Below, one piece after another: positions 1 through 64,000 of a stretch of DNA of 64,000 nucleotides. Every line of letters begins with the position of its first letter. Positions within the stretch are counted from its first letter, which is position 1. The stretch spans positions 138,466-202,465 of the forward strand of contig CALUTE010000001.1 of assembly GCA_944323645.1 (NCBI GenBank), read 5' to 3'. The translations under genes were made by a program, and so were the position numbers. Origin of the DNA: an uncultured Helicobacter sp. (GTDB lineage Bacteria > Campylobacterota > Campylobacteria > Campylobacterales > Helicobacteraceae). The notes under the pieces were generated by a model, which was given only the letters and a program-made list of their open reading frames with translations, did no database searches and was not told the origin of the DNA.

Positions 1-1959
1 TAGCAGTTTTTAACATATTTTGTAGCTTGGGGAGTGTTATATCATTAAGCGTTTGTATGCTCTGTAGCAAAGATTCTTGGCGCGCTTTGAATGTTTTATA
101 AAGTTTTGTATGCAAGAATGCTTGGCGATACTTTTGTGCATAGTCTTGATTATTGAGTGCCATTTCGAGTTGGGGCTTCGTAAAGCCTTGTAACTTTTGT
201 AAAAATATCTGTGCTTCCCTAGCTCGCTTAGTATAATATACTAGCATTGCTGCGCTTTTAGTAATAGTTTGTTGCTTTTTGTGGATATATGCAAATACGT
301 TGGTAATGTACTCTCTATATGCCTTATTAGCTTGTATGGTACAGATTAGTGTATTATCTCTGCCCTTTTTATGTGGAATTTCTTCAATATTAAGAGATTT
401 TGAAAAATAGCAAACATTATTACTGCGTAAAGTCTTTATTTGCATAGTTTGCGCCGTGATATGACTACCATTTGTACAAACAATACGAGCATTGTCTGCA
501 TAGATCTTGGCAGATTCTGCGGTATTTATTATGCACTTTTCACACAACAAAAAACCCCTATGTGTTAGAATCTTGGCATTTGTAGCAAAAATATTAGAAT
601 TATGGTGACTTGCACCATCAAGAGAAAGATAAGAGGCTTTTAACGTGGTATTACTACCAAGCATACCCAAGACATATAGCGTTTTGGCTTCGATATGAAG
701 ATTATCTCCAACCGCATCAACGCTACTATCATCAGAGATGATTCTAAGCTCTATGCCCGCTTCTATTCCGCCAAGTAGAGGTGGTGTAGTAGCAGCATTA
801 TATGATGTGGCAGGTGGCTGAAAAAAAACAAACATATCATTGCAACTATTTGCAGAGCTTATGCTAGAGATATTGGCATTGTCTTTGTTGGAATCTAATA
901 GTTTATGAAAATCTGGTTGCAGCGCTAAATTCTTGTTGGATTCTGCAATATCTTTTTGGCTAGAATCTAAAGAATACACGCGATCTGGTGGTGTGGCATA
1001 TCTAGCAGTATGCTTAGTGTTAAGCGCTATAAAACCTTGTATTTTAGAGTGGTATTGGATTTTATCTGCAAAAACTTGATAATAAATATGCTGCTGGTCT
1101 GTGGGTATAACACGACTAGAAGGGTTCGGTACAGACATATAAACTCCAGCTAGATTCCGCCCTGCCCTGCCCACATCGCCAAACTCATACACGCCAACAA
1201 CTTCATCAACTGCAACACCAAAAAATGCACTCTCAAATTGTTCTATCACAGAGGCATAGTATGCAGAATCTAGTTTAGAATCTTGCTTAGATTCTAAATG
1301 ATGAGAAGTTAGCAAGGTTTGGTAACGCTCTTGTGGTAAAAACACAAAGCGTGCTGGCTTTGGTGGGATAAATAACTCACTCTGTTTAATACAGAAAGAA
1401 TGCTGCTTCGCCTTTGGATCAGATTTGATTTGTGTAAGTATTTCTTGTAAGCGCAAACGGAGGGTTTTTAGGTTACACAAAATAATGCCCTCAAGCGCCA
1501 TAAGCGTTATGATCTCTGTGTAAAAATCTTCAAAGAATTCTGTCTCATCAAACGCGATAAAACTATCATCAAAATGCAACAACACTTTATCCTTATACTC
1601 TGATACCTCAAGAAAAAATGGACACTCGAATTCTTTGGGCACAACAAGCACATCGCAGACTTGCTTAATAGAAAAATGTTGCTGATTATATTGTGCAGAG
1701 ATATCTAGCTGCAAAGCTTCCTCTCTGCTTAAGGGCATAAACTCATTTGCAGTTTTTGTCATAGATTGGGAATTTGCTTGTAAATGCTTACTATGCAGCC
1801 AAGATATACTTTCTTCGGGCGTATCTATACGAACAAACAGCGTAAAATCTTGCACAATACATCGTGTTATACTCGAGTCAATTCCTTGCAATTTACAATG
1901 CTTATGAATACTGGCAGTTATATCCTCACAACCCACAATACAAAATGGCGTAAAAGACA
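1..1959 (-). CDS. Hypothetical protein, 3'-truncated by window edge; possibly DUF342/FapA-like
   Basis: Absent from the supplied ORF track because it runs off the window. My own reverse-complement translation from ATG 1959-1957 (MSFTPFCIVGCEDITAS...) stays open to position 1 (>650 codons). The central part has short repetitive beta-strand-like segments (AKILTHRGFLLCEKCIINTAESAKIYADNARIVCTNGSHITAQTMQIK) followed by a coiled-coil-like tail. The family call is from memory only. Alternative start at ATG 1763. Confidence 0.6.
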
Positions 1960-2079
1960 TTGGGCTTCCCTTGTTATAGACTCTATCTCAACCTTAGGCT
2001 TAAGAGGGTTATTGTTTTATAGTATATCAAACTTCTTTTAGCTACAATCTTCTTAATACTATAACAATTAAGGATATTT

Positions 2080-3555
2080 TTGTTAAAAAAAGCATTTTTT
2101 ACAAATAGTAGTGGTATTTTATGTTCGCGTATTTTTGGGTTTTTACGTGACTTGAGTATGGCAAATATTTTAGGTGCTGGCATTTATAGTGATATCTTTT
2201 TTGTTGCATTCAAATTCCCCAATTTATTTCGCAGAATATTTGGAGAAGGTGCTTTTACGCAGAGCTTTCTACCAAGTTTCATTGCTAGTAGCAAAAAAGG
2301 GGCATTTAGCGTATTAGTATTAGCAATCTTCTCGCTATTTCTGATTGGATTCTGCCTGCTTGTTATGATATTTAGCGGAGGTTTTACGCGACTTTTGGCA
2401 TTAGGATTTGATGCACAACTTATTGAAATCACAAAACCAATCGTAGCTATCCACTTTTGGTATTTATTCCTCGTTTTTATTGTAACTTTTTTGAGTACGC
2501 TTTTGCAGTATAAGCAAAGTTTTTGGGTAAGTGCTTATAACACTGCGCTGCTTAACATTGCGATGATTTGTGCGTTATTTTTGGCACGCAACCAAGAAGA
2601 GTTGGAGATTGTTTATTTTGTTAGCTATGGTGTACTTTTTGGTGGAGTTGCACAGATTTGTTTGCATTTTTATCCTCTCTATCGTTTGGGTTTCGTGCGG
2701 CTATTTTTATGCGGTTTAGGAGAAATAAAAATGGCATTGAATGGGGGTCTTATAAAAATGATATGCGCCACACAAGCCTCCGAAAAAGCTAAGATTCTAG
2801 CATATCGCATACGACTAGACCTAAAAAGATTTTTTACGCAATTTTTTCCAGCAATGCTAGGGAGCTCAACGGCACAGCTCGCCTCATTTGTTGATACATT
2901 GCTTGCCTCATTTTTAGCAAGTGGATCCATTTCGTATTTGTATTATGCAAATCGTATTTTTCAACTCCCACTAGCAATTTTTGCAATTGCCATTTCTACT
3001 GCACTTTTTCCTATGGTAGCAAAGGCAATCAAAGCAAAACAAGAGCAACAAGCGCTTGCAACAATGAAAAATGCATTTTGGTTTCTGCTTAGTATGCTTG
3101 CATTGTGTTCGATTGGGGGCATTATGCTTAGCGACCAAATTATTTGGTTGCTCTATGAACATGGTAAATTCACTCGTTCTGACACACTTGAGAGTGCAGC
3201 AGTATTTAGTGCATATATGATTGGGCTGCTTCCTTTTGGGTGTGCTAGAATCTTTTCTCTTTATCTCTATTCCTACAATGCCCAAGCACTCGCTGCAAAA
3301 ATTTCTGCTATTTCTTTGGGTATAGGAGTGGTGTTTTCTTTGATTTTTATGCAGTTTTTAGGTGCATTTGGGCTAGCTCTTGCTGGAAGTCTAAGTGGGT
3401 TTGTGCTCTTTGGGCTCACAATTAGGGCTTTTGGGCTAAATAAGTTTTGGACTACAATGCGTTCTGCAAAGTATGCATTATATACTATCTTAGCAATTAT
3501 GATTGAAATTATGCTACTACTAGGGTGGCGATATGTCGTGCAGATTCCTACATAA
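2080..3555 (+). CDS. murJ: Lipid II flippase MurJ (MviN)
   Basis: 491-aa polytopic membrane ORF with TTG start. The N-terminus (SRIFGFLRDLSMANILGAGIYSDIFFVAFKFPNLFRRIFGEGAFTQSFLP) is the canonical MurJ/MviN signature. Sits next to cysS as in H. pylori. Confidence 0.93.
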   Translation: MLKKAFFTNSSGILCSRIFGFLRDLSMANILGAGIYSDIFFVAFKFPNLFRRIFGEGAFTQSFLPSFIASSKKGAFSVLVLAIFSLFLIGFCLLVMIFSGGFTRLLALGFDAQLIEITKPIVAIHFWYLFLVFIVTFLSTLLQYKQSFWVSAYNTALLNIAMICALFLARNQEELEIVYFVSYGVLFGGVAQICLHFYPLYRLGFVRLFLCGLGEIKMALNGGLIKMICATQASEKAKILAYRIRLDLKRFFTQFFPAMLGSSTAQLASFVDTLLASFLASGSISYLYYANRIFQLPLAIFAIAISTALFPMVAKAIKAKQEQQALATMKNAFWFLLSMLALCSIGGIMLSDQIIWLLYEHGKFTRSDTLESAAVFSAYMIGLLPFGCARIFSLYLYSYNAQALAAKISAISLGIGVVFSLIFMQFLGAFGLALAGSLSGFVLFGLTIRAFGLNKFWTTMRSAKYALYTILAIMIEIMLLLGWRYVVQIPT

Positions 3556-3583
3556 TGACAACTAAATTATTCAAGGAGAGGTT

Positions 3584-5038
3584 ATGAAAATTTATGATAC
3601 ACGATATAAACAAAAGGTAGATTTTATACCAATCAAGTCAAAGCAAGTCAGAATCTATGTTTGTGGTCCTACTGTGTATGATGACGCGCATCTAGGACAT
3701 GCACGTAGCTCTATAGTCTTTGATCTTCTCCGAAGAACCTTTATGGCACTTGGCTACAAGGTGTTGTTTGTCAAAAACTTTACCGATATTGATGACAAAA
3801 TCATCAACAAAGCCAACGCCAACAACTGCACTCCAGAGGCAATAGCACAGCGATACACGCAAAGCTATCTTAATGATATGGAAGCACTAGGTGTGCTGCC
3901 TCCAGATAGTATGCCAAAAGCCACAGAGAATCTTGATCAAATCATTATGCTTATTAAAAAACTGCTTGCAAACAATATAGCCTATCAGCTCGAAAACGGA
4001 GACATTTACCTTAATGTGCCTAAAGATACACATTATGGGAGTATTTCTTCGCGAGGGATTGATGATGAAAATCAAGCTAGAATCACTAATGATGAACACA
4101 AAAAAGACTTACGCGATTTTGCTCTGTGGAAAAGCTACAAAGGTACAAATGATGTTGGCTATGAAAGTCCTTTTGGTAGGGGACGACCAGGTTGGCATAT
4201 TGAATGTTCGGCGATGATAGAAGAAGTGCTAGCCTACCAAGATGAGCCGTATGCTATCGATATTCACGGAGGTGGTGTAGATTTGCTATTTCCTCATCAC
4301 GAAAATGAAGCGAGCCAAACACGTTGTGCAACAGGGCACGAGCTTGCTAAGTATTGGATGCATAATGGCTTTGTCAATATCAATGGCGAAAAAATGAGTA
4401 AGAGTCTTGGGAATAGTTTTTTTATCAAAGATGCGCTTAAAGTATATAGTGGTGAAGTGTTGCGTAATTATCTTTTAGGAGTACATTATCGTGCCATCCT
4501 GCATTTCAACGAAGAAGATTTACTTACTGCCAAAAAACGACTTGACAAAATTTATCGTCTTAAAAAACGTATAGCAAGCGGTTTTCCTAATGGTATAATT
4601 GAAGCACACGAATATCTAAAAAAGCAAGTAGAATCTAAAGATATGGTAGATACGGCATTTTGTGAGGCAATACTTGGAGCAATGTGTGATGATCTAAATA
4701 TCTCAAAGGCTTTAAGCATCGTAGAAGAAATGCTCAATGCTGCCAACATAGCACTTGATGCATCTCCAAAAGATAAAATGCTCAAGGTAAAATTGCTAGC
4801 AAATTTAGATTTTTTATCCCGCTTGCTGGGCATTGGTGGGAGCGACGAGGTGAGCTATTTTCAGCAAGGTGTCGATACTGCACAAAAAGAGCATATAGAA
4901 ACAATTCTAAAAGAGCGCACAAGAGCCAAACAAAACAAAGACTATGCGCGTGCTGACTCCTTGCGAGTAGAACTTGAAAAGATGGGAATATTATTAAGTG
5001 ATACACCAAATGGAACAATATGGGAAAAAGTAGAATGA
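3584..5038 (+). CDS. cysS: Cysteine--tRNA ligase
   Basis: 484 aa. Class I aaRS HIGH motif (HLGHARS) and KMSKS motif (KMSKSLGN). RBS aaggagag upstream. Confidence 0.97.
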   Translation: MKIYDTRYKQKVDFIPIKSKQVRIYVCGPTVYDDAHLGHARSSIVFDLLRRTFMALGYKVLFVKNFTDIDDKIINKANANNCTPEAIAQRYTQSYLNDMEALGVLPPDSMPKATENLDQIIMLIKKLLANNIAYQLENGDIYLNVPKDTHYGSISSRGIDDENQARITNDEHKKDLRDFALWKSYKGTNDVGYESPFGRGRPGWHIECSAMIEEVLAYQDEPYAIDIHGGGVDLLFPHHENEASQTRCATGHELAKYWMHNGFVNINGEKMSKSLGNSFFIKDALKVYSGEVLRNYLLGVHYRAILHFNEEDLLTAKKRLDKIYRLKKRIASGFPNGIIEAHEYLKKQVESKDMVDTAFCEAILGAMCDDLNISKALSIVEEMLNAANIALDASPKDKMLKVKLLANLDFLSRLLGIGGSDEVSYFQQGVDTAQKEHIETILKERTRAKQNKDYARADSLRVELEKMGILLSDTPNGTIWEKVE

Positions 5039-5130
5039 TATTGTGGCAAACTCCCACAGACCTAAGCATAGAAAACGTGTGCTATTTAAATTCTTTTGGT
5101 TATAATTCCCTATTCTGATAAAGGCTATTT

Positions 5131-5853
5131 ATGGATATTTCTTGCACTACTGCTTTTAAAGCCCTAAAAAGAGATAAAACCATATATGCAATATTTTTCA
5201 TATATTTTTTGAAGCTATGCGCAATATTATGTATGGGGCTAATTATCCTCACCCTAAATGCGTGCGACAAAAAAAACAACAATGAATTTAATAAGCCCGC
5301 AATGTATTGGTATCAAAGTATTTTTAAAGAGATTAAATTTGGAAATCTAGAAAGTGCAGATAATTTCTACGCTTCACTCCAAAGCGAGCATATCAACTCT
5401 CCCTTATTACCAGAATCTATGCTTATACTTGGACAAGCACATATGAAAAAGGAAGAATATTTGCTTGCTGAATTTTATTTTGATGAGTATTTGAAGCGTT
5501 TTTCTACTATGCAAAATGCCGATTATGTTATGTACCTGAAGTTACAAAGCCGCTATTATGGATTGAAAAATTATAGCAAAGATCAAGAATTTTTCTCGGC
5601 AAGCCTTGGGGAATTTGATACATTTCTTGAGCGTTTTCCAAATAGTCGTTATGTGCCTTTTGTACAAACTATGCAGGTGCGTTTCGTACTTGGTCAAAAT
5701 GAGCTCAATAAAGGAATAGTAAATGTTTATAAAAAACAAAGAAAAACAGAAGCTACGCAAAAATACCTAGATAGAATCGATGAAGAACTAACATCTAATG
5801 CAAAGCCCAAACCGTCACATATACCTTGGTATGTGCGTATGTTTAATTGGTGA
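5131..5853 (+). CDS. bamD: Outer membrane assembly lipoprotein BamD/ComL-like (TPR-like)
   Basis: 240 aa. Signal peptide ending in a lipobox-like LTLNAC. The YWYQS...FGNLESADNFY...LGQAHMKKEEYLLAEFYFDEYLKRFP pattern is typical of BamD/YfiO. Lies immediately upstream of lon, as comL-lon does in H. pylori. Confidence 0.8.
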   Translation: MDISCTTAFKALKRDKTIYAIFFIYFLKLCAILCMGLIILTLNACDKKNNNEFNKPAMYWYQSIFKEIKFGNLESADNFYASLQSEHINSPLLPESMLILGQAHMKKEEYLLAEFYFDEYLKRFSTMQNADYVMYLKLQSRYYGLKNYSKDQEFFSASLGEFDTFLERFPNSRYVPFVQTMQVRFVLGQNELNKGIVNVYKKQRKTEATQKYLDRIDEELTSNAKPKPSHIPWYVRMFNW

Positions 5854-5873
5854 TCAAAACAGAAGGAGTATAA

Positions 5874-8327
5874 ATGCATATTGCTGATGATTTTCCTAGA
5901 GTCCTGCCAATACTTGTTGAAGAAGAATTTGTATATCCATTTGGGATTATTCCTATTTTCACGTACGATGAAAAAAATATCAAAGCTGCAAATAAAGCTG
6001 CAGAAACCAATCGTCTAGTACTTGTATGCTGCTCAAAGACAGCGCGCGATGAAGAAAAGCGCGAAGAGGGTGAATTCTATGATGTAGGTGTCGTGTGTGA
6101 AATTGTACGCAAAGTATCGCTTCCAGATGGTCGCACCAAAATCCTTGTGCAAGGTGTTGCAATCGCAAAGATTCTAGAAGTACAAAGCAATGATACACAA
6201 GAGGCTATTGAGGTTATGACAGACATTATTAGATACGAAGCATATAATGTTGAACGCGTAGAAGCAATGATTATGTTTTTACGTGAAAATGTACAAAATT
6301 ATGCCAACCTAAGCCAATTTCCACCAGAAATGTTAAAAACTCTTGAAGAGACAAGCGAACCTAATCGTCTTATTAATCTTGTTGCTTCTACATTGCATCT
6401 CAAAAAAGATGTTATTTATAGGCTTTTTGCAAGCAATAAGATTGAAGAAAGAATGATGAAGATCATCGATCTGATTACTCAAGAAATTCAAGTCTTAAAA
6501 CTTCAAAAAGAAATCAAATCGCGCGTACATAACAAAATGGATCAAGTCAATCGTGAATATTTTCTCAAAGAGCAATTGCGTCAAATCCAAAAAGAGTTAG
6601 GAATAGATAAGCAGCGTGATGAAGAAATTGATGAGTTTTCTAAAAAGCTTGAATCTATTAAAGATTTTCTCAACAAAGACGCTTACAAAGAAATCAAAAA
6701 GCAAATTAATCGCCTCTCTAAAATGCACCAAGAAAGTGCAGACGCAAATCTTTTACAAAACTATGTTGAATGGGTGCTTGAAATTCCATTTGGAACGTAT
6801 GCCAAAGGCGAGCTTTCCATAAAAAATGTGCAAAAACAGCTTGATATCGATCATTGCTCACTCATAAAACCAAAGGAGCGTATTATTGAATATTTTGCAG
6901 TACGCGAATTGCTGGCTAAAAATAAAAAGCACCCAAAGACAACCAAACAAAACACCCAATCCGCCGCAGAAAAAGATGATGAGCAAGGTGCTCGAGGTAC
7001 AATTTTGTGCTTCTATGGACCACCGGGTGTTGGAAAAACAAGCCTTGCAAATTCAATTGCAAAGGCTATGGGGAGGCAGCTTGTGCGTATAGCACTAGGA
7101 GGGCTTGAAGATGTGAATGAACTGCGCGGACATAGACGTACATATATTGGTGCTATGCCTGGTAGAATCGTACAAGGGCTTATTGACGCAAAAGAAATGA
7201 ATCCAGTTATGGTGCTTGATGAGATAGACAAGGTTGCGCGTGGAGTACGTGGCGACCCCACAAGTGTTTTACTTGAGATTCTTGATCCGGAGCAAAATAT
7301 TGAATTCCGTGATTATTATACAAACTTTAGTATCGATCTCTCGCAAGTAATTTTTATTGCAACCGCTAATGATATTACTTCGATTCCAGCTCCTTTGCGC
7401 GACAGGATGGAATTTATTGCGATTTCTAGCTATACACCACAAGAAAAAGAGCAGATTGCTAATAAATATCTAATTCCACAAGAGCTAAAAAAGCATGGGC
7501 TAACCCAAAAACAACTAAGCTTTACAAAAGAGTGCATAAAGACATTAATCGAGCGCTACACACGCGAAGCCGGGGTGCGCAATCTACGCCGCGTGCTTGC
7601 TACGATTATGCGTAAGGTTGCAACCCAGGTTCTAAGTAACCCAAAATTTAATCCCATAAAGCTCACATCAAAACAGATTCCGAACTTTCTTGATAAAATT
7701 GTTTTTGAGATTGACCCAGCACAAAAAATATCACGCATAGGTGTTATCAACGGGCTTGCTTGGACAAGCGTTGGAGGTGATGTGCTAAAAATTGAAGCAA
7801 TTAGACTACGTGGAAAGGGCGATTTGATGCTGACAGGGAGTCTTGGTGATGTGATGAAAGAGTCTGCACAAATTGCACACTCTGTGGTGAAAGTACTTAT
7901 TGATAATGGCACACTAGATTCTGATAATGCTATGCTAAAATCGAAAAAAGGCAAAAAAGAACCTGCGCTTTATGATCAATATAATATTCACCTTCATCTT
8001 CCAGAAGGTGCAACACCCAAAGACGGACCAAGTGCTGGGATTGCTATGGCTTGTGTGATTGCTTCTATTTTATGCCAAAAACCAATCAGTGGAGAAATTG
8101 CTATGACAGGAGAACTTACGCTTACTGGCGATGTACTCGCTATTGGTGGGCTAAAAGAAAAACTTATCGCTGCACACAAGGCTTCAATTAAGCGTGTTCT
8201 TATCCCAAGCAAAAACTTTGAACGCGATTTGGCTGAAATCCCAAAAGAAGTACTAAATAGCATAAAAATCATTCCTGTAAAAACTATTAACGAAGTTTTT
8301 AAAGAAGTATTCCAAAAGCACAAATAA
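5874..8327 (+). CDS. lon: ATP-dependent Lon protease
   Basis: 817 aa. Walker A GPPGVGKTS, and a protease-domain catalytic Ser context (PKDGPSAGIAMA) followed by a later Lys. Confidence 0.97.
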   Translation: MHIADDFPRVLPILVEEEFVYPFGIIPIFTYDEKNIKAANKAAETNRLVLVCCSKTARDEEKREEGEFYDVGVVCEIVRKVSLPDGRTKILVQGVAIAKILEVQSNDTQEAIEVMTDIIRYEAYNVERVEAMIMFLRENVQNYANLSQFPPEMLKTLEETSEPNRLINLVASTLHLKKDVIYRLFASNKIEERMMKIIDLITQEIQVLKLQKEIKSRVHNKMDQVNREYFLKEQLRQIQKELGIDKQRDEEIDEFSKKLESIKDFLNKDAYKEIKKQINRLSKMHQESADANLLQNYVEWVLEIPFGTYAKGELSIKNVQKQLDIDHCSLIKPKERIIEYFAVRELLAKNKKHPKTTKQNTQSAAEKDDEQGARGTILCFYGPPGVGKTSLANSIAKAMGRQLVRIALGGLEDVNELRGHRRTYIGAMPGRIVQGLIDAKEMNPVMVLDEIDKVARGVRGDPTSVLLEILDPEQNIEFRDYYTNFSIDLSQVIFIATANDITSIPAPLRDRMEFIAISSYTPQEKEQIANKYLIPQELKKHGLTQKQLSFTKECIKTLIERYTREAGVRNLRRVLATIMRKVATQVLSNPKFNPIKLTSKQIPNFLDKIVFEIDPAQKISRIGVINGLAWTSVGGDVLKIEAIRLRGKGDLMLTGSLGDVMKESAQIAHSVVKVLIDNGTLDSDNAMLKSKKGKKEPALYDQYNIHLHLPEGATPKDGPSAGIAMACVIASILCQKPISGEIAMTGELTLTGDVLAIGGLKEKLIAAHKASIKRVLIPSKNFERDLAEIPKEVLNSIKIIPVKTINEVFKEVFQKHK

Positions 8328-8638
8328 ATCCTTGTCTTTTGGACAAAACTTTGTAGCATAGCAATAAACCTCAAGCAGTTACATTAGCGAAATGAACCAT
8401 AATAGTTGGGATAAAACTTTGAAAATCAATAAAATCTAAGTCAATAAAACAGGGGCTAAATTATAAAGTATAATCCAAAATCCAATTATAGAATCTATGC
8501 TACAAAATCTATCCGATCTTATCCCCTTAAACTCTCTTATTATCCCACATACTTTTATAGCTATGGACATTAAACTACAATATCTAAATTCTAGGAGAAC
8601 CCTTGCAGCTTGCAAAGGCTTCATTGGTTTTAGCGACA

Positions 8639-10477
8639 CTATTTTTTTGTAAGCGGCTTATTGACCTTATTGTAATCATAAGGAACAAGACTTTCATCAA
8701 GCTCAAGCAAATTCTTACTTGGAGATCTATTAATATCTTTTTCATCTTCTTCGTGGTAATAAAGATCACCCTTCTTGTGTCCTTCCATATCTACAGGATA
8801 GCGAAGTTCGCCTGGTGCAAACTTTTGAATGTCTTTAAAACCAAGATTTGAAGGCATAATACTAATTCCATCTTTTGCAGCAATCGCCGTAAGAAGTGCT
8901 TGGGCTTCTTTTGCCATTGCAATTGATTGCCCCATAATTCTAGCTGCTTCAGTTGGATTATGGAATCCAGTCGAATTCTCTGCATTCACAAAATCAGCAC
9001 GCAATTGTGATTTGCGATGCAACTCAAGCACAGCCTTCAAGGCTTGGGAGATTTTGCCATCATCAGCTTTGCCATCGGTTTGATATTTTGGCATAGTGCC
9101 CATTTGTTCGCGCACCTTCTTAACATCTTCAATTAAACTCACAATAGTATATTCTGCATTTCTTTGCATAGAAGCAATAGAAGTTTGAATGTTATAAACC
9201 TGCTTTTTCAGATAGTCTTCTGATTGGTTATGGCAAGTTTTGCAAGAAGCATTGACATCATTAAGTGGCGAAATAAATTGATGGTTTGAAACTTTTTTGG
9301 CACCATTACGCACGTATGGCATATGGCAGTCTGCACAGCTTACACCATTTTGAGCGTGAATTCCACCACTGGCAAGCTCTGTTTCTGGGTGTTGAATTTT
9401 TATCATAGGTGCTTTTGTTTCTTTATGAATCCAATCTTGTGGAAATTTATCCCTAACTTTTTCGTAATAATCATCAAACATTTCAATTCTAAAAGGCTCA
9501 CCTTTCTTCCACTCACTCCAAGGAAAAGCAAGTATGACACCATCTACTTCTATCTGCGTAGGCTTGTTGCCATTGCGCCAATAATCAATTTGATCATAAG
9601 TTTTTTGCGTACCATCAAGCCATTTTGCACTTGGATCACTTGCTATGCTCTCTCCAATAGTTGTTACCCTACCAGCTGGAGCAAAATAATATTCTGTATG
9701 GCACTGCGCGCATACAAGTGTTCGCATTTCTTGTCGCGTTGCTTTCACGCCTTGTGTTTTATCTGCTTCATATCCGCGAGATATGAGCGCATTAACAAGT
9801 GCCGGACGCGTAATACGCAAACTCATATCTTCTGGAGAGTGGCAGTCTGCACAAGTAAGCCCCATTCTTGTGCCACTATGAAGTCCTGTGTGTTCCTTGC
9901 TGTCTAAAGCTTCATTATCTAGAGCTGGCACGTTTTTTATCATAGTCCAATATTTTGCGCTATTAAATGCCACAAAATCGTTTTTAGAGACATTTTCAAG
10001 CAGCCAATTCGTCCAACCACTATGACAGTTCATACAGGCGGTTGGCTGCCCTGCAAATGCTTTAAGTCCGGAAGCATTAAGAAAGTCCTTGTTATTACGC
10101 GCAGTCTTCATTTGATCAGATTGAATAAAAAAATGATGTCGCTCCTCATTGAAATCAAATGAAAACGGATAACCTGCCCACATTTTTACTAATTGTGGAT
10201 ATCTATCAAGCTTATTGTATGAAATATTTCCACCAAAATCTGTGGATTTAAGCGTATAGTTCGCACCGCTCAAATACATATCTAAGTAATCTTGAAAACG
10301 AGAACCCCAAGTAGTCAATCGTGGATCGCTATCACTAAGACCAAGTGAAGAGTTTTTATTAAGTGCATTCTGTTCTCCCCTTTTTTCCCCAATATCTGCA
10401 CTAATATACGCTACAACTGCTCCAATAACTATGGCAATCACAAGAACAATCCACATCATTTTTTTACTCATTGTCAT
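8639..10477 (-). CDS. nrfA: Pentahaem cytochrome c nitrite reductase NrfA
   Basis: 612 aa with an N-terminal signal anchor. Five CXXCH motifs (CMNCH, CADCH, CAQCH, CADCH, CKTCH). Encoded directly downstream of nrfH. Confidence 0.93.
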   Translation of the reverse strand: MTMSKKMMWIVLVIAIVIGAVVAYISADIGEKRGEQNALNKNSSLGLSDSDPRLTTWGSRFQDYLDMYLSGANYTLKSTDFGGNISYNKLDRYPQLVKMWAGYPFSFDFNEERHHFFIQSDQMKTARNNKDFLNASGLKAFAGQPTACMNCHSGWTNWLLENVSKNDFVAFNSAKYWTMIKNVPALDNEALDSKEHTGLHSGTRMGLTCADCHSPEDMSLRITRPALVNALISRGYEADKTQGVKATRQEMRTLVCAQCHTEYYFAPAGRVTTIGESIASDPSAKWLDGTQKTYDQIDYWRNGNKPTQIEVDGVILAFPWSEWKKGEPFRIEMFDDYYEKVRDKFPQDWIHKETKAPMIKIQHPETELASGGIHAQNGVSCADCHMPYVRNGAKKVSNHQFISPLNDVNASCKTCHNQSEDYLKKQVYNIQTSIASMQRNAEYTIVSLIEDVKKVREQMGTMPKYQTDGKADDGKISQALKAVLELHRKSQLRADFVNAENSTGFHNPTEAARIMGQSIAMAKEAQALLTAIAAKDGISIMPSNLGFKDIQKFAPGELRYPVDMEGHKKGDLYYHEEDEKDINRSPSKNLLELDESLVPYDYNKVNKPLTKK

Positions 10478-10498
10478 CTCCTTTTATGATAATGTAGC

Positions 10499-10972
10499 CT
10501 AAAAGCTTCGCAAATGCCCAACATCTTTGTGGCAAGAAGTGCAGTCTAAAGCCTCTTGGCTATGCTTACTATTTATAGTAGGGTCAATAACATTCTGCAC
10601 ATAATCTCCGTGGCAACGAATGCAATTCTCCTGTACCCAAGCTCTTGTATTTTCATTGGCTGTGAAATTAGGCGGTAAATGCTTGTCAAATGTGAAGTGA
10701 TAGGCGTGCCCTAAGCCTGTCTGTGCTTTTGCCACCCACTTTCTAGCAAATGAGTGGGGCAAGTGGCAATCTGCACACCCCACATTTTTATGCGAACTTT
10801 TTGTGTAGTCTGCATACACCTCATTCATAACATGGCAATTGTTGCATTGTGATGAATCTTGTGAGAGATAGCTCAAAGCATCAGCATTATAAAGACTATA
10901 AACACCATTTCCTACAATAAAACCCACCGCAAACACTACTACAATAATGATAGTAGAGACTTTTTTGTTCAT
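10499..10972 (-). CDS. nrfH: Tetrahaem cytochrome c quinol dehydrogenase NrfH (NapC/NirT family)
   Basis: N-terminal membrane helix plus four CXXCH motifs (CNNCH, CADCH, CIRCH, CTSCH). I chose ATG 10972 because aaggggag lies about 7 nt upstream. The track ORF extends to 10993. Confidence 0.9.
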   Translation of the reverse strand: MNKKVSTIIIVVVFAVGFIVGNGVYSLYNADALSYLSQDSSQCNNCHVMNEVYADYTKSSHKNVGCADCHLPHSFARKWVAKAQTGLGHAYHFTFDKHLPPNFTANENTRAWVQENCIRCHGDYVQNVIDPTINSKHSQEALDCTSCHKDVGHLRSF

Positions 10973-11082
10973 TTCTGCTCTCCCCTTGATCACATTATCT
11001 TTCGAGCAGTACTGATTGTATAAAATTTTTGTACAAAAAACAAGAAATTTGTTATATATTACTTATATTCTAAATCATACTT

Positions 11083-11574
11083 TTAGAGTAATGTAAGAAT
11101 CTCTTTGGCAAGCCTCTTTGGTGGTATAGCAGCATCAACAATGATATTAGCACTTTGCTCATAATACTTTTGGCGTGAATAAAAAAGCTGACGCGCTTCA
11201 TCGATATTAGAAAAAAGTGGTCGCTTAGCACATTCAGAATCCACCATACGCCTACATATTGTTTCAAAATCAAGAGAAAGAAAAACTACTTGCCCCATCG
11301 GATGTACATCATTATAAATAGGCATTCCTCCACCTGTTGCAATAACACAATTTTGCACGCTTATACTTGCCCATTCTATAAACAATCTCTCCTGCTCTCG
11401 AAATGCCTTTTCACCAAAATATTCAAAATATTCGCTTATACACATTCCAACACGCTGTTCGATCAAACAATCAGAATCAAGCACAAAAGCATCACAAATC
11501 TTAGAAAGCTCGCGAGCAAGTGTTGTTTTGCCACTGCCCATAAATCCAATAAGAACAATGTTATTTTGTATCAT
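11083..11574 (-). CDS. aroK: Shikimate kinase
   Basis: 163 aa. P-loop GFMGSGKTT at the N-terminus, with size typical of AroK. Confidence 0.9.
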   Translation of the reverse strand: MIQNNIVLIGFMGSGKTTLARELSKICDAFVLDSDCLIEQRVGMCISEYFEYFGEKAFREQERLFIEWASISVQNCVIATGGGMPIYNDVHPMGQVVFLSLDFETICRRMVDSECAKRPLFSNIDEARQLFYSRQKYYEQSANIIVDAAIPPKRLAKEILTLL

Positions 11575-12197
11575 TTTACAGAAATTACATAATAATCCCC
11601 ATCTTTTTCAATTTCATAGGGGTATTGTCCATCAAGCGTTAGTACAAAACGATAAAAGTCCTTATGCACACCAACTGCCACCTTTGTAAAGTATTTTACA
11701 CCAAGCTGCACTGTCCCTCCTTCTTGATCACTCTTTTTTTCTATATCAAGTACAATCCTATATGGTGTTGGCAACACAAATGAACGAATCATTGTTGCAT
11801 CAGCATAGAGATAGAACTTATTGCCCTGTGTAAAAAACTCAAAAGGTTTAATAGCAAAATACTTCACATTATCATTAATAATAGCATCTCTTTGAGTAAG
11901 CAAAAGTGGATAGTGCCAATCAATACTTTCATCAATTGGAATGGTTTTGCTTTCTACACTACCATCAATATTTTGATAAGTAATCGTAATACTTTTTAAG
12001 ATTCTGGCGGTGCTTGGAAGCTTAAAATCAAAGTCCTTAAAATAATCCTTTGCATTACCTGATATGAAATTGTCTTCTTGTGGTCGCACCACTGGTTCAA
12101 ATGGATTTTGCCTCGCCTGTACAAATAACACACTTATACAAAATAGCGCCAATAAAGCACCGCATATATAAGCCCACTTAGTACTAAACCTCCTCAT
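11571..12197 (-). CDS. AMIN-domain-like periplasmic protein (hypothetical)
   Basis: 208 aa with a signal sequence. The C-terminal YRIVLDI...FYRFVLTLDG pattern resembles AMIN domains. 4-nt overlaps with both neighbours indicate an operon. Confidence 0.6.
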   Translation of the reverse strand: MRRFSTKWAYICGALLALFCISVLFVQARQNPFEPVVRPQEDNFISGNAKDYFKDFDFKLPSTARILKSITITYQNIDGSVESKTIPIDESIDWHYPLLLTQRDAIINDNVKYFAIKPFEFFTQGNKFYLYADATMIRSFVLPTPYRIVLDIEKKSDQEGGTVQLGVKYFTKVAVGVHKDFYRFVLTLDGQYPYEIEKDGDYYVISVK

Positions 12198-12460
12198 GGT
12201 TCAAGCCCTCGCAACTCAAATAGATCTTTTTGTAGACGCGCATTGCGAGCTTGCAATTCATTCACCTCATCAATCAGCTCATCACGTTGTGTAATGTTTT
12301 TTAGTAGAACATCAAGCGAATTTTCTCCAACAAGCAAAAAACCAACATATATGCCAATGCCAACAAATCCTATAAAACCATATACATAGATTCTATGCGC
12401 ATATACCTTATACCAAAACGTATGACTAGTTAATGCAGCAAAGATTTTGCGCATAGCCAC
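12194..12460 (-). CDS. Septum formation initiator (FtsB/DivIC-like) small membrane protein
   Basis: 88 aa. One TM helix followed by a coiled coil (DELIDEVNELQARNARLQKDLFELRG). Sits downstream of eno as in many bacteria. Confidence 0.65.
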   Translation of the reverse strand: MAMRKIFAALTSHTFWYKVYAHRIYVYGFIGFVGIGIYVGFLLVGENSLDVLLKNITQRDELIDEVNELQARNARLQKDLFELRGLEP

Positions 12461-12469
12461 CTCCCGATC

Positions 12470-13762
12470 CTACAAAAATGTTTTGTCAAATAATGTACGC
12501 CCTAGATATTTTGGATTAGCAATATCTTTTTGTATTGCAAGTAATCGATTATATTTGCTCATACGCTCACTTCGGGCAGTCGAACCTGTTTTGATCTCAC
12601 CAGTATTAAGTGCAACAGCAAAATCCGCAATGAAACTATCTTCGCTTTCACCACTTCGATGACTCATAATGCATTTGTATCCATATCGCTGTGCCAGTCG
12701 CACTGTCTCCATAGTTTCACTCACAGTACCGATTTGATTTGGTTTAATCAAAATTGCATTTGCAATGCCCTGCTTAATGCCCTGTGCTAGAATCTCATAA
12801 TTTGTAACAAACAAATCATCACCTACAAGCTGAATCTTTTTCCCTAATTTTTGGGTAAGAAGCTTCCAGCCTTCCCAATCATCTTCACTCAAACCATCTT
12901 CGATTGAAACAATAGGGTATTTTGCGCATAATGCTTCATAGTACTCCACAAGTCCAGCAGAATCTAAACTTATACCTTCTCCTTTAAGATGATAAACGCC
13001 CTTTTCATCTACAAGCTCACTACTTGCCACATCAAGTGCAATAGCAATTTGATCTCCCGGCTTATAACCAGCCTTTTCAACAGCTCGCAAAATCACCTCT
13101 ATAGGTTCTGCGTTTGTTGTAAGATTTGGCGCAAATCCCCCCTCATCACCAATACTCGTAATATGTCCAGAATCTTTGAGAATCTGTTTGAGATGTTGAT
13201 ACACCTCTGCACTTGCTCGTAAGCCTTCATCAAATGTTTCAAATCCTAAAGGCATAATCATATATTCTTGAAAATCCACCGTGTTATCGGCGTGACTTCC
13301 ACCATTGATAATATTAAGCATCGGCACTGGGAATGTGATAGCATTGCTCCCACCAAGATAACGATAAAGAGGAATGTTTAAGCTTTTGGCTGCGGCACGA
13401 GCCACCGCCATAGACACACCAAGTGTCGCGTTAGCACCTAAATTACTATAATTAGAAGTTCCATCAAGGTCTTTTAAGATTCCATCAATAAGTCCTTGAT
13501 CAAAAGGTGTAGAACCAACTAGCGCATCAGAAATGGTGGTATCGACATTTTCACAAGCTTTTAGTACGCCCTTTCCTAAAAACCGCTTTTTATCACCATC
13601 ACGTAGCTCAACAGCCTCACGCTTGCCAGTGCTAGCACCACTTGGAACAATAGCGCTTGCACACGTACCATCGCTTAAAAAAACGCTTGCCTGCACTGTG
13701 GGGTTACCACGAGAATCAAACACTTCTTGTGCATAGATATTATCAATATAAATCACATTCAT
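12470..13762 (-). CDS. eno: Enolase (phosphopyruvate hydratase)
   Basis: 430 aa. [15 protein letters not shown] at the N-terminus and SHRSGETED-like SHRSGESED near the C-terminus. Confidence 0.98.
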
Positions 13763-13780
13763 CTCCTTAAAAAGTTTATC

Positions 13781-14812
13781 CTACTCTGGCTCATCTGGCA
13801 AAGGTAGGATCTCCTCGCTTGTACCAATTTGCTCCTTGATTTTATTTGTAATTTCTTGAGCTAGCAGCTTGTTTTCTTTGAGTAATAGCTTAGCATTCTC
13901 GCGCCCTTGCCCAAGCTTTTGATCATTGTAGCTAAGCCACGCCCCACTTTTATCGATAATGTCAAGTTTTACACCATAATCGATAATTTCGCCTTCACGG
14001 CTAATTCCCTCTCCAAACATAATATCAAATTCTGCTTCGCGAAAAGGTGGTGCAACTTTGTTCTTAACAACCTTTGCCTTAACGCGATTTCCAATGTGTT
14101 GCTCATTTTGCTTTAAAGATGCAATACGACGAATATCAATCCGTACACTCGCATAAAACTTGAGCGCATTGCCTCCTGTAGTTGTCTCTGGACTTCCATA
14201 ACCCATAGTACCGATTTTCATACGAATTTGGTTGATAAAAATCAATGTTGTATTCATCTTGTGCAGTGCGCCTGTTATCTTACGCAATGCGTGGCTCATA
14301 AGGCGAGCTTGCAAACCAACGTGCTGATCGCCCATATCGCCATCAATTTCCGCCTTTGGTGTCAAAGCAGCTACAGAATCTATTACTACCAAATCCACTG
14401 CGCCACTTCTTGTTAGTGTTTCTAGGATCTCTAAAGCTTGCTCACCATTATCAGGCTGAGAAACAAGAAGATTCTCCGTATCAACTCCAAGTTTTTTTGC
14501 ATAATACACATCAAGTGCGTGTTCTGCATCGATAAATGCTGCTATACCACCATTCTTTTGGCACTCTGCAACAATTTGTAAAGAAAGCGTAGTTTTACCA
14601 CTCGATTCTGGTCCATAGATCTCAATAATTCTCCCCTTTGGAATACCGCCAATCCCAAGCGCCATATCAAGCCCAAGAGAACCAGTCGCAATCGCATCAA
14701 CCTTCTCAACTTGTTTATCTCCCAAACGTACAAGCGCACCTTTGCCAAATGCCTTGTCAATCTGTTTAAGTGCTAATTCTATTGCTTTCTTTTTGTTTTC
14801 ATCAACCGTCAT
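13781..14812 (-). CDS. recA: Recombinase RecA
   Basis: 343 aa. Walker [10 protein letters not shown], plus canonical RecA blocks ([14 protein letters not shown]). Confidence 0.98.
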
Positions 14813-14907
14813 TTGTATCCTTAAATTTTTTGTAAAGATTATACGTAGCTGCGGAGATTATAGCTAATTTTTATCAAAACTCGCTTAATACTAGGCTAAC
14901 TAGGGTT

Positions 14908-15441
14908 CTATTCCTTAAAATGAATTGGTCTTGAAGCACCCATAATATCAATATGACAATATCCATGCGGATTTTTGTCAAGATATTTTTGATGATAAGA
15001 TTCTGCAGGATAAAAATTTTGTAATAAACACACTTCTGTACAAATATCTGCCACATATTTTGGAGCAATATAGCGCATAATAAAGTCTCTAGCATTATCT
15101 AATACAGCATTCTCCTGTGCATAAATACCACTACGATATTGTGTGCCTTCATCATTGCCCTGTTTATTTAACAACGTAGGATCAACAATACTAAAAAAAC
15201 GTGCGAAAATCTCAGGTAGTGTCAAAATCTCTGCATTAAAAACCAATCTAAGCGCTTCAGCAGCGTTAGTATATCCTGAGCATACAAGCTCGTAACTAGG
15301 GTTTGGTACAATAGAGTTGGCATAGCCTACTTCAGATTCTACCACGCCTTGTACTCGATCAAAATACGCTTGCACACCCCAAAAACAACCACCAGCAAGA
15401 TAAATAATGTTTATATTTTGCAAAGCGGAATCTAGAGCCAT
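14908..15441 (-). CDS. msrA: Peptide-methionine (S)-S-oxide reductase MsrA
   Basis: 177 aa with the GGCFWG active-site motif. Overlaps the thrC stop by 10 nt. Confidence 0.93.
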   Translation of the reverse strand: MALDSALQNINIIYLAGGCFWGVQAYFDRVQGVVESEVGYANSIVPNPSYELVCSGYTNAAEALRLVFNAEILTLPEIFARFFSIVDPTLLNKQGNDEGTQYRSGIYAQENAVLDNARDFIMRYIAPKYVADICTEVCLLQNFYPAESYHQKYLDKNPHGYCHIDIMGASRPIHFKE

Positions 15442-16874
15442 TGGGCAATCACTTCTGGCAAGGCACTTGGCGCAAAAACTTGGTTGTGCAAGATAGGTTG
15501 ATAGGAAAGCTCTTGGATATGTTTGCCAATGCTTGCACCATTTGCTAACATTATCTCTATCGCTTCAAAATCATCACATATTTTGCCAAAAATTGCGTTC
15601 ACAACACTTGGTGCAAACTTGCTCCATTCTGCGGTTGAACAAATAAGTGCTGTACTACTTTGACAACATTGCAAATATGCGCCATAGGCAAGCGCAGTGT
15701 GTGGATCGATAATATATCCCTTGTCATAGGCTGCTTTTATATATTGCTTAGTTTGTATATCATCTCCCCACCACGCACCAAAATAATCCTGCAAACACAT
15801 AAGCTCATTAGAATCCAACACATAGCGACCGCTTACATCAAGTCTATATAACAATTCTTTTGTTCGCTTATCACCAAAAAGTGCAAACAAAACGCGCTCG
15901 ACATTGGAGCTCTTGAGAATATCCATAGCAGGTGCTAGAGTCTTTGCAAGAGTCTTGGTTGTAATGTCATAAACACCTGTTTGGATAAATTCTGTAAGAA
16001 TATTATTTTGATTGCTTGCAACAATAATCTTCTTTAATGGTAAACCCATAAGTTTTGCAAAAAATGCACCAAGAGCATTGCCAAAATTGCCACTTGGAAC
16101 AACAGCATACACCTCTTCACCCCATACGATATGCTTTTGTTGCACAAGAGTGCAATATCCCCAAATGTAATAAACAATCTGAAATGCTATCCGTCCAAAA
16201 TTCACAGAGTTTGCTGCAGAAAGCGCATAACCTTTAGATTCTAGTGTATTATTAAAATCTTTATCAACCAACAATGCCTTGAGCAAACTTTGTGCATCAT
16301 CAAAATTGCCTTCAATCCCAAATACCTTGAGATTTTTTGCACTAGCAGTCATCATTTGCAAAGCTTGCACTTGGCTTGTGCCACCCTTCGGATAGAGACA
16401 AACAACCTTTATATTTTGTTTATTGGCAAAACTCCGTAGGGTAGCAGGACCTGTATCACCACTTGTTGCAGTAAGAATAAGATATTGTTGGTTGTTCTTG
16501 CGTGCAAATGTGCTAAAAATTTCACCAAAAGGGCAAAGCGCCATATCTTTGAATGCTCGCGTTGGTCCGTGATAAAGCTCAAGAAAAAATGCCCTATCAA
16601 GTCTATGCAGTGGTGCTGGATTAGCAGGAGTATCAAAACTCTGATAACTCTGCAAAGCTTTTTGTAGAATCTCATCACTAATCCCTAAGTCAAGCATATT
16701 AAACAGACGCTGACACTGCTCACCATAGTCTAAACCTAAAAACTGCTCAAAATCTATATGAGGCAATGTGCGTAAAGTATAGAGTCCATTTTCAGAAGCT
16801 GTCGGCGAGAGGATAGCATTTGCAAAATCCACAGGAGAGGCAGCAGCATTGCGTGTCGAAATAAAAACATTCAT
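15432..16874 (-). CDS. thrC: Threonine synthase
   Basis: 480 aa, long-form ThrC. PLP-lysine context (PTRAFKDMAL) and overall block order. Confidence 0.9.
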   Translation of the reverse strand: MNVFISTRNAAASPVDFANAILSPTASENGLYTLRTLPHIDFEQFLGLDYGEQCQRLFNMLDLGISDEILQKALQSYQSFDTPANPAPLHRLDRAFFLELYHGPTRAFKDMALCPFGEIFSTFARKNNQQYLILTATSGDTGPATLRSFANKQNIKVVCLYPKGGTSQVQALQMMTASAKNLKVFGIEGNFDDAQSLLKALLVDKDFNNTLESKGYALSAANSVNFGRIAFQIVYYIWGYCTLVQQKHIVWGEEVYAVVPSGNFGNALGAFFAKLMGLPLKKIIVASNQNNILTEFIQTGVYDITTKTLAKTLAPAMDILKSSNVERVLFALFGDKRTKELLYRLDVSGRYVLDSNELMCLQDYFGAWWGDDIQTKQYIKAAYDKGYIIDPHTALAYGAYLQCCQSSTALICSTAEWSKFAPSVVNAIFGKICDDFEAIEIMLANGASIGKHIQELSYQPILHNQVFAPSALPEVIAQWL

Positions 16875-17008
16875 AATTATCCTTGCAAAGAACCTGTATC
16901 ACATTATTTTAACAAATATTATAAATTTTAGGTGTATATTTCACAATTTAAATACAATAACGTGCTACCATTTAGATTGCAACTAGAATCTTGAAAAAAG
17001 GTATCAGT

Positions 17009-17227
17009 ATGACATTTGGCTATAAACTTGTTATGTTTGGATTCCCGGCTTTGTGTGAAGATCTTGATGAGGTGTATATGCGCATACGACAAATCCCAAC
17101 CCAACGCGCCCAAGCCGAAACCCTTGAGCAATGTTATCTTATCGATCTTACAAGCGGCGAAAAATATCAAATCACCTGTGATGAAAAAGAATTTTTTATA
17201 CAGGGTATAGAAAAACCTAATAGTTAA
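17009..17227 (+). CDS. Small hypothetical protein (72 aa)
   Basis: ATG at 17009 follows aaaagg. Composition is non-repetitive (MTFGYKLVMFGFPALCEDLDEVYMRIRQ...). Convergent with the HTH gene, overlapping it by 11 nt. No recognisable family. Confidence 0.3.
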   Translation: MTFGYKLVMFGFPALCEDLDEVYMRIRQIPTQRAQAETLEQCYLIDLTSGEKYQITCDEKEFFIQGIEKPNS

Positions 17228-18173
17228 ATGAAGTTTGCGTGCGATATTCTGCGGAAATAGCACACGCAAAAAAAGGTGCAAGTGCTGTATTTGTGCGTAT
17301 ATAATGGTAAAAATCATAGAGAGTTTGGTTGTTTTTTAGGCATTTTTGCAAAGATCTTAGGATTGCTAAAGATTCCTTTGTTGCAATATGTTTTGGTGCA
17401 TTTGATGGAGTAGTAAAATGCTTGTGGATTCTGCTCACAAGCTGCTTGTTGCAAACCTCCAAAATAAGCGATTCTATCGGCATTTTGAAAAACATCAAAT
17501 TGTTTATGGGATTTATCGAAGCATAGGTTGTGTCTATGCCTAACACATCGTTGTTTTGTGCATCAAAAAGATAGAGACTTTTATTGTAATTATCCTCAAA
17601 AGTCTCTATCATCAGTGCTAAAACATCTTTTTTTTGGGTTTGTGTGTAAAAATTGCCAATTGGAGAAAATGCAAAATGCAGCAAAGATTCTATACTATAC
17701 CACTCAACACTTTCAAAACTAGCATCTAGAATCCTATTGCAACGTTCTTGGCGTAAGTTTTTTGCCCTCTGCGAATTACCAAACTTATAGGGAAATGCTA
17801 TGATTTTATCGCGGTAAGCAGGACCTGGGAAACGTGGGTGAATAACAAAACGCCTCTCGTATTCTTTCTCTAAAATGTACTCCAAGCCTCCTTCATAGCC
17901 TCTATCAATGATAGCTATTTCACTTTTAGGAACATAAGTTAGCAACGTAAAAAATTCGTCCTTATCGCATTGCGTATCCCAGATTCTCTCTGGATATCGA
18001 AAAAACCTTGCCACAGAATCTAGTACTTCCTTTGGCGGATCTTTTGTTACACTTTTGTTGATCCATGATGTTAGTGTGCGCCTATCTTTGCCAATAATAT
18101 TTGCAAAGCGTGAAACACTCATTCCTGAACGTTCATAAATAGTTATTAGCTTTTCTAAAATACTAAGCTTCAT
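17217..18173 (-). CDS. HTH-domain protein of unknown family; candidate regulator of the divergent prp cluster
   Basis: 318 aa. N-terminal XRE/Cro-like helix-turn-helix (GMSVSRFANIIGKDRRTLTSWINK). The roughly 250-aa C-terminal domain has no motif I recognise. Divergently transcribed from the gene at 18449. Confidence 0.7.
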   Translation of the reverse strand: MKLSILEKLITIYERSGMSVSRFANIIGKDRRTLTSWINKSVTKDPPKEVLDSVARFFRYPERIWDTQCDKDEFFTLLTYVPKSEIAIIDRGYEGGLEYILEKEYERRFVIHPRFPGPAYRDKIIAFPYKFGNSQRAKNLRQERCNRILDASFESVEWYSIESLLHFAFSPIGNFYTQTQKKDVLALMIETFEDNYNKSLYLFDAQNNDVLGIDTTYASINPINNLMFFKMPIESLILEVCNKQLVSRIHKHFTTPSNAPKHIATKESLAILRSLQKCLKNNQTLYDFYHYIRTNTALAPFFACAISAEYRTQTSFNY

Positions 18174-18267
18174 ATCATCTCCTCATTAAGGTGCCATTGC
18201 ATCAAACAAAGCATATTCTAAAATCTTTAACTTTTACAACTAAGATTCCTTAAAATGAGCATATAGC

Positions 18268-18311
18268 AGTATTTTTGTATAAAAAATGCACAATTTTTAT
18301 ACAAAAATACT
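18268..18311. promoter_or_regulatory. Perfect 18-bp inverted repeat (8-nt spacer) in a divergent promoter region; candidate operator
   Basis: AGTATTTTTGTATAAAAA (18268-18285) and TTTTTATACAAAAATACT (18294-18311) are exact reverse complements. Located between the HTH gene start (18173) and the CoA-transferase start (18449). Confidence 0.5.
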
Positions 18312-18448
18312 ATTTACTACACAAAAACTGCATAAACGTCAGCAAAAATCGTGCAAATCAAAACATAAGAATCAATGTAGAATAAACAGGCTTACAGAAA
18401 AAGCAGAATCTAAATACTGCGACAAAGCGTAATAAAGGAGACTTATAA

Positions 18449-19792
18449 ATGAATATACAAGAGTTGTACAAACAAAAACTAACGAGTGCCAAAGAAGCCG
18501 TACAAGTTATTAAATCAGGTGATTGGGTGGATTATGGCTGGGCTGTTACAACACCCATAGCACTTGATAAGGCTTTGAGTGAGCGCGCTAATGAGCTAGA
18601 AGATGTCAAACTTCGTGGTGGGATTTTAGTGCAAATGCCAGAAGTGTTCAAAGTTGATCCAAAAGGCGAACACTTTTTATGGAATACGTGGCATGCAAGT
18701 GGTATTGGAAGAAAGCTTATCGATCAGGGGGTTGGATTTTATATCCCTATGCGCTACTCCGAATTACCCCGCTACTATGAAGAAACCGCTGCCACACCTG
18801 ATGTAGCAATGTTGCAAGTTGCACCTATGGATAAGCATGGATATTTCAATTTTGGACCAAGCGCTTCGCATTTAGCTGCCTGCATAAAACAAGCAAAAAA
18901 GGTTATTGTAGAAGTAAATACGAATATACCAAGATGTCTTGGAGGCTTTGGGACAGAAGTTCATATCTCCCAAGTTGATATGATTGTAGAAGGAGAGAAC
19001 CCACCCCTTATCGAAATCCAAAAGCCACCAATTACCCAAGCAGATAGTATGATAGCGCAGTTTGTTGTTGAAGAAATTCGCAACGGCTCTTGCATACAAC
19101 TAGGTATAGGCGGTATGCCCAATGTCATAGGATCTTTTATCGCCAAATCCGATTTAAAAGACCTAGGCGTACACACCGAAATGTATGCAGATGCATTTGT
19201 AGAAATGAGCCTTGCTGGCAAAATCAATGGCAAACGGAAAAACATCGACACAGGCAGGCAAACCTATTCCTTTGCAATGGGAAGCAAAAAGCTATATGAG
19301 TTTTTAGATGATAATCCAGAATGTATGAGTGCCCCTGTTAGTTATACCAACGATGTGCGCACAATCGCCTCGCTTGATAATTTTATATCGATTAATAATG
19401 CCGTAGATATTGATCTCTTTGGGCAGGTCAATTCAGAATCTGCCGGAACAAGACACATAAGCGGAACAGGCGGGCAGCTTGATTTTGTGCTTGGTGCATA
19501 TTTGGCAAAAAACGGCAAGAGTTTTATATGCTGCTCTTCGACTATGCAAGCAAAAGATGGCTCACTAAAATCTAGGATTCTGCCGACTCTGCAAGAAGGT
19601 AGTATAGTAACTGCTACAAGAGCTAGCGTACAATATCTTGTTACAGAATATGGTAAGGTTCATCTCAAAGGACTTTCCACTTGGGAAAAATGCGAGGCAA
19701 TCATCTCAATCGCCCATCCAGATTTTAGAGAAAATCTCATTCAAAAAGCCCAAGAGATGAAAATCTGGAGACAAAGCAACAAAATCCGCTAA
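18449..19792 (+). CDS. Acetyl-CoA hydrolase/transferase family CoA-transferase (butyryl-CoA:acetate CoA-transferase-like); probable propionate CoA-transferase
   Basis: 447 aa. The N-terminus ([30 protein letters not shown]...VKLRGG...RYSELPRYY) closely matches my recollection of the butyryl-CoA:acetate CoA-transferase family. RBS aaaggag. First gene of the prp cluster. Confidence 0.8.
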
Positions 19793-20049
19793 TGTTTAAA
19801 AGTGGCTTTTAGCGCGTAAAAGTGGTAGCACAATACCAAATATATCTATGGTATATTATAAAAGCTTTTCTAAAAGTAACATCACCTTAGTTACCATAAT
19901 ATAAAGAGTTTTACATTGTTAATGTAAAAGTTTTATACTAAGAATAAGGAGAAAATTCATACAAAGAATAAAAAATATCTTTGTATTTTTCTTTGGTAAT
20001 AAAAAGCTGGTACAGAACAATAACTGACCACTATAATTAAGGAGTAAAA

Positions 20050-20916
20050 ATGAGTGCTGGAAAAAAATTCAGAGAAGCAGTCAAAAACAATCACCCCCTG
20101 CAGATTCTGGGCGTGATCAATGCCTATTCTGCCATACAAGCACAAAAAAGCGGTGCCAAGGCATTATACCTAAGTGGTGGGGCATTGGCTGCTATGAGCT
20201 TGGGTGTGCCAGATCTTGGCATTAGCTCACTCGAAGATGTCTGCATTGATGTACGCAGAATTACCAATGTGAGTGATTTGCCACTACTTGTGGATGCTGA
20301 TACGGGCTGGGGCGGAGCGTTTAATATCGCACGCACCATCAAAGACCTCACGCGTTCGGGTGCTGCAGGCTGCCATATAGAAGACCAAGTCGCCCAAAAG
20401 CGTTGCGGACACCGCCCAAACAAAGAGCTTGTAAGCAAAGATGAAATGTGCGATAGGATTAAAGCCGCCATTGATGGCAAGATAGATTCTGAATTTGTCG
20501 TAATGGCACGCACTGATGCACACGCAAGTGAAGGGCAACAAGCAGCGATTGAAAGAGCGTTAGCCTATGTGGAAGCAGGGGCAGATATGATCTTTGCTGA
20601 GGCAATCCATACACTTGAGGAGTATAAGCAATTCACAGATGTGATCAAAGTCCCTGTGTTAGCAAATATCACAGAATTTGGTAAGACACCATATTTCACA
20701 ACAGATGAGCTAAAAAGTGTGGGAATCTCTATGGTGCTCTACCCTCTAAGTGCTGCACGCGCGATGAATAAAGCCGCGCTTGAAGTCTTTAACGACATTC
20801 TCAAAAACGGCTCACAAAAAGCAAGTATCGAAAAAATGCAAACACGCGAAGAGTTGTATGAAATGCTAGGCTATCACGCCTATGAGCAAAAACTCGATGC
20901 GTTGTTTAAAAAATAA
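20050..20916 (+). CDS. prpB: 2-Methylisocitrate lyase
   Basis: 288 aa. PEP mutase/ICL superfamily motifs ([23 protein letters not shown]). RBS aaggag. Confidence 0.93.
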
Positions 20917-20938
20917 TCTTAAACACAAAGGAGAAACT

Positions 20939-22084
20939 ATGGGAGAAGCGGCAAAAGGAAAAGTTGGAGGACTAGCAGGTGTTATCGCTGGAAAATCTGC
21001 GATCTGCACCGTTGGCACAGGACATGGGCTAAATTATCGTGGCTATGATATTTATGATCTAGCAAAACACGCGGAGTTTGAGGAGGTAGCCTATTTGCTA
21101 CTAAAGGGCACATTGCCCACCAAAGCGGAGTTGGCGGATTTTAAAGCCGAGCTTATCAAAGCGCGCGCACTGCCCAAAGAAATGCGCGAAGCACTCAAGC
21201 TTTTGCCTAAAGACGCGCATCCAATGGATGTGATGAGGACGGGCTGCTCGATTTTGGGCTGCCTGGAGCAAGAGCACTTGAGCGTAGCAAAAATGAGCTT
21301 CCCAGATCAGCTCAAAATCGGTATTCGTTTGCTTGGGATATTCCCCTCCATTCTACTATTTTGGCATCATTGGCACAAAAGCGGCACAGAGATGGATACA
21401 GAATCTAAGCAAGATTCTATCGGTGGGTATTTCCTAGAAAAACTCCACAACAAAGAGCCAAAAGATCTGTGGGTGCGTGCCATGCATGTGAGCCTTATCC
21501 TCTATGCTGAGCATGAGTTCAACGCCTCGACCTTCACTTCACGCGTGGTGAGTGCGACTCTCTCTGATGTATATTCAGCGATCACTGCAGCGATTGGAGC
21601 GTTGCGAGGACCATTGCATGGTGGAGCAAACGAAGCAGCTATGGAGCTTTTAGAGGAATTCAAAAGCGTGGAGGAAGCCACAAAAGGCATTTATGAAAAG
21701 CTTGCTAATAAAGCTAAGATTATGGGATTTGGGCATCGTGTGTATGTCAAGGCAGATCCACGCAATGTTGTCATCAAAGAGTGGAGCAAAAAACTTGGCG
21801 ATGATGTAGGCGATACGAAATTGCTTTATCCTATTAGTGAGGCGATTGAAAAAATTATGTGGGACGAGAAAAAACTCTTCCCAAATCTTGACTTTTATAG
21901 TGCATCAGCGTATCACTTTATGGGGATTCCGACCTCGTATTTCACGCCGATTTTCATTATGAGTCGCACCAGTGGCTGGCTCGCACATATCTATGAACAA
22001 CGCGCTGATAACAAGCTCATACGCCCAAGCTCAGAATACACAGGACCAGAAAATAAGGCGTATGTGAAAATCGAGGATCGCTAG
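20939..22084 (+). CDS. prpC: 2-Methylcitrate synthase
   Basis: Citrate synthase family (GLNYRGYDIYDLA, GPLHGGANE, GFGHRVY). ATG 20939 preceded by aaaggagaa. The track ORF start at 20882 overlaps prpB and was rejected. Confidence 0.92.
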   Translation: MGEAAKGKVGGLAGVIAGKSAICTVGTGHGLNYRGYDIYDLAKHAEFEEVAYLLLKGTLPTKAELADFKAELIKARALPKEMREALKLLPKDAHPMDVMRTGCSILGCLEQEHLSVAKMSFPDQLKIGIRLLGIFPSILLFWHHWHKSGTEMDTESKQDSIGGYFLEKLHNKEPKDLWVRAMHVSLILYAEHEFNASTFTSRVVSATLSDVYSAITAAIGALRGPLHGGANEAAMELLEEFKSVEEATKGIYEKLANKAKIMGFGHRVYVKADPRNVVIKEWSKKLGDDVGDTKLLYPISEAIEKIMWDEKKLFPNLDFYSASAYHFMGIPTSYFTPIFIMSRTSGWLAHIYEQRADNKLIRPSSEYTGPENKAYVKIEDR

Positions 22085-22335
22085 ACTCTAAAGTATGGGC
22101 ATTTGGGGTTTTGAGCGAGAATGCCAATACAGAATCTAAATTCTATAGTTAGGCGATGCTTGCCCATAAGGGCTGACACGAAATTCTAGGATTGTGCGCA
22201 AGATTTGGATATTTTTAAGCGGCGGCGCAGGGAGCATACTAGAGCGTATGTGACCAAGCCGCCGCGCCAACAATATTCAAATATTGTGTGCAAGCCGAAT
22301 TTACCTTAAATTCATTACATCACAAGGAGAACACA

Positions 22336-23790
22336 ATGAGTGCTGATATGGGAATCTTAGACACCAAACGACCGGAGTTTGACGAACTGCTTACAAAAAT
22401 CGCGAAATACGCACTAGAATACAAGATAGATTCCAAACTCGCGTATGAAACCGCGCGCTACTGCCTTATGGATACTATTGGATGTGGGCTTTTAGCACTA
22501 GAGTTTCCTGCTTGCACCAAGCTATTAGGACCAGTGGTAGAGGGAGCAGAGTTTCGCCCACTAGGAGCGAAAATCCCCGGAACAAGCTATCAGCTAGAGC
22601 CAGAGAGAGCGGCATTTAATGTCGGTGCGATGGTGCGATGGCTAGACTTTAATGATACTTGGCTTGCGGCAGAATGGGGACACCCAAGCGATAATCTTGG
22701 AGCAATTTGGGCAGTGGCAGATTATTTAAGCCGCAAAAACATCGCTGAAGGCAAAGCCCCTCTTACCGTAAAAGACGCGCTAAGTGCGATGATAAAAGCC
22801 CATGAGATTCAAGGAGTTTTAGCACTTGATAATTGCTTTAACAAAGTTGGGCTTGATCATGTGCTGCTTGTGCGTATCGCTTCTACAGCAGTAGCGTGTG
22901 CGATGCTTGGCGGGACTTTTGAAGAAGTGCGCAATGCTGTAAGCCACGCATTTATTGATGGTGGCGCATTGCGAACATATCGTCACGCACCAAACACAGG
23001 CTCTCGCAAAAGCTGGGCAGCGGGCGATGCAAGTAGCAGAGGTGTGAATCTAGCGCTTAAAGCACTAAGTGGCGAGATGGGCTACCCAAGCGCGCTAAGT
23101 GCGAAGTTCTGGGGATTTGAAGATGTGAAAATGCGAGGAGCTAAACTTACTATCCCACAAGAATTTGGCAGCTATGTAATGGAAAATGTGCTATTTAAAA
23201 TCAGCTTCCCGGCGGAATTCCACGCGCAAACTGCGGTTGAGTGCGCCCTAAAGCTTCATGATGAAGTCAAAGATAGGCTAGATTCTATCGAGAAGATCGT
23301 CATCACTACCCAAGAATCTGGACATAGAATCATCAACAAAGTAGGACCACTCGCTAATCCAGCCGACAGAGACCACTGCATTCAGTATATGGTGGCTGTG
23401 CCGCTTATCTTTGGACGATTGACTGCAGATGATTATGAAGATAGCGTGGCAAATGATCCGCGAATTGATGCATTGCGCGATAAAATGGTGGTAGAAGTTG
23501 ATGATCGCTACACTAAAGAATATTTAGAATCTGATAAACGCTCTATCGCCAATGCCGTGCAGATTTTCTACAAAGACGGTAGCCAAAGCCAAAAGGTAGA
23601 AGTGGAATATCCTATCGGGCATAGACGTCGCAGAGATGAGGGGATCCCTGTGCTTGTGGCAAAATTTGAGCGCAACATCGCACGCAAACTAAGCCCTAAA
23701 AAATGTGCCAAAATAAAAGAGGTATGCGCAAATCAAGCGAGCTTAGAATCTATGCCATTCAATGAATTTAGCGATCTATTCTCGCTTTAA
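22336..23790 (+). CDS. prpD: 2-Methylcitrate dehydratase
   Basis: MmgE/PrpD family, about 484 aa (ARYCLMDTIGCG, DFNDTWLAAEWGHPSDN). ATG 22336 preceded by caaggaga. Confidence 0.92.
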   Translation: MSADMGILDTKRPEFDELLTKIAKYALEYKIDSKLAYETARYCLMDTIGCGLLALEFPACTKLLGPVVEGAEFRPLGAKIPGTSYQLEPERAAFNVGAMVRWLDFNDTWLAAEWGHPSDNLGAIWAVADYLSRKNIAEGKAPLTVKDALSAMIKAHEIQGVLALDNCFNKVGLDHVLLVRIASTAVACAMLGGTFEEVRNAVSHAFIDGGALRTYRHAPNTGSRKSWAAGDASSRGVNLALKALSGEMGYPSALSAKFWGFEDVKMRGAKLTIPQEFGSYVMENVLFKISFPAEFHAQTAVECALKLHDEVKDRLDSIEKIVITTQESGHRIINKVGPLANPADRDHCIQYMVAVPLIFGRLTADDYEDSVANDPRIDALRDKMVVEVDDRYTKEYLESDKRSIANAVQIFYKDGSQSQKVEVEYPIGHRRRRDEGIPVLVAKFERNIARKLSPKKCAKIKEVCANQASLESMPFNEFSDLFSL

Positions 23791-23915
23791 TTAACTGCAA
23801 ACTCTAAATCAACTAAAAAGTGGATTCTGCTCTGGCAGAATCGCACACAAAATATAATAAACAACTTGTAATCTCATATCTCTAATACCTAGATGCACCA
23901 CATATCTAAGCGCAG

Positions 23916-26012
23916 CTAAAACCTATAGCTAACCTCAAACCTTGCATCAATCCCGGGATTTGGCATAGCACTTCTCACCGTAGCATCACTTAGGCGCATT
24001 GTCGCTTCATTTTTAAAGGGGCTTGTTTGTGCAATGTAAAATGTATTAAAGATATTATTTATGCTTAGGCGCATATTTAAACGCCTATTTAATGGTTCCC
24101 AGTTAATATAAAGGTTATGGATACTATATCCTGCTTTATCCACAAATCCAATTTCATCATTATAAATATCATAGCCCTCATAACGAATTCTTTGAGTAAA
24201 TTGGCTAAGCCAAGTAAATTTTAAAGCAAAACGCTCGATTTCATAATGCAAAGAAAGATTATAAATCGTGCCAGAAACCGCGCCAAGCTCCCACGTATCT
24301 TGCAAAAGATAGCCCTTGTATGTAGGAAAGCTTCGCGCAATAGAAGCATAGACTCCAAACCCTTTATAATCCGCGCCAGTACCTCCTTCATAACCAAAAA
24401 TATCCATAGGTGAGCTCATATTGGATCGCACACCAGAATGCGTATGTGTCTCACCCTCATGGTTATGATTACCATCATGGGAATGATCGTGTGCATAGCT
24501 ATTGATAAAGTTTTCAAGTCGCGAATAATATACTGCGAATCGTGCGCAAAATATCTTACCACTAAAGTCCGTATTAAATTCTACATTGTGAATATGTTCA
24601 GGTTTTAAATTTTGCTGAATTAGCACCTCATCTTCACCAAGCAATGTTGCATCACCCGGAAGTGCACCACGTGTTAAATAAGAATACGAAAGCCTAAAAC
24701 TAAGGCTATCAAGCGGCAGATATGTTGTGCTTATGGAAGGAGAGAATCCATTTGTAAGGTGATGGTTGGCATTTTTGTCCATATAGCTAAACACATCATA
24801 ACGACTCTGTGCGCTCAAAATCCAATGTGTACTGGGCATAAAATCTGTTTTGATGAAACCTCCATAAATATGTCCGCTCTCCCTTGCTTTGTTGATAGAG
24901 TTTGGGATAGCGGCTTTATCTGCGACAAAAATACCTTGATAATTTAGTCCATACTCAAGCCCAAAAAAATCAAATTGATTACTAAATCCGAGATTATAGC
25001 CAACATTACTAAAGGCAATATCTTTGCTATTAACCTCACTATGATCACTTGAAGATAAAGAAGATAAAGGCGTTAGATTCAAAGAGCGTTGATTAAAATA
25101 AAGATTGCTTTTTATACCAAGCGCACCTACTTGCTCACCTATATGCTCAAAACCAAGAGAGGCTGTATGATTCCAATTTCTGTGCGCAAAAAGCGTAAGC
25201 ATTCTGTCTGCTAGATTGGTCGCGAATGGCGCAGTTGATGTTTCGTTAAGCCCGCTATAAGACAAAGTAAGTTTGTTGTTGCGCCCTAGATTCTGATTAA
25301 TCTTAAATAGCATACTTTTATTGTTGCTTGATGACCCAGTTACTTTATTGCCATTGCCATCATAGAATCCAAGGATATTTGTTTGATTTACATATAGCAA
25401 TGCATCTGTTTTTGTTGTAGCAAAAAACCCAGCTAGATTTACTCGATACCCCAAATTGCTATACCCTCCAAGCCCTAAAAGAGCACCATATTTTTCACCT
25501 GTTGCGAGAAAATCGCGTGCATCTTTTGTTTGCATACTAATAGAGCCAGCTAGAGCACCTGCACCATTATACACACTGGGCACACCCTTTTGAACAGAAA
25601 TTTGTTTTAGCATAAGGGGATCTATAGTGATATTGCCCTGATGATGAAAAATGTTACCATATTGACTAGCATTATCAATACTCACGCTATAAAGCCTATC
25701 TTCAAGTCCTCGTATATAGACCTTTTGCGATGTTGTATTTGCCCCACCCACGCTAATACTCGGATCGAGTGCAAAAACATCACGCAAGCTTGTTGCCTGA
25801 CGTTCTTGCAAAGACTGCGCAGTCAATGTCGTAGTATTGGCATATTCGTGCTCGCGTAAGCGCTCGCGCTTTGCTTGAGCACGTACAGCAGGAAGAGTCT
25901 TTTCATCCATATCAGTAGAATCTAGCTTCTTAGATTCTGGTTCAGAATCTATTTGTGCATACATAACACCAAACAAAACAATCCATATCAAACAAAACTT
26001 CATTGCCTTCAT
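23916..26012 (-). CDS. TonB-dependent outer-membrane receptor with His-rich loop (metal uptake candidate)
   Basis: About 698 aa from MKAMKFCLIWIVLFGVMYA (signal peptide). Plug-domain-like block (VYIRGLEDRLYSVSIDN). C-terminal ...EVSYRF with terminal Phe. Loop HDHSHDGNHNHEGETHTHSG is encoded at about 24432-24497. Confidence 0.88.
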   Translation of the reverse strand: MKAMKFCLIWIVLFGVMYAQIDSEPESKKLDSTDMDEKTLPAVRAQAKRERLREHEYANTTTLTAQSLQERQATSLRDVFALDPSISVGGANTTSQKVYIRGLEDRLYSVSIDNASQYGNIFHHQGNITIDPLMLKQISVQKGVPSVYNGAGALAGSISMQTKDARDFLATGEKYGALLGLGGYSNLGYRVNLAGFFATTKTDALLYVNQTNILGFYDGNGNKVTGSSSNNKSMLFKINQNLGRNNKLTLSYSGLNETSTAPFATNLADRMLTLFAHRNWNHTASLGFEHIGEQVGALGIKSNLYFNQRSLNLTPLSSLSSSDHSEVNSKDIAFSNVGYNLGFSNQFDFFGLEYGLNYQGIFVADKAAIPNSINKARESGHIYGGFIKTDFMPSTHWILSAQSRYDVFSYMDKNANHHLTNGFSPSISTTYLPLDSLSFRLSYSYLTRGALPGDATLLGEDEVLIQQNLKPEHIHNVEFNTDFSGKIFCARFAVYYSRLENFINSYAHDHSHDGNHNHEGETHTHSGVRSNMSSPMDIFGYEGGTGADYKGFGVYASIARSFPTYKGYLLQDTWELGAVSGTIYNLSLHYEIERFALKFTWLSQFTQRIRYEGYDIYNDEIGFVDKAGYSIHNLYINWEPLNRRLNMRLSINNIFNTFYIAQTSPFKNEATMRLSDATVRSAMPNPGIDARFEVSYRF

Positions 26013-26166
26013 ACTAGCCCCTAAACTTTTATAAAACAACAAATTATAATAAAAACAACTTAGTTGCATATTAAAAATTTAGTTGTTTAAAAAATATGAA
26101 TTTGCAAATATGCAAAGTAATATCTATTTGTTTGCCATAAATTTTGTTATAATGCATAATAAAACT

Positions 26167-26526
26167 ATGGGGTTATGTATGGATGCTGTACAATTGTTGC
26201 GAAATCATCATATTCATATCACAGACCTACGTCTAGAAATGCTCGAGATACTCGCTAAAGCCAAGCAACCATTAAGCTTTGAGAGTTTTGCGCTCAATGC
26301 TAATAAAACGACTTTTTATCGCAATATGGAATTGTTTGAAAAAAATAACATTGTGATAAAATCCGAATTGCAGCGCAAATTTTTTTATGAGCTTGCCGAT
26401 ATGGCAAAGGCACATTTTGTATGCGATGTGTGCCACGAGATAAAAGATGTTGAAGTTCCTCCAATAAAAGGCAAAGTCAAGAGTGTGCTTATAAAAGGTG
26501 TGTGTGAGGAATGCGATACACACTAA
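26167..26526 (+). CDS. Fur-family metalloregulator (short form; Zur/PerR-like, subtype unresolved)
   Basis: About 116-120 aa. Winged-helix N-terminus (ITDLRLEMLEILAKAKQPLS) and two CXXC pairs (CDVCHEI ... CEECD). Divergent from the TonB-dependent receptor. Start at 26167 or 26179. Confidence 0.75.
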   Translation: MGLCMDAVQLLRNHHIHITDLRLEMLEILAKAKQPLSFESFALNANKTTFYRNMELFEKNNIVIKSELQRKFFYELADMAKAHFVCDVCHEIKDVEVPPIKGKVKSVLIKGVCEECDTH

Positions 26527-26803
26527 TCTTTACAATAAGTTTTTATTAAACAAAAAGCAACTTATTAGCTTCGATCATAACTCCATAGATTCTGGTATAA
26601 CTAAAAGAATAAATAACAAACTGCTCATAATGCTCATCAACACGCCGATTGCACTCTATAAATATGCCCTATAGATTATCTTAATTAGTTTTGGGGATAA
26701 AGGCACAATACAAAAGGCATCATCTCTGCAAACATTGCAGGAAGTCATATACAGAGAGCTTTGCTTGGATTATGTTAGCTATTCTCTATTGATTCTACCT
26801 TAA

Positions 26804-28417
<1,614 letters not shown>

Positions 28418-28597
28418 AGATTGATGAGATATACGACACCTTGATAATATTTTCGAGTGAGACCCCAAAGAATTTGAATTTTAAAGACTATCGCGCTTGT
28501 GCGTGGTATTAGATAAAATTGTCTAAACAGCGATAATTTGTTCGCAATAACTCTTGTCAAACAAATGGCAAACTAACACAACATAAAAGGAAGAAAT

Positions 28598-29578
28598 ATG
28601 GCAAAAAACGACTTACTTGGTGGCGCCCTCTGGGACGCATATAGCAAAAAAGTTAGTGAAAGAATGGACAACCCCACACATTTGGGCGTGCTGACACAAA
28701 AGGACGCAGAGGCTAGGGGGGCAAAACTCATCGTAGCAGACTATGGTGCAGAATCTTGTGGCGATGCAGTGCGATTGTATTGGCTGGTGGATTCTAATGA
28801 TGTGATTATCGATGCGAAGTTTAAGAGCTTTGGTTGTGGGACAGCGATTGCAAGCTCGGATATGATGGTGGAGCTTTGCCTTGGCAAAAAGGTGCAAGAC
28901 GCGGTAAAAATCACCAATCTTGATGTGGAGAGGGCATTGCGTGATGATCCCGATACACCTGCAGTACCGGGGCAAAAAATGCATTGCTCGGTAATGGCGT
29001 ATGATGTGATAAAAAAGGCAGCGGGTATGTATCTAGGCAAGAGTGAAGAGGATTTTGAAGATGAAATCATCGTGTGTGAGTGCGCACGCGTGAGCCTTTC
29101 AACGATTAAAGAGGTGATTAAGCTTAATGACCTAAAAACCGTGGAGGATATCACAAACTACACCAAAGCTGGGGCGTTTTGCAAAAGCTGTGTTAAACCC
29201 GGTGGGCATGAGAAAAGAGAATATTATCTCGTGGATATTTTAGCCGATGTGCGTGCAGAGATGGATCGCGAAGCCCTCAAGGACAATGTCGCTAAGAGTG
29301 CAAGTGGCGAGCTAGCGTTTAAAGATATGACAATGGTGCAAAAAGTTAAGGCAGTAGATTCTATTATCGATGAGCAGGTGCGTCCGATGCTTATGATGGA
29401 TGGGGGGAATATGGAGATTTTGGATATTAAAGATTCTAGTGATGGGCATATTGATGTGTATATCCGCTATCTTGGGGCGTGCAGTGGCTGTGCGAGTGGG
29501 GCGACAGGTACGTTGTATGCTATAGAATCTGTCTTGCAAGAGAATCTTGACCCAAGTATCCGTGTGTTTCCGATATAA
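28598..29578 (+). CDS. nifU: NifU Fe-S cluster scaffold protein (three-domain)
   Basis: 326 aa. N-terminal IscU-like cysteines (AESCGD, FGCGTAIAS, HCS), central CxxC pairs, and a C-terminal NifU domain (GACSGCASG). Confidence 0.93.
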   Translation: MAKNDLLGGALWDAYSKKVSERMDNPTHLGVLTQKDAEARGAKLIVADYGAESCGDAVRLYWLVDSNDVIIDAKFKSFGCGTAIASSDMMVELCLGKKVQDAVKITNLDVERALRDDPDTPAVPGQKMHCSVMAYDVIKKAAGMYLGKSEEDFEDEIIVCECARVSLSTIKEVIKLNDLKTVEDITNYTKAGAFCKSCVKPGGHEKREYYLVDILADVRAEMDREALKDNVAKSASGELAFKDMTMVQKVKAVDSIIDEQVRPMLMMDGGNMEILDIKDSSDGHIDVYIRYLGACSGCASGATGTLYAIESVLQENLDPSIRVFPI

Positions 29579-29593
29579 AGAAGCTTAGTAATT

Positions 29594-30714
29594 ATGGTGA
29601 GCAGAAATTCGCATTTAGGGGCACTAGATAGTTTTCGAGGGATTGCGGCACTCAGTGTAGTGGTGTTTCATTTATCTATCGTTGGTGCTATTAGTGAATG
29701 GGAGTTTTTTAGGCATTCTGGCTTGTTTGTGCCATTTTTCTTTGTGCTAAGTGGCTTTGTCATCGCCTATGTGTATGATAAGGCTTCTTTTAGTATGAAA
29801 AACTTTATGATTGCACGAAGCTTTAGAATCTTGCCTTTATATTATGTGTTACTTTTTGCTTTTCTTATCCTAGAGTGTCTTAAATATGTGCTATACCATA
29901 AACTTGGAATCTTCAACAACACTCCCTTTAGCGATAAAAATGGCATAGAGCAGATTCTGCCAAATATCCTACTACTCCAATCATGGCTTTCTTGGACATA
30001 TCCGCTTTCTTTTAACGCCCCCGCTTGGAGTTTGAGTGTCGAGTGGTATCTTTACATACTTTTTGGACTTGCGATGTTTGCGCCAAGGCTTATGCGCTAT
30101 AGTATAGTGCTATTGTGTGTAGTTGGTGCGTATTTGCATTGGTTTGGTTTTTTGACCAATGAAAGTATTAGTGGTATCTTGCACTTTGGTAGCGGTATGC
30201 TTATCTATCTTATGTTTAGTTTGTGCAAAAACAAAAACCTCGCACCTTTAACACTCACGCTACTTGAACTATGTGCGCTTGTTGTGGGTATTTGGGTGGT
30301 GTATAGTGGTGCTGGAAAATATGCTGTGCTTGCCTTTAGTGCGCTTATTTTGGTGTTTGCCCTTTCATCACACGCCAATATTGCGACTTCTAAGGGGGGG
30401 GGGGGCTAATAACCTTTGTGTTAGAATCTAAACCTTTGTTTTTCTTTGGCACTCTCTCATATAGTATTTATATCTCACATTCTTTTGTGATTGCTCTTAT
30501 AAATATACCCCTAAGATTTTTCACAAAATACGGGTATTACGAGATGAAATATATAGGCGAGAGATTCTACATAGATTTTCATAACCCAATCTTTGCAAAC
30601 CTTTATCTAGTACTAAATCTCTGTATTGTCGTGCTTGTTGCCTATGTTTTACACAAATACATAGAACAACCCTGCATAGCATTTGGTAAAAAGCTATGCA
30701 GCAAAAGTAAATAA
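29594..30714 (+). pseudogene. Acyltransferase family 3 (OafA/YrhL-like) gene split by a frameshift at a G12 tract; phase-variable, OFF in this sequence
   Basis: ORF 29594-30409 (multi-TM, FRGIAALSVVVFH motif) stops just after the G run. ORF 30418-30714 (GTLSYSIYISH motif, the C-terminal half of the family) is in another frame. Reading through by hand, G13 or G10 would fuse them (...ATSKGGGGLITFVLESKPLFFFG...). Confidence 0.85.
30394..30405 (+). repeat. Homopolymeric G12 tract (contingency locus)
   Basis: Counted from the printed blocks: g30394-g30405, inside the acyltransferase reading frame. Confidence 0.9.
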
Positions 30715-30905
30715 TTAAACAAGCTTACATTGATTGGATTCTGTCATAATTAGCTTGCAATGCATAGCCTAAACTACCTTCAATTCTATGCTTCAAAATC
30801 TACAAGAAGCACAGGGGATAGTATGTAAGAATTTGTCTCCAAAAGACCAAGAGATTCTAGAATCTACAAGGATAGCTAGAATCTTAACACAAAATAGAAT
30901 TCAAA

Positions 30906-31604
30906 TTATGATTCCAGATTCCAGTCAAAAGGCTCTTGCCCCATCGATAAAAAAGCCTTTTGCGCTTGAACAAACACACCACTTCCTATAAATCCCTTTG
31001 CAAGCGGACTTGGATGTGGAGCTTGGATAATTTTATGCATACGCTCATCAATAAGATGGGCTTTTGATCGTGCATAGTTTCCCCATAACATAAATACTAT
31101 CCCCTGTCGTGCTGCGCAAAGCTTAGTAATAATTGCATTTGTGAAATGTTCCCAACCAAAATGCCTATGTGAGCCTGCTTTGCCTTTTTCTACACTTAAA
31201 ATTGCATTAAGCATAAGCGCCCCTCGCTTTGCCCATACACTTAAATCACCTGTGTTTGGAATCTTTATACCAAGTGTTTTGTGGAGCTCTTGATAAATAT
31301 TGCGTAAGCTTGGTGGCGGTGGTACGCCATTTGGTACGCTAAAGCTTAACCCCATAGCCTGAGGAATCTCTTGCCCTTGCACCATAACACTTCCGTGATA
31401 AGGATCCTGCCCAATAATAACAATACGAACACGTGATGGTGGTGTAAGATTGAGAGCATAAAATGTATGCTTAGCTTGTGGAAAAATTATCTGCTTAGAT
31501 TCTAGAGCAGCCTTGTAGTGCGCAATAATTTGTGCAAAATAGGGTTTGGTAAATTCATCACCCAGAAGCTCAATCCATTCTTTATCTAAGGTTTTTGGGA
31601 TCAT
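30906..31604 (-). CDS. ung: Uracil-DNA glycosylase
   Basis: GQDPYH motif, HPSPL motif, and size of about 232 aa. ATG at 31604; the track starts at TTG 31610. Confidence 0.95.
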   Translation of the reverse strand: MIPKTLDKEWIELLGDEFTKPYFAQIIAHYKAALESKQIIFPQAKHTFYALNLTPPSRVRIVIIGQDPYHGSVMVQGQEIPQAMGLSFSVPNGVPPPPSLRNIYQELHKTLGIKIPNTGDLSVWAKRGALMLNAILSVEKGKAGSHRHFGWEHFTNAIITKLCAARQGIVFMLWGNYARSKAHLIDERMHKIIQAPHPSPLAKGFIGSGVFVQAQKAFLSMGQEPFDWNLES

Positions 31605-31728
31605 TGTCAAGATCCTTGTTCCAAATTTATGCTAGAGCATTGTACTACAACTGATAAAATTAGCCAAGACTATCTACAATTACACAAAACAGTAGTACAA
31701 TTACACCATATTGTTGCAAAGGGATATT

Positions 31729-32781
31729 ATGAAAATAGCCATTAATGGTTTTGGGCGTTTGGGGCGCTGTATCGCCCGCATAGCACTTATGCGAGATATC
31801 CAAATTGTAGGCATAAACGATGTAGCAAACCACCAAAATCTTGCCTATTTACTAGAAAAAGATTCTATGCATGGCGCACTTAACGCCAAGGTTTGGCTAG
31901 AAAATGACTCCTTAAACATAGCCGCTAAAGATAGTAACACAAAAACAAACAATCAAGAACTTACCAGTGCAAGCCACCCCTATAAATACAAAAAAACTAT
32001 TCCTATGTTTGCCCATAAAAACCCAGAGGAATTAGATTTTGGCGCACTTGGAGCTGATGTTGTGATAGAATCTAGTGGTCAATTTTTACAAACCAAAGAT
32101 GTAGCACATCATCTTAAAAAGGGTGTGCGACGCGTAATTATTTCTGCACCAGCTAGCGATGATACAAAAACATTTGTACTTGGTGTTAATCATCACAACT
32201 ACGCTGGAGAATCTATTATTTCAAATGCTTCTTGCACAACGAATTGTCTTGCACCAATTGCTATGATTTTGGAACGAGAGTTTGGGATTTGTGAAGCTAC
32301 ATTAAGCACAATCCATAGTTATACCAACGACCAAAACCTACTTGATGTTCCACATCGAAGTGATAAGCGCCGATCGCGCGCAGCAGGAATAAACATCATT
32401 CCGACTTCAACCGGTGCAGCAAAAGCTTTGTATAAAGTTATTCCTTCACTAAGAGGCAAAATCCACGGACATAGCTTGCGTGTTCCGGTGGCAGATGTCT
32501 CTATGGTGGATCTTAATGCATATTTGGCAAAAAGTGTGAGTGCGAAGACACTTAATGAGCTTTTTATTGCAGAATCCAACGGAAATTTACGCGGAATTCT
32601 TGGTGTAGATGATGATTTTGGTGTAAGTAGTGACTTTTTGAACGATTCACGCAGTGCAATTGTGGCACAAGACTTGACTTTTGTGCTTGATAAGATGTGC
32701 AAGGTTATGGCTTGGTATGATAATGAATGGGGCTATTCGCACAGAATCCTTGATATGGCTGCATATATTTTAGGTAGATAG
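31729..32781 (+). CDS. gap: Glyceraldehyde-3-phosphate dehydrogenase (type I)
   Basis: MKIAINGFGRLGR Rossmann N-terminus, catalytic SNASCTTNCLAP, and WYDNEWGYS near the C-terminus. ATG 31729. Confidence 0.93.
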   Translation: MKIAINGFGRLGRCIARIALMRDIQIVGINDVANHQNLAYLLEKDSMHGALNAKVWLENDSLNIAAKDSNTKTNNQELTSASHPYKYKKTIPMFAHKNPEELDFGALGADVVIESSGQFLQTKDVAHHLKKGVRRVIISAPASDDTKTFVLGVNHHNYAGESIISNASCTTNCLAPIAMILEREFGICEATLSTIHSYTNDQNLLDVPHRSDKRRSRAAGINIIPTSTGAAKALYKVIPSLRGKIHGHSLRVPVADVSMVDLNAYLAKSVSAKTLNELFIAESNGNLRGILGVDDDFGVSSDFLNDSRSAIVAQDLTFVLDKMCKVMAWYDNEWGYSHRILDMAAYILGR

Positions 32782-32931
32782 ATTCAGATTTGGCGCAGCT
32801 TTGCCCACATTTTAGATTCTGTATAATGCTCTTGTTTTGTGTGATTTAAGCGCCAAAGATCAAGAATTTAGATTCTGTTGCATTGAGGCGATGGTTGCAA
32901 TTTTTAAAATCCACGGACTGCATAAATTCTA

Positions 32932-33801
32932 TCAAAGCATTTCATCTTCGTTGATGGATTCTATATTTTTTTCAAGCTTAAAACACTGCAATATACCCTG
33001 ACACGAACGCATACCAAAGAGCATAACAAGCCAAGAAAGATAAATCCATGCCATTAAAAATAATATAACAGAAACCGAACCATACAAGGTTGTATATGTT
33101 TTATTAAGCGTTACATAATATACAAAAATATTTTTTAATAAAAACCAAATGCTCCCAGAGATAAAAGACGAAACAATCAATGTCTTTTTGTGCAGAGGTT
33201 TATTTGCCGAAATGCGAAAAAGTACCAAAAACAGTACACAAGCAGCAAACCACGAAAACAAATCTGAATAAATTGGTAATCTAGAATGCTCATCTAGAAT
33301 CTGCTGTGCGCTCATACTGAAATAAAATATCGCAGCAATTCCTAATGGAAAAAGCGTGATCATTGTCCAATACATTACAAGTGAATCAAAAAATTTGCGT
33401 GGTTTTGAATTGAACATTTTGGAAGTGATAAATTCATAATTGCGAAAAAAAAGTAGCGAAACTATAAAAATAGAAACTACGCCAATTATTCCCATTTTTG
33501 ATCCATTTTCTAAAAAGGTATGCATAAAATTAACCACAATTTCTGCATTGGTGGGTAGGAGACTCGATAGAATCAAGCCTTGAATATCTTCGATTTTATC
33601 TTGAAAATGCGAAAATGCAAGCAGTATAGAAAATGTGATAAACAGTATTGGGATTAACGCAAAAATCGTATAAAAACTAAGCGATGCAGCATAATAGAAC
33701 ATCTCTTGTCGATACGTTAAAAATCGATATGCAACACCAAAAAAGAATATTGATCTTTTAGCAAAATCTTTGCAATGAGCAATATGTGCGGTGATTTTCA
33801 T
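32932..33801 (-). CDS. YihY/BrkB (ribonuclease BN-like) family membrane protein
   Basis: 289 aa with about 6 TM helices. The ...AASLSFYTIFALIPILF... block is typical of the YihY family. Confidence 0.75.
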   Translation of the reverse strand: MKITAHIAHCKDFAKRSIFFFGVAYRFLTYRQEMFYYAASLSFYTIFALIPILFITFSILLAFSHFQDKIEDIQGLILSSLLPTNAEIVVNFMHTFLENGSKMGIIGVVSIFIVSLLFFRNYEFITSKMFNSKPRKFFDSLVMYWTMITLFPLGIAAIFYFSMSAQQILDEHSRLPIYSDLFSWFAACVLFLVLFRISANKPLHKKTLIVSSFISGSIWFLLKNIFVYYVTLNKTYTTLYGSVSVILFLMAWIYLSWLVMLFGMRSCQGILQCFKLEKNIESINEDEML

Positions 33802-33826
33802 AGTTTTCTTTCCTTAGAGATTTTGC

Positions 33827-35008
33827 TTAAAAGGTTGCTAATACTTTGTGCAGTTTGTCATGCATTTGTTCAATATGTTTAGGGGTAATGATGAGTGGTG
33901 GTGCAAAACGCAATGTATTTCCTCCTGCAGCAAGTATCACAAGCCCCTGCTTAAGCGCTGCGCTAACAATCCGCTTAGCTTCTAGCTTGTTGCGCCCACT
34001 AGATACTACCTCAATACCTTGTAAAAGCCCCATTCCACGAACATCACACAAAAATCCATAACGCGATTGCAAATCGCATAGGCTTTGTTGCAAAAGTGGT
34101 GCAACTTTTGCAACATTCTCAAGAATCCCAAGTTCTTCAAATAAGTCAAATACCTTGCTTACTGCAGCGCACGCAAGAGGATTCCCACCATAAGTACTCC
34201 CATGATCTCCTATTTGTAATGAAGCGTTTGCCACACGCTCGCTCACTACAAAAGCTCCAACAGGAATGCCACAGCCAAGAGCCTTAGCAGAAGTAATAAT
34301 ATCGGGCAGAATTCCATAGTGTTCATAAGCAAACATTTTTCCACTTCTACCCATACCACATTGGATTTCATCAAGAATCAATAATATATCATATCTATCG
34401 CACAAAGTGCGCAATTGGCGTAAAAACTGCTTCTGTGCTGGCATAACACCGCCTTCACCTTGTATTGTTTCAAGGATAATAGCACTCGTACGTGGGGTAA
34501 CGAGAGATTCTACGCTTTTTATGTCGTTAAAATGTGCAAATTTAACGCCGCTAAGCAAGGGCTTGAAGGGTTTTTGATAGGCTTTATTACCCGTAACAGA
34601 GAGTGCCCCAAGTGTGCGCCCATGAAAAGAATTATGCATAGCAATAATTTGGGGTGATGCAATGCCCTTTTGGTAAGCATATTTCTTGGCAACTTTGAGT
34701 GCGCCCTCTATAGATTCTGTACCGCTATTTGTGAAAAACACTCTATCAAGCCCGCAAGCACGAACAAGCTTTTGGGCAGCTTCTATGGCAGGTTTGCTGT
34801 AGTATAGATTAGAAATATGGATAAGCTTGTCAATTTGTTGTTTTAGAGCATTATTTAGTGCTTTGTTGCCATAGCCTAGCCCATTTACTGCGATACCGGC
34901 ACCAAAATCAAGATATTGTTTATCCGCACTATCATACAAATAAACTCCTTCTCCCCATTCAAATGTAACAGGCTGGCGAGCATAAATATCCAAAAACGCA
35001 GTTTTCAT
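33827..35008 (-). CDS. argD: Acetylornithine aminotransferase (class III PLP aminotransferase)
   Basis: 393 aa. LILDEIQCGMGRSGK, with PLP-lysine context (TSAKALG). Adjacent to argB. Confidence 0.85.
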   Translation of the reverse strand: MKTAFLDIYARQPVTFEWGEGVYLYDSADKQYLDFGAGIAVNGLGYGNKALNNALKQQIDKLIHISNLYYSKPAIEAAQKLVRACGLDRVFFTNSGTESIEGALKVAKKYAYQKGIASPQIIAMHNSFHGRTLGALSVTGNKAYQKPFKPLLSGVKFAHFNDIKSVESLVTPRTSAIILETIQGEGGVMPAQKQFLRQLRTLCDRYDILLILDEIQCGMGRSGKMFAYEHYGILPDIITSAKALGCGIPVGAFVVSERVANASLQIGDHGSTYGGNPLACAAVSKVFDLFEELGILENVAKVAPLLQQSLCDLQSRYGFLCDVRGMGLLQGIEVVSSGRNKLEAKRIVSAALKQGLVILAAGGNTLRFAPPLIITPKHIEQMHDKLHKVLATF

Positions 35009-35039
35009 AACCTTCCTTTGTTGCAGATTCTATCAGCTT

Positions 35040-35909
35040 TTATATATTTTTATCTTGTAAAATTGCTGTGCCTATCCCTCTATCAGTAAAAAATTCTAAA
35101 AGCAAGCAATGCTGTATGCGCCCATCAATAATATGAACACGTGAGACACCATTTTCTATGGCTTTTATACAGTTTTGCAGCTTTGGCAACATACCACCTC
35201 TAATTCCACCACTATTCAACAAGTATTTTGCTTCACTTATAGTTAGCATACTTATAAGACTTTCTTTGTCATTAAAATCGCGATAAATTCCTTCTATATC
35301 GCTAAGGAACACAAGTTTTTCTGCATCTAATGCTTGGGCAAGCGCATAAGCTGCATCATCAGCATTGATATTATAAGTCTGCGCGTGCGTATCCATACCA
35401 ATAGGACAAACTACTGGAACAAAATCACTTTCAATTAGACTAAGAATAAGCTTGGTATCTACATCTGTAATCTCCCCAACATAGCCGATATCCACTCCAT
35501 TTGGCGTGTGTTTTTTGGCAAGCAAGGTGTTGCCATCTTTGCCACTTATTCCTACTGCACGAACACCAAAACTCGACATATAACCTACAAGACCCTTATT
35601 AATAGCATTAAGTACCATTTGGGCAATTTCTAGTGTATGCTCATCGGTTACCCGCAGACCGCATTCAAAGTGTGGTGTAGAGCCAGATAGCTCAAGCCAT
35701 TTATTGATTTCTTTGCCGCCTCCATGAACGATAATAGGCTTAAAACCAATACTTTTTAAAAGAGCAATATCAAGAATCACACTTTTTTTGAGCATTTCAT
35801 CTTCCATAGCACTACCACCATATTTTACAACAATAATCTTGCCGCTAAAACGCTGGATATAGGGAAGAGCTTCGATAAGAATTTTTGCTTTATTTTGCAA
35901 CTCTTGCAT
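35040..35909 (-). CDS. argB: Acetylglutamate kinase
   Basis: 289 aa. Amino-acid kinase family (VVKYGGSAM, IVHGGG, NINADDAA). Confidence 0.92.
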   Translation of the reverse strand: MQELQNKAKILIEALPYIQRFSGKIIVVKYGGSAMEDEMLKKSVILDIALLKSIGFKPIIVHGGGKEINKWLELSGSTPHFECGLRVTDEHTLEIAQMVLNAINKGLVGYMSSFGVRAVGISGKDGNTLLAKKHTPNGVDIGYVGEITDVDTKLILSLIESDFVPVVCPIGMDTHAQTYNINADDAAYALAQALDAEKLVFLSDIEGIYRDFNDKESLISMLTISEAKYLLNSGGIRGGMLPKLQNCIKAIENGVSRVHIIDGRIQHCLLLEFFTDRGIGTAILQDKNI

Positions 35910-36109
35910 ATTTATACACCTTCCTTATGATACAATATTTAGATTGTCGTCATAAATACTACCAAAGCTTGCTATTGTACACTTGATAAGCTTTAGATAG
36001 GCTTGTTTGTGATAAATCATTGCGTTTATAACAATCTTTTGCCAAGCTATTCCCAAGCAAACCTATGCTATAATAACCCCTCTTATTATATAGGAAGCAA
36101 GGAAGCGCA

Positions 36110-37228
36110 ATGTTTGATCGCAGAATCTTCACGCACTTTGATTTTTTGCTACCAATTTTGATTACTCCTATTATTGCATTATCATATTTTCTCATTGGCG
36201 AAGTCAATGCTACACTCAATCTCAAGCAAACCGTATATATTAGCTTTGGACTTGTAGCTTTTTTGATCGTATTTTTTATTCCAATACGTCAGCTTGATAG
36301 AACCATTTGGTTATTTTATTGGGTATGTATTGTCTTGCTAATCCTTGTGTATTTTATTGGTACAAAACAACTTGGCGCACAACGTTGGATTATGATTGGC
36401 TCTTTTTCAATTCAGCCAAGCGAACCCGTAAAAATTGCTATCATCTTACTATTGGGACTCCATATCCATAATAATCCACCACCACCTGAAGGTTATGGAG
36501 CGAAACAGTTTGCTGTACTAAGTTTTTATATTTTGCTTCCTTTTGTACTTATTCTCAAACAACCAGATTTGGGAACTGCTCTTGTAGTTCTTTTTATGGG
36601 CTTTGGAACACTCTTTTTGATTGGGGTTAATTATAAAATCTGGGTAACACTCGCTGTGCTGATAGCACTAGCTTCACCTCTTATTTATGGATCACTCAAA
36701 GGCTACCAGCTTAAACGTATTAGTGATTTTATATCAGAAAAGCCAAGTTATCATGTCCAACAATCTATTATTACGATTGGTTCTGGAGGCTTGCTTGGCA
36801 AGAAAAAAGAAGAATCATCACAAACACAACTCAAATTCTTGCCTATTGCTACAAGTGATTTTATCTTTGCCTACTTTGCAGAAAGATATGGATTCTTAGG
36901 AAGTCTGTTTTTGCTTATGCTCTATTATTTTTTAATCCTACACATTTTATCCTTTTCGTTACAAGAATCAAAAGATTATCGCTTGCGCACCCATTCGTGT
37001 GGATTAGCTTTATTGCTATTTTTTTATGTAACTGTCAATGTTGGTATGACAATTGGGCTTGCACCAGTAGTGGGCATACCCTTACCATTATTTAGTTATG
37101 GAGGTACAAGTTTTATTACTTTTATGGTGCTTTTTGGCATCTTAGAGAATCTTCTTGCGTTTAGGTTCAATTTTGGCTATAATCGCAATCCTCTTAAAGC
37201 GATTCTGCGCAATCCTAGACGACGCTAA
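36110..37228 (+). CDS. rodA: SEDS-family peptidoglycan polymerase, probably RodA
   Basis: 372 aa, about 10 TM helices. FtsW/RodA/SpoVE blocks (QPSEPVKI, TSDFIFAYFAERYGFLG, GLAPVVGIPLPLFSYGGTS). The short N-terminus favours RodA over FtsW. Confidence 0.8.
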   Translation: MFDRRIFTHFDFLLPILITPIIALSYFLIGEVNATLNLKQTVYISFGLVAFLIVFFIPIRQLDRTIWLFYWVCIVLLILVYFIGTKQLGAQRWIMIGSFSIQPSEPVKIAIILLLGLHIHNNPPPPEGYGAKQFAVLSFYILLPFVLILKQPDLGTALVVLFMGFGTLFLIGVNYKIWVTLAVLIALASPLIYGSLKGYQLKRISDFISEKPSYHVQQSIITIGSGGLLGKKKEESSQTQLKFLPIATSDFIFAYFAERYGFLGSLFLLMLYYFLILHILSFSLQESKDYRLRTHSCGLALLLFFYVTVNVGMTIGLAPVVGIPLPLFSYGGTSFITFMVLFGILENLLAFRFNFGYNRNPLKAILRNPRRR

Positions 37229-37231
37229 ATT

Positions 37232-37308
37232 GGATCTTTAGCTCAGCTGGTCAGAGCACTCGGCTCATAACCGATTGGTCGTAGGTTCAAATCCTACAAG
37301 ATCCACCA
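37232..37308 (+). tRNA. tRNA with CAT anticodon (elongator Met or lysidine-modified Ile2; resembles Ile2)
   Basis: Hand-folded cloverleaf. Acceptor stem GGATCTT/AAGATCC, D-arm GCTC..GAGC, anticodon loop CTCATAA, T-arm GTAGG-TTCAAAT-CCTAC, encoded CCA. The G1-C72 pair and weak anticodon stem argue against the initiator. The TTGGTCG variable region is like E. coli Ile tRNAs, from memory. Confidence 0.9.
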
Positions 37309-37444
37309 CATTAAACTTTTTATATCTTTCTTTACTTGCAAACTAAACTTCACATTGTTTTAGGGTAATTTCTGAAATTTTTTACTTTAGATAAAAAAAA
37401 TTATTAATAGCTATTAAATATTAACTAATTAATGATATAAATTC

Positions 37445-37481
37445 ACTTGTCCCTGTTTTGCCCACCTAAGCAGGGACAAGT
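37445..37481 (+). other. Perfect 11-bp stem hairpin (GC-rich) in an AT-rich spacer
   Basis: ACTTGTCCCTG (37445-37455) and CAGGGACAAGT (37471-37481), with a 15-nt loop. A second hairpin (CCCACTC...GAGTGGG) follows about 30 nt downstream and is itself followed by a T-rich stretch. Confidence 0.6.
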
Positions 37482-37606
37482 GACAAAAGACTTTTTAAGT
37501 TCCTTTCTGTACCCACTCTCTCCCAAGCCAAGGGAGTGGGCTTTCTCATTACAATTATTTTATGAAACTTTATACTATAATGTTCTTCTCAAATCAAGGA
37601 GTATAT

Positions 37607-40309
37607 ATGCGCGTTTTGGTTTTGATGCGAGGTATCCCAGGTAGTGGTAAGAGTTCTTGGATTAAGCAATTTGGACTTGAAGATTATGCATTAAGCCCTG
37701 ATGCTATACGACTTATGTTTGAAGCTCCCTCACTGCTCATATTACCAAAAAATGAAGAAAATAAAGATTCTTCTGTTTTTCAAGCAATTGCACAGCAATA
37801 TGATAAACAAGTATGGAAAACTCTTTTTACCATACTAGAATCGCGCCTCGAGCGAGGGAATTTTACAATCATCGATGCTACACACATAAGTCATGATGCA
37901 TTGCGTGCATACGAAGTGCTAGCAAGTAAATACCGCTATCGCATTGTAGTTATTGACTTTAGTCATATTCCTCTAGAAACTGCAAAACGCCAAAATCGTA
38001 TGCGAGGCTTTAAAAGCGTACCAGATTCTGTTATAGAATCTATGCATATTCGCTTGCAAGAGTCTATTAAAAACCCTTTGAACACTCGCTATAATATATT
38101 GCGATCAGATACAATATCGCCTCTCGTACTCTACAATGAACAAAACAATGTCACCACATATTTGCAACAGCTTGATGCAATGTCTTCTAGCTCAAAAAAT
38201 GTATCCTTTAATCCCTTAATCTTTGCTCCAACAAACCTTAATAGCTATAAGAAAATTCACCATATTGGTGATATCCATGGTTGTTTTAATGTCCTTTTGA
38301 CATATTTACTCTTTAGCACAACACTTTCACAAAACAATCCCAATATCCCCAATATCTCTGATATTCTAAAAACTTTACAAACAACAAACTTTGCCAAGGA
38401 AGAATGTGTAAAGCTTATCCAGCCCAATGAATACTATATCTTTCTTGGGGATTATATTGATAGGGGTGTACAAAATGCAGAAGTTATACAATTTTTGCTA
38501 GGCATTATGGATCTACCTAATGTTTGCTTACTTGAGGGCAATCACGAACGCTGGCTTAATAAATGGGGAAGAGAGGATCTTGGAGAAAATGAATTTAGCA
38601 CATTCAGCGCACAAGATCTTGCAAACGCTGCCCTATCACCCAAAGATACACATAGGTTGTATGCCAAATTGCGCCAATGCGCCTACTATATATATGATGA
38701 TAAACTTGTACTTAGTACACACGGAGGTTTATCTACACTTCCCCCAAACTTACTCCTCGTAGCAACGCACCAAATGATTTATGGTGTTGGTGAATATAGT
38801 AATACACAACAATGTGCGCAAAGCTTTACCCTAAGTACTCCTAAGCATATTTATCAGGCTTTTGGTCATCGCAACAAAGAAAAGCTTCCTATGCGCATAT
38901 ATGAGCGCAATCTTGTCCTAGAAGGAAGCGTGGAGTTTGGTGGAGCATTGCGTGTTGCAATACTTGAGCACCACCCTTGTCGATCGTACACTAGCCAATC
39001 ACACTGCACGGATTCTGTTCTTATAAACTCTCCTTTTACAACAAACAATAAACTAATAACCAACTCCTGCGAAACACAACATATCAAGCAAAATTCCTTT
39101 ATAGGAGTGATATGGCGAAATGATAAATTTACTGAAATTTATGTGCAAAACCGTAGCAATCTTATGCAGCAAAACGAGCGCCACCAAGCGCGTTCTATCT
39201 TTAAACTACTTGACAAACTACGTTCTAATAAATATATCAAAGAGCGCGAGTTCAAGCATATTTCTAGCTTCAATTTCACCAAGCAAGCCTTTTTTGATAA
39301 GCATTGGAATGAGATTGTATGCAAAGCGCGGGGATTGTTTATCAATACGCGCGATATGAAGATTTTAGCGCGCAGTTATGACAAATTTTTTAACTATCAA
39401 GAGTGTGCGACCACAACAAAAGAATACCTCAAAGAGCACCTATCTTATCCTATTGAAGTATTTGCTAAAGAAAATGGATTTTTGGGAATTATAAGTGTTG
39501 AAGATGATAGCCTTTTTGTTACCTCTAAATCTGACCCTACAAGCGAGTATGCCGGCATAGCACGCGCCCTGATACAGCAAACACTCTACTCCCATGCAAA
39601 TACCATAAACTGCACAGCAAGCACCTTAGAGTACAAGCTCTGCAAACACCTAAAAAAGCAGAATCTAAGTCTTGTTGTTGAGGTTATCCACCCAGAAAAA
39701 GACCCCCATATCATCGCATACAATAAGCCACAAATCATACTGCTCGATGCGATATACAATACACTCACATACAAAAAACTTCCATATAACGAACTGTGCG
39801 CACTTGGTAGAGAATTTGGATTGCCCTGTAAGCAACATATAGCCTCTCTCGCATCGTGGGAAGAATTAGAAATATTTTTGCAAAATCTAAAATACGTACA
39901 AGCAGAATCTAAATACCAAGTGTACGATGATAGTATATTAGATACCACCTCACCAACCACAGAATCTAACGCTTTTGTAGTACATTTACTAGATTCTGGG
40001 GAGCGCGAGCGTGGATTTATTGAAGGGTTTGTTTTGGAAGATAACACAGGGTTTATGTTTAAATATAAAACTCCATACTATCGCTTCTGGAAAGAATTGC
40101 GTACAAAAATAGAAAAAGCATTATGCACACGGACACTTCCAAAGCCTTCCAAATGCCATACTAGTATTGAAATATCTAATCTTGAGAGCGCTTTTTTAAA
40201 ATATATTGCTGAAAGGATTGACAAATATGGTTTTGAGAAATTAGAGCGTATGAGTCTTGTTGCTCTACGCGCACAATTTCTTAAAGAACAATCTAAAGCA
40301 AACATATAA
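37607..40309 (+). CDS. pnkp: Polynucleotide kinase-phosphatase / RNA ligase (Pnkp-type trifunctional RNA repair enzyme)
   Basis: 900 aa from MRVLVLMRGIPGSGKSS (P-loop kinase). Central calcineurin-like phosphoesterase motifs (IGDIHG, GDYIDRG, GNHE, THGG, GHR). C-terminal nucleotidyltransferase motifs: I KENG (Lys codon 39467-39469), IV EGFVLE, V FKYKT. RBS aaggag and a TATAAT about 26 nt upstream. Confidence 0.8.
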   Translation: MRVLVLMRGIPGSGKSSWIKQFGLEDYALSPDAIRLMFEAPSLLILPKNEENKDSSVFQAIAQQYDKQVWKTLFTILESRLERGNFTIIDATHISHDALRAYEVLASKYRYRIVVIDFSHIPLETAKRQNRMRGFKSVPDSVIESMHIRLQESIKNPLNTRYNILRSDTISPLVLYNEQNNVTTYLQQLDAMSSSSKNVSFNPLIFAPTNLNSYKKIHHIGDIHGCFNVLLTYLLFSTTLSQNNPNIPNISDILKTLQTTNFAKEECVKLIQPNEYYIFLGDYIDRGVQNAEVIQFLLGIMDLPNVCLLEGNHERWLNKWGREDLGENEFSTFSAQDLANAALSPKDTHRLYAKLRQCAYYIYDDKLVLSTHGGLSTLPPNLLLVATHQMIYGVGEYSNTQQCAQSFTLSTPKHIYQAFGHRNKEKLPMRIYERNLVLEGSVEFGGALRVAILEHHPCRSYTSQSHCTDSVLINSPFTTNNKLITNSCETQHIKQNSFIGVIWRNDKFTEIYVQNRSNLMQQNERHQARSIFKLLDKLRSNKYIKEREFKHISSFNFTKQAFFDKHWNEIVCKARGLFINTRDMKILARSYDKFFNYQECATTTKEYLKEHLSYPIEVFAKENGFLGIISVEDDSLFVTSKSDPTSEYAGIARALIQQTLYSHANTINCTASTLEYKLCKHLKKQNLSLVVEVIHPEKDPHIIAYNKPQIILLDAIYNTLTYKKLPYNELCALGREFGLPCKQHIASLASWEELEIFLQNLKYVQAESKYQVYDDSILDTTSPTTESNAFVVHLLDSGERERGFIEGFVLEDNTGFMFKYKTPYYRFWKELRTKIEKALCTRTLPKPSKCHTSIEISNLESAFLKYIAERIDKYGFEKLERMSLVALRAQFLKEQSKANI

Positions 40310-40473
40310 TAATCACTGCGAAATTTGCTAGTACCTCTGTATAGAAAAAGGGCTAAACAGAGAAAAAGAAAAAGCTTCTAGAACTACAAAAACCATACTA
40401 GAATCTAGATATAATCTGTATAGCAGAATATCCTATAAGAACCACTGCCTAAAGGTTTTTGCTAAGCAAGATA

Positions 40474-41409
40474 TTACAAGCGCTCCTCAAAAGCTCCATA
40501 ACGCATAATTTTTTCATAACGCTTTTTGAGATAGTCTTTGTCCTTAAGAATTTCGCTAAGACTTTGTAGAAAATACTGCTTAATGTTTTGTGCTGCACTT
40601 TCTTTATCGCGATGCGCACCACTTAGTGGCTCTGGAATAATATCATCTATAAGATTAGCTTTTTTGAGTTCATCAGGAGTAATTTTCATCGCCTTTGTAG
40701 CAGATTCTATCTTAGCCGGATCGTTCCAAAGAATAGCTGCGCACCCTTCGGGTGAGATAACACTAAAGATTGAATATTGCATCATTGCAAGTCTATCAGC
40801 CACAGCAATAGCAAGTGCGCCACCACTACCACCTTCACCAATCACAACAGAAATTGTAGGTGTGCGTAAAGAAGAAAACTCTTGCAGATTTTTAGCTATA
40901 GCCTCACTTTGTCCGCGCTCTTCTGCCCCAATACCCGGATACGCTCCAGCCGTATCAACTAACATAAGAATGGGAAGTTTGAATTTTTCTGCGAGTTTAG
41001 CCGCTTTTAAAGCCTTGCGGTATCCTTCTGGGTTTGGCATACCAAAATTACGCGTAATTTTGTTCTTTGTCCCTCTACCTTTCTCTTCTCCGATAACAAG
41101 TACTGGCTGATCATCAATTTTGCCAATCATACACACAATCGCCTTATCATCGCGAAAATGCCTATCACCGCAAATCTCGTAAGAATCTTTGAGAATAATC
41201 TCTATATAATCGAGTGCATAAGGTCTATCAGGATGGCGCGCCAACTGGAGCTTCTGGTAATCGCTCATATTGCCATAAACTTTTTTTAGCTCTTTTTCTA
41301 GATCTTGTTGCAGGATTTCCTTTGCTGCTAAATCCCCACGCATAGTTGCCATTTCTATATCATCTTGAATGCTCTTTATTTGCCTCTCAAAATCTAGACA
41401 AGTCGCCAT
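40474..41409 (-). CDS. accA: Acetyl-CoA carboxylase carboxyltransferase subunit alpha
   Basis: 311 aa. Characteristic LDFERQI..., HPDRPY and [21 protein letters not shown] blocks. Confidence 0.96.
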
Positions 41410-41447
41410 ACTTACCTCACTCTACCATCACACTTAAAAGCGTGAAA

Positions 41448-42686
41448 CTATAATTTTTTAAATATAATAACCCCATTTGTTCCACCAAAACCAAAAGAAT
41501 TACTCATAACAGCATTAATTTTGGCTTCACGAGCGATATTTGGAATATAGTCAAGATCACATTCTGGATCTTTGTACTCCTGATTAATAGTTGGCGGGAG
41601 TATGTTTTTATTCATAGCCATAATAGAAATTACTGCCTCAATAGCACCAGCTGCGCCAAGACAATGTCCTATTTGTCCTTTTGTCGAGCTAACAGGAGGA
41701 ACATTTTCTTTTCCCCCAAATACTTTCTTAAGTGCCATTGTTTCAAACAAATCATTATATGCGGTACTTGTGCCATGCGCATTAACATAATCAACCCTAA
41801 TCTTTGCCATATCAAGTGCAGCCCTCATAGCGCGTGCTGCGCCTTCTCCTTCGGGAGCTGGAGTGGTAATGTGATTTGCATCACCACTCTCGCCAAACCC
41901 AGCAACTTCAGCATAAATTTCTGCACCACGCGCCTTGGCGTGTTCATATTCTTCAAGTACTAATGCCCCAGCACCTTCGCCCATAACAAATCCACTGCGT
42001 TCTTTATCAAATGGCCGTGAAGCCTTTTGTGGCTCATCGTTACGTTCGCTCAATGCTTTCATCGCTGCAAAGCCACCGATACCAACCGGACATATAGTAG
42101 ATTCTGCACCGATCACAAGCATTGCATCTGCACCATTTAGCATAATCGTCTTTGCTGCCTCGATAATAGCGTGAGTTCCAGCAGCACAAGCAGTTACACT
42201 AGCAAGGTTTGGTCCTTTTATACCAAATTCTATTGAGGTAAAACCACCAAGCATATTTATAAGTGCTGATGGAATAAAAAATGGCGTAATGCGTTTTGGA
42301 CCTTTCTCAAAACAAGTAATAGAATTCTTCTCGATGTTAATAAGCCCCCCTATCCCTGCACCAGAGCTCACACCAAAACGACTGGCTAACTTCTCGTTGC
42401 ATTTTCCATCACTCTCTAACATTCCACTATCAAGCATAGCTTCTTTACTTGCTTTGAGCCCAAGCTGGATAAAACGATCAGTCTTTTTAACCTCTTTGGG
42501 GTTGAGTACCTCTTCTGGATTAAACCCTTCAATCTCTGCAGCAATACGAACAGGAAACTCGCTTGCATCAAAAAGGCTTATTCTTTTAACTCCACATTTC
42601 CCATCAACGATAGCCTGAAAAGAATCATCTTTCTTGAGCCCCACCGCATTAATCATGCCAATACCCGTAATGACTACGCGACGCAT
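41448..42686 (-). CDS. fabF: 3-Oxoacyl-ACP synthase II
   Basis: MRRVVITGIGMINAVG start. Active-site Cys context (VTACAAGTHAI), HGTST and GHCLGAAG motifs. The track ORF has an 11-codon upstream extension that I reject. Confidence 0.95.
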   Translation of the reverse strand: MRRVVITGIGMINAVGLKKDDSFQAIVDGKCGVKRISLFDASEFPVRIAAEIEGFNPEEVLNPKEVKKTDRFIQLGLKASKEAMLDSGMLESDGKCNEKLASRFGVSSGAGIGGLINIEKNSITCFEKGPKRITPFFIPSALINMLGGFTSIEFGIKGPNLASVTACAAGTHAIIEAAKTIMLNGADAMLVIGAESTICPVGIGGFAAMKALSERNDEPQKASRPFDKERSGFVMGEGAGALVLEEYEHAKARGAEIYAEVAGFGESGDANHITTPAPEGEGAARAMRAALDMAKIRVDYVNAHGTSTAYNDLFETMALKKVFGGKENVPPVSSTKGQIGHCLGAAGAIEAVISIMAMNKNILPPTINQEYKDPECDLDYIPNIAREAKINAVMSNSFGFGGTNGVIIFKKL

Positions 42687-42760
42687 AATACTCCTTATGT
42701 CTTGCTCTAAATAGAGCAAGTAATTATTGTATTTCTATATTTTATGCACTCTCACAAAAG

Positions 42761-42994
42761 TTATTTTTTGTTAGCCTCAATGAACTCTACCACATCACTA
42801 ACTTTTTGAATTTTGTTTGCTTCTTCGTCTGGAATCTCTACACCAAACTTTTCTTCAAGTGCCATAATAAGCTCGACCACATCAAGAGAATCTGCATTCA
42901 AATCTTTTACAAATTCTGCTTCAGGTGTTACCTTATCTGCCTCAACACTCAACTCTTTTACGATTACTTCTTTCACTTCATCAAATAGTGCCAT
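42761..42994 (-). CDS. acpP: Acyl carrier protein
   Basis: 77 aa from [12 protein letters not shown], with the DSLD phosphopantetheine attachment motif ([19 protein letters not shown]). Confidence 0.96.
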
Positions 42995-43069
42995 ATTTAC
43001 TCCTTTGATTTTTTGGTAATTTGCAATTTTAGACAATTTTTTTAAAAAAATCAATCCAAAAAGAATAAA

Positions 43070-43813
43070 TTACATATATAAACCGCCATTAACCTTGAGT
43101 ACCTCACCTGTAATATAGCTGGCGCAATCACTCAACAAAAATGCCACTGCTTCAGCTACCTCATTACTTTGCCCAAAACGTCCAAGAGGAATAGTTTTTT
43201 TATACTCCTCTTTTGTTGCATCATTAAGCGCATCAGTCATATCTGTCTGAATAAAGCCCGGTGTTATACAATTAAAACGTACATTCCTTGGGGCTCCTTC
43301 ATAAGCAAAACTTTTGCTCATAGCAATCATTCCCCCTTTGCTGGCTGCATAGTTCGTCTGCCCAGCATTCCCACGTTCACCGATAATAGAAGCGATATTA
43401 ACAACCGCACCAAATCGCTGCTTGCTCATAATCTTTAACCCTTCACGACAACCAATGAAACACGATTTTAAATTTGCATCAACTACCCCCATAAATTCAT
43501 CAGTTTTCATACGCAATGCGAGCTTATCATTTGTGATACCAGCATTATTTACAAGATAGCTAAGTTCGCCATCACTCTGAATAATTGCCTGGATCCCCTG
43601 CATGAAAGCTTCTTCATCAGTAACATCAAACTTAATAACGGCTGCCTTGCCTCCTTTGGATTCTATTTCACTTTTTAGCGCATCAGCAAGCTCTGGCTTT
43701 GAACGATAGTTGATCCATACCTTGAGTCCATATCCTGCCAAAACTTTAGCAATCTCTGCACCTATACTGCGAGAAGCTCCTGTTACAAGAACATTTTTAC
43801 CACTAAATTTCAT
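43070..43813 (-). CDS. fabG: 3-Oxoacyl-ACP reductase
   Basis: 247 aa from MKFSGKNVLVTGASRSIG. SDR motifs NNAG and YAASK. Part of the fabG-acpP-fabF-accA gene string. Confidence 0.94.
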   Translation of the reverse strand: MKFSGKNVLVTGASRSIGAEIAKVLAGYGLKVWINYRSKPELADALKSEIESKGGKAAVIKFDVTDEEAFMQGIQAIIQSDGELSYLVNNAGITNDKLALRMKTDEFMGVVDANLKSCFIGCREGLKIMSKQRFGAVVNIASIIGERGNAGQTNYAASKGGMIAMSKSFAYEGAPRNVRFNCITPGFIQTDMTDALNDATKEEYKKTIPLGRFGQSNEVAEAVAFLLSDCASYITGEVLKVNGGLYM

Positions 43814-44305
43814 ACAACTCCTTTTAATATTAATGTAAGGCAAATACTAACCAAAAATTATGTACAAAACTTTGAATTGTCCTAGAATGACTTCAACATA
43901 ATAGAACCAAATATCTTTGAATCTAAAATATCATTCAAATTGTGTCACTACATACATAAATCTTAAGAAGCTCAAAACTCTTGTCTCTGGCTTAGAATCT
44001 CAACATTCTATCACCATAGGTTCTGAAGCATAATGCATCGGTACAAACCTGACAAACCCAACAAGACCAAAATATCTAAATATTACCTACTAAATTTCAT
44101 CTTTTTTAAAGATTAAAATGGACAAATATTATCAAAATTTATGAATAAATGTTGTTAGCACCAATGATTCTTGATCGCATCTCTATTTCATTTCTACACA
44201 AACAACACAAATTTTATAGCCCTATTTTCATATTGTAATTACGTTCTTGAAGCACATTGTATTATAATTACTACTAGCTTAAATAACAAAAACAAGGAGA
44301 AAGCA

Positions 44306-45559
44306 ATGGAAACAAACAAAACCAAGCTTAACAAAAGCGATTTTATATGGGTTTTAAGTTTATTTGGCACAGCCATTGGCGCAGGCGTTTTGCTTCTGCC
44401 AATCAATGCTGGAATGGGCGGTCTTATTCCAATTCTAGTCATCTTGGTACTTGTTTATCCGATGACATATCTTGCACACAGGGGGCTTTGCCGATTCGTA
44501 CTTGGCAGCTCCAAACCAAGCGATGACATTACATTTGTTGCAGAAACATATTTTGGTAAAGGTGGTGGATTTTTAATTACATTGCTTTATTTCTTTGCAA
44601 TTTTACCCATTCTTTTAGTTTATAGCGCAAATCTCACAACAACGCTTAGTGAATTTTTTGTTCATCAACTTGGGCTTGAAGCACCCAATCGCTTGCTTAG
44701 TTCGTTTTTGATTGTTGCTATTTTAATGCTCATCTCCATATCGGGTTCAAATATTGTTACAAAAGCTATGAGCGCACTTGTATTTCCTTTTATTATTGCT
44801 CTTATATTTATTGCACTTTTGCTGATTCCATACTGGAATAGCACAATTTTTGATAATATTCATCTTGGTGATGCAAACACTGGACAAAGTTTTATCATTA
44901 CACTTTGGCTTGTCTTCCCAGTTCTTGTTTTTAGCTTTAACCACTCGCCCATTATTTCCTCATTAGCCTGCCATTGCAAAGAAAAATACCCAGATTGTGC
45001 AGAGCAAAAAGCTTCAAAAATCATTTCCTATGCTGTGATTATGATGGCTGTAGTGGTGATGTTTTTTGTATTTTCTTGCGCACTTTGCCTTGTACCAGAA
45101 GATTTTGCTGCTGCGAAAGCCCAAAATGTCAATATTTTAACCTATATTGCCAATAAATTCCCAGAAGCAACCTTTCTTGCTTATTTTGCGCCAATTATCG
45201 CCTTTGTTGCAATGAGCAAAAGCTTTTTAGGGCATTATCTGGGCTCGCAAGAAGGACTCAATGGCATTTTATATAAAGCTTCAAATGGCAAAATCACTGG
45301 GCGTATAGCTAACACTATCACAGGTAGTGCTACATTTTTGATTGCTTGGATTGTAGCATACAAAAATCCAAGTGTTATTACTATTATAGAATCTATCGGA
45401 GGACCCGTGCTTGCAATTTTACTCTTTCTTATGCCTGTGTATTGTATTTATCGCTTTGATGTCTTGAAAAAATACCGCAACGCCAAGAGTGACATTTTTA
45501 TTGTAGTTATGGGGCTTGTCTCTGTTTCTGCTGCAATACACGGACTTCTGGTTAAGTAG
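44306..45559 (+). CDS. sdaC: Serine transporter (HAAAP family, SdaC-like)
   Basis: About 417 aa from METNKTKLNKSDFIWVLSLFGTAIGAGVLLLPINAG (canonical HAAAP N-terminus), with about 11 TM helices. RBS aaggaga. Upstream of sdaA. Confidence 0.88.
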   Translation: METNKTKLNKSDFIWVLSLFGTAIGAGVLLLPINAGMGGLIPILVILVLVYPMTYLAHRGLCRFVLGSSKPSDDITFVAETYFGKGGGFLITLLYFFAILPILLVYSANLTTTLSEFFVHQLGLEAPNRLLSSFLIVAILMLISISGSNIVTKAMSALVFPFIIALIFIALLLIPYWNSTIFDNIHLGDANTGQSFIITLWLVFPVLVFSFNHSPIISSLACHCKEKYPDCAEQKASKIISYAVIMMAVVVMFFVFSCALCLVPEDFAAAKAQNVNILTYIANKFPEATFLAYFAPIIAFVAMSKSFLGHYLGSQEGLNGILYKASNGKITGRIANTITGSATFLIAWIVAYKNPSVITIIESIGGPVLAILLFLMPVYCIYRFDVLKKYRNAKSDIFIVVMGLVSVSAAIHGLLVK

Positions 45560-45581
45560 ATTCTGTGGTAAAGGATAGGCA

Positions 45582-46934
45582 ATGAGCAATCTTAATATTT
45601 TTAAAATTGGTGTTGGACCTTCTTCTTCCCATACACTTGGACCTCTGGTTGCAGCAAATTTATTTTGCAAAAAGATTCTGCCGCTTCTAGCACAAATAAC
45701 ACGCGTGCAAGTTACGCTCTATGGTTCGCTTTCACTCACAGGCAGAGGACACCTCACAGATAGGGCGATCTTATGGGGGCTTAGCGGCATAGAAGCAAAA
45801 CATCTCAAAGCAAGCCTTCAAGAAGAAATCAACGCTCGCGCCCTACAAGATCATACTCTTAATCTCTGTGGTAAAAAAGAAATCTCTTTTACATACGAAG
45901 AAGATGTTATTTTTAGTGAAGAGTTTTTGTCATTGCACGAAAATGGCTTGCGCATTGCAGTCTTTGATAAAAATGGCAAAGAGCTAGATTCTCAAGTGTA
46001 TTATTCTATTGGTGGAGGGTTTGTTAAAACACAAGAAGATTTTGAAAATGCTAGCGATACCTCAAACACTTTAGATTCTGGATATTTCTCTATCGAAAAT
46101 GCTACAAAGGCACTTTATCTCTGCGATGAAAAAAACTATAATCTCGCGCAACTCTCGCTTGAATATGAAAAACAATTTCTTTCAGAGCAAGATATTCGCA
46201 ACTACTGCCTTGAAATTTGGCAAGTGATGCAAGAAGTCTATGATAATGGCACTAAACCAAAAGACATATATCTACCCGGCAAACTCCATCTAAAAAGACG
46301 TGCGAAAGGATTATTTGAGCGCGTGCATGCCACAACAGACCCTATGGGCATTATTGATTTTATTTCTCTGTATGCAATCGCTATTGCAGAGGAAAATGCA
46401 AGTGGAGCAAAGGTTGTTACTGCACCCACAAATGGTGCTTGCGCAGTTGTACCGGCAGTTATGTTGTATCTAAAAAACCACACTATAGGCTTTAATGATA
46501 ACCAAGCAATTGATTTTTTACTCACTGCAATGTTAATTGGTTCTTTTTATAAAAAAAATGCAAGTATTAGCGGCGCAGAGGCTGGATGTCAAGCTGAAAT
46601 AGGATCAGCTAGCTCTATGGCAGCAGCCGCAATGGCAACCGTACTTGGAGCAGAGGCTCGTAAAGCCTGTAACGCTGCAGAAGTAGCAATGGAACATCAT
46701 TTGGGGCTAACCTGTGACCCAGTAGGCGGACTCGTGCAAATCCCCTGCATTGAACGTAATGCCTTTGGTGCAATAAAAGCTATTTCGGCGGCTCGTATGG
46801 CGATGACGCGCAAAAGTATTCCAATTGTAAGTCTTGATGAGGTGATTGAGACAATGTACCAAACGGGCAAAGATATGAATGTAAAATACCGAGAGACATC
46901 TCTTGGAGGGCTGGCAAAGACGCTTATTTGCTAA
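45582..46934 (+). CDS. sdaA: L-serine ammonia-lyase (Fe-S dependent, single-chain)
   Basis: 450 aa. FKIGVGPSSSHTLGP N-terminus and LTCDPVGGLVQIPCIERNA block. Confidence 0.95.
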   Translation: MSNLNIFKIGVGPSSSHTLGPLVAANLFCKKILPLLAQITRVQVTLYGSLSLTGRGHLTDRAILWGLSGIEAKHLKASLQEEINARALQDHTLNLCGKKEISFTYEEDVIFSEEFLSLHENGLRIAVFDKNGKELDSQVYYSIGGGFVKTQEDFENASDTSNTLDSGYFSIENATKALYLCDEKNYNLAQLSLEYEKQFLSEQDIRNYCLEIWQVMQEVYDNGTKPKDIYLPGKLHLKRRAKGLFERVHATTDPMGIIDFISLYAIAIAEENASGAKVVTAPTNGACAVVPAVMLYLKNHTIGFNDNQAIDFLLTAMLIGSFYKKNASISGAEAGCQAEIGSASSMAAAAMATVLGAEARKACNAAEVAMEHHLGLTCDPVGGLVQIPCIERNAFGAIKAISAARMAMTRKSIPIVSLDEVIETMYQTGKDMNVKYRETSLGGLAKTLIC

Positions 46935-46962
46935 CGCTAGCTTAAAAATAAAAAGCATACAC

Positions 46963-48930
46963 CTAGGCTTGCGTAAAATTTAACAAATATACTTCTAATT
47001 CTTGCAAAACATTTCTCCAATCTCCATACACAGACTGTGCAAATACCTCACCCCCGCAAAACCCCTGAAACCTTGTGCGTCCAAGCTCACCCCACCGCCA
47101 ATCATAGCGCTTATAGACCAACGTCGCACACGGCACGCCAAGCGCTATAGCTAGATGTGCTACAGCAGAATCTACACTTACCACAATATCCATTTGTCGT
47201 ACCACTCGCGCTGCATCAAGGAAATTATGCAAAGGATATGTGTAAAGATTGAGACTAGAATCTTTAGATTCCCTACAAAGTTCTATTGCATTTTCCTCAA
47301 GTGCTTGAATGCTACTCGCACACTCCTGCACACACTGCTTGTCTGCAATAGATTCTAGCGGTTCTGGTTGCACACAATGCAGTGTAAAATCAAGCCCTAG
47401 CCCTGCACATCGCTTGAAAAAATCAATCAAAATCGAAAGTTTTATCGATTTATAATTGGCATAGGCAAAGTGAGGATTTGAGTGAAAAAATAGTCCAATT
47501 TTTAGTTGTTTTTGCGCATTTGATATTCCAAGTTTTACCCCAGAAACAGAATCCATAATTGCACCAAGACTTGAGCTATGAGCGATATTTTGTGCATCTT
47601 GCAATGTATGGCGAATGCTGGATTCCACATCATTTTCAAAAGATTTCTCAACCTCATCAAAAAGTTTAGCTGCAAGATTAGAACGAAAATTAAGGTGCCA
47701 AATATTCCAAAAAATATTGCGCAAATACATAGCGTTATGCATAAAATCCTCTACAAGCGTAATTTGTAGCACATAAGGCAGGCTCGGAAAGCTAATACAA
47801 TAATCAAAATCCTCAAAATCGTTCCCTACAATCTCATAATGCAAAGCGAACAAACTTTGCAATGCTCCCTGCACATACACAAACTTTTTTGCACATACTA
47901 GCATATCAATAAAACGCCCAAACATCAAGCTGTCGCCAAAACCTTGTTCATAAAATATAAGTACGCGCGCATTTTTGATGCGTTCTCGAATTTGTTCTGG
48001 ATTCTGTAATGTAGCAATGTGTTTTGGTGAAGTGAAAAATCTCGTATTATCCATTTCTTGCTTGGGTAGGCGCAAACGTTCTTGATAATAACTAAACCCT
48101 CGCTCAAATACCCCAACACTTAGCAATAAATGCGCATAATTGAGCACATACAAAGGACTTGGCATAATCGTATATGCCATCTGATAAAAACGTTCTGCCT
48201 CACGAGACCGCCCAGCATAGCGCATAGCGTTTGCATAGTTAAAGTAAAATTCCGCACGTGATTGCTGGTATTCTTGATAGGCTGTTTCAGACTCTGTTTG
48301 AGCTTTTGGACGTGGCACAAAATTTGACTCCAAAGCCTTATAAAGTGCAAGTGCTGAAGTAGTATCATCAATCAATGTGTAGGTTTGGGCAAGATTAAAG
48401 CGCGCTTTTAATGTTGGACAAGTTTTATAAAGGGCAATAGCTTGCGTATAAGCACCTTCTTCTGCATATAAGTTGGCAAGATTGTATGCTGCATCTGTAT
48501 CATCTGGCGTGATTTTTAGTACTTCTTGGTAGGCTTTGATAGCATTTGTGCGATCACCCACTTGACTTAAAGCACGAGCGAGATTGAAATAAAGATTAGG
48601 ATTTTTTGTTGGCAAAAATGGCTGCAATAATCTTATCGCTTCTTGTGCCCTATTCTGCAAACGCAAGAGTTCGGCGAGGTTTATGATGATATCTTCACGT
48701 TTTGGAGCAATTTGATGCGCACCCAAAAGATAGTCTATAGCACGTGTTATATCCCCTAAATAATACAAACTCATCGCACAAATAAACCACGCCTCCACAT
48801 TGTTTGGCGAGTGAGTGAGAATCTGACTAGCTAGTGAAAGGCAGAGCCGAAAATCACACGCCTCATATGCACGATAGAGAGAATCTAGCGCTTCTGTTTC
48901 ACTACTAGATGATTGTGCGGGATTGTGCAT
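46963..48930 (-). CDS. TPR-repeat protein with C-terminal glycosyltransferase family 9-like domain
   Basis: 655 aa. The N-terminal roughly 280 aa carry repeated TPR-like A..Y..AL/NLA patterns. The C-terminus carries MDIVVSVDSAVAHLAIALGVPCATLV, resembling the DSGxxHLAAALG motif of heptosyltransferase-type GT9 enzymes. Confidence 0.65.
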   Translation of the reverse strand: MHNPAQSSSSETEALDSLYRAYEACDFRLCLSLASQILTHSPNNVEAWFICAMSLYYLGDITRAIDYLLGAHQIAPKREDIIINLAELLRLQNRAQEAIRLLQPFLPTKNPNLYFNLARALSQVGDRTNAIKAYQEVLKITPDDTDAAYNLANLYAEEGAYTQAIALYKTCPTLKARFNLAQTYTLIDDTTSALALYKALESNFVPRPKAQTESETAYQEYQQSRAEFYFNYANAMRYAGRSREAERFYQMAYTIMPSPLYVLNYAHLLLSVGVFERGFSYYQERLRLPKQEMDNTRFFTSPKHIATLQNPEQIRERIKNARVLIFYEQGFGDSLMFGRFIDMLVCAKKFVYVQGALQSLFALHYEIVGNDFEDFDYCISFPSLPYVLQITLVEDFMHNAMYLRNIFWNIWHLNFRSNLAAKLFDEVEKSFENDVESSIRHTLQDAQNIAHSSSLGAIMDSVSGVKLGISNAQKQLKIGLFFHSNPHFAYANYKSIKLSILIDFFKRCAGLGLDFTLHCVQPEPLESIADKQCVQECASSIQALEENAIELCRESKDSSLNLYTYPLHNFLDAARVVRQMDIVVSVDSAVAHLAIALGVPCATLVYKRYDWRWGELGRTRFQGFCGGEVFAQSVYGDWRNVLQELEVYLLNFTQA

Positions 48931-48962
48931 AGCAACCCTACGTGCGTAGAGTAATAGGTAGA

Positions 48963-49187
48963 TTAGTGGTGGTTCTTGCGATATTCTAGAATCATCGCAT
49001 ACACCTCATCTTTTAGGCGAAGTTTTTGCTTTTTGAGAACTTCTATTTCCATAGGTGGAAGAAGCTCGATGCCATCTTCAGCATTTTTTATTTTTTCATC
49101 AAGCGCATTGTGTTCATCAAAAATTTTCTCAAAATGAGCGTTTGTTGTTTTTAGTTTAGTGATTTCTTCGCGGTATTCGTGGAACAT
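48963..49187 (-). CDS. DUF465 (YdcH-like) small protein
   Basis: 74 aa. HEYREEITKLKTTNAHFEKIFDEHNALDEKI matches the YdcH/DUF465 pattern. Confidence 0.75.
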   Translation of the reverse strand: MFHEYREEITKLKTTNAHFEKIFDEHNALDEKIKNAEDGIELLPPMEIEVLKKQKLRLKDEVYAMILEYRKNHH

Positions 49188-49393
49188 TTGAAACTCCTTT
49201 GATGGTGTATATAAGTATTAGGGGTAATTGTAGCATTTTTTACTTAATTTCACCTACTTGGACATAAGCTAGATCTAGAGCATAAATGCTTGAAAAGACT
49301 TCCATAAACTATTTTAGTACATTCTCCATTGGTTTCTGTGTATAATACGCTTTTGCTTTTAGATTGAGTGCTTAACAAATCCAAGGAGTCGCT

Positions 49394-50458
49394 GTGTTAT
49401 ACTATCTGTATTCGTATTTTGACATTAATATTTTCAAATACCTCACATTTCGCGCAGGACTTAGTTTTTCTATGGCATTTTTTCTTTGCGTGTTCCTTAT
49501 GCCGCGCTTTATTCTTTGGGCAAAAGCGCGCAAAGCAAACCAACCTATTTCCAGCTTTGTTCCAGCACACCAATGCAAAACCAACACGCCTACTATGGGT
49601 GGAAGTATCTTTATCGCAAGTGCGGTTATTGCTTCACTACTTTGTGTACAATTAAACAACCTCTTTGCAATCCTTGGGATTATAAGCCTGCTTGTTTTTG
49701 GTGGCATTGGCGCACGCGATGACTATATGAAAATTGCGACAAAATCAAATGCTGGAATGAATGCGCGCACCAAAATGCTTTTGCTCTTTTTAAGCGCACT
49801 AGGCATTAGCTTAGCATTATATTATGGCGCAGGATTGACTTCAGATTTTTATATCCCTTTTGTAAAAACTCCGCTTTTTTCACTGAGTGAATATCCAGTA
49901 CTTATGCTTGCATTTTGGATTTTAGTTTTTCTTGCTACAAGCAATGCGGTTAATATTACTGATGGACTTGATGGTTTAGCAAGTGTGCCAAGCATTTGTG
50001 CAATTTTTACTCTATGTGTGTTTGTGTATCTTGCTGGAAATGCCGAGTTTGGAAGATACCTTTTTCTACCCAAAGTTAATGCGGGTGAGCTTGTCGTAGT
50101 TGGAGCCGGATTTATTGGCGCACTTCTTGGGTTTTTGTGGTATAACTGCCACCCAGCACAAGTGTTTATGGGCGATAGTGGTAGTCTGTCAATTGGTGGG
50201 TTTATGGCATATATGGCGATCGTTTCAAACAATGAAGTTTTACTCCTTGTAATTGGCTCTATTTTTGTAATAGAAACTCTCTCTGTTATGCTCCAGATTG
50301 GCAGCTACAAAGCACGTAAAAAAAGAATTTTTCTTATGGCACCAATCCATCATCACTTTGAACAAAAAGGCTGGGCAGAAAATAAAATTATCGTTCGGTT
50401 TTGGATTATCGCCATTCTTAGCAATATCATTGCACTGCTAAGTATTAAGGTGCGCTAA
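49394..50458 (+). CDS. mraY: Phospho-N-acetylmuramoyl-pentapeptide transferase
   Basis: 354 aa with GTG start after aaggag. MraY blocks ([33 protein letters not shown]). Confidence 0.96.
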
Positions 50459-50466
50459 GGACTAAA

Positions 50467-52179
50467 ATGGATTCTCCGCACAAAAAACAAGGGCGCACAA
50501 AAACAATACCAAAAAACATCATTCCCCTAGAATCTAGCGCACAAATAAACGCCTTGCGCGATGCTTTTGCCAAAAATGGTGCAATTAGTGTTTTTGGCTA
50601 TGGTGTTACGACTAAGCCCATTGTAGCTTTGCTCAATGCAAGAAGCTTTTCTTGCACGATTTATGATGATAAGCTAGCAAATATCAAAGATCACAATGTA
50701 CTGGATTCTATCCTAGAATCTAGTGACAAAAATAGCAAAAGAGCAGCATATACAAATCTTTTTTTATCTCCAAGTGCTTTTTGCAGCGAGGATTCTGCAT
50801 TGGAGATTCTTAGCCCTGGAATCCTACCTACACACCCATATTTTGCACAAGCACACAATGCAATAAGCGAATATGATTTTATTTATAGCCTTTTACGACA
50901 CAAAGATTTACTGCCAATAAATAATACACAAAACACCACACCTTCTCCCATAGCCAATAATCCCGCTTGTGATTGCGCACAAGATGTGATACCTATGATT
51001 TGGATAAGTGGCACTAATGGTAAAACCACAACGACCCAAATGCTCACATTTCTACTCGCTCCTTTTGGCGCACAAGCAGGGGGAAATATCGGCACACCAC
51101 TTGCCACACTTTTCTCACAATGTGCCAGAATCTGGATATTAGAGACAAGCTCTTTCACCCTGCACTATACTAAAACTGCCTACCCAAAAGTGTATTTGCT
51201 GTTGCCTTTGAGCCAAGATCATATTAGCTGGCATAATGGGTTTGAAAACTATGTCGATGATAAGCTTAGCGTGCTAACCCGTATGGATTCTACAACATAC
51301 GCACTCCTCCCAGATTCTGTGCGCACACACCGCTTTGTACGATCCTATCTCGGCAAAGCTGTGTTTTATAAAGATTCTTATGATTTGCTTACATATCTAG
51401 CGCTAGATCGCAAAGCGCTTACCTTTGATGAACCATTTTTGCTTGATGGGCTTGTGGCGCTGTGTGGGGTGGAGATGTTGCACAAAGCCTTACCAAAAGC
51501 TTTGGATAAGAATCTAGATTCTACCAAACTGGATTCTCTGCTAGATTCTCCTGCGCAAAACACAACGCACGATATATCTGCATACTGCGCACATCTCAAC
51601 ACATTCACAATTGGCGCACACAGAATCGAGGAGTTTTATGAGCTAGAATCTGATAGTACAAAATGGCTGTGGGTTGATGACTCTAAAGGCACAAACATTG
51701 ATGCGACTTTGCAAGCTATCAAACGATATCACGATAGGGCATTATTTTTGATTCTAGGTGGTGATGATAAAGGTGCAGATTGTGAGGCAATTTTTGTGCT
51801 GCTTGCAGGGCTTTTTTCAAATCCCACACCAACAACAACAAACAATCCCACCATAGCACCAAGTGTGCAGATTTTTACTATAGGAAGCAACGAAAAAAAG
51901 CTCCTAGCCTTCGCTCAACAATACCAAATAAATGCCATACAATGCAGCATACTACAAAATGCAGTATTTTCGATAAAAAATGCGCGCCAAAACCTGCTTG
52001 CACTCCTAGAATCTAGTAACTCTACACTCTCAAAAAATGCCATAAAAAGCACTGTATCAGAAACATTTGTCGGGCTTTTATCGCCAGCAGCAGCAAGTCT
52101 TGACCAATTTAGCTCCTACAAAGAACGTGGAGAGTTGTTTAAACAGTATGTCAAAAGTTCGCTGCAACCCAAACAATAA
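50467..52179 (+). CDS. murD: UDP-N-acetylmuramoylalanine--D-glutamate ligase, unusually long form
   Basis: 570 aa. Mur ligase P-loop (ISGTNGKTTTTQML) and a position after mraY support MurD. Several low-complexity insertions (see findings). Confidence 0.85.
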   Translation: MDSPHKKQGRTKTIPKNIIPLESSAQINALRDAFAKNGAISVFGYGVTTKPIVALLNARSFSCTIYDDKLANIKDHNVLDSILESSDKNSKRAAYTNLFLSPSAFCSEDSALEILSPGILPTHPYFAQAHNAISEYDFIYSLLRHKDLLPINNTQNTTPSPIANNPACDCAQDVIPMIWISGTNGKTTTTQMLTFLLAPFGAQAGGNIGTPLATLFSQCARIWILETSSFTLHYTKTAYPKVYLLLPLSQDHISWHNGFENYVDDKLSVLTRMDSTTYALLPDSVRTHRFVRSYLGKAVFYKDSYDLLTYLALDRKALTFDEPFLLDGLVALCGVEMLHKALPKALDKNLDSTKLDSLLDSPAQNTTHDISAYCAHLNTFTIGAHRIEEFYELESDSTKWLWVDDSKGTNIDATLQAIKRYHDRALFLILGGDDKGADCEAIFVLLAGLFSNPTPTTTNNPTIAPSVQIFTIGSNEKKLLAFAQQYQINAIQCSILQNAVFSIKNARQNLLALLESSNSTLSKNAIKSTVSETFVGLLSPAAASLDQFSSYKERGELFKQYVKSSLQPKQ

Positions 52180-52187
52180 GGAATACT

Positions 52188-54890
52188 ATGAGTTATGATC
52201 CTAAGGCAATAGAAAAAAAAATCTATACACTTTGTAAGGAGCGAGGATATTTCGAGATAGAAGGAAATGCACCAATCGCCCATAACGACAAATATTTTTC
52301 ACTAATGATGCCGCCCCCAAATGTTACTGGTGTGCTACACATAGGACATGCGCTAACTTTTTCACTTCAAGATATTATCACGCGTTATAAGCGTATGCAA
52401 GGGTTTATCACGCTTTATCAGCCCGGGCTTGATCACGCAGGTATTGCAACACAAAATGTCGTAGAAAAACGTCTGCTTGAGCGTGGTATCCGCAAAGAAG
52501 ACATAGGACGTGAGGCATTCATTCAAAAGGTATGGGAGTGGAAAGAAGAATCTGGAGGGAAGATTTTAGAGCAAATGGAAGCGCTTGGCATTACCCCAGC
52601 GTGGTCACGCACACGTTTTACGATGGATAGCGGATTGCAAAATGCAGTGCGTGAAGCGTTTGTTACTTGGTATGAAAAAGGGTTTATTTATCAGGGGGAT
52701 TATATGGTGAATTGGTGCACACACGATGGCGCACTCTCTGATATTGAAGTAGAATATAACCAACAAAATACAAATCTATACCATTTGCGCTACCATCTTG
52801 CCAAAGCTTCGCAAGATTCTACTAGAGAACCTTGCGAATATCTTGTTGTAGCAACGACAAGACCAGAAACATTTTTTGGTGATAGTGCGGTTATGGTACA
52901 TCCTTCAGATTCTCGCTATGCGCATCTTATTGGGCAAGAAGTTGTGCTACCTCTTATTGGGCGCAAGATTCCTATTATCTGTGATGAGAGCGTGGATATG
53001 GAATTTGGGACAGGGGTGGTAAAAGTTACACCCGCTCACGATATAAATGACTATGAAGTTGGTAAAAAGCACAAACTAGAATCTCTTGTGATTTTTGATG
53101 AGAAGGGTATTTTTAATGAATATGCCACAGGATTTAAGGGACGTGAGCGACTTGAAGCACGAAAAGATATTGTGCAGGCATTACAAGATTGTGGTGCGAT
53201 AGAAAAAATCGAGCCCTACACCAACCAAGTGGGAGTATGCTATCGATGTGGTAATATCATCGAGCCTTATATTTCTAAACAATGGTTTATTGATGCAAAA
53301 ATCGCTACAAATACAATCCAGAAAGTCAATGCAAGTAAGCAAAAAGCAGATGAAGGCGGGCATTTCTATCCTGCTTCTTGGCTGAATAATTTTAATGCGT
53401 GGATGCGCGATCTGCGTCCTTGGTGTATTTCAAGACAGTTGTGGTGGGGACATAGGATTCCAATTTGGTATTGTCAAAGCCCCTCTTGTAACCATACTTT
53501 CGCCTCAAAAAATGAAGTGGAGAATGTATGTCCAAAATGTGGGGGAAAAGTCGTGCAAGATAATGATGTGCTTGATACTTGGTTTAGCTCTGGACTTTGG
53601 GCATTTAGTACGCTTGGCTGGGGGAATAAACAAGAATCTAGCAATACTTATCAACAACAAGATCTTGAACATTTCTATCCTAATTCCTTGCTAATTACGG
53701 GGTTTGATATTTTGTTTTTCTGGGTTGCAAGAATGTTATTTAGTGGCGAATCATTGCTTGGCAAACTTCCTTTTAAAGATATTTATTTGCACGCACTTGT
53801 GCGTGATGAGCATGGGCAAAAAATGAGCAAATCAAAAGGCAACGCGATCGATCCTCTTGAAATGATTGAAGAATTTGGGGCAGATTCTCTACGTTTTTCT
53901 TTGGCATATTTGTGTGCGCAAGGGCGCGATGTGCGACTTTCTCGGACACAGCTTGAAATTTCCAAAAACTTCGCCAATAAGCTTTATAATGCCACACAAT
54001 TTTTATTATTATACGCAAAGCAAGCTGATAGCGGTTTTAGTGGGTTTTTAGAGCGCAATGACTTAAACACTTATAGTACGCCGCTTGGACGTTATGCCAA
54101 ATCACGTCTTAATACCGCGACAAAAGAAATGGTTGAAGCACTTGAAAACTACCGCTTCAACGATGGTGCAAGCGTAGTATATCGATTTTTGTGGGGAGAA
54201 TTTTGTGATTGGTGCATTGAGCTTGCCAAAGCGCAAAAAGAATCCATAAACGAGCTTGGAAGCGTGCTTATGGAAGGGCTAAAACTTTTGCACCCTTATA
54301 TGCCTTTTGTAACAGATGCGCTCTATCATCTGCTTATTGGCAAAGATATTGAACAGAGCGAATCAATTATGATTGCGCGCTTTCCTAGTGATTATAGTAA
54401 TGATAGCGCACTTGAAGCGGAGTTTGATCGCATAAAAGATGCTATCATCTCCTTGCGCCGTGCCAAAGCACTCATTGAGCTTGCCAACAAACCCATTGCC
54501 TGCGCGTATGTTGTGGCACATTTTGATGACAAGCCACGCGCCCTAGAATCTATCCAAAAACTCGCGCGCTGCGAGCGTATAGAGCTACTAGAATCTAATG
54601 CAAGCAATTTAGATTCTATGGACAAAGAGTGTGTAGTAGATATTAGCACATATACAAAAAGCTACATTCCACTAAAAGATATTGATCTTTCACAAATCAT
54701 AGCACGCCTCAATACACAAGGCACAAAACTCGCAAAAGAAATCACCAAGCTAGAAGGAATGCTTGGAAATGAAAAATTCCGCGCAAATGCACCAAAACAA
54801 GTGTTAGAATCCAATCAAAATGCACTAGAAGAAGTGCGTGCTAAATACCAAAAAATTCAAGAGCAACGTAAAGCCTTTGGTATAGAGTAG
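52188..54890 (+). CDS. valS: Valine--tRNA ligase
   Basis: 900 aa. PPNVTGVLHIGHA (HIGH), KMSKSKGN (KMSKS), and a C-terminal coiled coil. Confidence 0.97.
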   Translation: MSYDPKAIEKKIYTLCKERGYFEIEGNAPIAHNDKYFSLMMPPPNVTGVLHIGHALTFSLQDIITRYKRMQGFITLYQPGLDHAGIATQNVVEKRLLERGIRKEDIGREAFIQKVWEWKEESGGKILEQMEALGITPAWSRTRFTMDSGLQNAVREAFVTWYEKGFIYQGDYMVNWCTHDGALSDIEVEYNQQNTNLYHLRYHLAKASQDSTREPCEYLVVATTRPETFFGDSAVMVHPSDSRYAHLIGQEVVLPLIGRKIPIICDESVDMEFGTGVVKVTPAHDINDYEVGKKHKLESLVIFDEKGIFNEYATGFKGRERLEARKDIVQALQDCGAIEKIEPYTNQVGVCYRCGNIIEPYISKQWFIDAKIATNTIQKVNASKQKADEGGHFYPASWLNNFNAWMRDLRPWCISRQLWWGHRIPIWYCQSPSCNHTFASKNEVENVCPKCGGKVVQDNDVLDTWFSSGLWAFSTLGWGNKQESSNTYQQQDLEHFYPNSLLITGFDILFFWVARMLFSGESLLGKLPFKDIYLHALVRDEHGQKMSKSKGNAIDPLEMIEEFGADSLRFSLAYLCAQGRDVRLSRTQLEISKNFANKLYNATQFLLLYAKQADSGFSGFLERNDLNTYSTPLGRYAKSRLNTATKEMVEALENYRFNDGASVVYRFLWGEFCDWCIELAKAQKESINELGSVLMEGLKLLHPYMPFVTDALYHLLIGKDIEQSESIMIARFPSDYSNDSALEAEFDRIKDAIISLRRAKALIELANKPIACAYVVAHFDDKPRALESIQKLARCERIELLESNASNLDSMDKECVVDISTYTKSYIPLKDIDLSQIIARLNTQGTKLAKEITKLEGMLGNEKFRANAPKQVLESNQNALEEVRAKYQKIQEQRKAFGIE

Positions 54891-54910
54891 AATCTACTAG
54901 GGATAGCACA

Positions 54911-55792
54911 ATGCGAATATTGATGATTGTGGCGATGATGGGTTGGGGGCTTGTATGGCCACTTTCAAAAATGCTTATTGATTATGGAACACCTGAACAA
55001 ATTGCTGCACTTCGATTTTTACTTGTTTCTCTATGTTTTTTGCCTATTATATTTATTTTTAGGATTTCTTTTGTAATACCACTTAAAGCACTTATTCCTA
55101 CATTACTAACAGGTGTGCTTAATGCACTTTATTCGTATTTGATGTATGTGGGTATGCCCTATGGAGATGCAGGCAATGCGGGTGTTATCACAGAAGTACT
55201 AGCACCGATTATGGCAGCATTTTTATGGAGTGCCTATCGCAAAGAGCATTTAAGTGTGCGCAAACGGTGGGGATTATTGCTTGGTGTACTTGCAGGAGCC
55301 ATACTTGTAAATTTATTTGGTGATATTACTTCGCTTTTGCATATCTTTCATATTGTTTATTTACTTGCCGCGCTTGATTGGGCGTTTTTAATGATCACTT
55401 CGCGCCTTGCGACAGAATCTATAAATGCAATATCACTAAACTTTTATGCGAGTCTTATTACATTTATTCTGCTTTGCCCATCGCTTATATCCAACTCAAG
55501 CGACCAAATTCTTTCAGCATCATATGAGTTTTGGATTTGGCTCTTGCTTGTGGCAGTGTTTTGTACGGTATTTTCTACAACAATTTTCTATAAAGCATTA
55601 TTTGTACTTGGTGTAGTAGAAGGTGGTATTTATGCTTTGCTTGTGCCAGTTTTTGCACTATTTTTTTCGTATATTTTGCTTGGTGAAGTACCACATTGGC
55701 ACACAATTTTAGGTGGAATTCTAGCAGTTGGAAGTATTTATATCATTAATTATTTAGGGCAAAATCCCTTTGTACGAAAGAAAAAAGTATGA
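54911..55792 (+). CDS. EamA/DMT-superfamily transporter
   Basis: 293 aa, 10 predicted TM helices in a two-fold repeat arrangement typical of EamA. Confidence 0.75.
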   Translation: MRILMIVAMMGWGLVWPLSKMLIDYGTPEQIAALRFLLVSLCFLPIIFIFRISFVIPLKALIPTLLTGVLNALYSYLMYVGMPYGDAGNAGVITEVLAPIMAAFLWSAYRKEHLSVRKRWGLLLGVLAGAILVNLFGDITSLLHIFHIVYLLAALDWAFLMITSRLATESINAISLNFYASLITFILLCPSLISNSSDQILSASYEFWIWLLLVAVFCTVFSTTIFYKALFVLGVVEGGIYALLVPVFALFFSYILLGEVPHWHTILGGILAVGSIYIINYLGQNPFVRKKKV

Positions 55793-55922
55793 TTATTTGC
55801 TAAGATCGTGCTACTTTTAGTAAAATGATAGTGGTTAGAGGATTGCTTACGGCAAAAAATAGCAGAATGTACGTTAGAATAGCTGGGTCGTTAAGTTCGG
55901 AATACACAACAAAGGATAGCTG

Positions 55923-56360
55923 ATGAAAAAAATTGCATTAAGTGTTGCACTTGCAGGTGCTTTAGTGAGTGGAGTGTTTGCGGAAGCCAATAAACAAACA
56001 GGTTGCGGTCTAGGGTCATACCTCATCGATCAAGAAGGGCTTGTATGGTATGTACTGCAATATACAACAAACAACTCTTCTGGAACACAAACATTCGGTA
56101 TTTCTTCGGGAACACTTGGTTGCAAAGAAGCAAAACTTGTTATGGATTCAAGGGTGCAAGAATTTGTCGCTTCCAATATGGACGCACTTTCTAAAGAAAT
56201 CGCACAAGGCAAAGGCGAATCGCTCGATACGCTTGTAGAACTTCTTAATGTAGCTGATAAAAAAGCTTTTAAAGTTGCCCTTCAAGAAAACTACAATAAA
56301 CTCTACACAAGCAAGGATGCGGAAATGGCAGATGTGCTTGATAATGTAGCACAACTCTAA
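55923..56360 (+). CDS. DUF3015-like secreted protein
   Basis: 145 aa with a signal peptide (ALAGALVSGVFA). The GCGLGS...GTQTFGISSGTLGC pattern is recalled for DUF3015. Confidence 0.65.
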   Translation: MKKIALSVALAGALVSGVFAEANKQTGCGLGSYLIDQEGLVWYVLQYTTNNSSGTQTFGISSGTLGCKEAKLVMDSRVQEFVASNMDALSKEIAQGKGESLDTLVELLNVADKKAFKVALQENYNKLYTSKDAEMADVLDNVAQL

Positions 56361-56369
56361 TCCCTCTTT

Positions 56370-56402
56370 CTAGATTCTGCCATAGAATCTAGCCCTTTTT
56401 TT
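56370..56402 (+). terminator. Rho-independent terminator built from an inverted pair of the AGANTCT motif
   Basis: CTAGATTCT (56370-56378), loop GCCAT, AGAATCTAG (56384-56392), then CCC plus T7 (56396-56402). Lies 10 nt after the stop of the preceding gene. Confidence 0.8.
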
Positions 56403-56417
56403 AGCACACTTTGTCTA

Positions 56418-58370
56418 ATGAAGCTATGCATATTATTGCTATTTTGTACACTGCAGCTTTTTGCCCTCTCTCAAGATGAAGCAATCCAAAAAGCTCTTAA
56501 ATTACAGCTCTATAGTTCAAAACAATGGCTTGATTTGCTACACTTTAATGGTAGAAAAAGCGAGATAGATTCTGCTGACTTTTTTTATGCACCAAATGGA
56601 CACCGCGATCCAAAGGCAGAGCTTATAGCCACGATTAAAGCGTTTTATCAGGAGGTGGATTCTGTCGTTGTACCACAAGATTTCATACAAAAAATCTCTA
56701 AAGCAAACACCTTGTTAGATTCTGCCACCACCTCACTTCCCAAGCGATCAGTACTCAAAGAAGACTACCACGCACTCTGTCGTTTTCCCGCACGTTTTTT
56801 TTATCTAAATTCTATCCTCAATTTTGATAGCTTGCCACATTTGGAATGCGATGAGTTTAATACAATGCGCGCTTATATCAATCCTAAAAGTGCAAGCCTA
56901 ATCTTTCCTTCTGCTCATATTAATTCACCTGCATCAATGTTTGGGCATACATTTTTACTGCTTAATTCTAGTTTTGACTCGCGTTTGCTTGCCTTTGCAT
57001 TAAATTATCAAGCTGCTGCTGATCCAAAAGTAGAAAATGCTTTTATTTTTACTTTTAAAGGGCTTTTTGGGCTTTATTCTGGGCAATATTCCCTCCTGCC
57101 TTATTATGACAAAATCAAAGAGTATGCAGATGTAGAAAACCGCGATATATGGGAGTTTGATCTGAATCTAACACAAGAAGAAATTGCGCAGATGTACCGC
57201 CATATTTGGGAGCTTAGCGATAGCACATCGGCGTATTATTTTTTCCACAGAAATTGCTCATATAATATTTTATGGCTTTTAGAGGTGGCACGCCCAAATT
57301 TAAGACTACGACAACAATTCGCACATCAAGTCAATCCACCAGAAACACTCTTTGTCATACAAAACGCACATCTTATTACCAAAGAAACATACCGACCAAG
57401 CAAACGTTCAAAGCTCCTAGCGTATGAGAAAAAAATGCGCCTACAAGATGTTATAAAAGCAAAAAAGGTAGCGCGTGGCAAGCTCGCCCCACAAGCAATC
57501 CTTGATAACAATCATCTAAGTCTCATACAAAAACAATACATTCTAGAATCTAGTCTTGAAATGAGTGAGTATTGGTATATGAAAAGCAAACTCACAAACG
57601 AAAACTACACAAGCATTATTTATGAGAGTGCCTCTGCACGATCAAAGCTTGGGGAGAGCGAAGCGCCCCAAATCCCACAGCCTCGATCGCCACTCTATGC
57701 CAATCAGGGCTTGCGCATAAGCCCGATGTATGTTTTGACACAAGATTCTAGTGGCTACACTACGCAGGGCTTGGGGCTAGATTTTCGCCTAACTTTTCAC
57801 GATATAAGCGACAATGACATCGGCTATCTTAAGGGCGCGCAAATCGAGCTGCTAAAAGTTCTCGCCCACACGGGGCTAGATTCTGCAAACAACAGCTATG
57901 CAAAAATCCATAGTGCTACTATTTTTTCTATCGCATCTTTTGGAATGATTAGCAAATTTTTCACGCCACTTTCTTATCGGATTGATACAGGGTTTTCTCG
58001 GCAGTTTTTGCAGCCAGAGCTGCGCTACTACCTCGCACCAAGTATAGGAGCTACATTTAGCATAACACGTAGTGGCTATGTGTATTATCTCTTAGAGCCC
58101 ACACTGTATCTAAACGCCCTGCAGCTTCCACGTTTTGCACTCTCAAATGTCTTTGGGCTTGTGCTAGGCAACGATAAGCGCACAAAGCTAGCCCTAGAAT
58201 ACAAGCTAAAGGGCTATGATATCGCCCTTTTTGGACATTATATAAGTGCAACCACTTCTTTTAATCTTTGGCAAAATCTTGGGTTATTTCTCACGCTAGA
58301 ATCTAACATTTTGCCTAGAGAGTATCCCTCCCACTACGCACTTCAGAGCGGGCTTAGAATCTATTTTTAG
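56418..58370 (+). CDS. DUF4105 (Lnb N-terminal periplasmic domain)-like protein with putative C-terminal beta-barrel
   Basis: 650 aa with a signal peptide. SMFGHTFLLLNS motif and NCSYNILWLLE block as in DUF4105. The C-terminal roughly 230 aa show an alternating hydrophobic pattern and end in ...GLRIYF. Confidence 0.65.
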   Translation: MKLCILLLFCTLQLFALSQDEAIQKALKLQLYSSKQWLDLLHFNGRKSEIDSADFFYAPNGHRDPKAELIATIKAFYQEVDSVVVPQDFIQKISKANTLLDSATTSLPKRSVLKEDYHALCRFPARFFYLNSILNFDSLPHLECDEFNTMRAYINPKSASLIFPSAHINSPASMFGHTFLLLNSSFDSRLLAFALNYQAAADPKVENAFIFTFKGLFGLYSGQYSLLPYYDKIKEYADVENRDIWEFDLNLTQEEIAQMYRHIWELSDSTSAYYFFHRNCSYNILWLLEVARPNLRLRQQFAHQVNPPETLFVIQNAHLITKETYRPSKRSKLLAYEKKMRLQDVIKAKKVARGKLAPQAILDNNHLSLIQKQYILESSLEMSEYWYMKSKLTNENYTSIIYESASARSKLGESEAPQIPQPRSPLYANQGLRISPMYVLTQDSSGYTTQGLGLDFRLTFHDISDNDIGYLKGAQIELLKVLAHTGLDSANNSYAKIHSATIFSIASFGMISKFFTPLSYRIDTGFSRQFLQPELRYYLAPSIGATFSITRSGYVYYLLEPTLYLNALQLPRFALSNVFGLVLGNDKRTKLALEYKLKGYDIALFGHYISATTSFNLWQNLGLFLTLESNILPREYPSHYALQSGLRIYF

Positions 58371-58595
58371 CCACATTAAAACCACTCACCACCATTTAAG
58401 CAAAATCAAAAACACAATCACAACACAGAATCTATGCTAGATTCTAGCTTGGCTGCTTACTATCGCTAAGATTTTGCGCTCCAAGGTGGCATAAATTTTC
58501 TACAATATACGTGGCATATTAAGTAGATTCCAAACATTAGCGCGCTAGAATCTTGTATCGCGTAGAATCTTATCGCTTAGTCTAGGGTGCTTACA

Positions 58596-59510
58596 ATGCT
58601 TGTTGCTATTTATAGTATTTTTGTGTTTATCTTTTTGGGATACTTTGCGCGCAGAATGCGAATGCTTGGCAATCGACAGGGCAATATTTTGCTTGGGTTT
58701 TTACTAAACTTTGCCCTGCCTAGCGCGATTTTTAAAGGTGTTTATCATTCGAGTATTAATCTTGAGTTAGTGCTTACACTTCTTGGCGCGCTATGTTGTT
58801 CGCTTGGGTGTGGAGCGCTTATGTATGTACTAGCACGCAAGTTTTTTGGTTGCATACAACCAGTAGCACTGACACTTGCCTTTCTTGTAACCTTACATAA
58901 TACTCTCTTTCTTGGCGTGCCTATGGTGTATGGTGCTGTTGGGCTTGAGGCATCTCACAAAGCGATTTTGTTTGATCAGCTCTGCACAGGCTTACCTCTT
59001 GCTATCCTCACGCCAATTCTTATGAGTCTAAATGGCAAAGGAAAATTCAATATACGTGCTGTGCTGATACGCCTATTTGCAAACCCGCTATTTTTATCTA
59101 TGCTTAGTGGGCTTGCACTAAAATTCCTGCCCATAGAAATTCCAGAGGATGTCTTTGCGCCAATCAATGCGCTTGCAGCGTGTGCTACGCCGGTGGCACT
59201 TTTTGCTATTGGTGTGCAGCTTAATTTCAAAGAAGTGCGCACAGAGTGGAAAAACGCCCTGCTTGTGCTTGTGTTTAGTATGCTCATAACCCCAGCACTC
59301 TATCTTGCTAGCCTACACATTTTACATATTCCAATCAGCAGCGACCACCAAATGGCACTTATCGAGCTTTCTATGCCTCCACTTATCAGCTCTGCTGCGG
59401 TTATTGCTCGAGCAGGGCTCAACCAAAAAATCGCGATTGCCTCAATCGTTTTAGGAATCGCACTTAGCGCACTCAATGTGCCTTTATGGAAATATTTAAG
59501 TTGTTTGTGA
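58596..59510 (+). CDS. AEC (auxin efflux carrier) family transporter
   Basis: About 304 aa, about 10 TM helices. The N-terminus (IFVFIFLGYFARR) is typical of the AEC family. An alternative GTG start lies at 58587. Confidence 0.75.
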   Translation: MLVAIYSIFVFIFLGYFARRMRMLGNRQGNILLGFLLNFALPSAIFKGVYHSSINLELVLTLLGALCCSLGCGALMYVLARKFFGCIQPVALTLAFLVTLHNTLFLGVPMVYGAVGLEASHKAILFDQLCTGLPLAILTPILMSLNGKGKFNIRAVLIRLFANPLFLSMLSGLALKFLPIEIPEDVFAPINALAACATPVALFAIGVQLNFKEVRTEWKNALLVLVFSMLITPALYLASLHILHIPISSDHQMALIELSMPPLISSAAVIARAGLNQKIAIASIVLGIALSALNVPLWKYLSCL

Positions 59511-59554
59511 AAACAACCTATAATACCAACTCTAAAATTACTAAAGGAGCTAGT

Positions 59555-60763
59555 ATGATGCAAGAAAAATTCAAAACATTTGTCGCACGCACACAAAGCT
59601 TACCCGATTACAAAGAACCACTTGGGTTTGGCATAGCACGCTTGGAATTTGGGCAAAAAAGTGGTGCAACTCTTAGCGCGACATATCCTCTGCTAAATTG
59701 GAAAGGAGAGAATCTAGGGAGCTATGCGGTGTTTTTTGAGGCAATGCAGTGTGGTGAGATTATAAGCGAGAGTGAGAGCGAAAAAGTTGTCGCAATTAAT
59801 CAAGAATTTGTAGCAAAGGCATTAGAGCTGTATGAGCCATTTTTAGCAGAATCGCTTAATAACAAAAACACGCACAAAAATATCCAAGTCGCGCTTGAAC
59901 TAAACAGAGCCCTCGCGCGAGGCGAGCTATTTGCGCCAAATGGCAAGGCACGCTACCATTTTTGTGTACTCTACCAAGATAGTAAATGTGCAAGTGTTGA
60001 GAGTGCATATATGAAACTTCTTGCCCTCTCACTTGGCAAAGCTCCTTTGCGCTCGTTGAATTTAGATGGAATCTTTGGGCTCTTGCAAAATGTCGCTTGG
60101 AGTGGCAACACACCTTATGAGCTAGAATGGTTACGCGACAATGAAATCGAACTAAAAATGCGTGGTGAGCTACCAAATATTGATTTTGTTGATAAATTTC
60201 CGCGCTACCTTATGCAAGTACTACCGCAATACGACAATATCCGCCTCCTAGATTCTGCTAAAACGCGCTTTGGAGCGTATCTTGGAAGCGGTGGCTATAC
60301 ACAAATGCCCGGTGCAAGCTATGTGAATTTCAACGCAGGCGCGCTTGGAGCGTGTATGAATGAAGGGCGTATTAGCTCAAGCGTAGTTGTTGGTGAAGGA
60401 AGCGATATTGGTGGCGGAGCGAGTATTTTGGGTGTGCTAAGCGGTGGAAACAGCGAGCCAATCAGTATTGGAAAAAACTGCCTGCTTGGCGTGAATAGCT
60501 CAACAGGCATCAGCCTTGGAGATGGGTGCATTGTCGATGGTGGTATTGCGGTGCTTGCTGGGACTATCTTTGCGATTGAGCGCGCAGAAGCCGAGAAGAT
60601 AGCTCAAATCAACGAAGGCTTCAATATTCACGATAATGGCTTATACAAAGGGCGCGATCTCTCTGGAAAAAATGGTATCCACTTCCGCCAAGACGCAAAA
60701 AGCGGCAAAATGATAGCCTTTAGAAGTAATAGAAAAATTGAGCTAAACCAAGCACTGCATTGA
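59555..60763 (+). CDS. dapD: 2,3,4,5-Tetrahydropyridine-2,6-dicarboxylate N-succinyltransferase (long epsilonproteobacterial form)
   Basis: About 402 aa from MMQEKF after aaaggag. C-terminal hexapeptide-repeat left-handed beta-helix (VVVGEGSDIGGGASILGVLSGG...IGKNCLLGVNSSTGISLGDGCIVDGG). Confidence 0.8.
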   Translation: MMQEKFKTFVARTQSLPDYKEPLGFGIARLEFGQKSGATLSATYPLLNWKGENLGSYAVFFEAMQCGEIISESESEKVVAINQEFVAKALELYEPFLAESLNNKNTHKNIQVALELNRALARGELFAPNGKARYHFCVLYQDSKCASVESAYMKLLALSLGKAPLRSLNLDGIFGLLQNVAWSGNTPYELEWLRDNEIELKMRGELPNIDFVDKFPRYLMQVLPQYDNIRLLDSAKTRFGAYLGSGGYTQMPGASYVNFNAGALGACMNEGRISSSVVVGEGSDIGGGASILGVLSGGNSEPISIGKNCLLGVNSSTGISLGDGCIVDGGIAVLAGTIFAIERAEAEKIAQINEGFNIHDNGLYKGRDLSGKNGIHFRQDAKSGKMIAFRSNRKIELNQALH

Positions 60764-61067
60764 TTTAAGATTCTAAAGCAGATTCTAAAAAGGTGGCGTA
60801 ATGCAATTATTGCAAAATAAATACAAAGCAAAATACAAGCCTAGCCTTTTTAGATTCTAAGACAAAATCCAACATATCTCAATGCTAGATGTATGACTAC
60901 TTAAAACTGGAATCTTTTGTGTATTTAGTGGTTATTTAGAAGGGAGTACGCCAGATTATAACCCATAGCTAGCAAGAGGTAGCACATAAATCAAAGCCTC
61001 TTAAAATGACACCAAATAAGCACCAAGATTTTGTTATAATTTCTCAAAATTACTCAAAGGTTTTGTT

Positions 61068-62555
61068 TTGACTTTTAGTACTCAAGCATCTTCTATACGC
61101 CCTTATGTGCTTGTGATTTGCTGTATCCTCGTAGCATTAAGCGTGGCAATACTGCCGTTTTGCTTTAGCTATATTTCAATCAAACTCCCTGTGAATCTGC
61201 TTTTTATCGCGCTTGGGCTGTTTGTGATAGTGTATGCACGCTCAATCAATATGCAGGAGTTTAAAGCAATTTGGCTTGTGCTTGTGTGTTTGATTCTTGT
61301 GATAGGCATAGCCTATCTTTCACTCTACTTTGCATACAATATCGGAGCAACCAAGCAAGCTATACGACAGTACTTGCTAGAGCCAAGTCTGTTCTTGCTG
61401 ATGAGTTATCTTATTGTAAGGCGACTAAACGACAAAGAGCTTATGCTATTTTTTGTACTGCTTTGTGTGGCGCTGTGCTATCACCCCTTAGTTACTTTGT
61501 ATGATTTTTTTAGCTCAAAAGCGTTTGCTAAAAGTGGCTTTAACACCATAGGCTATTATCGTGCAATGTTGCCGCACTACCATACTCCAGCAACAGTGTA
61601 TGCGTTTTATTTGCTTGTTACGCTTGGAATGAGTTTATCACTTGCTATTTTTATGCGAGGTGTTTGGCGATTGGCAGCAGTTGGGTTTGTGCTGCTTTGT
61701 TTTGGAGCAATCATCGCAAATGGTGGAAGATTTGCGCTTTTATCAGCACTTGTTATACTCCTTAGCCCTCTTTTGCTTTATAGTTACACACACAAGCGCG
61801 CTATTGTACTAGGTGTTTTTGTGGCATTGTGTGTAGGGTTTGGTGCATTGTATGCAGTTAGTGAAAAATGGGGTGCGCGCTATAATTTTCATTCTATGAT
61901 AAATAATTTCTACAGCATTTGGAACACACCCCCTGCTGAAATGGGTAAGTATAACAAAGGCTGCAAGGCTACCAACTGCTCACCACATTCTCTTGATAAG
62001 CCTTCAGACATTTCTATGGAATACTCAAGTCTATCAAGAATCTCTATGCTCAAATCTAGCATTCTTGCTATTTTAGAAAACCCCTTGCGCCCCAATGGCT
62101 TTCATTTCCAGCAATTTCCTTATAATATACAAAACATCTTTCCACTAGATAGCATAAACCACCCTTTCCCTATTGCCTCTAAGGGAGGTGAGCGTATCTT
62201 TCCGCACGCACACAACCACAACCACATTGTATCTTTTTGGTTTGAGCTTGGAGCAATTGGGTTTCTTTGTGTTGCGCTAGTTGTGTGGGTTTTGCTGCGC
62301 AATCTTTATACTTTGCATATCCCACTTACACACCCTCACCAAGCCAGAATCTCTCCGCTTCGTGCGTGTATGCTAAGTGGTATTGGTTTTAGTATCGTAG
62401 GGCTTGTGGTAGCAAATATTTTTGATTGTATCCCGGTGCGTGATGGGCATTTGATATTGTTTTTGCTTTTTGGTACTATGCTTGCACTACAACACCCTGC
62501 CAACATACAATCTTCAAAGGATAACTATGCTACAAACAATCAAACAGCGTTATGA
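61068..62555 (+). CDS. O-antigen ligase/polymerase (Wzy_C domain) family membrane protein
   Basis: 495 aa with TTG start and >=10 TM helices. A large periplasmic loop is followed by HAHNHNHIVSFWFELGAIGF, resembling the WaaL/Wzy_C H-x-HN...E-G-G signature. Confidence 0.7.
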   Translation: MTFSTQASSIRPYVLVICCILVALSVAILPFCFSYISIKLPVNLLFIALGLFVIVYARSINMQEFKAIWLVLVCLILVIGIAYLSLYFAYNIGATKQAIRQYLLEPSLFLLMSYLIVRRLNDKELMLFFVLLCVALCYHPLVTLYDFFSSKAFAKSGFNTIGYYRAMLPHYHTPATVYAFYLLVTLGMSLSLAIFMRGVWRLAAVGFVLLCFGAIIANGGRFALLSALVILLSPLLLYSYTHKRAIVLGVFVALCVGFGALYAVSEKWGARYNFHSMINNFYSIWNTPPAEMGKYNKGCKATNCSPHSLDKPSDISMEYSSLSRISMLKSSILAILENPLRPNGFHFQQFPYNIQNIFPLDSINHPFPIASKGGERIFPHAHNHNHIVSFWFELGAIGFLCVALVVWVLLRNLYTLHIPLTHPHQARISPLRACMLSGIGFSIVGLVVANIFDCIPVRDGHLILFLLFGTMLALQHPANIQSSKDNYATNNQTAL

Positions 62556-63600
62556 CCTCCTAACAAATAAAGTTTTCACCCACCGCTACATAAAACGCAA
62601 CAACGAACAATTACTTAATCTCATAGGCTTTGTAGTGCTGTATAATGAAGGGGGGGGGGATTCACAAATTGCTAGAATCTTACGTAAGATTCTAGCGCGA
62701 TTTATTCGTTCTTGTTTGAAACGTGTTGGTAAGTTGTATTTTAAGGCGAGAGTGTTATTTGGGTTTGTGGATATGCCACAGCTAGAAATTGTACTAACGA
62801 CACGATGTTCTTTGCGCTGTGAGTCTTGTAGTAATCTTATGCAATATTTTGACACATCACACCATTTTACCACGAGTTTCGCGCTTATCAAAAACGATAT
62901 AGACACCTTGCTTAAACATATCTCAAGCGTTCGGGTGCTTCGTGTGCTTGGTGGTGAGCCACTTCTTTTTAAAGAATTACCACAGGTTATGCATTATCTT
63001 GCTTCTAAAAAACAAATAAAAGCAATAGAATTAATCACTAATGCTACGATTCCATTTTCAAAAGATTTATTAGAGTCATTGTGCTATAAAAAAACACGTG
63101 TGATTATTTCAGATTATAGTGCTAATGTTGAGTTAAAGCCTATTCTTAGACAAGAAGTCATTATCAAATCCTTGCAACAAAAGGGTGTGAAGTATATTTT
63201 CTATCATAGTGATAGTCTTTGGCGCGATACAGGACAGATTTATAAACGCAATCGCTCCAAAGAACTCATCAGAAAAAACTTCCTTGCTTGCGATATTCCC
63301 TGTGTTACTTTGATTGGGGCAAGTCATAGCGCGCAAGAAACGCAAAATGGCAAATTATTTGGCGGGATATTTATCTGTGCCTTAGCAAGCTCGCTTATCA
63401 AACTACGATCCACTCAAGAATTTGAGGGAGATTTTGTACGTTTAGATTCTGTGCAACTCTCTAGTGATATTTTGCGGTTTTATGCGCAAGACTTTTTTAA
63501 AGCTTGTGATTATTGCCCTAATAAATGGGAAGAATCTAAACCTATTCCTGTGGCATTACAGACAAAGAAAACTTTGAAGTTGGAGAATCCACACTGCTAG
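62527..63600 (+). CDS. Radical SAM protein (function unknown) carrying an in-frame G10 tract
   Basis: CX3CX2C motif (TTRCSLRCESCSN) and a C-terminal Cys cluster (ACDYCPNKW). ATG 62527 follows aaggataa and overlaps the upstream gene by 29 nt. The G10 encodes GGG(D). Confidence 0.75.
   Translation: MLQTIKQRYDLLTNKVFTHRYIKRNNEQLLNLIGFVVLYNEGGGDSQIARILRKILARFIRSCLKRVGKLYFKARVLFGFVDMPQLEIVLTTRCSLRCESCSNLMQYFDTSHHFTTSFALIKNDIDTLLKHISSVRVLRVLGGEPLLFKELPQVMHYLASKKQIKAIELITNATIPFSKDLLESLCYKKTRVIISDYSANVELKPILRQEVIIKSLQQKGVKYIFYHSDSLWRDTGQIYKRNRSKELIRKNFLACDIPCVTLIGASHSAQETQNGKLFGGIFICALASSLIKLRSTQEFEGDFVRLDSVQLSSDILRFYAQDFFKACDYCPNKWEESKPIPVALQTKKTLKLENPHC
62650..62659 (+). repeat. Homopolymeric G10 tract inside the radical SAM CDS (currently in-frame, ON)
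   Basis: gaa-gggggggggg-att, counted from the printed blocks. Confidence 0.85.
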
Positions 63601-63890
63601 ATTATACGCTAAATCTTGTTGGATTTGGGTGGGGTCTGCCAATTCTGCGCTTAGAATCTAAAAATTTTTAGGATCTGGGTTATCGCCTCAATGTGATGAT
63701 TTTATTCATTCTGAACTTGTACTGGCAAATGAAAAATCTACCAAACAATCAAGGCTTACCTAGAATCTAAAAAGTATTTGCTTCAAAAGCTCAATAATTA
63801 ATCTCTACCGGACTCCATTTTTATTTCTTTTCTTAGATTTTGCTTTACTAGAATACTATTTGCACTCAAAATCGCAACTATAATTTTTCG

Positions 63891-63903
63891 TTTTTTTTTT
63901 TTT
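63891..63903 (+). repeat. Homopolymeric T13 tract abutting a putative extended -10 promoter
   Basis: T run 63891-63903, immediately followed by gTGcTAGAAT (TG 63905-63906, TAGAAT 63908-63913). This is about 32 nt upstream of the ATG at 63945 with RBS aaggag. Confidence 0.6.
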
Positions 63904-63944
63904 GTGCTAGAATACGATCCACTACAACAAGGAGTATAGATTCT

Positions 63945-64000
63945 ATGTGCAAAGAGACAGCTACTCTTGCTATGACCCCTAGCCTTGTCTCTATCATTAT
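63945..64000 (+). CDS. 5' end of an unidentified CDS (runs off window)
   Basis: ATG 63945 lies 8 nt after aaggag and the frame is open to the window end (MCKETATLAMTPSLVSII...). Too short to identify. Confidence 0.4.
   Translation, partial: MCKETATLAMTPSLVSII

Follow-up and report, generated by a model that had tools for sequence, protein, structure and literature searches.

The stretch analysed here, a window of 64,000 nt from an uncultured gut Helicobacter, contains a short palindromic word in such numbers that the question arises of which exact sequence is favoured, and of what force keeps it in the genome. The word AGANTCT occurs 159 times in the window, as compared to 14.2 ± 3.1 copies (maximum 23) in dinucleotide-shuffled sequences. 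As many as 149 of these copies are AGAWTCT (82 AGAATCT and 67 AGATTCT) and 10 are AGASTCT. For AGAWTCT, Markov models of orders 0, 1, 2 and 3 predict 12.8, 10.0, 13.9 and 23.6 copies, respectively, and a model of order 4 predicts 58.5 copies, while the 140.5 copies predicted at order 5 are trivially close to the observed number since 6-mers already hold the word. The density is 2.3 copies per kb, or about one per 430 bp, and the observed-to-expected ratio (O/E) is about 6-15, which is on the order of tenfold over chance. The original prediction had counted about 140-150 copies, about one per 430 bp, and had put the chance level at about 10-20, which agrees well with the computed 149 copies and with the 10-24 copies given by Markov orders 0-3 and dinucleotide shuffles.

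The excess also persists under the codon-preserving shuffles that had been proposed as a check. The coding DNA contains 120 copies of AGAWTCT, whereas synonymous-codon shuffles yield 21.1 ± 4.3 (maximum 35; z = 23, O/E 5.7). The field of AGAWTCT and RGAWTCY sites, to which no strand is assigned, covers positions 1-64,000 with Poisson-like spacing (gap CV 1.02) and includes nearly every gene as well as the spacers, with no motif deserts in the 64-kb window. About 80% of the copies are intragenic and evenly spread. The spacers are the denser compartment, with 4.57 copies per kb versus 2.08 per kb in coding sequences, a 2.2-fold difference where a roughly twofold one had been claimed.

Shape and placement of the motif

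The central base of the motif is W, not N, as GAWTC has an O/E of 3.2 in the window and GASTC only 1.18. R..Y flanks are present at 208 of the 264 GAWTC sites and Y..R flanks at 9. The true unit is RGAWTCY, a palindrome of 7-9 bp with T-AGAWTCT-A as its preferred form and an information content of about 12-15 bits. It occurs 208 times in the window (3.25 per kb, one per 308 bp), and the distribution of these copies over the A..T (149), mixed (51) and G..C (8) classes fits independent half-sites with 84% A. Among 58 half-sites in intergenic DNA, 40 have a T directly outside AGAWTCT, whereas the next position outward is flat, and there are only four copies of TTAGAWTCTAA in the window. The consensus of the original prediction, TTAGANTCTAA, is wrong in two respects. 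Its centre is W, not N (149 AGAWTCT versus 10 AGASTCT), and flanks of the TTAG..CTAA type are not supported. A dispersed repeat family (REP- or MITE-like), previously considered as a possible sole carrier of the word, is ruled out, as the flank information beyond ±1 is at most 0.2 bit and the counts of 8- to 11-mers are accounted for by their sub-words. One-step neighbours of the motif are mildly enriched (AGAATTT O/E 1.8, AAAATCT 1.6, most 1.1-3), as expected from the decay of an abundant motif, and their counts gave no sign of a depletion of the C-to-T neighbour.

Within genes, AGAWTCT is read as x[E/D]S at 79 sites, as [QKE][NI]L at 22 and as R[IF]x at 12, in line with the earlier description of copies encoding LES, LDS and similar tripeptides. 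Out of 247 tripeptide contexts in which the amino acids permit the motif, 113 (about 46%) hold AGAWTCT, versus 17 expected from codon usage. The proteins carry a corresponding imprint, with LDS (4.3x) as the most and LES (3.4x) as the second most over-represented tripeptide. Taken with the shuffles and the flat flanks, this strongly supports a positive force at the DNA level, of the kind the original prediction had called positive drive, as opposed to an effect of codon usage, of composition or of a repeat family.

Four tight triplets had been reported, and all are present, starting at 1265, 25917, 30852 and 51509 (clusters are given without strand). The copies at 1265, 1277 and 1289 (1265-1295), spaced by 12 bp, are among seven copies at 71-1289 that are located in a 662-codon open frame, not in a spacer; this frame (2-1987, minus strand) extends past the left end of the window. 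The copies at 25917, 25932 and 25944 (25917-25950) are located in a gene for a TonB-dependent receptor (23916-26069, minus strand), where neighbouring copies can form hairpins. The spacer of two convergent genes contains the copies at 30852, 30859 and 30878 (30852-30884), with a perfect 14-bp palindrome, AGATTCTAGAATCT, at 30852-30865. The densest gene is murD (50467-52179, plus strand; 570 aa), with 11 AGAWTCT and 17 RGAWTCY sites that encode LDS/LES-type tripeptides, mostly in variable- or inserted-looking segments. Its triplet at 51509, 51516 and 51543 (51509-51549) includes a 14-bp palindrome at 51509-51522. The gene valS (52188-54890, plus strand) contains 9 AGAWTCT and 13 RGAWTCY sites, and its TAG stop codon (54888-54890) does overlap a motif copy (54889-54895), as had been noted, giving T-AGAATCT at 54888-54895 on the plus strand. 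A comparison of sites between species showed that the motif is present in some and missing in others at permissive D/E-S positions of valS.

Inverted pairs of the motif had been described as hairpins or terminators at two positions. Both pairs exist, and one of them looks like a terminator. The pair at 56372 and 56384 (56370-56402, plus strand) has a 10-bp stem and a 3-nt loop followed by CCCTTTTTTT, was flagged as terminator-like by the terminator scan (CTAGATTCTGCCATAGAATCTAG, then CCCTTTTTTT), and begins 10 bp past the stop codon of a DUF3015 gene (55923-56360); it looks like an intrinsic terminator, as predicted from its sequence. The pair at 58427 and 58439 (58427-58445, no strand assigned) forms a spacer hairpin (-8.6 kcal/mol in context) that lacks a T-run and went unflagged in the terminator scan. 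Another inverted pair, with a 12-bp stem (62670-62697, plus strand), is located within the coding sequence at 62470-63600. The region 56370-56402 is the one convincing terminator-like case among the inverted pairs, the others being without a T-run or within genes.

Distribution and retention among relatives

The cross-species data consist of loci of 11-23 kb around a single gene, valS. At these loci, GAWTC is enriched in most of the enterohepatic Helicobacter lineages sampled. The O/E is 3.2-6.6 for the window together with four enterohepatic groups that span 27-48% GC, as compared to 0.84 in H. pylori (about 40% GC) and 0.33 in Campylobacter MAGs. The flanks of GAWTC are A-rich, A/G-mixed or C-rich depending on the Helicobacteraceae lineage. 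The comparison with related Helicobacter that had been called for thus reveals an enrichment that recurs in most enterohepatic lineages with lineage-specific flanks. In the Campylobacter MAG L029, another palindrome is in excess, with 202 copies of RAATTY versus 72 expected (2.8x) and 158 copies of AAATTT versus 32 (4.9x); the window contains 150 RAATTY versus 191 expected. Enrichment of the GAWTC type and of the RAATTY type is mutually exclusive between the Helicobacter and Campylobacter lineages examined. A hyperabundant palindrome seems to have been undescribed so far for Helicobacter. In another Helicobacteraceae MAG, L039, and only there, the HIP1-like word CGATCG is enriched.

Seven species pairs that are 81-95% identical in their DNA were scored for retention of the motif, and an eighth pair with C-type flanks (L025/L062, 83%) was scored as NGAWTCN only. 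In the seven pairs, 48-94% of the motif sites are still motifs, versus 22-77% identity for phase-matched neighbouring 7-mers, and substitutions per site are roughly 0.3-1.0 times those of the controls, mostly 0.4-0.8 times. A restoring repair bias would also lead to retention above controls. Among distant relatives, where synonymous sites are saturated, occupancy at jointly permissive positions is correlated (pooled OR 3.9), and for the five closest relatives the OR is 7.5-25. The force on the motif is not uniform, since losses exceed gains (26 versus 10) in two low-GC lineages.

Known systems and rival explanations

The likeness to the DUS of Neisseria and the USS of Pasteurellaceae, to which the original prediction had pointed, extends to the genome-wide excess of one per kb or more, the dialects, inverted pairs as terminators (here one terminator-like case), the permissive reading frames with their proteome imprint, and the denser spacers. 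The parallel breaks down for the word itself: the DUS and USS are non-palindromic and unmethylated words of 9-12 nt with a much higher information content, whereas RGAWTCY is a short palindrome. Moreover, uptake bias has been demonstrated for the DUS and USS, with ComP as the receptor in Neisseria, while a role of RGAWTCY in uptake is putative.

Closer precedents, absent from the original prediction, are the cyanobacterial HIP1 and the RAATTY of Campylobacter jejuni. HIP1 proper, GCGATCGC, is not the motif of the window. However, both HIP1 and RGAWTCY are short palindromes that recur every few hundred bp, whether the DNA is coding or not, with no longer repeat around them, both are conserved across species beyond neutral expectation, and both have a DNA-methyltransferase target as their core, which for GAWTC is methylated in H. 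typhlonius. HIP1 derivatives keep the core and vary in the flanks (e.g. TCGATCGA; PMC4390886), as do the GAWTC dialects. The two differ in that HIP1 belongs to cyanobacteria and has a CGATCG/GATC core, while RGAWTCY belongs to Campylobacterota and has an odd-length, W-centred GAWTC core with m6A in a relative, and in that enrichments of 15-300x are reported for HIP1 and lower ones, about 6-12x, are found for RGAWTCY. The function of HIP1 was long obscure and is now tied to methylation-dependent transformation (PMC4390886, PMC5861425, bioRxiv 10.1101/2024.09.10.611283), with methylated HIP1 raising natural transformation in Synechococcus PCC 7002 (bioRxiv 10.1101/2024.09.10.611283). The RAATTY/CtsM tag of C. 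jejuni, from the same order, is likewise a palindrome with an A/T centre and R..Y flanks, and the Campylobacter MAG locus displays hyperabundance of the same kind. Methylated RAATTY is reported as the uptake signal of C. jejuni, as summarised in bioRxiv 10.1101/2024.09.10.611283, and with 30,196 instances it is the predominant m6A motif in strain YH002 (PMC7785942), as GANTC is in H. typhlonius. The sequences of the two words differ, and uptake dependence and an orphan methyltransferase have been demonstrated in C. jejuni only. We read RGAWTCY as a palindrome that is iterated at high frequency throughout the genome and kept there by an active force on the DNA, akin to HIP1 and RAATTY.

The core is methylated in a relative, H. 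typhlonius, where SMRT sequencing detected 20,546 instances of G(m6A)NTC, 99.7% of them modified. This motif far outnumbers the other methylated ones there and has a density of 10.7 strand-instances per kb (PMC4705304); the window has 9.4 strand-instances of GANTC per kb. An orphan GANTC or GAWTC adenine methyltransferase of the CcrM or M.HinfI type, acting in epigenetic regulation or cell-cycle control, would have the core of RGAWTCY as its target. GAWTC-specific CcrM homologues exist (PMC8919816) and the spacers are 2.2-fold denser, yet we consider this explanation improbable. In Alphaproteobacteria, methylated GANTC/GAWTC is under-represented more than twofold (PMC8919816), whereas the window is enriched, and only for the W centre with R/Y flanks, for which the GANTC enzymes have no specificity, so that an additional reader is needed. 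The mostly intragenic, even spread of the copies is not a regulatory placement. While the earlier suggestion of a GANTC methyltransferase site has support from H. typhlonius, methylation alone is insufficient, because GANTC is also methylated in H. pylori (cited in PMC4705304) without enrichment, and because the word in excess has a W centre and R/Y flanks. The 64-kb window contains neither a methyltransferase gene nor a competence gene.

Selection on chromosome structure is an unlikely explanation. RGAWTCY would in this case be bound by an abundant protein that organises the chromosome or reads its methylation, with a role in the nucleoid, replication or segregation. This reading does account for the retention above phase-matched controls, for the uniform, Poisson-like spread over all genes, for independent palindromic half-sites that suggest a symmetric dimer, and for motif pairs spaced by 12 bp, of which the window contains 10 versus 0.68 expected. 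The conservation of HIP1 and its periodicity, which is on a scale of 10-90 kb, have been interpreted in this manner (PMC5861425). However, other species show the 12-bp spacing only weakly, saturation of about 46% of the permissive codon contexts with a proteome imprint is rare for structural proteins, and fast flank turnover with complete absence in sister lineages is unusual for core architecture. A functionless by-product of biased DNA repair (very-short-patch-like or nickase-linked), by which near-misses are converted to RGAWTCY, is distinctly unlikely in our view. It fits the strong saturation of synonymous sites and of spacers, a strength that varies with the lineage, the apparent decay upon loss of the force, and, by continual restoration, the retention above controls. 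On the other hand, the repair would have to act on seven positions simultaneously, and a VSP-type substrate should be depleted, which is the case for no particular one-step neighbour. To our knowledge H. pylori lacks MutS1, MutL and MutH, so that methyl-directed repair is unlikely. Biased repair was weighed as the neutral alternative for HIP1 by Xu et al. 2018 (PMC5861425), and a link of HIP1 to methyl-directed mismatch repair was proposed by Elhai 2015 (PMC4390886). The motifs called in H. typhlonius include none with 5mC, by a method blind to 5mC (PMC4705304). Finally, an artefact of codon usage, amino-acid or base composition, or of a single dispersed repeat or low-complexity footprint, has practically no chance of being correct. 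Part of the signal does reside in the preferred codons TCT, GAT, GAA and CTA, and O/E approaches 1 under the maximal-order Markov model for the trivial reason given above, but the synonymous-codon shuffles refute it, the spacers are richer than the genes, the flanks are not conserved, and the enrichment recurs at 27-48% GC yet is absent from H. pylori at about 40% GC.

A putative self-DNA tag and its implications

By analogy with HIP1 and RAATTY, we tentatively suggest, with a probability of roughly 40%, that RGAWTCY is a putative tag of self-DNA, methylated and built up by molecular drive as genes are transferred. The GAWTC core would be m6A-methylated by a GANTC/GAWTC methyltransferase, as in a relative, and a lineage-specific protein that reads the core and the R/Y flanks would give (methylated) conspecific DNA with the motif an advantage at a stage of homologous gene transfer that may be uptake, nuclease protection or recombination. 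Fragments carrying the motif would then be fixed more often, possibly reinforced by selection. The outcome would be the pattern seen here, with about half of the permissive sites saturated, a proteome imprint, denser spacers and occasional terminator pairs, and the flanks would drift between lineages as the reader changes. The self-DNA tag is weakened by the report that H. hepaticus lacks comB (PMC3895553), and by the palindromic form and the 12-15 bits of the motif, unlike the DUS and USS. As a broader and more doubtful proposal, Helicobacteraceae, and in particular enterohepatic Helicobacter, may possess an unrecognised family of methylated palindromic self-DNA tags, namely RGAWTCY with its dialects and, in other lineages, the CGAWTCG and CGATCG types, that would be read by a lineage-specific factor in natural transformation or recombination.

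The proteins are visibly shaped by the motif, as seen in the excess of LDS/LES and in the motif-rich extra segments of MurD, and the density of the motif can serve as a simple marker in genomes, for lineage and possibly also for barriers to gene flow. H. pylori is the textbook example of competence in the absence of an uptake sequence. If its sister clade has a palindrome that saturates the genome, forms dialects and is probably methylated, DNA discrimination would become directly testable in Helicobacter, as some motif-rich species can be cultured (H. bilis, H. canis). The motif is also relevant for designing the DNA with which these pathogens, so far poorly tractable, are to be transformed. 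The HIP1 problem, now 30 years old, gains a second and a third independent example from outside cyanobacteria, in a group with small genomes and available genetics. If the proposal holds, the tag family would be the first uptake or recombination specificity signal in Helicobacter, and RAATTY, HIP1 and RGAWTCY would all belong to a single general class, that of methyltransferase targets multiplied through molecular drive.

Abundance and definition of the motif

The window is an ordinary housekeeping chromosome segment of an uncultured enterohepatic Helicobacter, and its genes include murJ, cysS, lon, nrfAH, eno, recA, prpBCD, nifSU, gap, argBD, fabF, mraY, murD, and valS. Its ValS protein is at most 70% identical to that of any species representative, and its GATC density of 4.4/kb, compared with 0.6/kb in H. 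typhlonius, indicates that it belongs to another species than the latter. An identical ValS occurs on two metagenome contigs, but these are 99.99-100% identical to the window and therefore provide no usable SNPs for the study of strain polymorphism.

The palindrome AGANTCT occurs 159 times in the 64 kb, as compared to 14.2 +/- 3.1 copies (maximum 23) in dinucleotide-preserving shuffles, which confirms the over-representation claimed in the original prediction. The central base makes the word AGAATCT or AGATTCT in 149 copies and is C or G in just 10. For this W-centred form, AGAWTCT, Markov models of orders 0-3 predict 12.8, 10.0, 13.9, and 23.6 copies. The expectation rises to 58.5 with order 4 and to 140.5 with order 5, the latter being trivial since the motif is already inside the 6-mers used by the model. 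Within genes, called as 48 long ORFs, there are 120 copies, compared with 21.1 +/- 4.3 (maximum 35, z = 23) in 200 within-gene synonymous-codon shuffles, and an artefact is a hardly credible explanation of the signal. The non-coding DNA contains 29 copies in 6.35 kb (4.57/kb), while the density in genes is 2.08/kb, in agreement with the roughly twofold excess in spacers suggested originally. Almost every gene contains copies, as had also been noted, and their spacing is Poisson-like (CV 1.02). Neither the window nor any of 21 related loci contained a significant motif desert, the feature sought as a test of amelioration via motif-poor islands.

The flanks of the 264 GAWTC sites are R..Y in 208 cases and Y..R in only 9. 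The RGAWTCY sites sort into 149 with A..T, 51 with mixed, and 8 with G..C flanks, in agreement with half-sites that vary independently at 84% A, a pattern that a symmetric dimeric reader could produce. A thymine occupies the next position outward in 40 of 58 intergenic half-sites, while the position beyond is flat. These counts define the unit as RGAWTCY, with T-AGAWTCT-A as the preferred form. The consensus proposed originally, TTAGANTCTAA, was rejected: the centre is W, and TTAGAWTCTAA is found only four times. The original prediction had named a dispersed repeat family as a carrier of the word that would refute it. Such a carrier is ruled out because the numbers of 8- to 11-mers follow from those of their sub-words and the flanks hold no more than 0.2 bit of information. 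TGATGA/TCATCA, which ranks second in enrichment, is a coding artefact of the sense-strand frame xxT-GAT-GAx. The depletion of GASTC that is apparent against a mononucleotide expectation is gone against a second-order background (O/E 1.18), and avoidance of GANTC as a restriction site was therefore dropped.

Ten pairs of motifs in the window are placed exactly 12 bp apart (5-bp gap), compared with 0.68 expected; seven are inverted and could form hairpins, and three are direct. They are located at 1265-1295 (more than one pair), 21400-21418, 25932-25950, 38023-38041, 50703-50721, 51531-51549, 56372-56390, 58427-58445, and 60768-60786. Abutting copies form perfect 14-bp palindromes at 30852-30865 (AGATTCTAGAATCT) and 51509-51522 (AGAATCTAGATTCT). 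The four tight triplets, the two inverted pairs, and the motif copy overlapping the valS stop codon that had been pointed out by eye were all found in place. The peak at 12 bp is much weaker in the other species with A-rich flanks around the GAWTC core (5 versus 2.3 expected), for which reason the spacing was not included in the motif definition. A scan of viral contigs for the inverted pair yielded mostly chance single matches. AGAWTCT is present in 17 dispersed copies (2.8/kb) on a T4-like contig of 6.1 kb and GC 37% (L155:1-6089, IMGVR_UViG_3300020392_000744), which encodes a T4 baseplate protein and a cytochrome P450, and in 19 copies on a T4 gp8-like contig of 13.5 kb (L111). These counts carry an ascertainment bias because the scan selected for the inverted pair.

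Imprint on the encoded proteins

The coding copies are mainly read as xxA-GAW-TCT (79 copies), which encodes x-[E/D]-S, and less often as xAG-AWT-CTx (22) or AGA-WTC-Txx (12); the LES/LDS reading of the original prediction is thus the main frame. The word is carried by 113 of 247 (46%) tripeptide contexts in which the amino acids permit it, while codon usage predicts 17. The two most over-represented tripeptides are LDS (29 versus 6.8 expected) and LES (27 versus 8.0). Most sites arise through synonymous change at positions already present, and at the invariant D/E-S positions of ValS the motif is present in some species and absent in others. MurD (570 amino acids, 50467-52179) contains 17 RGAWTCY copies, mainly where its sequence appears variable or inserted, and the 441-position murD model covers only residues 175-563. 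Since LDS and LES tripeptides encoded by the motif abound in the extra segments, insertions in this protein may have been promoted by the DNA motif, or the motif may have spread into them.

Seven AGAWTCT copies, including a triplet, are located in an open frame of 662 codons on the minus strand (2-1987), which runs off the left end and matches no Pfam family at E <= 1e-8. Elsewhere in the window, in the interval 37232-40309, a tRNA-Met gene (37232-37308) is followed by a gene for a 915-amino-acid protein in which an AAA_33 kinase, a calcineurin-like phosphoesterase, and a T4 Rnl1-type RNA ligase domain are fused. The protein resembles RNA repair enzymes of the Pnkp type and has a weak match to bacterial Pnkp (TIGR04075).

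Distribution and retention among relatives

The comparison with related species covered valS loci from 80 genomes, each 3-23 kb long and extended to 22-23 kb wherever the contig was long enough, in which GAWTC enrichment was scored over a masked second-order background. The core is enriched 3.2-6.6-fold in the window and in four enterohepatic Helicobacter groups with GC contents of 27-48%. No enrichment was seen in H. pylori (O/E 0.84) or in a clade formed by three Helicobacter species, and the core is depleted in Campylobacter MAGs (O/E 0.33 across three loci). In the ValS phylogeny, the trait extends across most of the enterohepatic clade and is weak in a few members, a patchiness that indicates several gains or losses.

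A-rich flanks characterise the window, H. bilis, and several MAGs; H. canis, CLO-3, H. turcicus, and the H. ganmani group have a mixture of A and G. The most divergent dialect is that of two Helicobacteraceae MAGs (L025 and L062), in which the core is enriched about 5-fold with C/G rather than A/T flanks (GCGAATC, CGAWTCG). In CLO-3, H. canis, and H. turcicus, the AGAWTCC/GGAWTCT class equals or exceeds the prediction from independent half-sites (mixed versus A..T sites: 76 versus 73 in CLO-3 and 45 versus 16 in H. turcicus), and the preferred word may be asymmetric. Another Helicobacteraceae MAG, Gsp477_bin128 (L039:1-22559, GC 51%), contains 75 copies of CGATCG versus 21.8 expected and 16 of GCGATCGC versus 2.9, a HIP1-like enrichment outside the cyanobacteria. 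Hyperabundant palindromes seem to differ between Helicobacteraceae lineages.

The force acting on RGAWTCY operates at the DNA level, is specific to lineages, and retains sites. In seven species pairs with 81-95% DNA identity, 48-94% of the sites are still a motif in the partner species, while only 22-77% of neighbouring 7-mers matched for codon phase are identical. Substitutions per site in the motif are about 0.3-1.0 times those of the controls, mostly 0.4-0.8 times. An eighth pair, the C-flanked L025 and L062 (83%), was scored as NGAWTCN only. Among distant relatives, same-codon ratios are 1.09-1.23 times chance, so that synonymous codons are essentially randomised. Motif occupancy at mutually permissive positions is nevertheless correlated, with a pooled odds ratio of 3.9 and values of 7.5-25 for the five closest species. 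In a triple of Helicobacteraceae MAGs with GC contents of 27-31% (L027 and L033 versus L040), there are 26 losses versus 10 gains in two low-GC lineages, several of the losses being G-to-A or C-to-T changes. The excess loss is in the two lowest-GC genomes, where the maintaining force appears weakened.

Methylation and possible function

SMRT sequencing showed that G(m6A)NTC exceeds every other methylated motif of H. typhlonius by a wide margin: of its 20,546 strand instances, 99.7% were modified (PMC4705304). The density of GANTC strand instances is 10.7/kb in that species and 9.4/kb in the window. H. pylori is likewise described there as methylating GANTC (PMC4705304), and in the Alphaproteobacteria the methylated GANTC/GAWTC is more than 2-fold rarer than expected (PMC8919816). 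Methylation without enrichment in the former and with depletion in the latter shows that methylation alone is insufficient, which implies a reader with specificity for the W centre and the R/Y flanks. CcrM-like epigenetic regulation through the methylated site is an improbable explanation, and a site for a chromosome-organising or methyl-reading protein is an unlikely one, if less so. Neutral repair bias falls between these two in plausibility. Words one substitution away from the motif mostly show a mild enrichment (1.1-3x), which is what the decay of an abundant word would produce, and a signature of very-short-patch repair was rejected because the C-to-T neighbour is not depleted.

We tentatively favour, with a probability of about 0.4, that RGAWTCY is a putative methylated tag of preferred DNA. 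Conspecific DNA with the motif would be favoured at some step of gene transfer, and this preference would let the tag accumulate by molecular drive. This single model covers the high occupancy of permissive sites, the imprint on the proteome, the spacer excess, the terminator-like pair at 56370-56402, the dialects, and the reciprocal pattern in Campylobacter. The reciprocal control is an uncultured Campylobacter MAG (L029:1-22604, GC 45.5%), in which RAATTY is enriched (202 versus 72.4 expected) and GAWTC depleted, opposite to the window, where RAATTY occurs 150 times versus 190.9 expected. The same locus contains 158 copies of AAATTT versus 32 expected and 27 of TAAATTTA versus 1.5. In C. jejuni, RAATTY predominates among the m6A motifs with 30,196 instances (PMC7785942), and its methylated form has been reported as the uptake signal of that species (summarised in bioRxiv 10.1101/2024.09.10.611283). 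The C. jejuni uptake and methylation motif is itself a hyperabundant palindrome in this MAG. Against a transfer tag, the word is short and palindromic, and H. hepaticus reportedly lacks comB (PMC3895553).

The DUS and USS uptake sequences are defined by a non-palindromic, high-information word, and RGAWTCY is therefore not a member of this class. The best-studied analogue is instead the cyanobacterial HIP1, a hyperabundant palindrome around a methyltransferase site that is conserved across species and has lineage derivatives with altered flanks (PMC4390886, PMC5861425). HIP1 was recently found to raise transformation efficiency in a methylation-dependent manner (bioRxiv 10.1101/2024.09.10.611283) and to correlate with the DNA-uptake machinery. 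The searchable literature, subscription-only papers being outside its scope, contained no mention of AGAWTCT, RGAWTCY, or AGANTCT and no link of Helicobacter to GAWTC enrichment. We place RGAWTCY with the highly iterated, methylation-centred palindromes.

What the first reader, a model, noticed from the sequence alone, without database searches (positions are those of the whole stretch)
37607..40309. Orphan trifunctional Pnkp-type RNA repair enzyme without a Hen1 partner, adjacent to a tRNA gene
The 900-aa protein combines three domains:
- A P-loop polynucleotide kinase (GIPGSGKS).
- A binuclear metallophosphoesterase (GDIHG, GDYIDRG, GNHE, GHR).
- A C-terminal covalent nucleotidyltransferase/RNA ligase module (KENG, EGFVLE, FKYKT).

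This is the architecture of bacterial Pnkp. In the characterised systems (Clostridium thermocellum-type), pnkp is co-operonic with hen1, and the Hen1 N-terminal domain is needed to activate sealing and to 2'-O-methylate the junction.

Here the gene is monocistronic. A promoter-like TATAAT lies upstream, and only 164 nt of non-coding DNA separates it from the convergent accA. No methyltransferase lies anywhere in the window.

This implies one of three things: an autonomous ligase, an unknown partner encoded elsewhere, or a repurposed enzyme, for example healing and sealing of tRNAs cut by ribotoxins or phage-defence anticodon nucleases. I do not recall such RNA repair being described in Helicobacter.
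Basis: partly seen in the sequence, partly recalled or inferred. Interest (0 to 1): 0.7.

Follow-up and report, generated by a model that had tools for sequence, protein, structure and literature searches.

The report
Bacterial RNA repair enzyme, Trl1-type ligase
This Helicobacter gene encodes one protein that can probably mend cut RNA unaided (kinase, phosphatase and ligase in one chain); it is not a Pnkp that lost its Hen1 partner, because its ligase part is the kind found in fungal tRNA ligase, and the same protein family is common in gut Firmicutes and in phages.

Summary
A 900-aa ORF (37607-40309, +) carries a P-loop polynucleotide kinase, a binuclear metallophosphoesterase and a lysine-nucleotidyltransferase ligase. 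All the quoted motifs are in place. tRNA-Met lies 298 nt upstream and convergent accA 164 nt downstream.

The kinase and phosphatase resemble Clostridium thermocellum Pnkp. The ligase module does not belong to the Hen1-dependent Pnkp (Rnl4) clade. By sequence profile (E 1e-36) and by predicted fold (TM about 0.7) it is a Trl1-LIG/"Rnl6"-type ligase, including the all-helical C-domain specific to that clade. The bacterial Pnkp equivalog model scores 65 bits against a cut-off of 750.

The protein belongs to a large stand-alone family: relatives in 287 species genomes, 192 phage records and 477 clusters at 50% identity. No Hen1 or other conserved neighbour was found. The missing Hen1 is therefore expected, not anomalous.

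The most interesting open point concerns the His-Arg-Arg triad, which enforces the 2'-phosphate requirement in fungal ligase. Here it is conserved family-wide as His-Lys-Arg. Pnkp-type phosphoesterases open cyclic ends to a 2'-phosphate intermediate. Whether this enzyme seals 2'-PO4 ends is untested.

Verdict: an uncharacterised variant of known heal-and-seal RNA repair, of moderate interest.

The parts
37232..37308 (+). tRNA-Met (anticodon CAT) directly upstream. The order rodA-like gene, tRNA, repair gene is conserved in four Helicobacter lineages.
   Evidence: ARAGORN. The same order is seen in L002, L005 and L006.
37443..37483 (+). Strong hairpin with a 16-bp stem between the tRNA and the repair gene. 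It is a likely transcript end or insulator for the upstream unit.
   Evidence: RNA fold of 37436-37556: -42.7 kcal/mol, z = -5.7 against shuffles. The hairpin is unique in the window.
37512..37540 (+). Second hairpin, with a 10-bp stem, followed by a U-rich tract.
37576..37581 (+). TATAAT -10-like hexamer. It lies downstream of the alternative ATG at 37562.
   Evidence: Sequence. Promoter-like matches in the region are not enriched over chance.
37596..37601 (+). AAGGAG ribosome-binding site, 5 nt before ATG 37607.
37607..40309 (+). CDS of 900 aa plus stop codon: a trifunctional RNA heal-and-seal enzyme.
   Evidence: AlphaFold2 model: mean pLDDT 87, pTM 0.81.
37607..38086 (+). Domain 1 (aa 1-160): P-loop polynucleotide 5'-OH kinase of the T4 Pnk / CthPnkp type. 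Key residues are the P-loop G9-S16 (K15), D32, R35 and R133.
   Evidence: Pfam AAA_33. PDB sequence hits to T4 Pnk 1ly1 and CthPnkp kinase 4gp6. Foldseek hit to 4gp7 with target TM-score 0.77. The residues are nearly invariant in 205 relatives.
38240..38971 (+). Domain 2 (aa 212-455): binuclear metallophosphoesterase of the lambda-phosphatase / CthPnkp type. Key residues are D222, H224, D282, R286, N312, H313, H372 and H421.
   Evidence: Pfam Metallophos. Foldseek hits to 1g5b and 4j6o, target TM-score about 0.6. Residue conservation: H224 is His in 171 and Gln in 33 of 205 relatives.
39104..40072 (+). Domain 3a (aa 500-822): Trl1/Rnl1-type adenylyltransferase. It comprises the N sub-domain and the NTase core. 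Key residues are K621 (motif I, KENG), K641 (motif Ia), E692 (motif III), H701, E806-E811 (motif IV) and K819/K821 (motif V).
   Evidence: Pfam PF09511, E 1.8e-42, full profile length. Profile against PDB. Foldseek. Residue conservation.
40073..40306 (+). Domain 3b (aa 823-900): all-helical C-domain homologous to the Trl1-LIG ('Rnl6') C-domain. It carries K829 and R832, the equivalents of Chaetomium Trl1 Arg334 and Arg337.
   Evidence: The profile alignment runs through chain residues 326-397 of 6n0v and 9qw7. The model shows helices 823-841, 854-874, 876-880 and 884-899. K829 is Lys in 197 and Arg in 4 relatives; R832 is Arg in 198 of 201.

Best explanation
The gene encodes a self-sufficient, single-polypeptide RNA 'heal-and-seal' enzyme.

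Proposed steps (inferred from family membership and conserved catalytic residues, not assayed):
1. The N-terminal P-loop kinase phosphorylates the 5'-OH end of a broken RNA.
2. The central Mn-type binuclear phosphoesterase opens the 2',3'-cyclic phosphate end. In the homologous C. thermocellum enzyme this proceeds through a 3'-OH/2'-PO4 intermediate.
3. The C-terminal ATP-dependent ligase adenylylates itself on Lys621, transfers AMP to the 5'-PO4, and joins the ends.

The ligase module is a bacterial member of the Trl1-LIG ('Rnl6') clade, the closest relatives of T4 Rnl1. It is not the Hen1-activated Rnl4 module of Pnkp, so no Hen1 or other partner is needed or expected.

The likely substrates are tRNAs or other translation RNAs cut by ribotoxins, toxin-antitoxin RNases or anticodon nucleases. 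The family is shared between cellular genomes (enterohepatic Helicobacter, gut Clostridia, some Bacilli) and large Firmicutes and actinobacterial phages.

The end chemistry at the junction (2'-OH or 2'-PO4) is unresolved. See the two sub-hypotheses among the rivals.
For: Domains and fold:
- Three Pfam domains in the order kinase, phosphoesterase, ligase.
- High-confidence AlphaFold2 model: pLDDT 87, pTM 0.81.
- Best structural matches are Trl1-LIG (8rbj, 6n67, 6n0v, 9qw7; E about 1e-17 to 1e-18; target TM-score 0.68-0.70; about 400 aligned columns). T4 Rnl1 follows at TM 0.54. CthPnkp kinase gives TM 0.77. Lambda-phosphatase and CthPnkp phosphatase give TM about 0.6.
- The ligase-domain profile against PDB gives Trl1-LIG at 1.3e-36 and 2.8e-31 across the NTase and the C-domain. 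T4 Rnl1 scores 6e-14 over the NTase only. Nothing else scores at E <= 10.

Conservation:
- All catalytic residues of the three modules are invariant or nearly so in 205 full-length relatives at 30-55% identity. All three activities therefore appear to be under selection.

The family is large and always stand-alone:
- 2366 hits, and the top 120 all have the same architecture.
- 287 species genomes hold a relative.
- 477 clusters at 50% identity score E <= 1e-30 with the ligase domain alone.
- A full-length PHROG family, phrog_8238, matches at E 1.7e-167.
- 192 phage records match, 101 of them at full length.
- Clustering of neighbours over 80 loci found no conserved partner.
- The neighbours in eight other Helicobacter loci are unrelated housekeeping genes.

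Literature basis for the chemistry:
- The CthPnkp phosphoesterase makes a 2'-phosphomonoester intermediate. When it is limited to that step, it cooperates with yeast Trl1-LIG in tRNA splicing (PMC1920235; PMC3675462).
Against: - No activity was measured. Kinase, phosphoesterase and ligase functions are inferred from homology.
- No ribotoxin, anticodon nuclease or other RNA-damaging gene was found next to the gene, in the window or in the related loci. The physiological substrate is therefore unknown.
- PADLOC has no model that matches the protein.
- CthPnkp-type kinases also act on DNA 5'-OH ends, so a nucleic-acid specificity other than RNA is not strictly excluded.
Confidence: 0.8

Rival explanations
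1. Yeast-type chemistry, a sub-hypothesis of the best explanation. The phosphoesterase delivers a 3'-OH/2'-PO4 end. The Trl1-type ligase requires or strongly prefers that 2'-phosphate, gripping it with His701, Lys829 and Arg832. The repaired RNA then carries a 2'-PO4 at the junction. This group would later be removed by a Tpt1/KptA-type 2'-phosphotransferase, or by the enzyme's own phosphomonoesterase.
For: - In fungal LIG the sulfate/2'-PO4 ligands are His227, Arg334, Arg337 and Asn150. They are described as unique to the Trl1 clade (PMC6379707).
- Mutating them slows RNA adenylylation 60- to 420-fold (PMC11404444).
- Through the profile alignment they map to H701, K829, R832 and N623. In the family these are H in 203 of 203, K in 197 plus R in 4, R in 198 of 201, and N in 203 of 205.
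- The Trl1-specific C-domain that carries the two basic residues is present.
- CthPnkp-type phosphoesterases open the cyclic end to a 2'-PO4 intermediate, and H189D CthPnkp works with Trl1-LIG.
- 33 of 205 family members carry Gln at the His189-equivalent position while keeping every other catalytic residue. In CthPnkp, His-to-Gln or His-to-Asn changes there do not support phosphomonoesterase activity.
Against: - The first arginine of the triad is Lys, not Arg, in almost all members.
- The determinants of full dephosphorylation in CthPnkp (Arg237, His264, His189) are conserved here as R286, H313 and H224. A 2',3'-diol end is therefore the default expectation for the window protein.
- No Tpt1/KptA gene lies in the window or within 10 kb of the gene in any of 82 loci.
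- Phages that carry this enzyme and phages that carry KptA belong to almost non-overlapping host genera.
- In CthPnkp, H189Q also lowers cyclic phosphodiesterase activity.
Confidence: 0.35
2. Phage-T4-type chemistry, the other sub-hypothesis. The phosphoesterase removes the phosphate completely, giving a 2',3'-diol as wild-type CthPnkp and T4 Pnkp do. The ligase seals 3'-OH/2'-OH with 5'-PO4, as T4 Rnl1 does, and leaves an ordinary phosphodiester. The conserved His-Lys-Arg pocket would serve another purpose, for example holding a backbone phosphate.
For: - The phosphoesterase active site is a full match to the diesterase-monoesterase CthPnkp and lambda-phosphatase site.
- Wild-type CthPnkp channels tRNA repair down the T4 pathway.
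- There is no linked Tpt1.
- The family is common in phages. For a phage, a finished and functional tRNA without a 2'-PO4 would be the simplest outcome.
Against: - The ligase is clearly closer to Trl1-LIG than to T4 Rnl1: E 1e-36 against 6e-14, and TM 0.7 against 0.54.
- It has the Trl1 C-domain rather than the Rnl1 C-domain.
- The pocket residues that the literature calls unique to the 2'-PO4-dependent clade are almost invariant.
Confidence: 0.45
3. This is a canonical bacterial Pnkp whose ligase module needs a Hen1-type activator and 2'-O-methyltransferase. The activator would be encoded elsewhere in the genome, or would have been lost, leaving a sealing-incompetent enzyme.
For: - The domain order is the same as in CthPnkp.
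- The kinase and phosphoesterase hit CthPnkp structures.
- Shuman's group called such Helicobacter proteins 'CthPnkp-like' in 2007.
Against: - TIGR04075 scores 65 bits against a cut-off of 750, and the match does not reach the ligase region.
- There is no sequence or fold match to the Pnkp ligase domain.
- No Hen1 or methyltransferase is present in the window.
- No conserved neighbour exists in 80 loci.
- The ligase motifs and the C-domain are conserved across hundreds of stand-alone homologues, phage copies included.
Confidence: 0.03
4. The enzyme works on DNA rather than RNA. It would process 5'-OH/3'-phosphate DNA ends and ligate them. Alternatively its ligase domain acts only as an adenylyltransferase or end-modifier and does not seal.
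For: - CthPnkp kinase phosphorylates DNA as well as RNA 5'-OH ends (text).
- CthPnkp's own ligase domain adenylylates but does not seal alone.
Against: - Every structural relative of the sealing domain is an RNA ligase: Trl1, Rnl1 and archaeal Rnl3.
- In fungal LIG the C-domain is needed for end joining, not for self-adenylylation. It is present and conserved here.
Confidence: 0.05

Closest known systems
Clostridium thermocellum Pnkp (Pnkp-Hen1 RNA repair system; NCBIfam TIGR04075)
   Same: - Same order of three modules in one polypeptide of similar size.
- Homologous P-loop 5'-OH kinase (Foldseek target TM-score 0.77).
- Homologous lambda-phosphatase-type binuclear phosphoesterase, with the same active-site residues: D222, H224, D282, R286, N312, H313, H372 and H421.
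   Different: - The ligase module belongs to a different clade: Trl1/Rnl6-type here, Rnl4 in Pnkp.
- There is no Hen1 gene, no Hen1-binding requirement is expected, and no 2'-O-methylation step is available.
- The equivalog model scores less than a tenth of its cut-off.
Fungal/plant tRNA ligase Trl1: its LIG domain, the 'Rnl6' clade (PDB 6n0v, 6n67, 8rbj, 9qw7)
   Same: - The sealing domain is homologous over its N sub-domain, NTase core and the clade-defining helical C-domain (E 1e-36; TM about 0.7).
- Motif I Lys, motif Ia Lys and motifs III to V are conserved.
- The 2'-PO4-binding His, the second Arg and the Asn are conserved.
   Different: - The domain order is reversed: kinase-phosphoesterase-ligase here, ligase-kinase-CPD in Trl1.
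- The 3' healing domain is a metallophosphoesterase, not a 2H cyclic phosphodiesterase.
- The first triad arginine is lysine.
- The host is a bacterium with no spliceosome-independent tRNA introns of the eukaryotic type.
- No linked Tpt1 was found.
Bacteriophage T4 Pnkp plus Rnl1 (tRNA restriction-repair)
   Same: - Same overall logic: a kinase and a 3' phosphatase heal the ends, then an Rnl1-related ATP-dependent ligase seals them without a helper.
- The kinase is homologous to T4 Pnk (1ly1).
- The family is widespread in phages.
   Different: - One polypeptide here instead of two.
- The phosphatase is a metallophosphoesterase, not a DxDxT acylphosphatase.
- The ligase C-domain is Trl1-like, not the tRNA-binding C-domain of Rnl1.
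Phage 'RNA ligase' family phrog_8238 (for example Staphylococcus phage Twort ORF008, and proteins of SPbeta-like Bacillus phages)
   Same: - Full-length homologues with the same three domains: 30-33% identity over 99% of the protein and PHROG E 1.7e-167.
- Also encoded as stand-alone genes.
   Different: - Shorter, about 720-750 aa. They lack the Helicobacter-specific low-complexity insertions.
- Carried on phage genomes rather than in a chromosomal housekeeping context.
- No biochemical study of them was found in the searchable literature.
Pnkp1-Rnl-Hen1 complex (Capnocytophaga; PMC4411300)
   Same: A bacterial RNA repair system that combines kinase-phosphatase healing with a separate type of RNA ligase.
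   Different: - It is a three-protein heterohexamer that still depends on Hen1.
- Here everything is in one chain and no Hen1 is present.

Membership tests
Bacterial Pnkp of the Pnkp-Hen1 system (TIGR04075) | N-terminal 5'-OH kinase, central binuclear metallophosphoesterase and C-terminal ligase in one polypeptide | tested here: met
   Pfam domains appear in this order. Structural matches to CthPnkp kinase 4gp7 and CthPnkp phosphatase 4j6o.
Bacterial Pnkp of the Pnkp-Hen1 system (TIGR04075) | Whole-protein match to the curated equivalog model above its cut-off | tested here: not met
   65.3 bits against a cut-off of 750. Only profile positions 9-270 of 851 are matched.
Bacterial Pnkp of the Pnkp-Hen1 system (TIGR04075) | Rnl4-type ligase/adenylyltransferase domain, which needs the Hen1 N-domain to seal | tested here: not met
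   The ligase-domain profile finds no Pnkp ligase chain in PDB at E <= 10. None appears in the Foldseek top 50. The best matches are Trl1-LIG.
Bacterial Pnkp of the Pnkp-Hen1 system (TIGR04075) | Adjacent co-oriented hen1 gene | tested here: not met
   - The flanking genes are tRNA-Met/rodA and accA.
- No methyltransferase or Hen1 domain was found in 40 scanned window ORFs.
- No conserved neighbour exists in 80 loci.
- The rest of the genome could not be searched.
[quoted passage not shown] | Covalent nucleotidyltransferase motifs I (KxxG), Ia, III, IV and V | tested here: met
   K621-E-N-G, K641, E692, E806-G-F-V-L-E811 and K819/K821. These align to K148, K169 and motifs III to V of Chaetomium Trl1. 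They are invariant in the family.
[quoted passage not shown] | Clade-specific all-helical C-terminal domain appended to the adenylyltransferase (PMC6379707) | tested here: met
   The profile alignment continues through chain residues about 326-397 of 6n0v and to residue 354 of 9qw7, including the terminal IIxLRxxF helix. The model has four to five helices at aa 823-899. Whole-domain target TM-score is 0.68-0.70. T4 Rnl1 aligns over the NTase only.
[quoted passage not shown] | His-Arg-Arg triad that binds the terminal 2'-PO4 (His227, Arg334, Arg337 in Chaetomium) | tested here: inconclusive
   His is present (H701, 203 of 203). The second Arg is present (R832, 198 of 201). The first position is Lys (K829, 197 K and 4 R). 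It is basic but not identical. The mapping rests on a sequence alignment, not on coordinates.
[quoted passage not shown] | Biochemical requirement for a 3'-OH/2'-PO4 end for sealing | not testable with these tools
   Needs enzyme assays with pRNA bearing a 2'-PO4 end against pRNA bearing a 2'-OH end.
Full-length eukaryotic Trl1 (tRNA ligase) | Architecture of LIG, GTP-dependent kinase and 2H cyclic phosphodiesterase | tested here: not met
   The order here is kinase, metallophosphoesterase, LIG. No 2H/CPD domain is present.
T4 Rnl1 family (NCBIfam TIGR02308) | Equivalog-level match, including the Rnl1 C-terminal tRNA-specificity domain | tested here: not met
   TIGR02308 scores 27.6 bits against a cut-off of 242. 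The PDB profile match to 2c5u covers only profile positions 43-263. Foldseek target TM-score is 0.54 with rmsd 10 A.
Binuclear metallophosphoesterase, lambda-phosphatase / CthPnkp type | Metal and phosphate ligands: DxH, GDxxDR, GNH(E/D), H, GH | tested here: met
   D222/H224, D282/D285/R286, N312/H313, H372 and H421 are present and nearly invariant. Foldseek hits to 1g5b and 4j6o.
P-loop polynucleotide 5'-OH kinase, T4 Pnk / CthPnkp type | Walker A GxxxxGK(S/T), a catalytic Asp and a phosphate-binding Arg shortly after it, and a downstream Arg | tested here: met
   G9-S16, D32, R35 and R133 are nearly invariant. PDB hits 1ly1 and 4gp6. Foldseek target TM-score 0.77. Kinase activity itself was not tested.

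The most novel reading that the evidence does not exclude
This bacterial and phage family is a prokaryotic branch of the Trl1 ('Rnl6') ligases that has kept the 2'-phosphate-dependent sealing chemistry.
- The Pnkp-type phosphoesterase supplies a 3'-OH/2'-PO4 end.
- The ligase seals it and leaves an internal 2'-PO4.
- This would be the first bacterial pathway known to make RNA with internal 2'-phosphates.
- It would give the long-orphan bacterial Tpt1/KptA 2'-phosphotransferases a natural substrate.
- Alternatively, the enzyme's own phosphomonoesterase could act as a built-in junction 'cleaner'.
- It would also place the origin of the eukaryotic tRNA ligase sealing domain in bacterial or phage RNA repair.
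Probability: 0.3. Interest if true: 0.75.

Novelty: new variant of a known kind. Interest (0 to 1): 0.45.

Why it matters
Known bacterial RNA repair falls into three kinds:
- Pnkp-Hen1, and Pnkp1-Rnl-Hen1.
- RtcB/RtcA.
- The phage T4 Pnkp + Rnl1 pair.

This gene stands for a fourth arrangement. It is widespread and, as far as the searchable literature shows, has not been studied biochemically. A Pnkp-type healing cassette is fused to a Trl1-type sealing domain. In effect, nature has built the hybrid that Shuman's laboratory made artificially when it paired CthPnkp-H189D with yeast Trl1-LIG.

Three consequences follow:
1. It corrects the idea that a Hen1 partner is missing.
2. It shows that Trl1-type ligases, usually discussed as fungal and plant enzymes and as antifungal targets, have close relatives in gut bacteria and in phages.
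3. It makes a long-standing question directly testable: whether any bacterial pathway produces RNA 2'-phosphates. PMC6097658 states that none is known, despite widespread bacterial Tpt1. One recombinant protein and two synthetic RNA substrates would suffice.

For Helicobacter biology, it points to RNA damage by ribotoxins, toxin-antitoxin RNases or phage defence as a selective pressure in the enterohepatic species.

Tried and rejected
- **Promoter claim.** The TATAAT exists, but sigma-70-like matches in 37200-40500 are at or below chance. It is no evidence by itself.
- **Terminator downstream.** No terminator-like site was found in the 164-nt spacer. Its fold is only mildly better than shuffles, z = -2.2.
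- **Repeated element.** The upstream hairpin is unique in the window, so it is not a REP-like repeat.
- **Recent horizontal transfer or island.**
  - GC content of the gene (0.36-0.39) equals that of its surroundings.
  - Helicobacteraceae sequences form one deep clade in a neighbour-joining tree, apart from the Clostridia clade and the Bacilli + phage clade.
  - No integrase or phage genes lie nearby.
  - Recent acquisition is therefore not supported.
- **Defence-system membership.** PADLOC gives no hit.
- **Conserved partner genes.** Clustering of all ORFs from 80 loci found only lineage-restricted synteny, for example a response-regulator/GGDEF protein next to the gene in Acetatifactor and Lachnospiraceae. 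It found no Hen1, Tpt1, RtcB or nuclease.
- **Tpt1 linkage.**
  - tblastn with E. coli KptA against the window and 82 loci found nothing.
  - The host genera of KptA-bearing phages barely overlap those of phages carrying this family.
  - The phiCD211 kptA neighbourhood was uninformative.
- **Anticodon nuclease lead.** In Helicobacter sp. CLO-3 the gene abuts a type I R-M locus with an extra gene between hsdS and hsdR. That 462-aa protein is a coiled-coil membrane protein with no PrrC-like ATPase and no significant Pfam or PADLOC hit.
- **Literature not obtainable here**:
  - Burroughs & Aravind 2016 (NAR 44:8525). From memory, this paper may already catalogue this domain architecture.
  - Martins & Shuman 2005.
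  - Smith et al. 2012.
- **Searches for prior work.** Searches for 'Rnl6', 'Trl1-like/Trl1-type', PF09511, Helicobacter + RNA ligase, and Twort + RNA ligase found no biochemical study of this family.

Full report
**1. The observation**

The window holds an ORF at 37562..40309 on the + strand.
- It is preceded at the right distance by AAGGAG (37596-37601).
- It coincides with the first residue of all aligned orthologues; M1 and R2 are invariant.
- The upstream ATG at 37562 would lie before the TATAAT at 37576-37581.

ARAGORN finds tRNA-Met(CAT) at 37232-37308, 298 nt upstream. Convergent accA begins 164 nt after the stop codon. The promoter-like hexamer is real but carries no statistical weight: 8 matches against 11.7 expected in shuffles. 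Between the tRNA and the gene lie two strong hairpins (37443-37483 and 37512-37540; -42.7 kcal/mol, z = -5.7). Together with the convergent downstream gene, they fit a monocistronic unit.

**2. What the three domains are**

Pfam finds three domains:
- AAA_33, aa 4-151.
- Metallophos, aa 216-421.
- RNA_lig_T4_1 (PF09511), aa 573-825, E 1.8e-42, over the full profile length.

An AlphaFold2 model built on a 61-sequence alignment is confident: pLDDT 87, pTM 0.81. Only four Helicobacter-specific loops are poorly modelled. Foldseek against PDB gives:
- Kinase: C. thermocellum Pnkp kinase (4gp7, target TM-score 0.77) and T4 Pnk (1ly1).
- Phosphoesterase: lambda phosphatase (1g5b) and CthPnkp phosphatase (4j6o), TM about 0.6.
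- C-terminal 400 residues: fungal tRNA ligase Trl1-LIG (8rbj, 6n67, 6n0v, 9qw7; E 3e-18 to 3e-17; TM 0.68-0.70; rmsd about 4 A over about 400 columns). T4 Rnl1 follows (TM 0.54), then archaeal Rnl3 ligases.

**3. It is not a Pnkp in the Pnkp-Hen1 sense**

- The curated NCBIfam equivalog for bacterial Pnkp (TIGR04075) scores 65 bits against a cut-off of 750. It aligns only to profile positions 9-270 of 851, the kinase and the start of the phosphatase.
- A profile built from 29 ligase-domain sequences of this family was searched against all PDB sequences at E <= 10. It returned only eight sequences: five Trl1-LIG entries (1.3e-36 to 1.1e-29) and three T4 Rnl1 entries (6e-14 to 1e-12). The Pnkp ligase domain was absent.
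- The Trl1 alignments run from the N sub-domain through motifs I to V and on through the helical C-domain to its last helix (family consensus IIxLRxxF; GIIKLRN-FL in Trl1).
- The T4 Rnl1 alignments stop at the end of the NTase core.
- Banerjee et al. defined the Trl1-LIG 'Rnl6' clade by exactly this C-domain. They placed CthPnkp-Hen1N in a separate Rnl4 clade (PMC6379707).
- The sealing module here is therefore an Rnl6-type ligase. In eukaryotes this type works without an activator protein.

**4. The family and its context**

Family size:
- The word-indexed search gave 2366 homologues, and the top 120 all have the same three Pfam domains. Where named, they are called 'RNA ligase' or 'AAA family ATPase' in H. 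typhlonius, H. zhangjianzhongii, Helicobacter sp. MIT 21-1697 and others.
- A scan of one genome per species found relatives in 287 genomes. The best 80 include H. japonicus, H. canis, H. zhangjianzhongii, Helicobacter spp. CLO-3 and 15-1451, many Lachnospiraceae/Acetatifactor/Flavonifractor, Thermoactinomyces and Heyndrickxia.
- The ligase domain alone finds 477 clusters at 50% identity with E <= 1e-30. Most are proteins of 710-790 aa with the match at the C-terminus.
- The family is also a phage family. phrog_8238 ('RNA ligase', a 737-position profile) matches at 1.7e-167.
- tblastn finds it in 192 phage records, 101 at full length. These are mainly Staphylococcus Twort-like, Streptomyces, Lactobacillus, SPbeta-like Bacillus and Fusobacterium phages. 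In these phages it is again a stand-alone gene.

Neighbours:
- Clustering every ORF of the 80 loci shows no neighbour conserved beyond closely related taxa.
- In eight other Helicobacter loci the neighbours are unrelated housekeeping genes.
- In the window, 40 of 49 ORFs were scanned and showed no methyltransferase, Hen1, Tpt1 or RtcB.

Origin:
- GC content matches the surroundings.
- In a neighbour-joining tree the Helicobacteraceae sequences form one deep clade. The gene is an old resident of this lineage, not a fresh insertion.
- The window's RecA places the organism in the H. canis / H. fennelliae / CLO-3 group.

**5. Are the three activities likely intact?**

205 full-length relatives share 30-55% identity with one another.
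- Kinase residues G9, G14, K15, S/T16, D32, R35 and R133 are essentially invariant.
- So are phosphoesterase residues D222, D282, D285, R286, N312, H313, H372 and H421.
- So are ligase residues R575, K593, K621, N623, G624, K641, E692, H701, E806, G807, K819 and K821.
- This pattern indicates purifying selection on all three active sites.

**6. How it most likely works**

*Shown:* fold and family assignment of each module, conservation of the catalytic residues, and the absence of a partner gene.

*Inferred:*
- The kinase makes a 5'-PO4.
- The phosphoesterase opens the 2',3'-cyclic phosphate.
- The ligase forms Lys621-AMP, activates the 5'-PO4 and joins the ends.
- The substrates are RNAs cut by metal-independent RNases such as ribotoxins, toxin-antitoxin RNases and anticodon nucleases.
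- The phage distribution mirrors the T4 Pnkp/Rnl1 counter-defence logic and supports this last inference.

I put 0.8 on this overall explanation.

**7. The open and most interesting point: the chemistry of the junction**

*For a 2'-PO4 requirement:*
- In fungal LIG a sulfate that mimics the terminal 2'-PO4 is held by His227, Arg334, Arg337 and Asn150. [quoted passage not shown]
- H227A, R334A and R337A slow RNA adenylylation 420-, 120- and 60-fold (PMC11404444).
- Chain 6n0v uses native numbering; I checked that K148 falls on KENG and K169 on motif Ia. The profile alignment then maps these residues to H701, K829, R832 and N623.
- In the family these are H in 203 of 203, K in 197 plus R in 4, R in 198 of 201, and N in 203 of 205.
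- On the healing side, wild-type CthPnkp opens the cyclic phosphate to a 2'-phosphomonoester and then removes it. The H189D mutant stops at 3'-OH/2'-PO4 and thereby gains the ability to cooperate with yeast Trl1-LIG in tRNA splicing (PMC1920235; PMC3675462).
- The present family is in effect a natural fusion of those two partners.
- 33 of 205 members, including Helicobacter sp. 15-1451 and a Helicobacteraceae MAG, have Gln at the His189-equivalent position while keeping every other catalytic residue. In CthPnkp a Gln or Asn there does not support monoesterase activity, although it also weakens the diesterase.

*Against a 2'-PO4 requirement:*
- The window protein has His224, Arg286 and His313, the full monoesterase set.
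- The first triad residue is Lys, not Arg.
- No Tpt1/KptA lies in the window or within 10 kb of the gene in 82 loci.
- Phages carrying the enzyme infect almost entirely different host genera from phages carrying KptA.

I therefore leave the two chemistries at about 0.35 (2'-PO4) and 0.45 (2'-OH).

**8. Comparison with what is known, and novelty**

- Every module belongs to a known family, and the heal-and-seal logic is textbook.
- Shuman's group noted in 2007 that CthPnkp-like proteins of similar organisation occur in Helicobacter. RefSeq and PHROGs already label family members 'RNA ligase'.
- From memory, the Burroughs & Aravind 2016 survey may already list this architecture. I could not obtain it.
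- I did not find in the searchable literature any biochemical study of the family.
- Nor did I find any statement that its sealing domain is a Trl1/Rnl6-type ligase with the C-domain and most of the 2'-PO4 pocket. Recent Trl1 papers speak of Trl1-type ligases as fungal and plant enzymes.
- I rate it a new variant of a known kind.
- The 'orphan without Hen1' puzzle is resolved as a misassignment of ligase clade.

**9. Verdict**

- The feature is real.
- Interest is moderate (0.45).
- The value lies in a cheap, decisive experiment on 2'-phosphate dependence. That experiment bears on the unexplained presence of Tpt1 in bacteria (PMC6097658) and on the origin of the eukaryotic tRNA ligase.

Noticed in passing
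window 36110-37607; L002 8533-10001; L005 8754-10001; L006 8754-10001: The order rodA/ftsW-like gene, tRNA-Met(CAT), repair gene is conserved in four Helicobacter lineages, while the downstream gene differs in each. In the three other loci the tRNA ends only 45-75 nt before the start codon. In the window the gap is 298 nt and holds two hairpins. Co-transcription with the tRNA in the other species is possible. ARAGORN calls the tRNA Met. Whether it is an elongator tRNA-Met or a lysidine-modified tRNA-Ile2 was not resolved.
   Followed up: partly
family alignment, window residue H224 (nt 38276-38278); L074 and L004: The metal-ligand His of the GDxHG motif (His189 in C. thermocellum Pnkp) is replaced by Gln (GDLQG) in 33 of 205 family members. 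All other catalytic residues of all three domains are intact in these members. They include Helicobacter sp. 15-1451 and a Helicobacteraceae MAG. In CthPnkp, changes at this position reprogramme the 3'-end product.
   Followed up: partly
L034 13392-20578 (Helicobacter sp. CLO-3): In this species the repair gene is convergent with a type I restriction-modification locus, in the order hsdM, hsdS, a 462-aa gene, hsdR. The extra gene sits where prrC sits in E. coli (position recalled from memory). It encodes a coiled-coil protein with C-terminal membrane helices and has no significant Pfam or PADLOC match. It is possibly an abortive-infection effector. This is a single locus, so there is no statistical weight.
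   Followed up: partly
window protein aa 459-496 and 763-784 (nt 38981-39094 and 39893-39958); L034 10001-13339: Helicobacter orthologues carry low-complexity insertions, modelled at pLDDT below 50, between the phosphoesterase and the ligase and inside the ligase domain. The Firmicutes and phage homologues (about 730 aa) lack them. In Helicobacter sp. CLO-3 the insertions expand the protein to 1112 aa.
   Followed up: no
window 29594-30714 (+): An Acyl_transf_3 family gene appears split into two adjacent ORFs of 271 and 98 aa. The first matches only profile positions 3-262 of 326. This could be a frameshifted or pseudogenised acyltransferase, or a sequencing error.
   Followed up: no
window 2-1960 (-) and 17220-18173 (-): Two sizeable ORFs have no Pfam hit at E <= 1e-5 and no PADLOC hit. 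One is 653 aa and runs off the window edge. The other is 318 aa.
   Followed up: partly
window 18449-23790 (+): The window holds a cluster of an acetyl-CoA hydrolase/transferase, a PEP-mutase/isocitrate-lyase family protein (PrpB-like), a citrate-synthase family protein (PrpC-like) and an MmgE/PrpD protein. Together they look like a methylcitrate-cycle operon, next to a TonB-dependent receptor and a Fur-family regulator.
   Followed up: no
L008-L029 and related Lachnospiraceae/Acetatifactor loci: In about 25 Acetatifactor/Lachnospiraceae loci the repair gene is flanked within 10-200 nt by one or two response-regulator/GGDEF (diguanylate cyclase) genes. This looks like lineage-restricted synteny rather than a family-wide association.
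   Followed up: partly
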